This document shows, one piece after another, positions 1 to 64,000 of a stretch of 64,000 nt of DNA. Numbering within the stretch: position 1 is the first letter of the stretch; every line of letters begins with the position of its first letter. This DNA is from Azolla caroliniana (lineage: Eukaryota; Plantae; Polypodiophyta). The translations under genes were made by a program, and so were the position numbers. Below the pieces are notes generated by a model, which saw nothing but the letters and a program-made list of their open reading frames with translations, made no database searches and was not told where the DNA came from. The stretch is from assembly GCA_043228905.1 (NCBI GenBank), contig JBHGNT010000058.1, positions 62,001 through 126,000 of the forward strand, read 5' to 3'.

Positions 1-648
1 CAAGACCTAAACTAGGTGTTACAATAAAGTACAATTAACAAAATAACGTTTGAAGGATTGATGATGAACTTTACTTTGATTTTTTTCTCCTAACATCAAT
101 TTGTAAACTTAATCCCATTATTCGATTAATTCTAGAGATTTCAAATGAAATTGGACCAAACATTACGTTGTTCGGGACAACAAGAAGCAGTATATTTAGT
201 TGTGGTTATTACTCAACATTGTTACGATAAATTAGTACACCAATAATTATAGGTTGGATAACTTGATACAATTTCGAACAATACATATCCATTGCAAAAT
301 AATGGTCAACTGTCGAATAATGGTGAATTCTCGATGAGGATTGCACCATGTTTCTTTATTTGAAGTAAAGCACTAGAATATTATATTAGCTAATTCATTG
401 TAGTCTAGTTGGTTCAGATCCATGATGTTTACACGAGACTCCCGGGTACAGCAATTGGCATGGGAAAAACTAGATACATCATAGATCATGAGTTAATATC
501 GCATCGATGGAAACCGTTGAAATTATTAAATATTAAAAACGAGAGTGTCTTAGAGTAATCCTGTGTTTCTCATTGATACTTACGGATTATATAAATATTA
601 TTTATTACTAATCAATTATTGCAATCTTGAAAAGTACACAAGGTATGA

Positions 649-721
649 TCCATTGTAGTCTAGTTGGTTAGGATACTAGGCTCTCACATGAGATAGCCGG
701 GTTCAACTCCCAACAATGGAA
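649..721 (+). pseudogene. tRNA-Glu(CTC) pseudogene (representative degenerate copy)
   Basis: 73-nt match to the consensus with broken anticodon and T stems. Confidence 0.85.
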
Positions 722-1209
722 ACGACAATATCATATATTAAATTTCCGACGCATATGATGTTTTAATTGTTTGATAACTCAAAAACTCAAGATTATGTTT
801 GAAGGATTGATGACGATCTTTCCTCCATCAACATTCCAAAAATACGCATAGATTGTCGAATAATGGTGAATTCTCGATTAGAATTGCACCATGTTTCTTT
901 ATTTGAACGAAAGCACTTGAATATTACAATAACCAATTCTTTTACTAAATGAATTCCATTGTAGTCTAGTTCGTTCAGATCCTTGTTTTTTACACAAGAC
1001 TCCCGGGTACAACAATAGGCATTGGAAAAACTAGATACATCATAGATGATGAGGTATTGTCGCATCGATAAAAACCGTTGAAATTATTAAATCTTAAAAA
1101 CGAGAGTTTGTTAGAATAATCCTCAGTTTCTCGTTGATGCTTGCGCAATATATAAATATTATTTATTACTAATCTATGATTGCAATATTAAAAACTACAC
1201 AAGATATGA

Positions 1210-1287
1210 TCCATTGTAGTCTAGTTGATTAGGATACTCGGCTCTCACCCGAGAGACCTGGGCCGGGTTCAACTCCCGGCAATGGAA
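1210..1287 (+). pseudogene. tRNA-Glu(CTC) pseudogene with 5-bp insertion at the variable loop/T stem
   Basis: Consensus plus an extra CTGGG; the D-loop GG is changed to GA. Confidence 0.85.
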
Positions 1288-1773
1288 ACGACAATATCAT
1301 ATATTGAATTTCCGATGGATATCATGTGTTAACTATTTGATAACCCAAAAAATGAAGACCTAAACTAGACAATTAACAAAATAATCAATATTATGTTTGA
1401 AGGATTTGATGACGAACATTAGTTTGATTTTTCTCTCCTAACATCAATTTCTAAACTTAATCCCATTATTCGATTCATGGTAGAGGTTTCAAATGAAATT
1501 GGACAAAACATTATGTTGTTCGAGACAACAAGAAGAAGTATATTTGGTTGTGGTTATTCGTCAACATTGGTACGACAAATTAGTACACCAACAATTACAG
1601 TTGGGATAACTCGATACAATTTCACACAATACGCATAGAATACAAAATAATGTTCAACTGTCGACAAGCATTGCACCATGTTTCTTTATTTGTAGCAAAG
1701 CACTAGAATAGTACATTAACTAATTCATTTACTCAATGTATTCCATTGTAATCAAGTTGCTTCGAATCGTTGA

Positions 1774-4265
1774 TTTTTTTTTTTTCCAAAAAAAAAAACT
1801 ACTACCATTAGTTAAGCAATGTACAAAGGATAATTTACAACTCATATCTTATAAGACATCTTGCATGTCGAAGGAAAAGAATATGTGTAGATGAAACAAC
1901 AAAGAAAAAAAACTCCAAAGCACCACATCATTCGATGTGTATAGCATAACTCGAACACATATTCTCCACGTGAGCCTGATACAAGCAGAAGTCAGAATAG
2001 ATGTCCTCCATTCGCTCCTCAAGGCAGCACCCATCTAGATGTTAGGTACACTTGGAGGGAACAACCATCGTGGTGGTTGATAATTCCACTTCACTTTACC
2101 ATCCATTAGATGTAGCATCGACGAACTCCATTTCAGCAAGAAACGAGCTCTCGCTTCTTCACTTGCGTCAGATGGCCCTTGAAGACTTTCAAACTCACCT
2201 CGCAACATAGAAATAAGATTGAACCAGATCATCATTAGATTCTCTGCCGGCGGGGTTCGTTTACCTGTGAAGGTCTCCTTGCACCTAGATACCCACACTT
2301 GCCAGACCGTAAGGCCGACCACTAATACCTATATGTCCACGCAACGTTCCTGTAAGAAGAATAAACCTCCTTGCGTTAGTTGCACAGATCCTTGTATCAC
2401 CTTTAAAGAAGGATTGTTTCCATTCCACCCTTGAAACCACGAGGCCGATTCAATGGCCAACCAAGTGATTGCTGCGCTCGATACATGAACCTCAACCCCG
2501 AACCGAGCCAAGTTTCTTAACCTCCTCAACCAATTTTCTTGCGCTCGAGGGCAGCACTACAAACAATGAGCGATGTCCTCCAAGCTTGCACTACAGGCCT
2601 TCCAACCACTCATGCCACCTCTATTCCCAAGCCACTCTCCCGTTGGAACAACCCGATGGGTGATTAACCAAAAAAACACTTTGATCCGCTCGGGAAGGGA
2701 TGAGTTCCATATCCTGCTCCTAGTTCTATCCACGAAGGCTAACTTGATAGCTGCATAGGACCACTTGTTGGCACACTTCTCACGATACGAACCTAACTTT
2801 CTCCCCAACCGCGTCGAGTATTCGAAGAAACCTAATGATTTATCTTGTTCTCCCTTCCACGTATATTCAACGGGATCCCATTCTACGAGCTCGAGAGGCT
2901 TGGCTTCAACCACGTACAAGATCCAATCCTCCTCAACCTCTTCGACTGGTGGATTCACCTTCCATTTCTTTCCGACTCTTGCCACAATTCTAATCGGGTA
3001 CCAGCCTGCACTTTCATCTAATAATCCAATCTGGACGGTCTTCCCATTCTTTCCTAGACCCCTGACATTGATAATTTTTCCGGTATCATCACATTGTCCG
3101 GACCATTCACCCTCTTCCTCATTACCAATAGGAAGCGAGGAGAGAGCTGTATTGACTACGTCAAGCATCTTTCTGCCATTTCGGACCTTTCCCAAGTCTT
3201 CATATAGTTGATCACGATTATTGTCGGACAGCCGCATCCAATAAGCCACCAACTGTATCCCTAGACAATACAATGTAGCCCACGGTATGTGCTTGCTTTG
3301 TCCAAGCATCGTTCCTTCTGGCGATTGTACGATCTCGTTCCACAGTAGGGGTTGGCGCATCCATTTAACACTCGTACTTGGACGATTCTGACTTAGATGC
3401 CCACGGAGCATACTCCACGCCTGCATCCTTGACATACAAGTACGATCAGCCAACCGGTTAGATTTCCTCAACTTTAAGGCCATACAAAAAGGCCACACTT
3501 TGTGTGACTTCCAATGCCCACCCAGTCTTGGACTCCCGACAATGCTCCTATTATGTATCAATGTTTTCCATAACTCATTACCAGGTAGCAAGCTCCTTAC
3601 CAATACCTTACATAACAATGCTTGACTCTGCAATCAAGGGTCAACCAATCCTAAACCCCCCTTACTCTTGGGAAGAACCAACGTAGACCATGATACTTTG
3701 GCTGCCGCGTTGTCTTTCCTCATCCCAGCCCAAAGGAATCCCCTAATACACGCTTTAACATTACGAATAGCTTTCTTGTCAAACATCCACACTGAAACTG
3801 CATGCCATAATGTAGACAAGAACACATGGTTAGCTACTATGATCCTGCCAGCCAATGATAAGTTCATCCCTGACCAGTTGCAAATTTTGTCACAGATTTT
3901 GCTTTGAATTTGTTGCAACTGAATTCCTTTGTCGATATCTACCCCAATCCACGTTCCCAGATACCGAGTGGCTTCCCCGTTTGCAATCCATTTGAATTCA
4001 GCATTTGGCTTCCAAACAGGCTCGGACTCCAAGATGATCGAAAAACCCTTGGACTTCTTCCAATTGATGGACGCTACCAATACCTTGCAAAAGAGCTCAA
4101 TAACACTCTGTGCGCTCTCAAGATTCGCTTCATTTTCTTGGAGGTATAGCATCGTATCGTCCGGGAACTCCGACTCCAGCAGGGACTTCCTTGAATTAGG
4201 GATCGAAAAACCATGAAGATTTGCCCCTTGACTGTTAAAAAGGGCAGACATTGCTTCAGTAATAA
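1774..4265 (-). mobile_element. 5'-truncated non-LTR retrotransposon (L1/Tx1-like LINE)
   Basis: Poly(A) tail seen as T12 at 1774-1785 on +, and a ~250-bp 3' UTR. The ORF2 remnant has RT C-terminal motifs (EFPDDT for F/YADD, INWKKS, RYLG, LSLAGR, KVSWSTLVLPKSKGGLGL). The satellite is split precisely: ...aatcgttgattttt | actcgaaatgtgcggg... Confidence 0.93.
2035..4265 (-). pseudogene. LINE ORF2 C-terminal half (RT 3' part and zf-RVT-like domain), disrupted
   Basis: ORF pieces 3634..4314, 2557..3633, 2329..2529 and 2035..2322. IKVFFWLITHRVVPTGEWL...KAC...EDIAHCL resembles zf-RVT. There are in-frame stops near 3634 and 2557. Confidence 0.88.
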
Positions 4266-5773
4266 ACTCGAAATGTGCGGGTACAAGTACAGGCATAGGA
4301 AAAACTAGATACATTATATGTCATGAGTTAATGTGGCATCGATAAAAACCCGTGAAATTATTAAATCTTAAAAATGTGAGTGTGTTAGAATAATCCTCTA
4401 TTTCTTGTTGATGCTTGCGCAATATATAAATATAATTTATTACTAATCAATTATTGCAATATTAAAGCGTGTACAAGATGTGATCTATTGAAGTCTATTT
4501 GGTTAGAATACTCGGTTCCTTGCTTTTTACCTGAGACGCCCGGGTACAACTAGATATATCAGATATCATGAGTTATTCAATCTTAAACGAGGTTTTTGAT
4601 GAAATTTTACAAAACATTATGTTGTTCGTGACAAAAAGAAGCAGTATATTTACTTGGGGCTATTCCTCAACATCGTTACGACAATTTAGTACACCAATAA
4701 TTATAGTTTCGATAAGTTGATACAATTTCGAAAAATACGCATACATTGTCAAATAATGGTGTACTCTCGATGAGCAATGCACCATGTTTCTTTATTTGAA
4801 GCAAAGAACTAGAATATTACATTAACAAATTCATTTACTAAATGAATTCCATTGTAGTCTAGTTGGTTCACATCCTTGTTTTTTACACGAGACTCCCGGG
4901 TAGAACAATTGGCATTGGAAAAACTAGATACATCATAGATCATGAGTTAATATCGCATCGAAAAAAACACTTGAAATTATTAAATCTTAAAAACGAGAGT
5001 GTGTTAGAATAATCATCAGTTTCTAGTTGATGTTTGCGCACTATATAAATATTATTTATTACTAATCAATCATTGCAATATTAGAAAGTACACAAGATAT
5101 GATCCATTGTAGTCTAGTCGGTCGACACAGATCTTATGTTAACTGTTTGATAACTCAAAAACTGAAGGCCTAAAGTAGATGTTATAATAATGTACAATTA
5201 ACAAAATAATCAATATTATGTTTGAAGGATTGATGACGAGCTTTACTTTAATTTTTTTCTCCTAACATCAATTTCTAAACTTCATCCCATTATTCAATTA
5301 ATAGTAGAGGTTTCAAATGAAATTTGACAAAACATTATGTTGTTCGTGACAAGAAGAAGCAGTATATTTAGTCGTGGTTATTTTTCAACATGGTTACGAC
5401 AAATTAGTACACAGACAATTATTGTTTGGATAACTGGATAGAATTTCCAAAAATATGCATAGATTGTAGAAGAATGATGAACTCTCGATCAACATTGGAC
5501 CATATTTTTTTATTTGAAACAAAGCACTAGAATATTACATTAACTAATTCATTGACTTATGAATTCCATTGTAGTCTGGTTGGCATTGGCAAAACTAAAC
5601 ACATCCTAGATCATGAGGTAATGTCGCATCGATAAAAACCCTTGAAATTATTAAATCTTAAAAACGAGACTGTGTTAGAATAATCCTTAGTTTTTCGTTG
5701 ATGCTTGCGCAAAATATAAATATTATTTATTTCTAATTAATGATTGCAATATTAAAAAGCACACAATATGTGA

Positions 5774-5846
5774 TCCATTGTAGTCTAGTTGGTTAGGATA
5801 CTCCGGTCTCACCCGAGAGACCCGGATTCAACTCCCGGCAATGGAA
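5774..5846 (+). pseudogene. tRNA-Glu(CTC) pseudogene
   Basis: Acceptor stem intact; B box G53>A and an anticodon-stem mismatch. Confidence 0.85.
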
Positions 5847-8692
5847 ACGACAATGTCATATATTAAATTTCCGACGCATATCATCTGTTAACTGTTTGAT
5901 AACTGAAAAAATCAAGACCTAAATTTCCGACTCCCGGATACAACAAAAGGCATTGGAAAAACAAGATACATCATAGATCATTAGGTAATGTTGCATCGAT
6001 AAAAACCCTTGAAATTATTTAATCTTAAAAACGAGAGTGTGTTAGAATAATCCTCAGTTGCTCGTTGATACTTGCGCCATATATAAATATTATTTATTAC
6101 TAATGTAAATAATGTACAATTAACAAAATAATCATTATTATGTTTGAAGGATTGATGATGAACTTTGCTTTCATTTTTTTCTCCTAACATCAATTTCTCC
6201 TAAACTTAATCCAATTATTTAATTAATAGTAGAGGTTTTAAATGAAATTTGACAAAAGATTATGTTGTTCGGGACCAGAAGAAGCAGTATATTTACTCGT
6301 GGTTATTTCTCAACATGGTTACGACAAATTAGTACACCGACAATTATAGTTTGGATAACTTGATAGAATTTCCAAAAATACGAATAGTTTGTAGAATAAT
6401 GGTGAACTCTCGAACAACATTGTAGCATATTTCTTTATTTGAAGCAAAGCACTAGAATATTACATTAACTAATTCATTTACTAAATGAATTCCATTGTAG
6501 TCTAGTTGGTTCGGATCCTTGTTTTTCACACGAGACTCCCGGGTATAACAATTAGCGGTAGATTTGTTTGTGGTTAGTCATCAACATTGTTACGATAAAT
6601 TAGGACACCAACAATTATAGTTTGGATAACTTGATACAATTTCAATCAATACGCATAGATTGCAAAATAATGGTCAACTATCTACAAGCATTGCACCATG
6701 TTTCTTTCTTTGTAGCACAACACTAGAATAGTACATTAAGTAGTTCATTTACTCAATAATGGTCAACCCGTGAAATGATTAAATCTTAAAAACGAGAGTG
6801 TGTTAGTATAATCCTCTGTTTCTCATTAATGGCTGCGCAATATATAAATATTATTTATTTCTAAGCAATGATTGAAAAAGAACACTAACTGTGATCCATT
6901 GTAGTCTAGTTGCTTAGGATACTCGGCTCTCATCGGAGAGACCCGTGTTCAATTCCCAGCAACGGAAACGACAATATCGTATATTAAATTTTCTACGCAT
7001 ATCATGTGTTAACTGTTTGATAACTCAAAAACTCAAGACCTAAAGTCGGTGTTACAATAATGTATAATTAACAAAATAATCAATATTATGTTTGAAGGAC
7101 TGATAAAGAACTTTACTTTGATTTTTTCCTCCTAATATCAATTTCTAAACTTAATCCCATTATTCGATTAATGGTAGAGGTTTCGAATGAAACTAGACCA
7201 AACATTAGGTTGTTCGGGACAACAGGAAGCAGTATATTTAGTTATGGTTATTCCTCAACATTGTTACGATAAATTAGTAGACCAACAATTATAGTTTGGA
7301 TAACTTGATACAATTTCAAGCAATACGCATAGATTGCAAAATAATGGTCAACGCTTGACAAGTTTTGCACCAGGTTTCTTTATTTGTAGCAAAGCACTAA
7401 AATAGTACATTAACTAATTTATTTACTAAATGAATTCCATTGTAATCCAGTTGTCTCAAATTGTAGATTTTTACTCGAAACGTGCGGGGACAAGTACAGG
7501 CATAGGAAAAACTAGATAGATTATATATCATGAGTTAATGTGGCATCGATAAAAACCCGTGAAATTATTAAATCTTAAAAACGAGAGTTTGTTAGAATAA
7601 TCCTCTGTTTCTTGTTGATGCTTGTGCAATATATAAATATTATTTATTACTGATCAATGATTGCAATATTAAAAACTGTACAAGATGTAATCCATTAAAG
7701 TCTAGTTGGTCAGAATACTTGGCTCTCACGCGAGGTACCCGTGTTGAACTCTTGGCAATAGAAAGGATAACTCAAAAACATAAGACGTAAAGTAGTTACA
7801 ATAATGTACAATTACCAAAATAATCATTATTATGTTGGAAGGATTGATAAAGAACTTTGCTTTGAGTTTTTTCTCCGCACATCAATTTCTAAACTTAATA
7901 CGAATATTCTATTAATAGTAGAGGTTTCTAATGAGCTTTGACAAAAGATTATGTGGTTTGGGACAAGGAGAAGAAGTATATTTAGTTGTGGTTATTCCTT
8001 AACATTGTTACGACAAAGTAGTACACCAAGAATTATAGTTTGGATAATTTGATACAATTTCCAAAAATACGCATAGATTGTCGAATAATGGTGAATTCTC
8101 GATGACCATTGCACCATGTTTCTTGATTTGAAGTAAAGTACTAAAATATTAGATTACCTAATTCATTTACTAAAAGAATTCCAGTGTAGTCTAGTTGGTT
8201 CGTATCCTTGTTTTTTACACGAGACTCCCGGGTACAACAATTGGCATTGGAAAAACTAGCTACATCATAGATCATGAGTTAATATCACATCAATAAAAAC
8301 CATTCAAATTATTAAATCCTAAAAACGAGAGTTTGTTAGAATAGTGCTCAGTTTCTCGGTGACGCTTGCGCAACATATAAATATTATTTATTACGAATGA
8401 ATGATTACAATATTAAAAAGTACACAAGATATGATACATTATAGTCTAGTTGGTTAGGATACTCGGCTCTCACCCGAGAGACCCGGTTTCAACTCCCGGC
8501 AATGGAAACGAAAATAATATATATTAAATTTCCGACGCATATGTTTTTTTAACTGTTTGATAACTGAAAAACTCAAGACCTAAAGTAGATGTTATAATAA
8601 TGTACAATTAACGAAATAATCAATATTATGTGTGAAGGATTGAGGACGAACTTTGCTTTGATATTTTTCTCCTAACATCAATTTCTAAACTT

Positions 8693-11563
8693 TGCGTATG
8701 TTTTAGTAGTACATGACAGTAGAATGAAATTGCACAGGTAACATCAAACTGAAGAATAGAATATAACGTTAATCTAAATTGATGAAAGTTTTGTATTATA
8801 TACCTGTGTCAGAAAACTAATCTAAAACCCATTGAAAATTTGAAACAATAAAATTTGAAAAAATAAAAAATCTTGGATTTTTAATTGGAATCCAATGCGA
8901 TGCACTAGATTTCAGTTGAAAATCACAGTTTTTTTTTTTTTGTAATTTTTAAAATTTTTTCCATTAAAAAATAAAAAATGGATTTTCAACTAAAATACTA
9001 TGCACTACATTATATTTTAGTATATATAGCTAGAATCTAATGCAATGCGTTGGATTAGAGTCGAAAATCCATTTTTCTTTTTTCTTTTTCCAATGTTATT
9101 TATTTATTTATTTTCCATATAAAATAATAATAAACGGCTTTTCAACTGAAATCCGATACACTACATCAGATCTTAGTCTATACAGCTAGACATTGATGCA
9201 TTGCATTAGATTTTAGCTGGCAATCGTCTTTTTTTTCAATTGTTTTTTATTTTTTCAAAAAATAAATAAAAATATATTAGAAAAGTGGATTTCCAACTGA
9301 AATCTAATGCACTACATCGAATTTCAATTAAAAATCCAAATTTCTTTTAGGTTTTTCATAAAACAATGGGATAATAAAAAAATATTACATTTTCAACAAA
9401 ATCTGAACCATTGAGTCGGATTTCAATTGCAAATTAATGTTTTATGAAAAAACATAAGAAAAATATTGGACTTGCAATGGAAATTTGATGCACTGCATCG
9501 GATTTCTGTTGAAACTCAATGATTTTGAACGGAAATCCGATGCAGTGCATCGGATTTCCATTGAAAATCCTGTTGAAAATGATCTGTTTTCAACGGGAAT
9601 CCGATGCAGTGCCTCGGATTCCCGTTGAAAACACATCATTTTAAATGGAGAAAATCACAATCTGTTTATTTTTAACACTTTTTTAGAGAAAAATATAAAC
9701 AAATAAGAAAATTTGTAAACAAACAAGAAAACGTGGACTTTCAATGGAAATCCGATGCAGTGCATCGGATTCCCGTTGAAAATCCATTTTTTTCAATTCC
9801 TATATATTTATTTATGATAAAAACAAAAACAATTCAAAACAAATACAAAAAGAAAGTCAAAATATCTGAAAAATTGGAAACAAATAAGACAAAATGGATT
9901 TTCAATAGAAATCCGATGTAGTGCATCGGATTTCTCTAGAAAACCCATTTTTTGCAATTTTTATTTATTTATTTATGGGAAAAAATGAAAAAAAATTTAA
10001 AAAATACAAAACAATATTTTAAAATATGAAAATTTGGTAACAAATAGCAAAAAATTGACTTTCAATACAAATCCGATGCAATGAATCGGATTTCCTTTGA
10101 AAATTCATTTTTTCAATTTCTATATAGTTATTTATGAGAAAATAGACAAACAAAATACCAAAAAAATTCTAAAAACTATGAAAATTTGGAAATTTTCCAT
10201 TGAAAATCAATTTTTTCAATATTTATTTATTTTTTATAGAAAAAATTCAAAAAAAAAGCAAATTTGGGAAAAAATATGTAAAAGTGGACTTTCAACCAAA
10301 ATCCGATGTAGTGCATCGGATTTCCGTTGAAAATCCATTTTTTCAATTTTTATTTATTTTTTTATGGGAAAAATAAAAACAAATTCAAAAAAAATTCAAA
10401 AAATAAGAAAATTTTCAAAAAAATAACAAAAATTGGATTTTCAATTGAATCCGATGCACGGAATTGGATTTCCATTGAAATCTAAAATTTCAATTTTTAT
10501 TTATTTATTTATGAGTAAAATAAAAAATGTTTGTTTATTTATTTATGGGAAAATGTTTTATTTTTTCAATTTGTATTTATTTATGTATTTTCGGGAAATC
10601 CATGCAATGTATCATATTTTAGTCTATGTAGCTAGAATTCAATGCAATGCATTAAAATGCAAGAGTATTTTTTTAATGGAAATTTTTAAAAAAATTCCAA
10701 GACTTACAGGAATCTGATGCATTATATCCAATTCTAGATGTATAGAGTAAAATTCGACATGTTGCGTCAAATCTAGATGGAATGAATCGGATTTCTGTAC
10801 GACATCAAAGGCTTACTATGAGAATCTAAGAAAAATGGAAAACATGTTTAAGACATTTTTTAGATTCTAATGATTTTGGTAGAAAGCTTCTCTCACATAA
10901 TCTAATCTTGTAAATGGAAAGTACATAATGAAATATCATAACGAAAAAGTGAGGAGGAAAGATGCATCAAGCACATCTACTCTTACATTGGATAATGTTT
11001 ATATATTAGTTTATGACTTATCTTTGACCAAAACAAGTTATCTATGACAGACCACAATGAAGATACAAAAAGAGGATCTGGAATGTGGCTTCAGACACAA
11101 CACAAAGACAAACAATAAGCATAACTCATAAACTCGATGAGGTTGGATTGCAATTGGATCAACACAATGCATTAGTTGCCATTGATGATGAGGATGAGAC
11201 CTCATAAACTCGTACTAGTTCATCTAATGGGTATGAAGATGATGACATAAACTTGAAAAATGATTGCCCTAATACGTTAACTATAAATATTGTATTGCAC
11301 ATCAAGATTTGGAATCAGAATTTCTATAAATATTGGGGTTAGTCATTTTGGACATTCATTTGTAAGTTTGGCATGTCCATTATTTAGGCATTGTTTTGAA
11401 CACCTAAAATTCCGTACATGCTAAAAATCAATATATTTTTGGGTCATTTTTAAAATTCCTTTACGCATGCGGCACACCTTTTTGTGAATCACCCTAATTT
11501 GTGTCATTTTTTTATGGACAGTTCTCAAAATGCGACATATTACCTGTTTCAAATGTCCCGGTG
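8693..11563. mobile_element. 2.9-kb non-satellite insert: foldback-like palindromic array plus possible DNA-transposon remnant
   Basis: Satellite homology is lost abruptly at 8692/8693 and returns at 11564. The insert has internal palindromic repeats and no intact ORF. Confidence 0.55.
8875..10800. repeat. Array of ~15 imperfect ~50-bp palindromes (GGATTTTCAAnGGAAATCCGATGCA-G/C-TGCATCGGATTTCCnTTGAAAATCC) with A/T-run linkers
   Basis: Clear copies near 9287, 9468, 9520, 9586, 9735, 9896, 10057, 10286 and 10435, with decayed copies on both sides. Confidence 0.9.
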
Positions 11564-13710
11564 TTTATTTGTAGCAAAGCACTAAAATAGTACATTAACT
11601 AATTTATTTACTAAATGAATTCCATTGTAATCCAGTTGTCTCGAATTGTAGATTTTTACTCGAAACGTGCGGGGACAAGTACAGGCATAGGAAAAACTAG
11701 ATACATTATATATCATGAGTTAATGTGGCATCGATAAAAGCCCGTGAAATTATTAAATCTTAAAAACGAGAGTTTGTTAGAATAATCCTCTGTTTCTTGT
11801 TGATGCTTGCGCAATATATAAATATTATTTATTAGTGATCAATGATTGCAATATTAAAAACTGTACAAGATGTAATCCATTGAAGTCTAGTTGGTCAGAA
11901 TACTCGACTCTCACGCGAGATACCCGTATTCAACTCTTTGCAATAGAAAGGACAATATCATATATAAAATTTTGCGACGAATGTCATGCGTTAACTGTTT
12001 GATAACTCAAAAACTTAAGACGTAAAGTAGTTACAATAATGTACAATTACCAAAATAATCATTATTATGTTGGAAGGATTGATAAAGAACTTTGCTTTGA
12101 TTTTTTTCTCCGCACATCAATTTCTACACTTAATACGAATATTCAATTAATAGTAGAGGTTTCTAATGAGCTTTGACAAACGATTATGTGGTTTGGGACA
12201 AGGAGAAGAAGTATATTTAGTCGTGGTTATTCCTCAACATTGTTACGACAAAGTAGTACACCAAGAATTATAGTTTGGATAATTTGATACAATTTCCAAA
12301 AATGCGCATAGATTGTCGAATAATGGTGAATTCTCGATGAGCATCGCACCATGTTTCTTGATTTGAAGTAAAGTACTAAAATATTATATTACCTAATTCA
12401 TTTACTAAAAGAATTCCAGTGTAGTCTAGTTGGTTCGTATCTTTGTTTTTTACATGAGACTCCCGGGTACAACAATTGGCATTGGAAAAACTAGCTACAT
12501 CATAGATCATGAGTTAATATCACATCAATAAAAACCATTGAAATTCTTCAATCCTAAAAACGAGAGTCTGTTAGAATAGTGCTCAGTTTCTCGGTGATGC
12601 TTGCGCAACATATAAATATTATTTATTACGAATGAATGATTGCAATATTAAAAAGTACACAAGATATGATACATTATAGTCCAGTTGGTTAGGATACTCG
12701 GCTCTCACCCGAGAGACCCGGTTTCAACTCCCGGCAATGGAAACGAAAATATTGTATATTAAATTTCCGACGCATATGTTTTGTTAATTGTTTGATAACT
12801 CAAAAACTCAAGACCTAAAGTAGATGTTCCAATAATGTACAATTAACAAGATAACCAATATTATGTGTGAAGGATTGATGACGAACTTTGCTTTGATATT
12901 TTTCTCCTAACATCAATTTCTAAACTTAATCCAATTATTCAATTAATAGTAGAGGTTTCAAATGAAATTTGACAAAAGATTATGTTGTTCGGGACCAGAA
13001 GAAGCAGTATATTTAGTCGTCGTTATTTCTCAACATGGTAACGACAAATTAGTACACCGACAATTATAGTTTGGATAACTCAATAGAATTTCAAACAATA
13101 CGCATAGGTTGTAGAATAATGGTCAACTGTCGATGAGCATTGCACCAGGTTTCTTTATTTGTAATAGAGGACTAGAATATTATATTAACTAATTTATTTA
13201 CTAAATGAATTCCATTGTAATCAAGTCGAGTATAAATCGTTGATTTATACTCGAAATGTGCGGGTACAAGTACAAGCATAGGAAAAACTAGATACATTAT
13301 ATATCATGAGTTAATGTGGCATCGATAAAAACCCTAGAAAATTATTAAATCTTAAAAACGAGAGTATGTTAGAATAATCCTCTGTTTCTTATTGATGCTT
13401 GCGCAATATATAAATATTATTTATTACTAATCAATGATTGCAATATTAAAAAGTGTACAAGATGTAATCCATTGAAGTCTAGTTGGTTAGAATACTCGGT
13501 TCCTTGCTGTTTACCTGAGACGCCCGGGTACAACTAGATATATCAGATATACTGAGTTAATGTGGCATCGAGAAAAACCCTTGAAATTATTCAATCTTAA
13601 AAACGAGTGTGGTAGAATAGTCCTCTGTTTCTCGTTCATGCTTGCGTAAAATATAAATATTATTTATTTGTAATCAACGATTGCAATATTAAAAAGCACA
13701 CAAAATGTGA

Positions 13711-13783
13711 TCCATTGTAGTCTAGTTGGTTAGGATACTCGGCTCTCACCCGAGAGTTCCGGGTTCAACTACCGGCAATGGAA
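13711..13783 (+). pseudogene. tRNA-Glu(CTC), near-intact but C61>A in the B box/T stem
   Basis: Three differences from consensus; acceptor, D and anticodon stems are intact. Confidence 0.8.
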
Positions 13784-16700
13784 ACGACAATGTCATATAT
13801 TAAATTTCCGACGCATATAATGCGTTATCTGTTTGATAACTCCAAAACTCAAGACCTAAAGTAAATGTTACAATAATGTACAATTAACAAAATAATCAAT
13901 ATTATGTTTGAAGGATTGATGATGAACTTTACTTTGATTGAAGGATCGATAGAAACCCATGAAATTATTAAATCTTAAAAACAAGATTGTGTTAGAATAA
14001 TCATGTGTTTCTTGTAGATGCTTGCACAATATATAATGTTTTTTTTTCTTCTTCTAACATCAATTTCTAAACTTAATCCCATTATTCGATTAATGGTAGA
14101 GGTTTCAAATGAAATTGGACAAAACATTATGTTGTTCAGGATAACAAGAAGTAGTATATTTGGTTCGTATCCTTGTTTTTTACACGAGACTCCCGGGTAA
14201 AACAATTGGCATTGGAAAAACTAGCTATATCATAGATCATGAGTTAATATCACATCAATAAAAACCATTGAAATTCTTCAATCCTAAAAATGAGAGTCTG
14301 TTAGAATAGTCCTCAGTTTCTCGGAGACGTTTGCGCAACATATAAATATTATTTATTACGAATGAATGATTGCAATATTAAAAAGTACACAAGATATGAT
14401 ACATTACAGTCTAGTTGGTTAGGATACTCGGCTCTCACCCAAGAGACCTGGTTTCAACTCCCGGCAATGGAAACGAAAATATTATATATTAAATTTCCGA
14501 CGCATATGTTTTGTTAACTGTTTGATAACTCAAAAACTCAAGACCTAAAGTAGATGTTCCAATAATGTACAATTAACGAGATAACCAATATTATGTGTGA
14601 AGGATTGATGACGAACTTTGCTTTGATATTTTTCTCCTAACATCAATTTCTAAACTTAATCCAATTATTCAATTAATAGTAGAGGTTTCAAATGAAATTT
14701 GACAAAAGATTATGTTGTTCGGGACCAGAAGAAGCAGTATATTTAGTCGTCGTTATTTCTCAACATGGTTACGACAAATTAGTACACCGACAATTATAGT
14801 TTGCATAACTCAATAGAATTTCAAACAATACGCATAGGTTGTAGAATAATGGTCAACTGTCGATGAGCATTGCACCATATTTCTTTATTTATATTAACTA
14901 ATTTATTTACTAAATGAATTCCATTGTAATCAAGTCGAGTATAGATCATTGATTTATACTCGAAACGAGAGTATGTTAGAATAATCCTTGAAATTATTCA
15001 ATCCCTTCAAAAACCCTTGAAATTAGAGTATGAAAAACCCTTGAAATTATTCAATCTTAAAAACGAGAGTGTGGTAGAATAGTCCTCTGTTTCTCGTTCA
15101 TGCTTGCGTAAAATATAAATATTATTTATTTCTAATCAACGATTGCAATATTAAAAAGCACACAAAATGTGATCCATTGTAGTCTGGTTGGTTAGGATAC
15201 TCGGCTCTCACCCGAGAGACACGGGATCAACTCCCGGCAATGGAAACAACTATATCATATATTAAATTTCCGACGGATATCATCTGTTAACTGTTTGATA
15301 ACTGAAAAACTCAACTTGCCTCGGTACATAACTAATTCATTAACAAAGGACTAGAATGGTATATTGTAATCAAGTTGTCTCAGATGCTTACTTTTTACCT
15401 GGGATGCCCTACTACAAGTAGACATATCATATATCATGAGTTAATGTGGCATCGATAAAAACCCTTGAAATTATTAAATCCTAAAAACGGTAGTGTGTTA
15501 GAATAATCCTCAGTTTTTCATTGATGCTTGCACAATATATAAATATTATTTATTTCTAAGCAATTATAGCAATATTAAAAAACCCACAAGATGTGATCCA
15601 TTGTAGTCTAGTTGGTTAGGATGCTCGGCTCTCACCCGAGAGACCCGTGTTCAACTCCTGACAATGGAATAGACAATATCATATATCGAATTTGGCGACG
15701 CATGTCATGTGTGTACTGTTTAATAACAACTCAAGCCCTAAAGTAGATCTTACAATAATGTACAATTAACAAAATAATTAATATTATGTTTGAAGGATTG
15801 ACAAAGAACTTTACTTTAATTGTTTTCTCCTAACATCAATTTCTAAATTTAATCCCGTTATTCGATTAATGGTAGAGGTTTCGAATGAAATTGGACCAAA
15901 CATTATGTTGTTCGGGACAACAAGAAGCACTATATTTAGTTGTGGTTATTCGTCAACATTGGTACGATAAATTAGTACACCAAACATTATAGTTTGGATA
16001 ACTCGATACAATTTCAAACAATACGCATAGATTGCAGAATAATGGTCAACTGTTGATGACTATTGCACCATGTTTCTTTATATGTAACAAAGGACTAGAA
16101 TGGTACATTAACTAAATTCCATTGTAATTAAATTGCCTCGGATCCTTGCGTTTTACCTGTGATGCCCGGGTACAAATAGATATATCATATATCATGAGTT
16201 AATGTGGGAGTGATAAAAACCCTTGAAATTTGTAAATCTTAAAAACGAGAGTGTGTTAGAATAATCCTGAGTTTTTTGTTGATGCTTCCACAAAATATAA
16301 ATAGTATTTATTTCTAATCAACGATTGTAATATTACAAAGCACACAAAATATGATCCATTGTACTGTAGTTCGTTAGGATACTCAGCTCTCACCCGAGAG
16401 ATCCGGGTTCAACTCCCCGCAATAGAAACGACAATATCATATATTAAATTTTTGACGCATATCATGTGTTAACTGTTTGATAACTCAATAACTCAAGACC
16501 TAAAGTAGGTGTTACAATAATGTACAATTAACAAAATAATCAATATTATGTTTGAAGGATTGATAAAGAACTTTACTTTGATTTTTTCCTCCTAACATCA
16601 ATTTGTAAACTTAATCCCATTATTCCATTAATGGTAATGGTTTCGAATGAAACTGGACCAAACATTATGTTGTTCGGGACAACAAGAAGCAATATATTTA

Positions 16701-17905
16701 GTTATGGTGATTCCTCAACATTGTTATGATAAATTAGTAGACCAACAATTATAGTTTGGATAACTTGATACAATTTCAAGCAATACGCATAGATTGCAAA
16801 ATAATGGTCAACTGTCCACAAGCATTGTAGCATGTTTCTTTCTTTGTACCAAAGCACTAGAATAGTACATTAACTAACTCATTTATTCAATCAATTCCAT
16901 TGTAATCAAGTTGCCTTTAATCGTTGATTTTTACCCAAGCCGCACGGTTACAAGCACAGGCATAGGAAAAACTAGATACATCATAGATGATGAGTAAATT
17001 TCGCATTGATAAAAACCAGTGAAATTATTAAATCTTAACACGAATAGTGTGTTAGAATAATCCACTGTTTCTTGTTGATGCTTGCGCAATATGTAAATAT
17101 TATTTATTACTAATCAATGAATGCAATATTAAAAACTCTGCAATATGTGATCCGTTGAAGTCTAGTCGGTTAGAATACTCGGCTCTCACCTGACAAACCC
17201 GGGTTCAACTCCTGGCAATGAAAATGACAATATCATGTATTAAATTTCTGACGCATATCTTGTGTGAACTGTTTGATTACTCAAAAACTCAAGACCTAAA
17301 GTAGATGTTACAATAATGTACAATTACCAAAAATATGCATAGATTGTAGAATAATGGTGAACTCTCGATCAACATTGCACCATATTTCTTTGCTTGAACC
17401 AAAGCACTAGAATATTACATTAACTAATTAATTTACTAAATAAATTCCATTGTAGTCTAGTTGGTTCGGATCCTTGTTTTTTTACACATAGATTGCAGAA
17501 TAATGGTCAACTGTCGAGAGACCCGGGTTTAACTCCCACCAATAGAAAAGACAATATCATATATCATATTTTGCGATGCATGTCAAGTGTTAAGTGTTCG
17601 ATAACTCAAAAAGTGAAGACCTAACATTATTTTTGTTCGGGATAACAATATGCAGTATATTTAGTTCCGGTTATTCCACAACTTTCTTACGACAAATTAG
17701 TACACCAACAATATAGTTTGGATAACTCGATAGAATTTCAAACAATACGCATAGATTGCAGAATAATGATCAACTTTCAATGATTATTGCACCATGTTTC
17801 TTTATTTCTAACAAAGGACTAAAATGGTACATTAACTAAGTCATTTACTAAATGATTACCATTGTAATCTAGTTGCCTCGGATCCTTGCTTTTGACCTGA
17901 GACGC

Positions 17906-19201
17906 TGTCGTGTGAATCTTCACACACTATGTAAAAAAATAATGAAATAATTATTATAGATTAGATTAGTAGCTTACTATAGAAAGATGGATATACTCAA
18001 GAGCTTCAAAATGTATTTTACTATATACAAAATGGAGAAATACATATCAAGTTATAAGAAAATAAAGTTTGAGAAGATAGGGAAATTAGAACTATCCCAC
18101 ATAGATAGGAAACTTAAGGCCTTGGCTATATAAGCACCTTGAGCTCCCTCATTTTTCATTTCTGCTAAGAGCACTTTGGCCACTTTGTCTTGATGGATGA
18201 TGGTGGCCAAATTCCCTAAAATTGGAAATTGGTTGGTAAGCAAATCCGGAAAATGGGTCCGGTAAGCAAATCTAGAAACCGGCTAGTATGCAAACCGGAA
18301 ACCGGCCGGTATGCAAAACCGGAACCGGAACCGGCAAGCAAAACCGGAACCGACCGGTAAGCAAAACCGGAACCGGAACCGGTATGCAAACCGGAACCGG
18401 AAATCGACCGGCAAGCAAAACCGATATCGATCGGTAAGCAAAACCGGAACCGAAACCGGTATGCAAACCGGAACCGACCGGCAAGCAAACCGGAACTGTA
18501 ACTGGAACCGGCCGGCAAGCAAAATGGAACCGGCCGGCAAGGGATTCAGCGATCGAGCGGAACTGGCAACCGTACGAGGTTGGGCGCAAATTGAACGGAT
18601 AAAAGGATCATGTGGCTATTTAAAGAAAGGTAAAAGAGACTAAAGTAAAGGTCAAGTGGACGGTTGCATGCAAGTAAAGAAAAAGCCATGCAACTAAAAA
18701 TAGATTCAACGAAAAGAAAAGCTATGCAACTAAAAGTAGAAGCCATGCAACAAAAAGTGGAGGTATATGATCAACGAGGAAGTCCATATATAATTCCATT
18801 TCTTTTCCTATACTCAGAAGCTCTCTCCATATTATCTCGATTATTTTTCTTTTCCTTCTCAACTCCCTTATCTTAGGGAAGCTATCTCTCAAGTAAACCA
18901 TAATTTCCATACGGAAGCAATCTCTCAAAATCCAAAATTCCTTGTCAAAGCCATATCACTCAAGAATCATAATCTCTTATTTCCTCTAATCTATTATTCT
19001 AATCATCTCCATAAGATAAAACTTTTGTAATCCCAATCTTGAGATTGATTATAATCTTTCTTTCCATTTATTAATGAAATTTGTGAATCTTTATCATTTT
19101 GTATTAATTGTTTAATATAATCATACGAATCTGATATCTTCTGGTCGAAGGCCCCGGGGTCCTGCCTCAAGTTCGCGTATCCTCGTCGTATTTTCGCGAC
19201 A
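17906..19201. mobile_element. Solo LTR (1296 bp) of an LTR retrotransposon
   Basis: TGTCG...CGACA termini and a 4-bp TSD ACGC (17902-17905, 19202-19205) interrupting the satellite motif ctgagacgcccgggtacaag. A TATA-like CTATATAAG lies near 18127 on +. There are no coding domains. Confidence 0.88.
18236..18570 (+). repeat. CCGG-rich minisatellite (GCAAAACCGGAACCGG[AACCG] variants) inside the solo LTR
   Basis: Directly visible tandem variants; they produce the low-complexity ORFs at 18216-18643. Confidence 0.9.
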
Positions 19202-22200
19202 ACGCCCGGGTACAAGTAGATATATCCTATATCATGAGTTAATATGGCATTGATAAAAACCCTTGAAATTATTAAATCTTACAAAAAGAGATTGTGTTAG
19301 AATAATCATCAGTTTTTTGTTGATGCTTGCGCAATATATAAATATTATTTATTTCTCATCAATGATAGCAAGATTAAAAAGCACACAAGATGTGATCCAC
19401 GATAGTCTAGTTGGTTAGGATACTCGGTCCTCACTTGAGAGACCCGAGTTCAACTCCCGGGAATGGAAACGACAATATCATATATTAAATTTTCGACGCA
19501 TATCATGTGTTAACTGTTTGATAACTCAAAAACTCAAGTCCTAAAGTAGGTATTACAATAATGTACAATTAAAAAAACCATCAACTTTATGTTTCAACAA
19601 TTGATGACGAGCTTTACTTTGATTTTGTTCTCCTAACATCAATTTCTAAACTTAATTCCATTATTCTATTAATGGTAGAGGTTTGGAAAGAAATTGGACA
19701 AAACATTATGTTGTTCGGGACAACAAGAAGAAGAAAATATTTTATGGTTATTCCTCAACATTATTACGATAAATTAGTACACCAACAATTATAGTTTAGA
19801 TAACTTGATACAATTTCAAACAATACGCATAGATTGCAGAATAACTGTTTGATAACTCAAAAACTCAAGACCTAAAGTAGATGTTATAATAATGTACAAT
19901 TAATAAAATAATCAATATTATGTTTGAAGGATTGATGACGAACATTGCTTTCCTTTTTTTCTCCTAACATCCATTTCTAAACTTAATCCCATTATTCAAT
20001 TAATAGTAGAGGTTTCAAATGAAATTTGACAAAATATTATGTTGTTCGGGACAAGAAGAAGCAATATATTTAGTCGTGGTTATTTCTCAACATGGTCATG
20101 ACAAATTAGTACACCGACAATTATAGTTTGGATAACTTGATAGAATTTCCAAAAATACGCATAGATTGTAGAATAATGGTGAACTCTCAATCAACATTGC
20201 ACTATATTTCTTTAATTGAACCAAAGCACTAGAATATTACATTAACTAACTCATTTACTAAATGAATTCCATTGTAGTCTAGTTGGTTCAGATCCATTAT
20301 TTTTACACGAGACTCCCGGGTACAACAATTGGCATGGGAGAAACTAGATACATCATAGATCTAGAGTTAATATCGGATCAATGGAAACCCTTGAAATTAT
20401 TAAATCTTATAACCGAGAGTGTGTTAGAATAATCCTTTGTTTCTCGTTGATGCTTGCGCAATATATAAATATTGTTTATTAGTAATCAATGATTGCAATA
20501 TTGAAAAGTACACAAGATATAATCTATTGTAGTCTAGTTGGTTAGGATACTAGGCTCACCCGAGAGACCCGGGTTCAACACCCGACAATGGAAACGACAA
20601 TATCATATATTAAATTTCCGACGCATATCATGTTTTAATTGTTTGATAACTCAAAAACTCAAGATTATGTTTGAAGCATTGACGACAAACTTTCCTCGAT
20701 CAACATTGCAAAAATACGCATAGATTGTAGAATAATAGTGAATTCTCGATCAACATTGCAACATATTTCTTTATTTGAAGCAAAGCACTAGAATATTACG
20801 TTTAGTAATTCATTTACTAAAGTAATTTCATTGTAGTCTCCTTGGTTGGGATCCTTGTTTTTTACACGAGACTCCCGGGTACAACAATAGGCATTGGAAA
20901 ACTAGAGTTGTGGTTATGGTTGTGGTTATTTGGTTGTGATTATTCGTCAACATTGGTACGACAAATTAGTACACCAGCAATTATAGTTTGGATAACTCGA
21001 TACAATTTCAAACAATACGAATAGAATACAAAATAATGTTCAACTGTCGACAAGCATTGCACCATGTTTCTCTATTTGTAGCGAAGCACTAGAATAGTAC
21101 ATTGACTAATTTATTTTCTAAATGAATTCCATTGTAATCAAGTTGCTTGGAATCGTTAATTTCTACTCGAAACGTGCAGGGACAAGTACAGGCATACTAA
21201 AAACTAAATACATTATATATCATGAGTGAATGTGGCATAGATTAAAACCCGTGAAATTAATAAATCTTAAAATTGAGAGTGTGTTAGAATAATCCTTTGT
21301 TTCTTGTTGATGCTTGCGGAACATAGAAATCATATTTATTACTAATCAATGATTACAATATTAAAAAGTGCACAGGATGTGATACAATGTAGTGTAGTTG
21401 TTTAGGATACTCGGCTCTCAACCGAGAAACTTGGGTTTAATTCCCGGAAATGGAAAAGCCAATATCATATATTAAACTTCCGACGCGTATCATGTGTTAA
21501 TTGTTTGAGAACTCAAAAACTCAAGACCTAAAGTAGGCATTACAATAATGTTTTACACTAGACTCCCGGGTAGAACAATTAGCATGGGAAAAACTCGATA
21601 CATCATAGATCATGAGTTAATATGACATCGATAAAAACCGTTGAAATTATTAAATCTTAAAAACGAGAGTGTGTTAGAATAATCCTCAGTTTCTAGTTGA
21701 TGCTTGCGCACTATATAAATATTGTTTATTACTAATCAATCATTGCAACATTAGAAAGTATATGATCCATTGTAGTCGAGTCGGTTAGGATACTCGGCTC
21801 TCACCTGAGAGACTCGGGTTCAACTCCCCCTGCAATCGAAACGACAACATCATATATTAAATTTTCGACGAGATACTATGTTAACTGTTAGATAACTCAA
21901 AAACTCTAGGCCTAAAGTAGATGTTACAATAATGTACAACTAACAAAATAATCAATATTATGTTTGAAGGATTGATGATGAACTTTACTTTCATTTTTTT
22001 CTCCTCATATAAATTTCTAAACTTCATGCCATTATTCAATTAATAGTAGAGGTTTCAAATGAAATTTGACAAAACATTATCTTGTTCGTGACAAGAAGAA
22101 GCAGTATATTTAGTCGTGGTTATTTCTCAACATGGTTACGACAAATTAGTACACCGACTATTATAGTTTGGATAACTAGATAGAATTTCCAAAAATACGG

Positions 22201-25200
22201 ATAGATTGCAGAGTAATGTTGATCTCTCGATCAACATTGCACCATATTTTTTTATTTGAAGCAAAGCACTAGAACATTATATTAACTAATTCATTTACTT
22301 AATGAATTCCAATGTAGTCTAGTTGGCATTGGAAAAACTAGACACATCCTAGATCATGAGGTAATGTCGCATCGATAAAAACCCTTGAAATTATTAAATC
22401 TTAAAAACGAGAGTTTGTTAGAATAATCCTCAGTTTCTCGTTGTTGCTTGCGCAATATATAAATATTATTTATTACTAATCAATGATTGCAATATTAAAA
22501 ATTACACAAGATGTGATCCATTGTAGTCTAGTTGGTTAGGATACTCGGCTCTCAGCCGAGAGACTCGGGTTCAACCATAGCAATATTATTTATTACTAAT
22601 CAATCATAGCAATATGAAAAAGTACACTAGATATGATCCATTCTAGTCTAGTTGGTTAGGATACTTGGCTCTCACCTTAGAGACCCAGGTTCAAGTCCCA
22701 GCAATGGAAACGACAATATCATATATTAAATTTCCGATGCATATCATGTGTTAACTATTTGATAACTCAAAAGCTCAAGACCTAAAGTAGGTATCAAACA
22801 AAAACTCAAAACCTAAACTAGGTGTTACAATAATGTACAGTTAGCAAAATATTCAATATTATGTTTGGAGGATTGATAATGAATTTTACTTTGGTTTTTT
22901 TCTCCTAACATCAATTTCTAAACTTAATCCCATTATTCAATTAATACTAGAGGTTTCAAATGAAATTTGACAAAACATTATGTTGTTCGGGACAAGAAGA
23001 AGCAGTATATTTAGTTGTGGTTATTCCTCAACATTGTTACGACAAATTAGTACACCAAAAATTATAGTTTGGATAATTTGATACAATTTCTAACAATACG
23101 CATAGATTGAAAAATAATAGTCAACTGTCGATGATCATTGCACAATGTTTCTTTCTTTGTAACAAAGGACTAGAATGGTACATTAGCTAATTCATTTATT
23201 AAATGAATTCCATTGTAATCAAGTTGCCTCGCATTCTTTGCATTTTACTTGACACGCTCGGGTACAAGTAGATATATCATATATCATGAGTTAATGTGGC
23301 ATCGATAAAAACCCTTGAAAGTATTAAATCTTAAAAATGACAGTGTGTTAGAATAATTGTTAGTTTTTCGTTGATGGTTGCGCAATATATAAATATTATT
23401 TATTTCTAATCAATGATTGCAATATTAAAAACCACACAAGATGTGATCCATTGTAGTCTACTTGGTTAGATTACTCAGCTCTCATCCGAGAGACCCGGGT
23501 TCCACTCCCGGTAATGGAAAAGACAATATCATATATCAAATTTTGCAACCATATCATGTGTTAATTGTTTGATAACTCAAAAACTCAAGACCTAAAGTAG
23601 ATGTTCCAATAATGTACAATTAACAAAATAATCAATATTATGCTCGAAGGATTGATGATGAACTTTACTTTGATTTTTTTCTCCTAACATGAATTTCTAA
23701 ACTTACTCCCATTATTTGATTAATAGTAAATGTTTCAAATGAAATTGGACAAAACATAATGTTGTTCGAGACAACAAAAAGATGTATAGTTGGTTGTGGT
23801 TGTTCGTCAACATTGGTACGACAAATTAGTACATCAACAATTATAGTTTGGATAACTCGATACAATTTCAAACAATACGCATAGATTGCAGAATAATGGT
23901 CAACTGTCGATAAGCATTGCTAAATGAATTCCATTGTAATCAAGTTGCCTCAAATCGTTGATTCTTACTCGAAACACGATAGGAAAAACTAGATACATTA
24001 TATATCATGAGTTACTGTGGCATCGATAAAAAGCCGTGAAATTATTAAATCTTAAAAACAACAGTGTGTTACAACAATCCTCAGTTTTTCATTGATGCTT
24101 AAGGAATATATAAATATTATTTATTACCAATCAATGATTAGAATATTAAAAAGTGCACAAGATGTGATCCATTGAAGTCTAGTTGGTTAGAATACTTGGC
24201 TCTCACCCGAGATACCCGTGTTCATCTCCTGGCAATAGAAAGGACAATATCATATATAAAATTTTGCGACGCATGTCATGTGTTAACTGTTTGATAACTC
24301 AAAAACTCAAGACGTAAAGTAGTTACAATAATGTACAATTAATAAAATGAACTCAAAAACTCAAGCTCTAAAGTAGTCGTTACATTAATGTACAATTAAC
24401 AAAATAATCAATATTATGTTTGATGGATTGATAATGAACTTTGCTTTGATTTTTTTCTCCTCACATCAATTTCTAAACTTAATACAAATATTCAATTAAT
24501 AGTAGAGGTTTCTAATGAACTTTGACAAAACATAATGTGGTTCGGGACAAGGCGAAGCAGTATATTTAGTCGTGGTTATTCCTCAACATTGTTACGACAA
24601 ATTAGTACACCAACATTGTTTCTTGATTTGAAGTAAAAGACTAGAATATTATATTAACCAATTCATTTACTAAAAGACTTCCACTATAGTCTAGTTGGTT
24701 AGGATACTCGGCTTTCACCCCAGAGACCCGTGTTCAACTACCGGCAATGAAAACGAGTATATCATATATTAAATTTCCGGCTCATAGCATGTGTTAACGG
24801 TTTGATAACTCAAGACCTAAAGTAGGTGTTACAATAATGTAGAATTACGAAAATAATCAATATTATGTTTGAAGGATTGATGACGAACTTTGCTTTGATA
24901 TTTCTCTCTTAACATCAATTTCTAAAGTTAATCCCATTATTCAATTAATAGTAGAGGTTTCAAATGAAATTTGACAAAACATTATGTTGTTTAGGACGAA
25001 AAGAAGCAATATATTCAGTCGTGGTTATTTATCAACATGGTTACGACAAATGACAATGTGTTAGAATAATTGTCAGTTTTTCGTTGATGGTTGCCCAATA
25101 TATAAATATTATTTATTTCTAATCAATGATTGCAATATTAAAATGCACACAAGATGTGATCCATTGTAGTCTACTTGGTTAGATTACTCAGCTCTCACCC

Positions 25201-26678
25201 GAGAGACCCGGGTTCCACTCCTGGTAATGGAAAACACAATATCATATATCAAATTTTGTAACAATATCATGTGTTAATTGTTTGATAACTCAAAAACTCA
25301 AGACCTAAAGTAGGTGTTCCAATAATGTACAATTAACAAAATAATCAATATTATGTTTGAAGGATTGATGACGAACTTTGCTTTGATTTTTTTCTCCTAA
25401 CATCAATTTCTAAACTTAATCCCATTATTCAATTAATAGTATAGGTTTCAAATGAAATTTGACAAAACATTATGTTGTTCGGGACAAGAAGAAGCAGTAT
25501 ATTTAGTCGTGGTTATTCCTCAACATTGTTACGATAAATTAGTACACCAAGAATTATAGTTTGGATAACTTGATACAATTTCTAAAAATACACATAGATT
25601 GTCGAATAATGGTGAATTCTCGATAAGCATTGCATCATGTTTCTTTATTTGAACAAAAGCACTTGAATATTACATTAACTAATTCATTTACTAAATGAAT
25701 TCCATTGTATTCTAGTTGGTTTGGATAATTGTTTTTTACACAAGACTACCGGCTACAACAATAAGCATTGGAAAAACTAGATACATCATACATCATGACG
25801 TAATGTCGCATAGATAAAAACCATTCAAATTATTTTAATCTTAAAAACGAGAGTGTGTTAGAATAATCCTCAGTTTCTCGTTGATGCTTTCACAATATAT
25901 CAAGATTACTTATTACTAATCTATGATTGCAATATATCTTTACACAAGATAGGATCTATTCTAGTCTAGTTGGTTAGGATACTCTGCTTTCACCCGAGAG
26001 ACCCGTGTTCAACTCCCGGCAATGGAAATGACAATATCATATTATAAATTTTTAACGCATACCATGTGTTAACTATTTGATAACACAAAAACTCAAGACC
26101 TAAAGGAGTTGTTACAATAATGTAGAATTAACAAAATAATCAATATTATGTTTGAAGGATTGATGACAAACTTTAGTTTGGTTTTTATAGTTTCGATAAC
26201 TTGATAGAATTTCCAAACATACGCATAGATAGTAGAATAATGTTGAACTCTCGATCAAGATTGCACCATAGTTTTTTATTTGAAGAAAAGCACTAGAATA
26301 TTACATTAACTAATTCATTTACTAAATGAATTCTATTGTAGTCTAGTTGGTTTGGATCCTTGTTTTTCACACGAGACTCCTGGGTACAACAATAGGCATT
26401 GGAAAAACTAGATACGTCATAGATCATGAGGTAATGTCGCATCGATAAAAACCCTTGAAACTATTTAATTTTAAAAACGAGTGTGTGTTAGAATAATCCT
26501 CAGTTCCTCGTTGATGGTTGTGTAATAAATAAATATTATTTATTACTAATCAATGATTTATCACTAATCAATAATTGCAATATTAAAAAGTGTACCAGAT
26601 GTTATCCATGGTTGCAATATATAAATATTAGTTATTACTAATCTATGATTGCAATATTAAGAAGTACATAAGATAGGA

Positions 26679-26751
26679 TTTATTGTAGTCTAGTTGGTTA
26701 GGATACTCGGCTTTCACCTGAGAGATCCGGGTTCAACTCCTGGCAATGGAA
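26679..26751 (+). tRNA. tRNA-Glu(TTC) candidate; best-folding copy seen, may still be a pseudogene
   Basis: A box and B box (GGTTCAACTCC) are intact. All deviations from consensus are C>T, and those in stems leave G.U pairs (acceptor TTTATTG/CAATGGA, anticodon CTCGG/CTGAG, T stem CCGGG/CCTGG). A TTTT run lies ~22 nt downstream. Confidence 0.45.
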
Positions 26752-27989
26752 ACGAGTATATCATATATTAAATTTTCAACTCATAGCATGTGTTAACGGT
26801 TTGAAAACTCAAAAACTCAAGACCTAAAGTAGATGTTCCAATAATGTACAATTAACAAAATAATCAATATTATGTTTGAAGGATTGATGACGAAGTTTGC
26901 TTTCATTTTTCTCTCCTAACATCAATTTCTAAACTTAATCCCATTATTCAATTAATCATAGAGGTTTCAAATGAAATTTGACAAAACATTATGTTGTTCG
27001 GGACAAGAAGAAGAAATATATTTTGTCGTGGTCATTTCTCAACATGGTTACGACAAATTAGTACACTGACAATTATAGTTTGGATAACTGGATAGAATTT
27101 CCAAAAATACGCATACATTGTAGAATAATGGTGAACTCTCGATCAACATTGCACCAAATTTCTTTATTTGAAGCAAACCACTAGAATATTATGTTTGAAG
27201 TATTGAAAATGTACTTTACTTTAATTTTTTTCTCCTAACATTAATTTCTAGACTTAATCCCATTATTCGATTAATGGTATAGGTTTCGAATGAAATTGCA
27301 CCAAACATTATGTTTTTCGGGAAAACAAGAAGCAGTACATCCAATTGTGGTTATTCCTAAACATTGTTACGATAAATTAGTAAACCAACAAGTATAGTTT
27401 TGATAATTTGATACAATTTCAAAAAGTACTCATAGATTGCAAAATACTGGTCAACTGTCGACAAGCATTGCACCATGTTTCTTTATTTGTAGCAATGCAC
27501 TAGAATAGTACATTAACTAATTCATTTACTCAATGAATTCCATTCTAATCATTTTCACCCGAGATGCGCGGGTACATGCACATGCATAGGAAAAACTAGA
27601 TACATCATAGATCATGAGTTAATTTGGTATCGATAAAAACCCGTGAAATTATTAAATCTTAAAAACGAGAGTGTGTTAGAATAATCTTCTGTTTCTTGTT
27701 GATGCTTGCGCAATATATGAATATTCTTTATTACTAATCAATGATTGCAATATTAAAAAGTGCACAAGATGTGATCCATTATAGTCTAGTTGGTTAGAAT
27801 GCTTGGCTCTCACACGAGAGACCCGGGTTCAACTCCTAGGAATGGATTGCACCAACAATTATAGCTTGGATAACTTGATACAATTTCAAACAATACGCAT
27901 TGATAGCAGAATAATGGTCAACTGTAGTAAAGCACTCGAATCTTACATTAACTAATTCATTTACTAAATGAATTCCACTATAGTCTAGT

Positions 27990-28413
27990 TGTCCGGAATA
28001 GTACTAAAGCAGAGATGGAATTAGTGCTAAGAAGAACAGTACTATGAGTACTAAGAGGACGGGACTGCGTAAGATTTCCGAGAGAGAGGAAGTGAGAAGA
28101 GGAGAGAGAGAGATAGGATGATGACAGCAGCTCTTATATTATATGAAAGATAAGTACAAATTGGCTAAGAGGCTTAAGACTGGTGTTGAACCAATTTGGT
28201 TCAAAACAATGCCTTGTGCCTCCTTTTATAGTGTTTTTAGGAATAATCCTGAAGCTTCTAGAATGTTCCAGAGAGATCTGGAATATACATCAATTTTCTA
28301 TGATAAAGCATAAATAAAAATAGTATCCTACAAATTACAATTCATAGTCTAATGGTAAGAGCTCGACCCATGTAGCATAAGGTCATGGGTTCGAGTCTTG
28401 CCATATCATGACA
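27990..28413 (-). repeat. 3' LTR of the chromovirus
   Basis: tgtccgga...catgaca; direct repeat of 32682-33105 with about 15 differences by eye. Confidence 0.95.
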
Positions 28414-28430
28414 CTATCTCCCCCTTAAAG
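28414..28430 (-). promoter_or_regulatory. Polypurine tract
   Basis: The minus strand reads CTTTAAGGGGGAGATAG immediately before the 3' LTR TG. Confidence 0.88.
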
Positions 28431-31400
28431 ACGACGAGTGGAACGAGTCGGCGCTAATTGTGGACCGGGTTTGTCCGGATACTTTCGGTGGAAATCGGCA
28501 AGAAGATCCTGTGCATTGGCAACATGTTAGACGGGTTCCCAAGTACGTTCGCTTAGACTATAACCGAACCAATCGACCAAGTAATAAAGTTTGCTGCGAA
28601 CAAGTTTGGAATCGAGGATGGCAGCAACTTCATACTTCGGGCCGGCGTCCAACTCCAGCGGGGGCGGCGGTGGTGTCACACGATCGGGAATGGTGTTTGC
28701 TTTATAAGGTTCAAGAAGAGAACAATGGAAAACCGGATGTATCTGAAGCTACAAAGGGAGATCAAGGCGGAAGGAGACATCATTAATCTTACCCGTAATA
28801 TGGAAGGGACCAAGTCGTCGATAATCCAACTTGTCGCACGGTCGAGTAGTCTTGATGTGACGACGTAAGAGCCATACTCGATCTCCGATGGCAAAAGAGG
28901 AGGGAATCCGATGACGATCCGCATAAGTCTTTTGTGTGTGTTGAGCATGACGAAGGTGAGTAGAGAGATCCATCTGGATCTTGCGTAGCCTCTCCAAATG
29001 ATCCTCGGCATGAGGGTTGGTAGGTAGCTCCAGAGTGTCGATCACCGACCAGTGAGGATGGAAACCGGTATAAGAGAAAAATGGGGAGACCCGAGTCGAG
29101 GAGTGAATAGCATTATTATACGCAAACTCCGCAAAGTGGAGAATCTCGGCCCAATCGTCCTGTTGATAACTCAACGTTTGGTTTGTTCGTTCCGCCTGCC
29201 CGTCGGTCTGAGGATGGTAGCCGGAGGAGAGGTTGCAGGAGACCTTGAGCATCTTGAAGAGATGCTACCAAAATTTGGAGACGAATTGCAGGCCTCGGTC
29301 ACTGATAATACTGTCTGAGAGGCCATGATGCCGAAATACCTCACGCATAACAAGAGCGACGGTTTCCTCGCTAGTGATGGCTTTAGTACACGGCACAAAA
29401 TGTGCCATCTCGTGTATCGATCGACGACGGTTAGGATAGCATCGAACCCCTTCGAAACCGGCAGATCTGTGATAAAATCAAGACAAATAGACTGCCACGG
29501 CTTACTTGGAATCGGTAAGGGTTCCAACAAGCCATATGGATGGTGTCGTGGCATCTTTGCTCGGCAGCAAACATCACAGGTACGAACGTAGTCGTCAACA
29601 AAACGGCGCATGTGGAGCCACCAAAAAGATCGCTGCCCTAGCTCCAACTTCTTAGTACTACCGAAATGTCCCGCGTATGGGTGTCGTGACAATGTTGGAC
29701 AATTTGAAGGCAACAGGAGCAATCGGGGACATATACGCACTTTTTAAAGAATAACAAACCATCATGATATTCAAATTGTCAGTAGTCAATACCTGGTTGT
29801 TGAGACCGAGAACAGGATGCCCGAGAAGTATCAATGTGCGCCAGGATGTCTTGAGCAAAACTATCCGTCTTCAAGTTTGCACGTATGTCATCGGTAATCC
29901 GTGAATCCATCGGGGTGTGAAAAATCCGCGTCGTGTGCAATCATGTTGGTCCCAAGATTACTTGCTTTTGATTATCAAATGTTGCGTCACCAGGACGAGG
30001 TGCAAGATAGTGCATTTGCTTTTCCTGGCTGCTTCCCCGGTCGATATGTGATTTTGAAGTCGAAATGCGTGAGGAATTAATTGCGCCCACCGAGCTTGCC
30101 GTCGATTTAGTACGCGAGCGTTCTGAAAATAAGCAAGATTTTTATGATCGCTAAAGACAATGACCTGATGTGGAGAGCCCTCTATGAAATGCCGCCATTG
30201 TACAAATGAATCCACGATGGCTAATAACTCCTTGTCATGTATTTCGTAGTTGATTTCTGCGACATCGAATTTGCGCGAATGGAAAGCCACCGGATGCAAC
30301 TCTTCTTTATCGCCTTATTGAGAAAGGATGCTACCGAGGGCGAAATCTGATGCGTCGGCCTCCATGATGAATGGTTTGCTTGTATCCACATGAGCTAGAA
30401 TCGGTGCTGATGTAAAGGCTTTCTTAAGATGCCGAAAAGCCATATCTGCTTCTATGGACCAAAGAAATGCTTGGCCCTTCTTCGTAAGTTGTGTGAGAGG
30501 TAAAATAATCTTCGAGTAATCCTGTATAAACTTACGGTAGAAGTTAGCAAAACCTAGAAAACATTGTACATCTCGTACCGACTGTGGAATTTGCCACTCT
30601 AGTACAGTTTGGATTTTAGCTGGATCCATGGTGATGCCCTTTGAGGAGATGACGTAGCCTAGAAATTCCACTTGCTTGCAGTCAAAGCTACATTTTTCTA
30701 GCTTGGAATAAAGACCATTCTCACGGAGTAGCTTTAGTACTAATAGTACATGAGAATCGTGCTCTTCCTGGGTCTTCGAATAAATCAATAGATCATCCAG
30801 ATAAATGATCAAACAGATATCCAAGAGGTCTCTGAATATATCATTTGCCATGTGACTGTGGGTGCATTGGTTAGGCCAAACGGCATAACAGTATACTCGA
30901 AATGCCCATACCACGTGCGAAGGGAGGTCTTCCACTCATCTCCCGGTCGGATTTGCACGAGGTTATACGCTCCTCATAGGTCAATTTTAGTAAAAAACTT
31001 GGCACCATTAACTCGCTCTAAAAGACTTGATATAAGAGGAAGTGCATAGCTATTCCGGATGGTGACTTTATTCAATCCGCGGTAATCAACGACAAGACGA
31101 AGTGAGCCATCTTTCTTCTTGACAAAGAAGATGGGTGCACCGGCCGGAGATTTCGAATGGCGGATGAACCCGCTTGCCAAGTTCTCCTCTATGTAGGCTC
31201 GAAGGACTTCTAACTCGGTGGGTGACAAGTTGTAAATTGGTCCCCATGGTGGCTCGGTTCCTGGTTGTAAATCGATGGGATAGTCATAGGGACGATGATG
31301 AGGAAGGGTACCGGCTTTTACCTTGTCAAATACATCGGCATAAGGATGATATTTTGCCGGAAGTTGTACTGAGGAGTCCTTCTTGGGGTGAAATGGTCAA

Positions 31401-31675
31401 AACCTGGTGAGTTGATTCTTGGGGTGGTCGATATCAGACTTCTCTTGTTCTCCAATCTATGGTTGGATTATGTAATTCAAACCAAGGTAATCCTAGGACA
31501 ATGGGATGCTCTGGACTACTAATTATATTAAATGATATTACACACACAAAACTACCTAGGACAACCTGAATGGGTTCTGATTCTTCTACAATATTCCCGG
31601 AAGCAATGGGACGACCATCAATGACTACTACAGATGCGGGACAAGGAAGTTTTCTTAACGATATCTGAGAAGCTA
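28430..31675 (-). pseudogene. pol: pol (protease remnant, RT, RNase H, integrase, chromodomain), frameshifted
   Basis: PR tail IVLGLPWF; [29 protein letters not shown] and IYLDDLLIYS; RH EADASDFALG and NYEIHDKELLAIV; IN GHFG..CDVC, SGYHPQTDGQAERTNQ and GPF. My manual translation of 28739->28460 gives HPVFHCSLLEPY...PPPP...YEVAAILDSK...YYLVDWFGY..SERTWEPV*. Confidence 0.93.
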
Positions 31676-32607
31676 TAAAGACATAAGCGATTTGCACGTC
31701 GTCGTTGCTTTTCTTCTTCCGATAACGGGCCGTGTCGACGCATGGTATCGATCTCCATCGGTGTTGAAGTATTTGCTTGAGGTATGTCTCGTGCAAACGG
31801 TCTAGCCGCGACTGTGGCATAAGTGGGTTCCGGCCTAGCGCGTGGTATCTGTAATTGACGTTCCGAACGCCGTTCGAAAAGGCGGTTGTCACATCGGACC
31901 ACTCGACTGATTGCCTCTGTAATAGACTTTGGTTCTTCGGGGAAGGTTAGAAGTAGATCTTTGACATCATTTCGCAGACCATAGCGAAACTCCTCCATTA
32001 GTGCTTGATCATCCCAGGGTATGTCGGAAGCGAGTAGGCGGAAATCCGCCGCGTAGGCCGAGGCTGGACGATCGCCTTGATGCAATCGCCGGATCTTGTT
32101 GATCGTCGTCCTGATGTTGTCGGTGTCTCCAAAGCAGGCTTTGAACTCACTAATAAAATCTTCAAAGTTATTAAGCAAGGGCGATTGTTTTTCTAGAAGT
32201 GGAGTGAACCATGCTAAGGCTGAGCCACTAAGCAACGTGCCTATTAAGCCGACTCGAGATGCATCAGTGGGATATTGGGAAGGATGCATTTGGAGGACTA
32301 ATCGTACCTGATTAAGGAATCCCCTGAATTTCGATCGCGTTCCATCAAATTTCACAAGAACTCCAATCTTCGGCTCTTTATGAAATCCTTGGGGACTTGA
32401 TCCTTGTTGTTGCAATACCGCTTCGAGTTGTTGCACCCGTAACGCTAACTCCCCATGTTGTTGCTGCGTTTGTTGCTTTTCTAGAGCGATTTGTTGCAGA
32501 TCCCCTATCAGCCGTTGGTTTTCTTGTTCTAGGGCAACAAACTTTTCTTTTCGGCACTGTAACTCGGAGAAAACGGATTGATATTCTTGGGCGCTAACAG
32601 TAGCCAT
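31675..32607 (-). pseudogene. gag: gag (Ty3 capsid, PEG10/RTL1-like), zinc knuckle truncated
   Basis: ORF 31618..32679: coiled-coil N-terminus, KFDGTRSKFRGFL, LSGSALAWF, LHQGDRPASAYAADF, FRYGLRNDVKD, PMEID and RRANRLCLY, then a break. Confidence 0.92.
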
Positions 32608-32668
32608 AGTAGAGGGAAAAGGGTATGAGGATGAGGGAGAACGACAAGTAGGCTGGAGGAAAGAAAAT

Positions 32669-32681
32669 AATTGGTTCAAAC
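32669..32681 (-). promoter_or_regulatory. Non-tRNA primer-binding site, putative self-priming
   Basis: The minus strand after the 5' LTR reads GTTTGAACCAATT with no TGG. Eleven nt are complementary to AATTGGTTCAA in the LTR (32888->32878), 34 nt downstream of TATAAAA (32922). Confidence 0.7.
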
Positions 32682-33105
32682 TATCAAGAAGAGTACTAAA
32701 GCAGAGATGGAATTAGTACTAAGAAGAACAGTACTATTAGTACTAAGAGGACGGGACTGCGTAAGATTCCTGAGAAAGAGGAAGTGAGAAGAGGAGAGAC
32801 AGAGATAGGATGATGACATCAGCTCTTATATTATATGAAAGATAAGTACAAATCGGCTAAGAGGCTTAAGACTGGTGTTGAACCAATTTGGTTCAAAACA
32901 ATGCCTTGTGCCTCCTTTTATAGTGTTTTTAGGAATAATCCTGAAGCTTCTAGAATGTTCCAGAGAGATCTGGAATATACATCAATTTTCTATGATAAAG
33001 AATAAATAAAAATAATACCCTACAAATTACAATTCATAGTCTAATGGTAAGAGCTCGACCCATGTAGCATAAGGTCATGGGTTCGAGTCTTGCCATATCA
33101 TGACA
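32682..33105 (-). repeat. 5' LTR of the chromovirus
   Basis: 424-bp direct repeat of 27990-28413. The internal end is mutated (tatc rather than tgtc). Minus-strand TATA box at 32916-32922. Confidence 0.94.
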
Positions 33106-33348
33106 CTAGTTGGTTCAGATACTTGTTTTTTACACGAGACTCCCGGGTACAACAATTGGCATGGGAAAAACTAAATACATCATATATCATGAGTTAATAT
33201 CTCATCGATAAAAACCCTTGAAATTATTAAATCTAAAAACGAGAGTGTGTTAGAATAATCCTCAGTTTCTTGTTAATACTTGCGCAATCTATAAATATTA
33301 TTTATTACTAATCAATGATTGCAATATTAAAAACTACACTAGATATGA

Positions 33349-33421
33349 TCCATTGTAGTCTAGTTGGTTAGGATACTTGGCTTTCACCCGAGAGACCCGG
33401 GTTTAACTCCCGGCAATGGAA
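33349..33421 (+). pseudogene. tRNA-Glu(TTC) pseudogene, C56>T
   Basis: Stems are intact or G.U, but the invariant TTC of the T loop reads TTT. Confidence 0.8.
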
Positions 33422-36400
33422 ACGACAATATCATATATAAAATTTCCGACGTATATCATGTGTTAATTGTTTGATAACTTCCGGGTACAACAATAGGCAT
33501 TGGAAAAACTAGAGACATCATAGATCATGAGGTAATGTCGCATCGATAAAAACTTTTCAAATTATTAAATCTTAAAAATGACAGTGTGTTAGAATAATCC
33601 TGAGTTTCTCGTTGATGCTTGCCCAATATATCAATATCACTTATTACTAATCTATGATTGCAATATATCTATACATAAGATAGGATCCATTGTAGTCTAG
33701 TTGGTTAAGATACTCGGCTTTCACCTGAGAGACCCGTGTTCAACTCCCAGCAATGGAAACGACAATATCATATTATAAATTTCCAACGCATATCATGTGT
33801 TAACTGTTTGATAACTCAAAAACTCAAGCCTAAAATGTAAAATTAACAAAATAATCAATATTATGTTTGAAGGATTGATGACAAATTTAGTTTGGTTTTT
33901 ATACATTTCGATAACTTGATAGAATTTCCAAACATACGCATAGATTGTAGAATAATGCTGAACTCTCGATCAACATTGCACCATAGTTCTTTATTTGAAG
34001 AAAAGGACTAGAATATTACATTAACTAATTCATTTACTAAATTAATTCCATTGTAGTCTAGTTGGTTCGGATCCTTGTTTTTTACACGAGATTGCCGGGT
34101 ACAACATTATGTTGTTCAGGAAAACAAGAAGCGGCAGATTTGGTTGTGGTTATTCTTGAACATCGATAGTTTCGATCACTTGATACAATTTCAAACAATA
34201 CGCATAGATTGGAGAATAATGGTTAATTGTCGATGACTATTGCACTATGTTTCTTTATTTGTAAGAAAGACCTAGAATGGTACATTAACTAATTCATTAA
34301 CAAAGGACTAGAATGGTACATTGTAATCAAGTTGCCTTGGATGCTTACTTTTTACCTGGGACGCCCGACTACAAGTAGATATATCATATATCATGAGTTA
34401 ATGTGGCATCGATAAAAATCCTTGAAATTATTAAATCCTAAAAACAATAGTGTGTTAGAATAATCCTTAGTTTTTCATTGATGCTTGCGCAATATATAAA
34501 TATTATTTACTTCTAATCAATTATAGCAATATTGAAAAGCATAGAAGATGTGATCCATTGTAGTCTAGTTGGTTAGGATGATCGCATCTCACCCGAGAGA
34601 CCCGTGTTCAACTCCCGGTAATGTAAAAGACAATACCATATATCAAATTGTGCGACGCATGTCATGTGTGTATTGTTTGATAACTTAAAAACTCAAGCCC
34701 TAAAGTAGTTCATACAATAATGTACAATTAACAAAATAATTAATATTATGTTTGAAGGATTGACAAAGAACTTTACTTTAATTTCTAAACTTAATCCCAT
34801 TATTGGATTAATGGTAGAGGTTTCGAATGAAATTGGACCAAACATTATGTTGTTCGGGAGAACAAGAAACAGTATATTTAGTTGTGGTTATTCATGAACA
34901 TTGTTACGATAAATTAGTACACCAACAATTATAGTTTGTATAACTTGATACAATTTTAAGCAATACGCATAGATTGCAAAATAATGGTCAACTGTCGACA
35001 AGCATTGCAGCATGTTTCTTTTTTTGTAGCAAAGCACTAGAATAGTACATTAACTAATTAATTTACTTAATGAATTCCATTGTAGTCTAGTTGGTTCGGA
35101 TCCTTGTTTTTTACACGAGACTCCCGGGTACAACAATAGGCATTGGGAAAACTAGATACATCATAGATCATGAGGTAATGTGACATTGACAAAAACCCTT
35201 GAAATTATTAAATCTTAAAAACGAGAGTGGGTTATAATAATCTTCAGTTTCTCGTTGATGGTTGTGCAATAAATAAATATTATTTATTACCAATCAATGA
35301 TTTATCACTAATCAATAATTGCAATATTAAAAAGTGTACCAGATGTTATCCATGGAAGTCTAGTTGGTTAGAATACTCGGCTCTCACACAAGAGACACGG
35401 GTTTAACTACCGGCAATGAAAACGACAATATCATATATTAAATTTCCGAGGCATATATTGCGTTAACTGTTTGATAACTCAAATAATCAAGACCTCAAGT
35501 AGATGTTACAATAATGTACAATTAACTAAATAATCAATATTATGTTTGAAGGATTGATGACGAACATTGCTTTCCTTTTTTTCTCCTAACATCAATTTCT
35601 AAACTTAATCCCATTATTCAATCTAATAGTAGAGGTTTCAAATGAAATTTGACAAAATATTATTATGTTCGGGATAAGAAGAACCATTATATTTAGTCGT
35701 GGTTATTTATCAACATTATTACGACAAACTAGTACACCAAGAATTATAATTTGGATAACTTGATACAATTTCTAAAAATATGCATAGATTGTCGAATAAT
35801 GGTGAATTCTCGCTGACATGGCACCATGTTTCTTTATTTGAAGTAAAGCACTAGAATATTACATTAACTAATGCATTTACTAAATGAATTCCATTGTAGT
35901 CTAGTTGGTTTGGATCATTGTGTTTTACACAAGACTCCCGAGTACAGCAATTGGCATGAGAAAAACTAGATACATCATAGATCATGAGTTAATATCGCAT
36001 CGATTAAAACCCTTGAAATTATTAAATCTTAAAAAAAAGAGTGTGTTCGAATAATCCTTAGTTTCTCGTTGATGCTTGCGCAATATATAAATTATATTTA
36101 TTACTAATCAATGATTGCAATATTAAAAAGTACAGAAGATATGATCCATTGTAGTCTAGTTGGTTAGGATACTCGGCTTTCATCTAAGAGACCCGTGTTC
36201 AAGTCCCGGCAATGGAAACGACAATATCATATATTAAATTTCTGACGCATATGATGTTTTAATTGTTTGATAACTCAAAAACTCAAGATTATGTTTGAAG
36301 GATTGATGATGAACTTTCCTCGATCAAGATTCCAAAAATACGCATTGATTGTCAAATAATGGTGACTTCTCGATTATCATTGCACCATGTTTGTTTATTT

Positions 36401-39400
36401 GAACGAAAGCACTTGAATATTACATTAACCAATTCATTTACTAAATGAATTCCATTGTAGTCTAGTTCGTTCAGATCCTTGTTTTTTACACAAGACTCCC
36501 GGGTACAACAATAGGCATTGGAAAAACTAGATACATTATAGATGATGAGGTAATGTCACATCGATAAAAACCGTTGAAATTATTAAATATTAAAAACGAG
36601 AATGTGGTTACGACAAATTAGTACACCGACAATTATAGTTTGGATAACTTGATAGAATTTCCAAAAATATGCATAGATTGTAGAATAATGGTGAACTCTC
36701 GATCCACATTGCACCATATTTCTTTATTTGAAGCAAAGCACTAGAGTATTACATTAACTAATTCATTTACTAAATAAATTACATTGTTTCCTAGTTGGTT
36801 CGGATCCTCATTTTTTTATGCATAGATTGCAGAATTATGGTCAACTATCGAGAGACCCGGGTTCAACTCCCACCAATAGAAAAGACAATATCATATATCA
36901 TATTTTGTGACGCATGTCATGTGTTAAGTGTTCGATAACTGAAAAATTGAAGACCTAAAGTAGTTGTTACAATAATGTACAATTAATAAAATAATCAATA
37001 TTATGTTTGAAGGATTGATAAAGAACTATAGTTTGTTTTTTTTCTCCTAACATTAATTTCTAAACATAATCCCATTATTCAATTAAAAGGAGAGGTGTCA
37101 AATGAAATTTGACATAACATTATGTATTTCGGAACAAGAAAAAGCAATATATTTAGTCGTGGTTATTCCTCAACATCGTTACGACAATTATAGTTTGGGT
37201 AGCTTGATACAATTTCCAAAAATACACATAGATTGTAGAATTATAGTGAACTCTCGACGATCATTGCACCATGTTTCTTTATTTGAAGGAAGGCACTAGA
37301 ATATTACATTAACTAATTCATTTACTCAATGAATTCCATTGTAGTCTAGTTGGATCAAATCCTTGTATTTTACACGAGACTCTCGGGTACATCAATAGGC
37401 ATTGGGAAAACTATATACATCATAGATCATGATATATTGTGGCATTGATAAAAACCCTTGAAATTATTAAATCTTAACAACGAGAGTGTGTTAGAATAAT
37501 CCTCTGTTTCTCATTGATGCTTGTGAAATATATAAATATTATGTAGTATTACTCAATGACTGCAATATTAAAAAGTGCAAAAGATGTGATCCATCATAGT
37601 CTAGTTGTTTAGGATACTCGGCTCTCACCCGAGAGACCTGGGTTCAACTTCCGGCAATGAAAACGACAATATCATATATTAAATTTCCCACGCATATCAT
37701 GTGCTAACTATTGGATAATTTAGAAACTCAAGATCAAGATCTAAAGTAGTTGTTACAATAATGTACAATTAACAAAATAAACAATATTATGTCTGAAGGA
37801 TTGATGAGTAACTTTACCTTGATTTTTTTCTCGTAACATCAATTTCTAAAGTTAATCCAATTATTCAATTAATGGTAGAGGTTTCAAATGAAATTGGACA
37901 AAACATTATGTTTTTGAGGATAACAAGAAGCAGTAGATTTAGGTGGGGTTACTACACCAACAATTATAGCTTGGATAACTCGATACAATATAAAACAATA
38001 CGCAGAATAATGGTCAACTGTCGACAAGCATTCCACATGTTTCTTTATTTGTAGCAAAGCACTAGAATAGTACATTAACTAATTCATTTGATAAATGAAT
38101 TCCATTGTAATCAAGTTGCCTCGGATGCTTGCTTTTTACCCGAGACGCACGACTATAAGTAGATATATCATATATTATGAGTTAATGTGGCATCGATAAA
38201 AACCCTTGAAATTATTAAATCTTAAAACCGAAAGTGTGTTAGAAAAATATTATATTATTGCAAAATATTTATATTATTTTTTTCTAATCAATGATTGCAA
38301 TAATAGAAAGCAGAGAAGATGTAATCCATTGTAGTCTAGTTGGTTAGAATACTCCGCTCCTACCCAAGAGAACCGGGTTAAACTCCCATCAATGGATACA
38401 TCATAGCTCATGAGTTAATTTGGCATCGATAGAAATCCGTAAAATTATTAAATCTTAAAAACGAGACTGTGTTAGAATAATCCTGTGTTTGTCGTAGATG
38501 CTTGCACAATATATAAATATTATTTATTTTTTTCTACTAACATGAATTTCTAAACTTAGTCCCATTATTCAATTAATGGTACACCTTTCAAATGAAATTT
38601 GAGAAAACATTATGTTGTTCGATATGACAAGAAGAAGTATATTTAGTTCTGGTTATTCCACAACTTTTTTACAACAAATTATTTCTTTATTTCTAACAAA
38701 GGACTAAAAGTAAATATTTCCTATATCATGAGTTAATATGGCATTGATAAAAACCCTTGAAATTATTAAATCTTAAAAACGACAGTGTGTTAGAATAATC
38801 ATTAGTTTTTCGTTGATACCTGCGAAATATATTATTAATTTCTAATCAATGATAAAAAGATTAAAAAGCACACAAGATCTGATCTACGATAGTCTAGTTG
38901 GTTAGGATACTCGGCCCTCACCTGAGAGACCCAGGTTCAACTCCCGGCAATGGAAACGATAATATCATATATTAAATTTCTGATGCATATCAGGTGTTAA
39001 CTCTTTGATAACTCAGAAACTGAAGTCCTAAAGTAGGTGTTACAATAATGTACAATTAACAAAATAATCAATTTTATGTTTCAACGATTCATGACGAACT
39101 TTACTTTGATTTTCTTCTCCGAACATCAATTTCTAAACTTCATTCCATTATTTGATTTATGGTAGAGGTTTCAAATGAAATTGGACAAAATATTATGTTG
39201 TTCGGGACAACAAGAAGAAGAAAATATTATGTGGTTACTCCTCAACATTATTACGATAAATTAGTACACCAACAATTATAGTTTAGATAACTTGATTCAA
39301 TTTCAAACAATATGCATAGATTGCAGAATAATGTTCAACTGTCGACAAGCATGATACCATTTTTCTTTATTTGTAGCATAGCACTAGAATAGTACATTCA

Positions 39401-42400
39401 CTAACTCATTTACTAAATGAATTCCATTGTAATCAAGTTGCCTCGAATCGTTAATTTTTACCCGAGACGCGTGGGTACAAGTACATGCATAGGAAAAACT
39501 AGACACATCATAGCTCATGAGTTAGTTTGGCATCGATAAAAACCGATGAACTTATTAAATCTTAAAATCGAGAGTGTGTTAGAATAATCCTCAGTTGCTC
39601 GTTGATGCTTGCGCAATATATAAATATTATTTATTACTAATCTAAATAATGTACAATTAACAAAATAATCATTATTATGTTTGAAGGATTGATGACAAAC
39701 TTTGCTTTCATTTTTTTCTCCTAACATCAGTTTCTCCTAAACTTAATCCCATTATTTAATTGCACCAAACATTATGTTTTTCGGGAAAACAAGAAGCAGT
39801 ACATCCAGTTGTGGTTATTCCTAAACATTGTTACAATAAATTAGTAAACCAACAAGTATAATTTTGATAATTTGATACAATTTCAAAAAATACTCATAGA
39901 TTGCAAAATACTGGTCAACTGCCGACAAGCATTGCACCATGTTTCTTTATTTGTAGCAATGCACTAGAATAGTACATTAACTAATTCATTTACTCAATGA
40001 ATTCCATTCTAATCAAGTTGCCTCGACTCATTCATTTTCACCCGAGATGCGCGGGTACATGCACAAGCATAGGAAAAACTAGATACATCATAGATCATTA
40101 GTTAATTTGGCATCGATAAAAACCCGTAAAATTATTAAATCTTAAAAACCAGAGTGTGGTAGAATAATCCTCTGTTTCTTGTTGATGCTTCCGCAATATA
40201 TAAATATTATTTATTACTAATCAATGATTACAATATAAAAAAGTGCACAAGATGTGATCCATTGTAGTCTAGTTGGTTAGAATGCTTGGCTCTCACACGA
40301 GAGACCCAGGTTCAACTCCTGGGAATAGATTGCACCAACAATTATAGTTTGGATAACTTGATACAATTTCAAACAATACACGTAGATTGCAAAATAATGG
40401 TCAACTGTAGTAAAGCACTCGAATATTACATTAACTAATTCATTTATTAAATGAACTCCACTATAGTCTAGTTCGTTCATATACTTGTTTTTTACAGGAG
40501 ACTCCCGGGTACAACAATTGGCATGGGAAAAACTAAATACATCATAGATCATGAGTTTACACAAGACTCTCGGGTACAACATTATGTTGTTCGGGAAAAC
40601 AAGAAGCGGTAGATTTGGTTGCGGTTATTCTTGAACATTGTTATGACAAATTAGTACAGCAACAATTATACTTTGGATCACTTGATACAATTTCAAACAA
40701 TACGCGTAGATTGTAGAATAATGGTCAATTGTCGATGACTATTGCACTATGTTTCTTTATTTGTAACAAAGGACTACAGTGGTACATTAACTAATTCATT
40801 AACAAAGGACTAGAATGGTACATTGTAATCAAGTTGCCCCGGCTACAAGTAGATATATCATATATCATGAGTTAATGTGGCATCGATAAAAACCGTTGCA
40901 ATTGTTAAATCCTAAAAACGATACTGTGTTAGAATAATCCTCAGTTTTTCATTGATGCTTGCACAATATATAAATATTATTTATTTCTAATCAATTATTG
41001 CAATATTAAAGAGCATACAAGCTGTGATACATTGTACTCTAGTTGGTTAGGATGCTCGGCTCTCACTCGAGAGACCCGTGTTGAACTCCCGGCAATGGAA
41101 AAGACAATATCATATATCAAATTTTGCGACACATGTCATGTGTGTACTGTTTGATAACTCAAAAAGTCAACCCCTAAAGTAGTTCTTAAAATAATGTACA
41201 ATTAACAAAATAATTAATATTATGTTTGAAGGATTGACAAAGAAGTTTACTTTAATTTTTTTCTCCTAACATCAATTTCTAAACTTAATCCCATTATTCG
41301 ATTAATGGTAGAGGTTTCGAATGAAATTGGACCAAACATTATGTTGTTCGGGAAAACAAGAAGCAATATATTCAGTTGTGGTTATTCCTCAACATTGTTA
41401 CGATAAATCAGTACACCAACAATTATAGTTTTGATAACTTGATACAATTTCAAAAAATACACATAGATTGCAAAATACTGGTCAATTGTCGACAAGCATT
41501 GCAGTATGTTTCTTTATTTGTAGCAAAGCACTAGAATAGTACATTAACTAATTCATTTACTCCATGAATTCCATTCTAATCAAGTTGCCTCGACTCGTTC
41601 ATTTTTGCCCGAGATGCGCGGGTACAACCACATGCATAGGACAAACTAGATACATCATAGATCATGAGTTAATTTGTCATCGATAAAAACCCGTCAAATT
41701 ATTAAATCTTAAAAACGAGAGTGTGTCAGAATAATTTTCTGTTTCTTGTCGATGCTTGCGCAAAATATGAATATTCTTTATTACTAATCAATGATTGCAA
41801 TATTAAAAAGTGCACAAGATGTGATCCATTCTAGTCTAGTTGGTTAGAATGCTTGGCTCTCACATGACAGACCCGGGTTCAACTCCTAGGAATAGATTGC
41901 ACCAACAATTATAGCTTGGATAACTTGATACAATTTCAAACAATACGCATTGATAGCAGAATAATGGTCAACTGTAGTAAAGCACTCGAATATTACATTA
42001 ACTAATTGATTTACTAAATGAATTCCACTATAGTCTAGTTGGTTCAGATACTTGTTTTTTACACGAGACTCCCGGGTACAACAATTGGCATGGGAAAAAC
42101 TAAATACATCATAGATCATGAGTTAATATATCATCGATAAAAACCCTTGAAATTATTAAATCTTAAAAACGAGAGTGTGTTAGAATAATCCTCAGTTTCT
42201 CGTTAATATTTGCGCAATATATAAATATTACTTATTACTAATGAATGATTGCAATATTAAAAACTACACTAGATATGATCCATTGTAGTCTAGTTGGTTA
42301 GGATACTTGGCTTTCACCCGAGAGACCGGGGTTTAACTACCGGAAATGGAAACGACAATATCATATATAAAATTTCCGACGTATATCATGTGTTAATTGT

Positions 42401-45400
42401 TTGATAACTTTCGGGTACAAAAATAGGCATTGGAAAAACTAGAGACATCATAGATCATGAGGTAATGTCGCATCGATAAAAACTTTTCAAATTATTAAAT
42501 CTTAAAAATGACAATGTGTTAGAATAATCCTCAGTTTCTCGTTGATGCTTGCCCAATATATCAATATCACTTGTTAGTAATCTATGATTGCAATATATCT
42601 ATACATAAGATAGGATCCATTGTAGTCTAGTTGGTTAAGATACTCGGCTTTCACCTAAGAGACCCGTGTTCAACTCCCAGCAATGGAAACGACAATATCA
42701 TATTATAAATTTGCAACGCATATCATGTGTTTGAAGGATTGATGACAAATTTAGTTTGGTTTTTATAGTTTCGATAACTTGATAGAATTTCCAAAGATAC
42801 GCATAGATTGTAGAATAATGTTGAACTCTCGATCAACATTGCACCATAGTTCTTTATTTGAAGAAAAGCACTAGAATATTACATTAACTAATTCATTTAC
42901 TAAATTAATTCCATTGTAGTCTAGTTGGTTGGGATACTTGTTTTTTACACGAGATTGCCAGGTACAACATTCTGTTGTTCAGGAAAACAAGAAGCGGTAG
43001 ATTTGGTTGTGGTTATTCTTGAACATCGATAGTTTCGATCGCTTGATACAATTTCAAACAATACGCATAGATTGGAGAATAATGGTCAATTGTCGATGAC
43101 TATTGCACTATGTTTCTTTATTTGTAACAAAGGACTAGAATGGTACATTAAGTAATTCATTAACAAAGGACTAGAATGGTACATTATAATCAAGTTGCCT
43201 CGGATGCTTACTTTTTACCTGGGACGCCCGACTACAAGTAGATATATCATATATCATGAGTTAATGTGGCATCGATAAAAATCCTTGAAATTATTAAATC
43301 CTAAAAACGATAGTGTGCTAGAATAATCCTTAGTTTTTCATTGATGCTTGCGCAATATATAAATATTATTTACTTCTAATCAATTATAGCAATATCGAAA
43401 AGCATAGAAGATGTGATCCATTGTAGTCTAGTTGGTTAGGATGATCGCATCTCACCTGAGAGACCCGTGTTCAACTCCTGGTAATGGAAAAGACAATACC
43501 ATACATCAAATTTTGCGACGCATGTCATGTGTGTATTGTTTGATAACTCAAAAACTCAAGCCCTAAAGTAGTTCATACAATAATGTACAATTAACAAAAT
43601 AATTAATATTATGTTTGAAGGATTGACAAAGAACTTTACTTTAATTTCTAAACTTAATCCCATTATTGGATTAATGGTAGAGGTTTCGAATGAAATTGGA
43701 CCAAACATTATGTTGTTCGGGAGAACAAGAAACAATATATTTAGTTGTGGTTATTCATGAACATTGTTACGATAAATTAGTACACCAACAATTATAGTTT
43801 GTATAACTTGATACAATTTTAAGCCATACGCATAGATTGCAAAATAATGGTCAACTGTCGACAAGCATTGCAGCATGTTTCTTTTTTTGTAGCAAAGCAC
43901 TAGAATAGTACATTAACTAATTAATTTATTAAATGAATTCCATTGTAGTCTAGTTGGTTCGGATCCTTGTTTTTTACACGAGACTCCCGGGTATAACAAT
44001 AGGCATTGGGAGAACTAGATACATCATAGATCATGAGGTAATGTGACATCGACAAAAACCCTTGAAATTATTAAATCTTAGAAACGAGAGTGGGTTATAA
44101 TAATCTTCAGTTTCTCGTTGATGGTTGCGCAATAAATAAATATTATTTATTACCAATCAATGATTGCAATATTAAAAAGTGCACAGGATGTCATCCATTG
44201 TAGTCTAGTTGGTTAGAATACTCGACTCTCACACGAGAGACCCGGGTTCAACTCTCGGGAATAGACAGGACAATATCATATATTAAATTTTGCAACGCAT
44301 GTTATGTGTTAACAGTTTGATAACTCAAAAATTCAAGACCTAAAGTAGTTACAATTATGTACAATTAACAAAATAATCAATATTACGTTTGGTGGATTGA
44401 TAAAGAATTTTAGTTTGATTGTTTTTCCTAATGTCAATTTCTAAATTAAATCCCCTTATTCAATTAATACTAGTGGTTTCAAATGAAATTTGACGAAAAA
44501 TTATGTTGTTTGGGACAAGAAGAACCAGTATATTTAGTTGTGGTTATTCCTCAACATTGTTATCACAAATTAGTACACCAAGAATTATAGTTTGGATAAC
44601 TTGATACAATTTCAAACAATACGCGTAGATTGCAAAATAATGGTCAACTGTTGACTAGCATTGCACCATGTTTCTTTCTTTGTAGCAAAGCACTTGAATA
44701 GTACATTTACTAATTCATTTAGTCAATGAATTCCATTTTAATCAAGTTGCCTTGAATCTTTGATTTTTGCTGGAGACGCGTGGGTACAAGCACAGGTATA
44801 GGAAAAATTAGATAAAAACCCTTGAAACTAGTAAATCTTAGAAACGAGAGTGTGTTAGAATAATCCTCAGTTTTTCGTTGATGCTTGCACAAAATATAAA
44901 TAGTATTTATTTCCAATCAATGATTGTAATATTACAAAGCACACAAAATGTGATCCATTGTACTCTAGTTGGTTAGGATACTCAACTCTAGGCCGAGAGA
45001 CCCGGGTTCAACTACCGGCAATGGAAACGACAATATCATATATTAAATTTTCGACGCATATCATGTCTTAACTGTTTGATAACTCAATAACTCAAGACCT
45101 AAAGTAGGTGTTACAATAATGTACAGTTAAATAAATAATCAATATTATGTTTGAAGGATTGATAAAGAAATTTACTTTGATTTTCTCCTCCTAACACCAA
45201 TTTCTAAACTTAATCCCATTATTCGATTGTAATCACGTGGCCTCGAATCGTTGATTTTTACCCAAGACGCGCGGTTACAAGCACAGGCATAGGAAAAACT
45301 AGATATATCATACATGATGAGTTAATTTGGCACCGATAAAAACCCGTGAAATTATTAAATCTTAAAAACGAGAGTGTGTTAGAATAATCCTCTGTTTCTT

Positions 45401-48400
45401 GTTGATGATTGCGCAATATATAAATATTATTTATTACTAATTAATGATTGCAATTTTAAAAAGTGTACAATATGTGATCCATTGAAGTCTAGTTGGTTAG
45501 AATACTCGGCTCTCACTTGAGAGACCCGGGTTTAACTCCTGGCAATGAAAACGACAATATCATATATTAAATTTTTGAGGTATATCTTGTGTTAACTGTT
45601 TGATAACTTAAAAACTCAAGACCTAAAGTAGATGTTACAATAATGTACAATTAATAAAATAAACAATATTATGTCTGAAGGATTGATGACGAACATTGCT
45701 TTCCTTTTTTTCTCTTGTTGACATGGCACCATATTTCTTTATTTGAACCAATATTACATTGACTAATTGATTTACTAAATAAATTCCATTGTAGTCTAGA
45801 TTGCAGAATAATGGTCAACTATTGAGATACCCGGGTTCAACTCCCACCAATAGAAAAGACAATATCATATATCATATTTTGTGACGCATGTCATGTGTTA
45901 AGTGCTCGATAACTCAACAACTGAAGACCTAACATTATGTTGTTCGGGATAACAACATGCAGTATATTTAGTTCTGGTTATCCACAACATTGTTATGACA
46001 AATTAGTACACCTACAATTATAGTTTCGATAATTCGATAGAATTTCAAACAATACGCATAGATTACAGAGTAATGGTCAATTGTCGATGAGTATTGCACC
46101 ATGTTTCTTTATTTTTAACAAAGGACTAAAATGGTACATTAACTAAGTCATTTACTAAATGAAAACCATTGTAATCAAGTTGCCTCGAATCCTTGCTTTT
46201 TACCTGAGACACTCGGGTACAAGTAGATATATCCTATATCATGAGTTAATATGGCATTGATAAAAACCCTTGAAATTATTAAATCTTAAAAACGAGAGTG
46301 TGTTCGAAAAAACCTCTGTTTCTTGTTGATGCTTGTGCAATATATAAATATTATTTATTTCTAATCAATGATAGCAAGATTAAAAAGCACACAAGCTGTG
46401 ATCCACGATAGTCTAGTTGGTTAGGATACTCGGCCCTCATGTGAGAGACCCGGGTACAACTCCCGGCAATGGAAACGACAATATCCTATATTAAATTTCC
46501 GACGCATATAAGGTATAACTAAAAAAATCCAGTCCTAAAGTAGGTGTTACAATAATGTACGACTAACAAAATAAAGAATTTTATGTTTCAACGATTGATA
46601 ACGAACTTTACTTTGATTTTGTCTCCTAACATCAATTTCTAAACTTAATTCCATTATTCGATTAATGGTAGAGGTTTCGAATGAAATTGGAAAAAATAAT
46701 ATGTTGTTCGGGACAACAAGAAAAAGTATATTTAGTTGTGGTTATTCCTCAACATTGTTACGATAAATTAGTACACCAAGATTTATATTTTAGATAACTT
46801 GATCCAATTTCAAACAATACGCTTAGATTGCATAATAATGTTCAACTATCGACAAGCATTGCACCATTATTTTTTATTTGGAGCATGGCACTAGAATAGT
46901 GCATTAACTAACTCATTTACTAAATCAATTCCTATGTAATCGAGATGCCTGGAATCGTTGATTTTTACCCGAGACACGTGGGTACAAGTACAGGAATAGG
47001 AAAAACTAGATACAGCATAGCTCATGAGCTAATTTGGCATCGATAAAAACCGGTGAGCTTATTAAATCTTAAGAACGAGAGTGTGTTACAATAATCCTCT
47101 GTTACTTGTTGATGCTTGCGCAAGATATAAATATTATTTATCACTAATCAATGATTGCAATATTAAAAAGTGTACCAGATGTGATCCATGGAAGTCTAGT
47201 TGGTTAGAATACTCGGCTCTCACCCGAGAGACACGGGTTTAACTCCCGGCAATGAAAATGACAATATCATATATTAAATTTCCAAGGCATATCTTGTGTT
47301 AACTGTTTGATAACTCAAAAACTCATGACCTCAAGTAGATGTTACAATAATGTACAATTAACAAAATAATCAATATTATGTTTGGAGGATTGATGAGGAA
47401 CATTGCTTTCTTTTTATTCTCCTAACATCAATTTCTAAACTTAATCCCATTATTCAATTAATAGTAGAGGTTTCAAAAAAATTTGACAAAATATTATTAT
47501 GTTCGGGACAAGAAGAAGCAATATATTTAGTTGTGGTTATTTCTCAACATTATCATGGTGAATTCTCGATGAGCATTGCACAATGTTTCTTGATTTGAAG
47601 TAATGCACTAGACTATTATATTAACTAATTCATTTACTAAAAGAATTCTAGTATAGTCTAGTTTGTTCGGATCCTTCTTTTTTAGAGGAGACTCCCGGGT
47701 ACAACAATTGGCATGGGAAAAACTAAGTCATTTACTAAATGAACACCATTGTAATCAAGTGGCCTCAAATCCTTGCTTTTTACCTGAGACACCCGGGTAC
47801 AAGTAGATATATCCTATATCATGAGTTAATATGGCATTGATAAAAACCCTTGAAATTATTAAATCTTAAAAACGAGAGTGTGTTAGAATAATCCTCAGTT
47901 TTTTGTTGATGCTTGCGCAATATATAAATATTATTTATTTCTAATCAATGATAGCAAGATTAAAAAGCACACAAGATGTGATCCACGATAGTCTAGTTGG
48001 CTAGAATACATGACTCTGACCCGAGAGACCCGGGTTCAACTCTCAGGAATAGAAAGGACCATATCATATATTACATTTCCAACGCATATCATGTGTTATC
48101 TGTTTGATAACTGAATAACTCAAGACCTAAAGTAGGTGTTACAATAATGTACAATTAACAAAATAATCAATATTATGTTTGAAGGATTGATAAGGAACTT
48201 TACTTTGATTTTTTTCTCCTAACATCAATTTCTAAACTTAATTCCATTATTCGATTAATGGTAGAGGTTTCGAATGAAATTGGACAAAATAATATGTTGT
48301 TCGGGACAACAAGAAGAAGCATATTTAGTTGTGGTTATTCCTCAACATTGTTACGATAAATTAGTACACTAACAATTATAGTTTAGATAACTTGATCCAA

Positions 48401-51400
48401 TTTCAAACAATATACATAGATTAAGAATAATGTTCAACTGTCGACAAGCATTGCACCATTTTTTTTTATTTGGAGCATGGCACTAGAATAGTGCATTAAC
48501 TAACTCATTTACTAAATCAATTCCTATGTAATCGAGATGCCTGGAATCGTTGATTTTTACCCGAGACACGTGGGTACAAGTACAGGAATAGGAAAAACTA
48601 GATACATCATAGCTCATGAGTTAATTTTTCATCGACAAAAACCGGTGAACTTATTAAATCTTAAAAAGCAGAGTGTATTAGAATAATCCTCTGTTACTTG
48701 TTGATGCTTGGGCAACATATAAATAGTATTTATCACTAATCAATGATTGCAATATTAAAAAGTGTACCAGATGTGATCCATGGAAGTCTAGTTGGTTAGA
48801 ATACTCGGCTCTCACTCGAGAGAGTCGGGTTTAACTCCCGGCAATGAAAACGACAATATCATATATTAAATTTCCGAGGCATATCTTGTGTTAGCTGTTT
48901 GATAACTGAAAAACTCAAGACCTAAAGAAGATGTTACAATAATATACAATTAACAAAATAATCAATATTATGTTTGAAGGATTGATGACGAAGTTTGCTT
49001 TCATCAATTTCTAAACTTAATCCCATTATTCAATTCATAGTAGAGGTTTGAAATGAAATTTGACAAAATATTATGTTGTTCGGGACAAGAAGAAGCTATA
49101 TATTGAATTGTGGTTATTTCTCAACATGGTTACAACAAATTAGTACACCGATGATTATAGTTTGGATAACATGATAGAATTTCTAAAAATACGCGTAGAT
49201 TGTATAATAATGGTGAACTCTTGATCAACATTGCACCATATTTCTTTATTTGATGCAAAGCACTAGAATATTACATTAACTAATTCATTTACTAAATAAA
49301 TTCCATTGTTGTCTAGTTGGTTCGGATCCTTGTTTTTTTACGCATAGATTGCAGAATAATGGTTAACTATCGAGAGACCCAGGTTCAACTCCCACCAATA
49401 GAAAAGACAATATCATATATCATGTTTTGCGACGCATGTCATGTGTTAAGTGTTCGATAACTGAAAAACTAAAGACCTAAACTAGTTGTTACAATATGTA
49501 TTTCGGGAGAAGATAAATCAATATATTTAGTTGTGGTTATTCCACAACATCGTTACGACAAATTAATACACCGACAATTATAGTTTGGGTAGCTTGATAC
49601 AATTTCCAAAAATATGCATAGATTGTAGAATTATAGTGAACTCTCGATGATCATTGCACCATGTTTCTTTATTTGAAGCAAGGCACTAGAATATTACATT
49701 AACTAATTCATTTACTGAATGAATTGCATTGTAGTCTAGTGAGACTCGCGGGTACATGAATAGGCATTGGGAGAACTATATACATCATAGATCATGAGGT
49801 ACTATGGCATTGATAAAAACCCTTGAAATTATTAAATCTTAACAACGAGAGTGTGTTAGAATAATCCTCTGTTTCTCGTTGATGCTTGTGAAATATATAA
49901 ATATTATTTATTACTACTCAATGATTGCAATATTAAAAAGTGCAAAAGATGTGATCCATTATAGTCTAGTTGGTTAGGATACTGGCTCTCACACGAGAAA
50001 CCCGTGTTCAACTCCCGGGAATATAAAGGACAATATCATATATCAAATTTTAGACGCTTGTCATGTGTTAACTGTTTGATAACTCAAAAACTAGATACAT
50101 CATAGATCATGAGTTAATGTGGCATCGAGAAAAACCCTTGAAATTATTAAATCTTAAAAACGAGAGTGTGTTAGAATAATCCTCAGTTTTTCGTTCATGC
50201 TTGCAAAAAATATATATATTATTTTTTTCTAATCAATGATTGCAATAATAGAAAGCAGAGAAGATGTAATCCATTGTAGTCTAGTTGGTTAGAATACTCC
50301 GCTCCTACCGAAGAGAACCGGGTTAAACTCCCGTCAATGGATACATCATAGCTCATGAGTTAATTTGGCATCGATAGAAACCCATGAAATTATTAAATCT
50401 TAAAAACAAGACTGTGTTAGAATAATCCTGTGTTTCTTGTAGATGCTTGCACAATATATAATGTTTTTTTTTCTTCTTCTAACATGAATTTCTAAACTTA
50501 ATCCCATTATTCAATTAATGGTACACGTTTCGAATGAAATTTGACAAAAAATTATGTTGTTCGGGATAACAAGAAGCAGTATATTTAGTTCTGGTTATTA
50601 CACAACTTTTTTACAACAAATTATGTCTTTATTTCTAACAAAGGACTAAAATGGTACATTAACAAAGTCATTTAGTAAATGAATACCATTGTCATCAAGT
50701 TGCCTCGGATCCTTGCTTTTTACCTGAGATGCCCGGGTACAAGTAGATATATCCTATATCATGGGTTAATATGGCATCGATAAAAACCCTTGAAATTATT
50801 AAATCTTAAAAACGAAAGTGTGTTACAATAATCGTTAGTTTTTCGTTGATACCTCCGAAATATATAAATATTATTAATTTCTAATCAATGATAGCAAGAT
50901 TAATTTCTAATCAATCATAGCTCATGAGTTACTTTGGCATCGATAAAAACCGGTGAACTTATTAAATCTTAAAAACGAGAGTGTGTTAGAATAATCCTCA
51001 GTTTCTCGTTGATGCTTGCGCAATACATAAATATTATTTATTACTAATCAATGATCGCAATATTAAAAAGTGCAGCAAATCTGATCCATTGTAGTCTAGT
51101 TGGATAGAATACTTGACTCTGACCCGAGAGACCCGGGTTCACATCTCGGGAATAGAAAGGACCATATCATATATTACATTTCCGACGCATATCATGTGTT
51201 ATCTGTTTGATAACTGAATAACTCAAGACCTAAAGTATCTGAGTTAATATCGCATCGATGGAAACCGTTGAAATTATTAAATCTTAAAAACGAGAGTGTG
51301 TTAGAATAATCCTCTGTTTCTCGTTGATGCCTGTGCAATATATAAATATTATTTATTACTAATCAGTGATTGCAATATTGAAAAGTACACAAGATATGAT

Positions 51401-51960
51401 CCATTGTAGTCTAGTTGGTTAGGATACTAGGCTCTCACATGAGATAGCCGGGTTCAACTCCCAACAATGGAAACGACAATATCATATATTAAATTTTTGA
51501 CTCATATGATGTTTTAATTGTTTGATAACTCAAAAACGCAAGATTATGTTTGAAGGATTGATGACGATCTTTCCTCCATCAACATTCCAAAAATACGCAT
51601 AGCTTGTCGAATAATGATTAATTCTCGATTAGCATTGCACCATGTTTGTTTATTTGAATGAAAGCACTTGAATATTACATTAACCAATTCATTTACTAGT
51701 TGAATTCCATTGTAGTCTAGTTCGTTCAGATCCTTGTTTTTTACACAAGACTCCCGGGTACAACAATAGGCATTGGAAAAACTAGATACATCATAGATGA
51801 TGAGGGAATGTCGCATCGATAAAAACCGTTGAAATTATTAAATCTTAAAAATGAGAGTGTGTTAGAATAATCCTCAGTTTCTCGTTGATGCTTGCGCAAT
51901 ATATAAATATTATTTATTACTAATCTATGATTGCAATATTAAAAACTACACAAGATATGA

Positions 51961-52033
51961 TCCATTGTAGTCTAGTTGGTTAGGATACTCGGCTCTCACC
52001 CGAGAGACCCGGTTTCGACTCTCGGCAATGGAA
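51961..52033 (+). pseudogene. tRNA-Glu(CTC), near-intact but G53>T
   Basis: The first 52 nt match consensus; the B box reads GTTTCGACTCT. Confidence 0.8.
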
Positions 52034-55000
52034 ACGACAATATCATATATTGAATTTCCGACGGATATCATGTCTTAACTGTTTGATAACTCAAAAACTC
52101 AAGACCTAAACTAGCTGTTACAATAATATACAATTAACAAAATAATCAATATTATGTTTGAAGGATTGAGGACGATCTTTAGTTTGATTTTTTTCTCCTA
52201 ACATCAATTTCTAAACTTACTCCCATGATTCGATTAATGGTAGAGCTTTCAAATGAAATTGGACAAAACATTATGTTGTTGGAGACAACAAGAAGAAGTA
52301 TATTTGGTTATGGTTATTCGTCAACATTGGTACGACAAATTAGTACACTAACAATTACAGTTGGCATAACTCGATACAATTTCAAACAATACGCATAGAA
52401 TAAAAAATAATGTTCAACTGTCGACAAGTATTGCACCATGTTTTTTTATTTGTAGCAAAGCACTAGAATAGTACATTGACTAATTTATTTTCTAAATGAA
52501 TTACATTGTAATCAAATTGCCTCGAATCGTTAATTTCTACTCGAAACGTGCGGGGACAAGTATAGCCAACTATATCATGAGTTAATGTGGCATCGATAAA
52601 AACCCGTGAAATTAATAAATCTTAAAAACGAGAGTGTGTTAAAATAATCCTATGTTTCTTGTTGATGCTTGTGCAATATATAAATATTATTTACTACTAA
52701 TGAATGATTGCAATATTAAAAAGTGTACAAAATGTGATCCATTAATGTCTAGTTGGTTAGAATACTCGGCTCTCACCCAACAGACCCGTGTTCAACTCTT
52801 GGGAATAGAAAGGACGATAACTTATATACAAGTTTGCGACGATTGTCATGTGTTTGATAACTCAAAAACTGAAGACGTAAAGTATTTACAATAATGTACA
52901 ATTAACAAAATAATCAATATTATGTTTGAAGTATTTATAAAGAACTTGGGTTTGATTTTTTTCTCCTCACATCAATTTCTAAACTTCATCCCAATATTCA
53001 ATTAATAGTAGAGGTTTTTGATGAAATTTTACAAAACATTATGTTGTTCGTGACAAAAAGAAGCAGTATATTTACTTGGGGCTATTCCTCAACATCGTTA
53101 CGACAAATTAGTACACCAAGCATTATAATTTCGATAACTTGATACAATTTCCAAAAATACGCATCCATTGTCAAATAATGGTGTATTCTCGATGAGCAAT
53201 GCACCATGTTTCTTTATTTGAAGCAAAGAACTAGAATATTACATTAACAAATTCATTTACTAAATGAATTCCATTGTAGTCTAGTTGGTTCACATCCTTG
53301 TTTTTTACACGAGACTCCGGGGTAGAACAATTGGCATGGGAAAACTAGATACATCATAGATCATGAGTTAATATAACATCGATAAAAACCCTTGAAATTA
53401 TTAAATCTTAAAAACGAGAGTGTGTTAGAATAATCCTCAGTTTCTAGTTGATGCTTGCGCACTATATAAATATTATTTATTACTAATCAATCATTGTAGT
53501 ACACAAGATATGATCCATTGTAGTATAGTCGGTCGACGCAGATCTTGTGTTAACTATTTGATAACTCAAAAACTGAAGGCCTAAAGTAGATGTTATAATA
53601 ATGTACAATTAACAAAATAATCAATATTATGTTTGAAGGATGGATGACGAGCTTTACTTTCATTTTTTCCTCCTAACATCAATTTCTAAACTTCATCCCA
53701 TTATTCAATTAATAGTAGAGGTTTCAAATGAAATTTGACACAACATTATGTTGTTCGTGACAAGAATAAGTAGTATATTTAGTCGTGGTTATTTTTCAAC
53801 ATGGTTACGACAAATTAGTACACAGACAATTATTGTTTGGATAACTGGATAGAATTTCAGTAAATACGCATAGATTGTAGAAGAATGATGAACTCTCGAT
53901 CAACATTGCACCATATTTTTTTATTTGAAACACAGCACTAGAATATTACATTAACTAATTCATTGACTTATGAATTCCATTGTAGCCTGGTTGGCATTGG
54001 CAAAACTAAACACATCCTAGATCATGAGGTAATGTCGCATCGATAAAAACCCTTGAAATTATTAAATCTTAAAAACGAGAGTGTGTTAGAATAATCCTTA
54101 GTTTCTCGTTGTTGCTTGCGCAATATATAAATATTATTTATTCCTAATCAATGATTGCAATATTAAAAAGTACACAAGATGTGATCCATTGTAGTCGAGT
54201 TGGTTAGGATACTCGGCCATCACCCAAGAGACCTGGGTCCAACCCCCGGCAATGAAAACGACGATATCATATATTAATTTTCCGACTCATATCATGTGTT
54301 AACTGTTTGGTAGCCCAAGACCTAAAGTAGGTTTTACAAGAATCTACAATTAACAAAATAATTGATATTATGTTCGAAGGATTGATAATGAAATTTGCTT
54401 TGATTTTTGTCTCCTAACACCAATTTCTAAACTTAATCCCATTTTTGAATTAATAGTAGCGGTTTCAAATGAAATTCGACTAATCATTATGTTTTTCGTG
54501 ATAGGAAGAATTAGTATATTTAGTTGTGGTTACTTCTCAACATTGTTACGAGAAATTAGTACACCAATAATTATAGTATCGATAACTTGTTACAATTTCA
54601 AACAATACGCATAGATTGCAAAATAATGGTAAACTGTCGACAAGCATTGCACCATGTTTCTTTATTTGTAGGAAAGCACTAGAGTACTACATTAACTAAT
54701 TCATTAACTCAATGAATTCCATTGTAATCAACCTACCTCAAATCATTGATTTTTACTCGAGATGTGCGGGTACAAGCACAGGCATATGAAAAACTAGATA
54801 CATCATAGATTATGAATTATTTTGGCATTGATAAAAACTCGTGAAATTATTAAATCTTAAAAACCAGAGCGTGTTAGAATAATTCTTTGTTTTTCGTTGA
54901 TGCTTGTGCAATATAGAAATAATATTTATTACTAATCAATGATTACAATACTAAAAAGTGCACAAGATGTGATCCAATGTAGTGTAGCTGGTTAGGATAC

Positions 55001-56901
55001 TCGGCTCTCACCCAAGAGACTCGGGTTTAATTCCCAGAAATGGAAATGACAATATCATATATTAAACTTCCGACGCATATCATGTGTTAATTGTTTGATA
55101 ACTTAGAAACTCAAGACCTAAACTAGGTGTTACAATAATGTACAATTAACAAAATAACGTTTGAAGGATTGATGATGAACTTTACTTTGATTTTTTTCTC
55201 CTAACATCAATTTGTAAACTTAATCCCATTATTCGATTAATTCTAGAGATTTCAAATGAAATTGGACCAAACATTACGTTGTTCGGGACAACAAGAAGCA
55301 GTATATTTAGTTGTGGTTATTACTCAACATTGTTACGATAAATTAGTACACCAATAATTATAGGTTGGATAACTTGATACAATTTCGAACAATACATATA
55401 CATTGCAAAATAATGGTCAACTGTCGAATAATGGTGAATTCTCGATGAGGATTGCACCATGTTTCTTTATTTGAAGTAAAGCACTAGAATATTATATTAG
55501 CTAATTCATTTACTAAATGAATTCCATTGTAGTCTAGTTGGTTCAGATCCATGATGTTTACACGAGACTCCCGGGTACAGCAATTGGCATGGGAAAAACT
55601 AGATACAACATAGATCATGAGTTAATATTGCATCGATGGAAACCGTTGAAATTATTAAATATTAAAAACGAGAGTGTCTTAGAGTAATCCTGTGTTTCTC
55701 ATTGATACTTACGGATTATATAAATATTATTTATTACTAATCAATGATTGCAATCTTGAAAAGTACACAAGGTATGATCCATTGTAGTCTAGTTGGTTAG
55801 GATACTAGGCTCTCACATGAGATAGCCGGGTTCAACTCCCAACAATGGAAACGACAATATCATATATTAAATTTCCGACGCATATGATGTTTTAATTGTT
55901 TGATAACTCAAAAACTCAAGATTATGTTTGAAGGATTGATGACGATCTTTCCTCCATCAACATTCCAAAAATACGCATAGATTGTCGAATAATGGTGAAT
56001 TCTCGATTAGAATTGCACCATGTTTCTTTATTTGAACGAAAGCACTTGAATATTACAATAACCAATTCTTTTACTAAATGAATTCCATTGTAGTCTAGTT
56101 CGTTCAGATCCTTGTTTTTTACACAAGACTCCCGGGTACAACAATAGGCATTGGAAAAACTAGATACATCATAGATGATGAGGTATTGTCGCATCGATAA
56201 AAACTGTTGAAATTATTAAATCTTAAAAACGAGAGTTTGTTAGAATAATCCTCAGTTTCTCGTTGATGCTTGCGCAATATATAAATATTATTTATTACTA
56301 ATCTATGATTGCAATATTAAAAACTACACAAGATATGATCCATTGTAGTCTAGTTGATTAGGATACTCGGCTCTCACCCGAGAGACCTGGGCCGGGTTCA
56401 ACTCCCGGCAATGGAAACGACAATATCATATATTGAATTTCCGATGGATATCATGTGTTAACTATTTGATAACTCAAAAAATAAAGACCTAAACTAGACA
56501 ATTAACAAAATAATCAATATTATGTTTGAAGGATTGATGGCGAACTTTACTTTAATTTTTTTCTCCTAACATCAATTTCTAAACTTAATCCCATTATTCG
56601 ATTAATGGTAGAGCTTTCAAATGAAATTGGACAAAACATTATGTTGTTCGAGACAACAAGAAGAAGTATATTTGGTTGTGGTTATTCGTCAACATTGGTA
56701 CGACAAATTAGTACACCAACAATTACAGTTGGGATAACTCGATACAATTTCACACAATACGCATAGAATACAAAATAATGTTCAACTGTCGACAAGCATT
56801 GCACCATGTTTCTTTATTTGTAGCAAAGCACTAGAATAGTACATTAACTAATTCATTTACTCAATGTATTCCATTGTAATCAAGTTGCTTCGAATCGCTG
56901 A

Positions 56902-59391
56902 TTTTTTTTTTTCCAAAAAAAAAAACTACTACCATTAGTTATGCAATGTACAAAGGATAATTTACAACTCATATCTTATAAGACATCTTGCATGTCGAAG
57001 GAAAAGAATATGTGTAGATGAAACAACAAAGAAAAAAAACTCCAAAGCACCACATCATTCGATGTGTATAGCATAACTCGAACACATATTCTCCACGTGA
57101 GCCTGATACAAGCAGAAGTTAGAATAGATGTCCTCCATTCGCTCCTCAAGGCAGCACCCATCTAGATGTTAGGTACACTTGGAGGGAACAACCATCGTGG
57201 TGGTTGATAATTCCACTTCACTTTACCATCCATTAGATGTAGCATCGACGAACTCCATTTCAGCAAGAAACGAGCTCTCGCTTCTTCACTTGCGTCAGAT
57301 GGCCCTTGAAGACTTTCAAACTCACCTCGCAACATAGAAATAAGATTGAACCAGATCATCATTAGATTCTCTGCCGGCGGGGTTCGTTTACCTGTGAAGG
57401 TCTCCTTGCACCTAGATACCCACACTTGCCAGACCGTAAGGCCGACCACTAATACCTATATGTCCACGCAACGTTCCTGTAAGAAGAATAAACCTCCTTG
57501 CGTTAGTTGCACAGATCCTTGTATCACCTTTAAAGAAGGATTGTTTCCATTCCACCCTTGAAACCACGAGGCCGATTCAATGGCCAACCAAGTGATTGCT
57601 GCGCTCGATACATGAACCTCAACCCCGAACCGAGCCAAGTTTCTTAACCTCCTCAACCAATTTTCTTGCGCTCGAGGGCAACACTACAAACAATGAGCGA
57701 TGTCCTCCAAGCTTGCACTACATGCCTTCCAACCACTCATGCCACCTCTATTCCCAAGCCACTCTCCCGTTGGAACAACCCGATGGGTGATTAACCAAAA
57801 AAACACTTTGATCCGCTCGGGAAGGGATGAGTTCCATATCCTGCTCCTAGTTCTATCCACGAAGGCTAACTTGATAGCTGCATAGGACCACTTGTTGGCA
57901 CACTTCTCACGATACGAACCTAACTTTCTCCCCAACCGCGTCGAGTATTCGAAGAAACCTAATGATTTATCTTGTTCTCCCTTCCACGTATATTCAACGG
58001 GATCCCATTCTACGAGCTCGAGAGGCTTGGCTTCAACCACGTACAAGATCCAATCCTCCTCAACCTCTTCGACTGGTGGATTCACCTTCCATTTCTTTCC
58101 GACTCTTGCCACAATTCTAATCGGGTACCAGCCTGCACTTTCATCTAATAATCCAATCTGGACGGTCTTCCCATTCTTTCCTAGACCCCTGACATTGATA
58201 ATTTTTCCGGTATCATCACATTGTCCGGACCATTCACCCTCTTCCTCATTACCAATAGGAAGCGAGGAGAGAGCTGTATTGACTACGTCAAGCATCTTTC
58301 TGCCATTTCGGACCTTTCCCAAGTCTTCATATAGTTGATCACGATTATTGTCGGACAGCCGCATCCAATAAGCCACCAACTGTATCCCTAGACAATACAA
58401 TGTAGCCCACGGTATGTGCTTGCTTTGTCCAAGCATCGTTCCTTCTGGCGATTGTACGATCTCGTTCCACAGTAGGGGTTGGCGCATCCATTTAACACTC
58501 GTACTTGGACGATTCTGACTTAGATGCCCACGGAGCATACTCCACGCCTGCATCCCTGACATACAAGTACGATCAGCCAACCGGTTAGATTTCCTCAACT
58601 TTAAGGCCATACAAAAAGGCCACACTTTGTGTGACTTCCAATGCCCACCCAGTCTTGGACTCCCGACAATGCTCCTATTATGTATCAATGTTTTCCATAA
58701 CTCGTTACCAGGTAGCAAGCTCCTTACCAATACCTTACATAACAATGCTTGACTCTGCAATCAAGGGTCAACCAATCCTAAACCCCCCTTACTCTTGGGA
58801 AGAACCAACGTAGACCATGATACTTTGGCTGCCGCGTTGTCTTTCCTCATCCCAGCCCAAAGGAATCCCCTAATACACGCTTTAACATTACGAATAGCTT
58901 TCTTGTCAAACATCCACACTGAAACTGCATGCCATAATGTAGACAAGAACACATGGTTAGCTACTATGATCCTGCCAGCCAATGATAAGTTCATCCCTGA
59001 CCAGTTGCAAATTTTGTCACAGATTTTGCTTTGAATTTGTTGCAACTGAATTCCTTTGTCGATATCTACCCCAATCCACGTTCCCAGATACCGAGTGGCT
59101 TCCCCGTTTGCAATCCATTTGAATTCAACATTTGGCTTCCAAACAGGCTCGGACTCCAAGATGATCGAAAAACCCTTGGACTTCTTCCAATTGATGGACG
59201 CTACCAATACCTTGCAAAAGAGCTCAATAACACTCTGTGCGCTCTCAAGATTCGCTTCATTTTCTTGGAGGTATAGCATCGTATCGTCCGGGAACTCCGA
59301 CTCCAGCAGGGACTTCCTTGAATTAGGGATCGAAAAACCATGAAGATTTGCCCCTTGACTGTTAAAAAGGCAGACATTGCTTCAGTAATAA
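56902..59391 (-). mobile_element. Duplicate of the 5'-truncated LINE
   Basis: Same 5' and 3' junctions and the same premature stops as 1774-4265, with only about 8-10 differences seen. Confidence 0.93.
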
Positions 59392-62300
59392 ACTCGAAAC
59401 GTGCGGGTACAAGTACAGGCATAGGAAAAACTAGATACATTATATGTCATGAGTTAATGTGGCATCGATAAAAACCCGTGAAATTATTAAATCTTAAAAA
59501 TGTGAGTGTGTTAGAATAATCCTCTATTTCTTGTTGATGCTTGCGCAATATATAAATATAATTTATTACTAATCAATTATTGCAATATTAAAGCGTGTAC
59601 AAGATGTGATCTATTGAAGTCTATTTGGTTAGAATACTCGGTTCCTTGCTTTTTACCTGAGACGCCCGGGTACAACTAGATATATCAGATATCATGAGTT
59701 ATTCAATCTTAAACGAGGTTTTTGATGAAATTTTACAAAACATTATGTTGTTCGTGACAAAAAGAAGCAGTATATTTACTTGGGGCTATTCCTCAACATC
59801 GTTACGACAAATTAGTACACCAATAATTATAGTTTCGATAAGTTGATACAATTTCGAAAAATACGCATACATTGTCAAATAATGGTGTACTCTCGATGAG
59901 CAATGCACCATGTTTCTTTATTTGAAGCAAAGAACTAGAATATTACATTAACAAATTCATTTACTAAATGAATTCCATTGTAGTCTAGTTGGTTCACATC
60001 CTTGTTTTTTACATGAGACTCCCGGGTAGAACAATTGGCATTGGAAAAACTAGATACATCATAGATCATGAGTTAATATCGCATCGAAAAAAACACTTGA
60101 AATTATTAAATCTTAAAAACGAGAGTGTGTTAGAATAATCATCAGTTTCTAGTTGATGTTTGCGCACTATATAAATATTATTTATTACTAATCAATCATT
60201 GCAATATTAGAAAGTACACAAGATATGATCCATTGTAGTCTAGTCGGTCGACACAGATCTTATGTTAACTGTTTGATAACTCAAAAACTGAAGGCCTAAA
60301 GTAGATGCTATAATAATGTACAATTAACAAAATAATCAATATTATGTTTGAAGGATTGATGACGAGCTTTACTTTAATTTTTTTCTCCTAACATCAATTT
60401 CTAAACTTCATCCCATTATTCAATTAATAGTAGAGGTTTCAAATGAAATTTGACAAAACATTATGTTGTTCGTGACAAGAAGAAGCAGTATATTTAGTCG
60501 TGGTTATTATTCAACATGGTTACGACAAATTAGTACACAGACAATTATTGTTTGGATAACTGGATAGAATTTCCAAAAATATGCATAGATTGTAGAAGAA
60601 TGATGAACTCTCGATCAACATTGGACCATATTTTTTTATTTGAAACAAAGCACTAGAATATTACATTAACTAATTCATTGACTTATGAATTCCATTGTAG
60701 TCTGGTTGGCATTGGCAAAACTAAACACATCCTAGATCATGAGGTAATGTCGCATCGATAAAAACCCTTGAAATTATTAAATCTTAAAAACGAGAGTGTG
60801 TTAGAATAATCCTTAGTTTTTCGTTGATGCTTGCGCAAAATATAAATATTATTTATTTCTAATCAATGATTGCAATATTAAAAAGCACACAATATGTGAT
60901 CCATTGTAGTCTAGTTGGTTAGGATACTCCGGTCTCACCCGAGAGACCCGGATTCAACTCCCGGCAATGGAAACGACAATGTCATATATTAAATTTCCGA
61001 CGCATATCATCTGTTAACTGTTTGATAACTGAAAAACTCAAGACCTAAATTTCCGACTCCCGGATACAACAAAAGGCATTGGAAAAACAAGATACATCAT
61101 AGATCATTAGGTAATGTTGCATCGATAAAAACCCTTGAAATTATTTAATCTTAAAAACGAGAGTGTGTTAGAATAATCCTCAGTTGCTCGTTGATACTTG
61201 CGCCATATATAAATATTATTTATTACTAATGTAAATAATGTACAATTAACAAAATAATCATTATTATGTTTGAAGGATTGATGATGAACTTTCCTTTCAT
61301 TTTTTTCTCCTAACATCAATTTCTCCTCAACTTAATCCAATTATTTAATTAATAGTAGAGGTTTTAAATGAAATTTGACAAAAGATTATGTTGTTCGGGA
61401 CCAGAAGAAGCAGTATATTTACTCGTGGTTATTTCTCAACATGGTTACGACAAATTAGTACACCGACAATTATAGTTTGGATAACTTGATAGAATTTCCA
61501 AAAATACGAATAGTTTGTAGAATAATGGTGAACTCTCGAACAACATTGTAGCATATTTCTTTATTTGAAGCAAAGCACTAGAATATTACATTAACTAATT
61601 CATTTACTAAATGAATTCCATTGTAGTCTAGTTGGTTCGGATCCTTGTTTTTCACACGAGACTCCCGGGTATAACAATTAGCGGTAGATTTGTTTGTGGT
61701 TAGTCATCAACATTGTTACGATAAATTAGGACACCAACAATTATAGTTTGGATAACTTGATACAATTTCAATCAATACGCATAGATTGCAAAATAATGGT
61801 CAACTATCTACAAGCATTGCACCATGTTTCTTTCTTTGTAGCACAACACTAGAATAGTACATTAAGTAGTTCATTTACTCAATAATGGTCAACCCGTGAA
61901 ATGATTAAATCTTAAAAACGAGAGTGTGTTAGTATAATCCTCTGTTTCTCATTAATGCCTGCGCAATATATAAATATTATTTATTTCTAAGCAATGATTG
62001 AAAAAGAACACTAACTGTGATCCATTGTAGTCTAGTTGCTTAGGATACTCGGCTCTCATCGGAGAGACCCGTGTTCAATTCCCAGCAACGGAAACGACAA
62101 TATCGTATATTAAATTTTCTACGCATATCATGTGTTAACTGTTTGATAACTCAAAAACTCAAGACCTAAAGTCGGTGTTACAATAATGTATAATTAACAA
62201 AATAATCAATATTATGTTTGAAGGACTGATAAAGAACTTTACTTTGATTTTTTCCTCCTAATATCAATTTCTAAACTTAATCCCATTATTCAATTAATGG

Positions 62301-63818
62301 TAGAGGTTTCGAATGAAACTAGACCAAACATTAGGTTGTTCGGGACAACAGGAAGCAGTATATTTAGTTATGGTTATTCCTCAACATTGTTACGATAAAT
62401 TAGTAGACCAACAATTATAGTTTGGATAACTTGATACAATTTCAAGCAATACGCATAGATTGCAAAATAATGGTCAACGCTTGACAAGTTTTGCACCAGG
62501 TTTCTTTATTTGTAGCAAAGCACTAAAATAGTACATTAACTAATTTATTTACTAAATGAATTCCATTGTAATCCAGTTGTCTCAAATTGTAGATTTTTAC
62601 TCGAAACGTGCGGGGACAAGTACAGGCATAGGAAAAACTAGATAGATTATATATCATGAGTTAATGTGGCATCGATAAAAACGCGTGAAATTATTAAATC
62701 TTAAAAACGAGAGTTTGTTAGAATAATCCTCTGTTTCTTGTTGATGCTTGTGCAATATATAAATATTATTTATTACTGATCAATGATTGCAATATTAAAA
62801 ACTGTACAAGATGTAATCCATTAAAGTCTAGTTGGTCAGAATACTTGGCTCTCACGCGAGGTACCCGTGTTGAACTCTTGGCAATAGAAAGGATAACTCA
62901 AAAACTTAAGACGTAAAGTAGTTACAATAATGTACAATTACCAAAATAATCATTATTATGTTGGAAGGATTGATAAAGAACTTTGGTTTGAGTTTTTTCT
63001 CCGCACATCAATTTCTAAACTTAATACGAATATTCTATTAATAGTAGAGGTTTCTAATGAGCTTTGACAAAAGATTATGTGGTTTGGGACAAGGAGAAGA
63101 AGTATATTTAGTCGTGGTTATTCCTTAACATTGTTACGACAAAGTAGTACACCAAGAATTATAGTTTGGATAATTTGATACAATTTCCAAAAATACGCAT
63201 AGATTGTCGAATAATGGTGAATTCTCGATGACCATTGCACCATGTTTCTTGATTTGAAGTAAAGTACTAAAATATTAGATTACCTAATTCATTTACTAAA
63301 AGAATTCCAGTGTAGTCTAGTTGGTTCGTATCCTTGTTTTTTACACGAGACTCCCGGGTACAACAATTGGCATTGGAAAAACTAGCTACATCATAGATCA
63401 TGAGTTAATATCACATCAATAAAAACCATTCAAATTATTAAATCCTAAAAACGAGAGTTTGTTAGAATAGTGCTCAGTTTCTCGGTGACGCTTGCGCAAC
63501 ATATAAATATTATTTATTACGAATGAATGATTGCAATATTAAAAAGTACACAAGATATGATACATTATAGTCTAGTTGGTTATGATACTCGGCTCTCACC
63601 CGAGAGACCCGGTTTCAACTCCCGGCAATGGAAACGAAAATAATACATTTTAAATTTCCGACGCATATGTTTTGTTAACTGTTTGATAATTGAAAAACTC
63701 AAGACCTAAAGTAGATGTTATAATAATGTACAATTAACGAAATAATCAATATTATGTGTGAAGGATTGAGGACGAACTTTGCTTTGATATTTTTCTCCTA
63801 ACATCAATTTTTCAACTT

Positions 63819-64000
63819 TGCGTATGTTTTAGTAGTACATGACAGTAGAATGAAATTGCACAGGTAACATCAAACTGAAGAATAGAATATAACGTTAATC
63901 TAAATTGATAAAGTTTTATATTATATACCTGTGTCAGAAAACTAATCTAAAACCCATTGAAAATTTGAAACCATAAAATTTGAAAAAATAAAAAATCTTG
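63819..64000. mobile_element. Start of the second copy of the 8693-11563 insert
   Basis: tgcgtatgttttagtagtacatgacag... matches 8693 onward. Confidence 0.9.

What the first reader, a model, noticed from the sequence alone, without database searches (positions are those of the whole stretch)
1..63818. Large tandem satellite built from a tRNA-Glu gene
Seen: about 65-70 co-oriented tRNA-Glu copies with shared flanks, extending beyond the window start. Nearly all carry lesions, yet the 5' half with the A box is often preserved, as is an upstream TATTAAAA...CAA context. Known: plant tRNA genes use an upstream TA-rich motif and CAA, and tandem tRNA arrays exist (Arabidopsis Ser-Tyr-Tyr and Pro clusters, Entamoeba tRNA-STR arrays). 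Inference: a tRNA gene array has turned into a heterochromatic satellite. It could act as a (peri)centromeric or subtelomeric repeat, a TFIIIC/Pol III-binding barrier, or a source of tRNA-like small RNAs.
Basis: partly seen in the sequence, partly recalled or inferred. Interest (0 to 1): 0.8.

Follow-up and report, generated by a model that had tools for sequence, protein, structure and literature searches.

The report
Decayed tandem array of tRNA-Glu genes
About 50 kb of this window is a head-to-tail array of a 774-base unit built around a plant-type nuclear tRNA-Glu gene; the copies are now mutating like junk DNA, so it is a large tRNA pseudogene array rather than a working gene cluster or a demonstrably functional satellite.

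Summary
All tRNA-like copies lie on the + strand: ARAGORN, Rfam 47, and a unit profile finds 77 tRNA-derived segments, 66 of them near full length. The repeat unit is 774 bp. It holds a truncated older tRNA-Glu pseudogene (psi), a spacer with TATA-like and CAA motifs, a tRNA-Glu(CUC) gene, and a 465-bp spacer. The consensus tRNA is a perfect cloverleaf of the plant nuclear type, but no individual copy equals it.

- **No constraint on the tRNA part.** It changes at 0.93 times the base-matched spacer rate. Stem changes are not compensated: one double-sided change, and pairing no better than in shuffles.
- **Promoter elements.** The B box survives in 13 of 60 copies and the A box in 39 of 60. No copy combines both boxes, CAA, a terminator and an intact cloverleaf.
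- **Old, unhomogenised array.** Units are about 84% identical whatever their distance apart. Growth was by multi-unit block duplications, the youngest at least 8.9 kb, 55 kb apart, about 99.3% identical.
- **Interruptions.** A LINE fragment, a Ty3/gypsy chromovirus and two other inserts break the array.

Verdict: a pseudogenised tRNA-Glu homocluster decaying neutrally. It is a new member of a known kind, of modest interest.

The parts
1..1778 (+). Array block 1. It starts at unit position 376, so the array runs past the window start.
   Evidence: nhmmer unit profile; self-BLAST coverage about 60x
1779..4265 (-). 5'-truncated LINE fragment (RVT_1 weak, zf-RVT). Its poly-T end on + abuts the T run of a psi copy. 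The array resumes in phase at unit position 36.
   Evidence: Pfam; junction sequences; unit coordinates
4266..8692 (+). Array block 2
8693..11563 (.). Non-array insert replacing unit positions about 545-716. It contains about 16 palindromic hairpin motifs spaced about 150 bp apart. Its nature is unknown.
11564..17905 (+). Array block 3
12416..13207 (+). Representative complete unit (profile positions 1-774): psi-tRNA at 12416-12475, tRNA-Glu(CTC) copy at 12670-12742.
   Evidence: Rfam 45.6 bits
17906..19205 (.). 1.3-kb non-array insert, a TE fragment or possible solo LTR, with an AACCGG-type microsatellite. It is flanked by partial psi copies and its right boundary is ambiguous.
19206..27989 (+). 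Array block 4
26679..26751 (+). The only copy with 21/21 stem pairs and all 9 checked invariant bases. Its anticodon has mutated to TTC, the acceptor stem has two G-U pairs, and the upstream CAA is missing.
   Evidence: (53.5 bits)
27990..33105 (-). Degenerate Ty3/gypsy chromovirus (gag, RT, RNase H, integrase, chromodomain, all in broken frames). The LTRs are about 421 bp with 12 differences. A 5-bp target duplication (CTAGT) shows it inserted into a psi copy.
   Evidence: Pfam; LTRs
33106..56907 (+). Array block 5, the longest uninterrupted stretch (23.8 kb)
33349..33421 (+). Best-scoring tRNA copy (Rfam 61.3 bits). It keeps 21/21 pairs, but the anticodon is TTC and the invariant C56 is changed to T.
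55112..64000 (+). Second copy of segment 1-8875 (49 substitutions and 5 indels). It includes the LINE (56908-59391), array block 6 (59392-63818) and the start of the hairpin insert (63819-64000).

Best explanation
This is a pseudogenised homocluster of a plant-type nuclear tRNA-Glu(CUC) gene.

Origin (inferred): a segment of about 0.77 kb carried one intact tRNA-Glu gene, with its TATA-like and CAA upstream context. About 237 bp upstream sat an already damaged tRNA-Glu copy (psi). Unequal crossing-over amplified this segment head to tail.

Later history:
- Nothing constrained the copies afterwards. They accumulated substitutions at the spacer rate, without compensation in the stems, and faster at CG sites (shown).
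- The array kept changing through duplication of multi-unit blocks, through deletions, and through rearrangements that join psi and tRNA sequence (shown from junction types and block paralogy).
- It was invaded by a LINE, a chromovirus and other inserts (shown).

Its most likely present state is silent, methylated repeat DNA with no tRNA-supplying role (inferred). A minority of copies still carry A and B boxes and could bind the Pol III machinery.
For: - **Unit anatomy.** The 774-bp consensus has psi at 1-60, the tRNA at 237-309, and only 25 nt shared between them.
- **Founder gene.** The consensus tRNA is a perfect cloverleaf of plant tRNA-Glu(CUC) type.
- **No sequence constraint.** Divergence from consensus is 10.9% in the tRNA against 9.9% overall. 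Parsimony events per column, matched for base, are 0.93x in the tRNA.
- **No structural constraint.** 83.5% of stem cells pair, against 84.2% in shuffles; there is one double-sided change among 987 cells.
- **No complete gene.** A box 39/60, B box 13/60, T4 within +30 in 22/60, and 0/60 with everything; anticodons have drifted (CTC 40, TTC 8, others 12).
- **No homogenisation.** Mean pairwise unit identity is 84% and flat with distance. Nearest relatives lie in blocks 1.6, 4.2, 8.9, 12-14, 48-51 and 55 kb away.
- **Insertion into an existing array.** The array stays in phase across the insert for both TEs, and the gypsy element also has a target-site duplication. A paralogous block at 51.2-54.3 kb lacks the LINE.
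- **Deamination signature.** CG transitions are 15-20% against about 7% at CHH.
- **Independent sample.** A metagenome contig (L010) carries the same repeat at 96.3% identity.
Against: - The D arm/A box is the slowest-changing part of the tRNA. It shows 24 events against about 39 expected; my own rough Poisson estimate, not a tool result, puts this near p = 0.01 as a pre-stated hypothesis (event counts). The A box survives three times as often as the B box. Weak selection or gene conversion on that segment is therefore not excluded.
- CpG observed/expected is 0.92, so long-term heavy methylation is not proven.
- Expression, chromatin state, chromosomal position and genome-wide copy number are unknown.
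- The taxon rests on the tRNA sequence and a zf-RVT LINE. The nearest named relatives of the chromovirus are fungal.
Confidence: 0.8

Rival explanations
1. The array is a functional chromosomal satellite. It would serve as a (peri)centromeric or subtelomeric repeat, as a TFIIIC/Pol III-bound barrier, or as a source of tRNA-like small RNAs.
For: - The array is long, co-oriented and extends beyond the window.
- The A-box/D-arm segment changes more slowly than the rest of the tRNA.
- The 5' 16-20 nt are present as 33-45 exact copies. 5' tRNA-Glu small RNAs of this type are seen in plants.
- A chromodomain retrotransposon has inserted, which is typical of heterochromatin.
Against: - The tRNA part as a whole evolves like spacer.
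- Stem changes are not compensated.
- The B box is intact in 22% of copies only.
- Monomers are not homogenised, unlike typical centromeric satellites.
- Spacer windows are as conserved as the A box.
- No data on position or occupancy are available.
Confidence: 0.1
2. The array is made of a mobile element with a tRNA-derived Pol III promoter. It would be a TRIMp3/Helenus-type miniature LTR retrotransposon arranged LTR-internal-LTR-internal, as in Cassandra arrays, or a SINE that became tandem.
For: - Helenus TRIMs with tRNA-like LTR sequences exist in plants, fungi and animals and can form tandem arrays (PMC10886601). Cassandra arrays are known in plants (PMC7215508, listed).
- The unit length of 774 bp lies within the TRIMp3 size range.
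- The consensus has only TTT directly after the tRNA. The nearest longer T run is a T7 about 155 nt downstream, which would give a SINE-sized Pol III transcript.
Against: - No PBS complementary to tRNA-iMet occurs anywhere in the window, even allowing 2 mismatches.
- No convincing PBS or polypurine tract was seen by eye in the consensus.
- The two tRNA-like segments share only 25 nt, so there are no LTR-like duplicated flanks.
- The consensus tRNA is a complete canonical cloverleaf, which Helenus copies generally are not.
- Units abut in phase, with no poly(A) tails or target duplications.
- The unit has no similarity to the LINE or the gypsy element in the window.
Confidence: 0.06
3. It is a working, or conditionally expressed, tRNA-Glu gene cluster, like the Arabidopsis Ser-Tyr-Tyr cluster that is silent in most tissues but reactivated in root tips.
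For: - Plant tDNA clusters that are epigenetically silenced yet can be reactivated are documented (PMC7544208; PMC12308677, abstract).
- A few copies keep a full cloverleaf: 26679-26751, 33349-33421 and 1210-1287.
- TTTT lies at +22 in 22/60 copies.
Against: - No copy combines A box, B box, CAA, a terminator and at least 20/21 stem pairs.
- The best copies have lesions: C56T, G19A plus a 5-nt insertion, or a mutated anticodon with two G-U pairs in the acceptor stem.
- There is no purifying selection.
Confidence: 0.03
4. It is an assembly artefact, either wholly or in the 55-kb-spaced duplicate.
For: - The two end segments are about 99.3% identical and both run off the window.
- 0.55% substitutions is within the range of haplotype divergence in outcrossing plants (the range is my own knowledge).
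Against: - Units differ by about 16% and carry individual lesions.
- The gypsy insertion has a target-site duplication, and the array continues in phase across both the gypsy and the LINE.
- An independent metagenome contig carries the repeat.
- The duplicates differ by 49 substitutions with balanced transitions and transversions, and by only 5 indels.
- At most, only the duplicate could be an artefact.
Confidence: 0.01

Closest known systems
Plant nuclear tRNA gene homoclusters and heteroclusters (Arabidopsis Pro, Ser-Tyr-Tyr and Cys; maize Ile and Ala; barley Gln)
   Same: - Head-to-tail repeats of a unit that carries a tRNA gene with its own flanks, all in one orientation.
- They arise by tandem or segmental duplication.
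- In Arabidopsis the clustered genes are heterochromatic and largely silent (PMC7544208; PMC11700998; PMC13437025; PMC13578239).
   Different: - The isotype is Glu, which the surveys I read do not list among recurrent or lineage-specific clusters.
- This array has more copies: 66 in 64 kb, against the 24-28 quoted for the largest clusters.
- Those clusters have uniform flanks and largely intact genes. Here the units are about 16% diverged and every copy is damaged.
- Each unit also carries a second, older pseudo-tRNA.
Satellite DNA and 5S rDNA-type tandem arrays in plant heterochromatin
   Same: - A long tandem array of a sub-kilobase unit.
- Transposon insertions within the array.
- Excess CG transitions.
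- The unit carries a Pol III gene, as in 5S arrays (PMC13578239).
   Different: - No concerted evolution: 84% identity regardless of distance.
- Unit length is highly variable through deletions and rearrangements.
- Genome abundance and location are unknown.
TRIMp3 elements (Helenus, Cassandra) and their tandem arrays
   Same: - A small-RNA-gene-derived Pol III promoter sits inside a repeat of a few hundred bp that can form LTR-internal tandem arrays (PMC10886601).
   Different: - No PBS, PPT or LTR structure was found.
- The tRNA part of the consensus is a complete, canonical tRNA.
Human 1q23.3 tRNA variable-number tandem repeat and Entamoeba tRNA arrays
   Same: - Tandem repeats whose unit carries tRNA genes. 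The human repeat is proposed as a boundary element (PMC4041453, abstract).
   Different: - The human unit is 7.3 kb, GC-rich, binds CTCF and carries intact genes. From my own knowledge, the Entamoeba array units carry several intact tRNA genes.
- Here there is one isotype, and it is decayed.

Membership tests
Plant tRNA gene homocluster (tandem tDNA array) | Density of same-isotype tDNAs: at least 5 within 5 kb (PMC13437025), or at least 3 per kb (PMC11700998) | tested here: met
   The first criterion is met. Rfam hits at or above gathering score at 12670, 13711, 14400, 15173, 15597, 16355 and 17151 give 7 within 4.6 kb. Overall there are 66 near-full copies in 64 kb, about 1 per kb. The stricter 3-per-kb rule is generally not met, because the unit is 774 bp.
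Plant tRNA gene homocluster (tandem tDNA array) | Copies share orientation and repeated flanking sequence (unit duplication, not chance aggregation) | tested here: met
   All copies are on +, within a 774-bp unit profile that aligns across the whole array.
Plant tRNA gene homocluster (tandem tDNA array) | Members are predicted functional tRNA genes (intact cloverleaf, A and B boxes, terminator) | tested here: not met
   0/60 copies have all features, 3/60 keep 21/21 pairs, and the B box is intact in 13/60. Only the consensus is intact. tRNAscan-SE was not available; ARAGORN and Rfam were used instead.
Functional tRNA-Glu gene family under selection | Slower substitution in the gene than in its flanks, and compensatory changes in stems | tested here: not met
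   The rate is 0.93x expectation, rank 84 of 326 windows. There is 1 double-sided change, and pairing is 83.5% against 84.2% in shuffles.
Satellite DNA | Long head-to-tail array of a defined monomer | tested here: met
   About 49.6 kb of 774-bp units, roughly 64 unit equivalents, extending beyond the window.
Satellite DNA | Concerted evolution: monomers homogenised, neighbours more alike | tested here: not met
   Mean pairwise identity is 0.842. It ranges only from 0.837 to 0.847 across distance bins from under 1 kb to 60 kb.
Satellite DNA | High genome-wide copy number; heterochromatic, centromeric or subtelomeric location | not testable with these tools
   No genome context is available. One further copy block was found in a metagenome assembly (L010).
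TRIMp3 / Helenus-type LTR retrotransposon array | Primer-binding site next to the LTR end, and a polypurine tract | tested here: not met
   The PBS-iMet motif has 0 matches at up to 2 mismatches. No convincing PBS or PPT was seen in the consensus by eye. PBS sites for other tRNAs were not scanned systematically.
TRIMp3 / Helenus-type LTR retrotransposon array | tRNA-like sequence embedded in a repeated LTR; dispersed copies with 4-5 bp target duplications | tested here: inconclusive
   Within the unit only 25 nt repeat. In an LTR-internal array one LTR per unit would be expected, so this does not decide the matter. Dispersal cannot be tested here.
tRNA-derived SINE | tRNA-related head plus body plus A- or T-rich tail, each copy flanked by target duplications and dispersed | tested here: not met
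   Units abut in phase without tails or target duplications. There is no similarity to the LINE in the window.

The most novel reading that the evidence does not exclude
The array keeps a chromatin-level role that does not need intact tRNAs. The slower-changing A-box/D-arm segment, and the psi copies at which three of the four interruptions begin, would mark sites still recognised by the Pol III machinery or kept nucleosome-free. The array would then act as a cluster of extra-TFIIIC-like sites, a preferred landing pad for retroelements, or a source of 5' tRNA-Glu-like small RNAs carrying the array-specific A4.
Probability: 0.08. Interest if true: 0.6.

Novelty: new member of a known kind. Interest (0 to 1): 0.3.

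Why it matters
Tandem tRNA gene clusters are a known but poorly understood feature of plant genomes. The documented ones (Pro, Ser-Tyr-Tyr, Cys, Ile, Ala, Gln) consist largely of intact and fairly uniform genes. This array shows the other end of that life cycle: a larger Glu cluster that has lost every working copy, is not homogenised, and is being broken up by transposons.

It has two practical uses:
- It is a caution for tRNA gene counts, since 34-47 copies here would be called as tRNA genes.
- It is a natural neutral control for asking whether silent tDNA clusters are kept by selection.

It would become more interesting only if occupancy or small-RNA data showed activity.

Tried and rejected
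- **TRF** did not report the main period, because its limit is 500 bp. I used self-BLAST and an iterated nhmmer profile instead.
- **Species identification failed.**
  - The gag, LINE and a related pol protein gave mostly unnamed metagenome hits.
  - Contig look-ups gave only ENA assembly codes ERZ10343xx-44xx and JGI ids.
  - A cluster look-up gave no names, and a paper search for the ERZ codes found nothing.
  - The nearest named relatives of the chromovirus are fungal: Cetraspora 50% for gag, Cunninghamella 52% for pol. I still read the window as plant because the tRNA matches published plant tRNA-Glu(CUC) sequences through the anticodon arm and the LINE has a zf-RVT domain. This conflict is left open.
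- **No RNase H domain** was found in the LINE tail.
- **Other RNA families.** A permissive Rfam search over about two units (window 11560-13300) found nothing but tRNA.
- **Literature.** Searches for a described tRNA-Glu array or a tRNA-derived plant satellite found none. That is absence in the searched library only.
- **Gene conversion of psi 5' ends by the tRNA.** I considered this as the cause of the 'preserved 5' halves'. The two psi families differ along their whole length, so conversion is not needed and I did not adopt it.
- **The 1.3-kb insert as a clean solo LTR.** I first read it as one with a 4-bp duplication. Its right end also weakly resembles psi sequence, so the boundary is left ambiguous.
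- **Not used.** The large representative protein search and structure prediction would not bear on a non-coding repeat.


Full report
**What is there.**
ARAGORN tRNAs in the window, 32 of them tRNA-Glu with anticodon CTC or TTC, all on the + strand. Rfam's tRNA model gives 47 hits at or above its gathering score, again all on +. A short-word BLAST with one copy finds about 130 plus-strand pieces, many of them only the first 17-26 nt.

Self-comparison shows that most of the window is a diverged direct repeat with no inverted copies. Preferred offsets are near 730-790 bp and their multiples. TRF missed this because its longest period is 500.

An iterated nhmmer profile converged on a 774-bp unit and tiles the array with 134 segments. 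The array covers 1-1778, 4266-8692, 11564-17905, 19206-27989, 33106-56907 and 59392-63818, about 49.6 kb or 77% of the window. The window begins at unit position 376, so the array continues upstream.

**Anatomy of the unit.**

| Unit positions | Content |
|---|---|
| 1-60 | psi: a damaged tRNA-Glu copy whose anticodon loop is replaced by a T run and whose T arm is mutated; in the consensus it is cut short |
| 61-236 | AT-rich spacer ending in a TATTAAAA-like motif and a CAA a few bases before the gene |
| 237-309 | tRNA-Glu(CTC) |
| 310-774 | Spacer |

- Some units keep a fuller psi that still shows an acceptor-like 3' end.
- Only 25 nt at the 5' ends of psi and the tRNA are alike in the consensus.
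- The psi copies fall into two families that differ along their whole length. One of them has a 5' 20 nt identical to the tRNA.

**The founder gene.**
The majority consensus of 48 gap-free copies (alignment A2) folds into a complete cloverleaf with all the invariant bases I checked. Three published sources tie it to plants:
- Its D arm, anticodon arm, variable region and T stem are the same as in a published Arabidopsis tRNA-Glu(CTC) 3' fragment (PMC3221849).
- The same parts match a barley tRNA-Glu (PMC1904245).
- Its first 20-21 nt match 5' small RNAs reported from poplar and strawberry, except at position 4, and at position 21 in the 21-nt strawberry RNA.

The change at position 4 is paired with a matching change at position 69, so the founder had an A-T pair where the published plant sequences have G-C. 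With a LINE carrying a zf-RVT domain, this points to a land plant.

There is one conflict. The nearest named relatives of the inserted chromovirus are fungal: Cetraspora gag at 50% and Cunninghamella pol at 52%. The closest relatives of all are unnamed contigs in ENA assemblies ERZ10343xx-44xx. I could not name the species.

**State of the copies.**
Of the 77 segments that overlap the tRNA columns, 66 are near full length, or 60 without the duplicated end segment.

| Feature (of 60 copies) | Count |
|---|---|
| Identical to consensus | 0 (median 7 mismatches) |
| All 21 stem pairs kept | 3 |
| A-box pattern | 39 |
| B-box pattern | 13 |
| Both boxes | 10 |
| TTTT within 30 nt downstream | 22 |
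| TATTAAAA upstream | 30 |
| CAA within 14 nt upstream | 36 |
| All of the above with at least 20 pairs | 0 |

- Anticodons have drifted: CTC 40, TTC 8, twelve others.
- The best copies each have a lesion:
  - 33349-33421 has C56 changed to T.
  - 1210-1287 has a changed G19 and a 5-nt insertion.
  - 26679-26751 has a mutated anticodon and two G-U pairs in the acceptor stem.

**Is the tRNA part constrained?**
- Divergence from consensus is 10.9% in the tRNA against 9.9% for the whole unit. At AT sites it is 5.1% against 6.5%, and at GC sites 16.0% against 17.6%.
- I counted parsimony events on a tree of 34 units and matched for base class. The tRNA runs at 0.93 of expectation, rank 84 of 326 windows of the same length.
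- The D arm with the A box is the slowest part, at 0.56-0.62 of expectation. Spacer windows near unit 394 and 427 are just as slow.
- On the cloverleaf, 83.5% of stem cells pair against 84.2% in column shuffles. Only one cell in 987 has a change on both sides, and 492 of 500 shuffles pair at least as well.

The copies therefore decay without regard to the structure. A weak effect on the A-box segment remains possible.

**How the array evolved.**
- Units are on average 84% identical, and this does not change with distance from under 1 kb to 60 kb.
- Nearest relatives lie in multi-unit blocks at offsets of about 1.6, 4.2, 8.9, 12-14, 48-51 and 55 kb, with identities from 90% to over 99%. Growth was by block duplication, not unit-by-unit homogenisation.
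- Recurrent unit variants are inherited within block families. They include loss of unit positions 460-646, 309-619 and 257-334. In another variant the 61-236 spacer occurs twice around a hybrid copy that starts as tRNA and continues as psi (for example 13212-13939). A four-member family carries a 29-nt piece of unit 667-700 inside a psi/tRNA hybrid.
- Transitions at CG sites are 15-20% against about 7% at CHH sites and 2.5% at A/T sites. This fits cytosine methylation, though CpG observed/expected is still 0.92.
- As a rough inference only: about 16% raw divergence, with plant rates of 0.7-1.3e-8 per site per year (from my own knowledge), puts the main amplification on the order of 7-13 million years ago.

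**Interruptions.**
- **LINE, 1779-4265 (minus strand).** A 5'-truncated LINE. Its poly-T end on the + strand merges with the T run of a psi copy, and the array resumes in phase.
- **Chromovirus, 27990-33105 (minus strand).** A Ty3/gypsy chromovirus with broken gag, RT, RNase H, integrase and chromodomain frames. Its 421-bp LTRs differ at 12 sites. A 5-bp target duplication shows it landed in a psi copy.
- **Insert 17906-19205.** A 1.3-kb insert with an AACCGG-type microsatellite, flanked by partial psi copies. Its right boundary is ambiguous.
- **Insert 8693-11563.** This replaces part of a unit and carries about 16 palindromic hairpins.

A paralogous block at 51.2-54.3 kb lacks the LINE, while the youngest duplicate contains it. 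The order is therefore older block duplication, then LINE insertion, then the youngest duplication.

**The end duplicate.**
Segments 1-8875 and 55112-64000 differ by 49 substitutions (24 transitions, 25 transversions) and 5 indels. That is too many for an exact assembly repeat, but it is within haplotype range, so a mis-joined haplotype cannot be excluded.

**Independent occurrence.**
A scan of metagenome contigs with a 22-nt spacer motif found a 1.5-kb contig (L010, ENA assembly ERZ1034427). It is 96.3% identical to window 36070-37569 and built of the same unit pieces. Its tRNA copy resembles a different block family, so it is probably another paralogous block. The repeat is real, and more of it exists outside the window.

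**Comparison with what is known.**
Plant surveys describe homoclusters and heteroclusters of tRNA genes. These are Pro, Ser-Tyr-Tyr and Cys in Arabidopsis, Ile and Ala in maize, and Gln in barley, with at most 24-28 repeats and uniform flanks. The Arabidopsis clusters sit in heterochromatin-like chromatin states and are largely silent. None of the papers I read lists a Glu cluster.

This window fits that kind by origin and layout. It fails the 'functional gene' feature and is much more decayed. It fits 'satellite' in layout only, because it lacks homogenisation.

The mobile-element alternative is a Helenus or Cassandra-like TRIM array (PMC10886601). It finds no support from a PBS scan or from the unit's structure. 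It cannot be fully excluded without the rest of the genome.

**Verdict.**
The origin from a tRNA-Glu gene array is right, and the functional proposals are unsupported. This is a new member of a known kind, of modest interest.

Nothing here is human, a toxin, or an animal or crop virus. The only consensus built was of the non-coding repeat unit.

Noticed in passing
window 1-8875 and 55112-64000: A segment of at least 8.9 kb, including a LINE insertion, is present twice 55.1 kb apart at about 99.3% identity (49 substitutions, 5 indels). Both copies run off the window, so the true length is unknown. It is either a real recent segmental duplication or a haplotype mis-join.
   Followed up: partly
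window 1-8875 vs 55112-64000: Between the two copies, the array part has 0.66% substitutions and the embedded LINE part 0.28% (42 in 6388 bp against 7 in 2487 bp). This may reflect ectopic conversion among array units.
   Followed up: no
window 1779, 27990 and 17906 (junctions): Three of the four interruptions begin inside the 60-bp psi segment, which is 7.8% of the unit. The LINE sits at its T run, the chromovirus at its A-box-like part (target duplication CTAGT), and the 1.3-kb insert near psi position 47. The third junction is ambiguous.
   Followed up: partly
window 8860-10500: There are about 16 copies of a 24-29 nt perfect or near-perfect palindrome (GGAAATCCGATGCAGTGCATCGGATTTCC type), spaced about 150 bp apart in very AT-rich sequence. 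TRF reports periods of 161 and 149. Its nature is unknown; it could be a MITE-like or Helitron-like remnant.
   Followed up: no
window 18235-18530: An AACCGG/AAACCGG-type microsatellite with 23-77 bp higher periods lies inside the 1.3-kb insert. Upstream there is a TATA-like TATATAAG. The region resembles the U3 of an LTR.
   Followed up: no
window 27990-33105; loci L001-L009: The inserted chromovirus has its closest relatives (66-88% for gag) in unnamed ENA metagenome assemblies ERZ10343xx-44xx. Its nearest named relatives are fungal (Cetraspora, Cunninghamella), although the tRNA is of plant type. The element shows no TGG-type primer-binding site next to its 5' LTR.
   Followed up: partly
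L010 (ENA ERZ1034427 NODE-10375), 1-1500: This metagenome contig is 96.3% identical to window 36070-37569. Differences are concentrated in the tRNA-derived pieces (7.1% against 2.8%). Its tRNA copy matches another block family, which suggests mosaic paralogy or conversion.
   Followed up: partly
window 17446-17547, 36781-36881, 45785-45855, 49302-49403: A four-member family of hybrid copies has a psi-type 5' part, a 29-nt piece that comes from unit positions 667-700, and then the 3' part of the tRNA. ARAGORN does not call them as tRNAs.
   Followed up: yes
window 793-1065, 51544-51816, 55922-56194 (minus strand): A 90-codon ORF recurs in the short unit variant that lacks unit positions 460-646. 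It is probably a chance open frame in AT-rich sequence. It was not searched.
   Followed up: no
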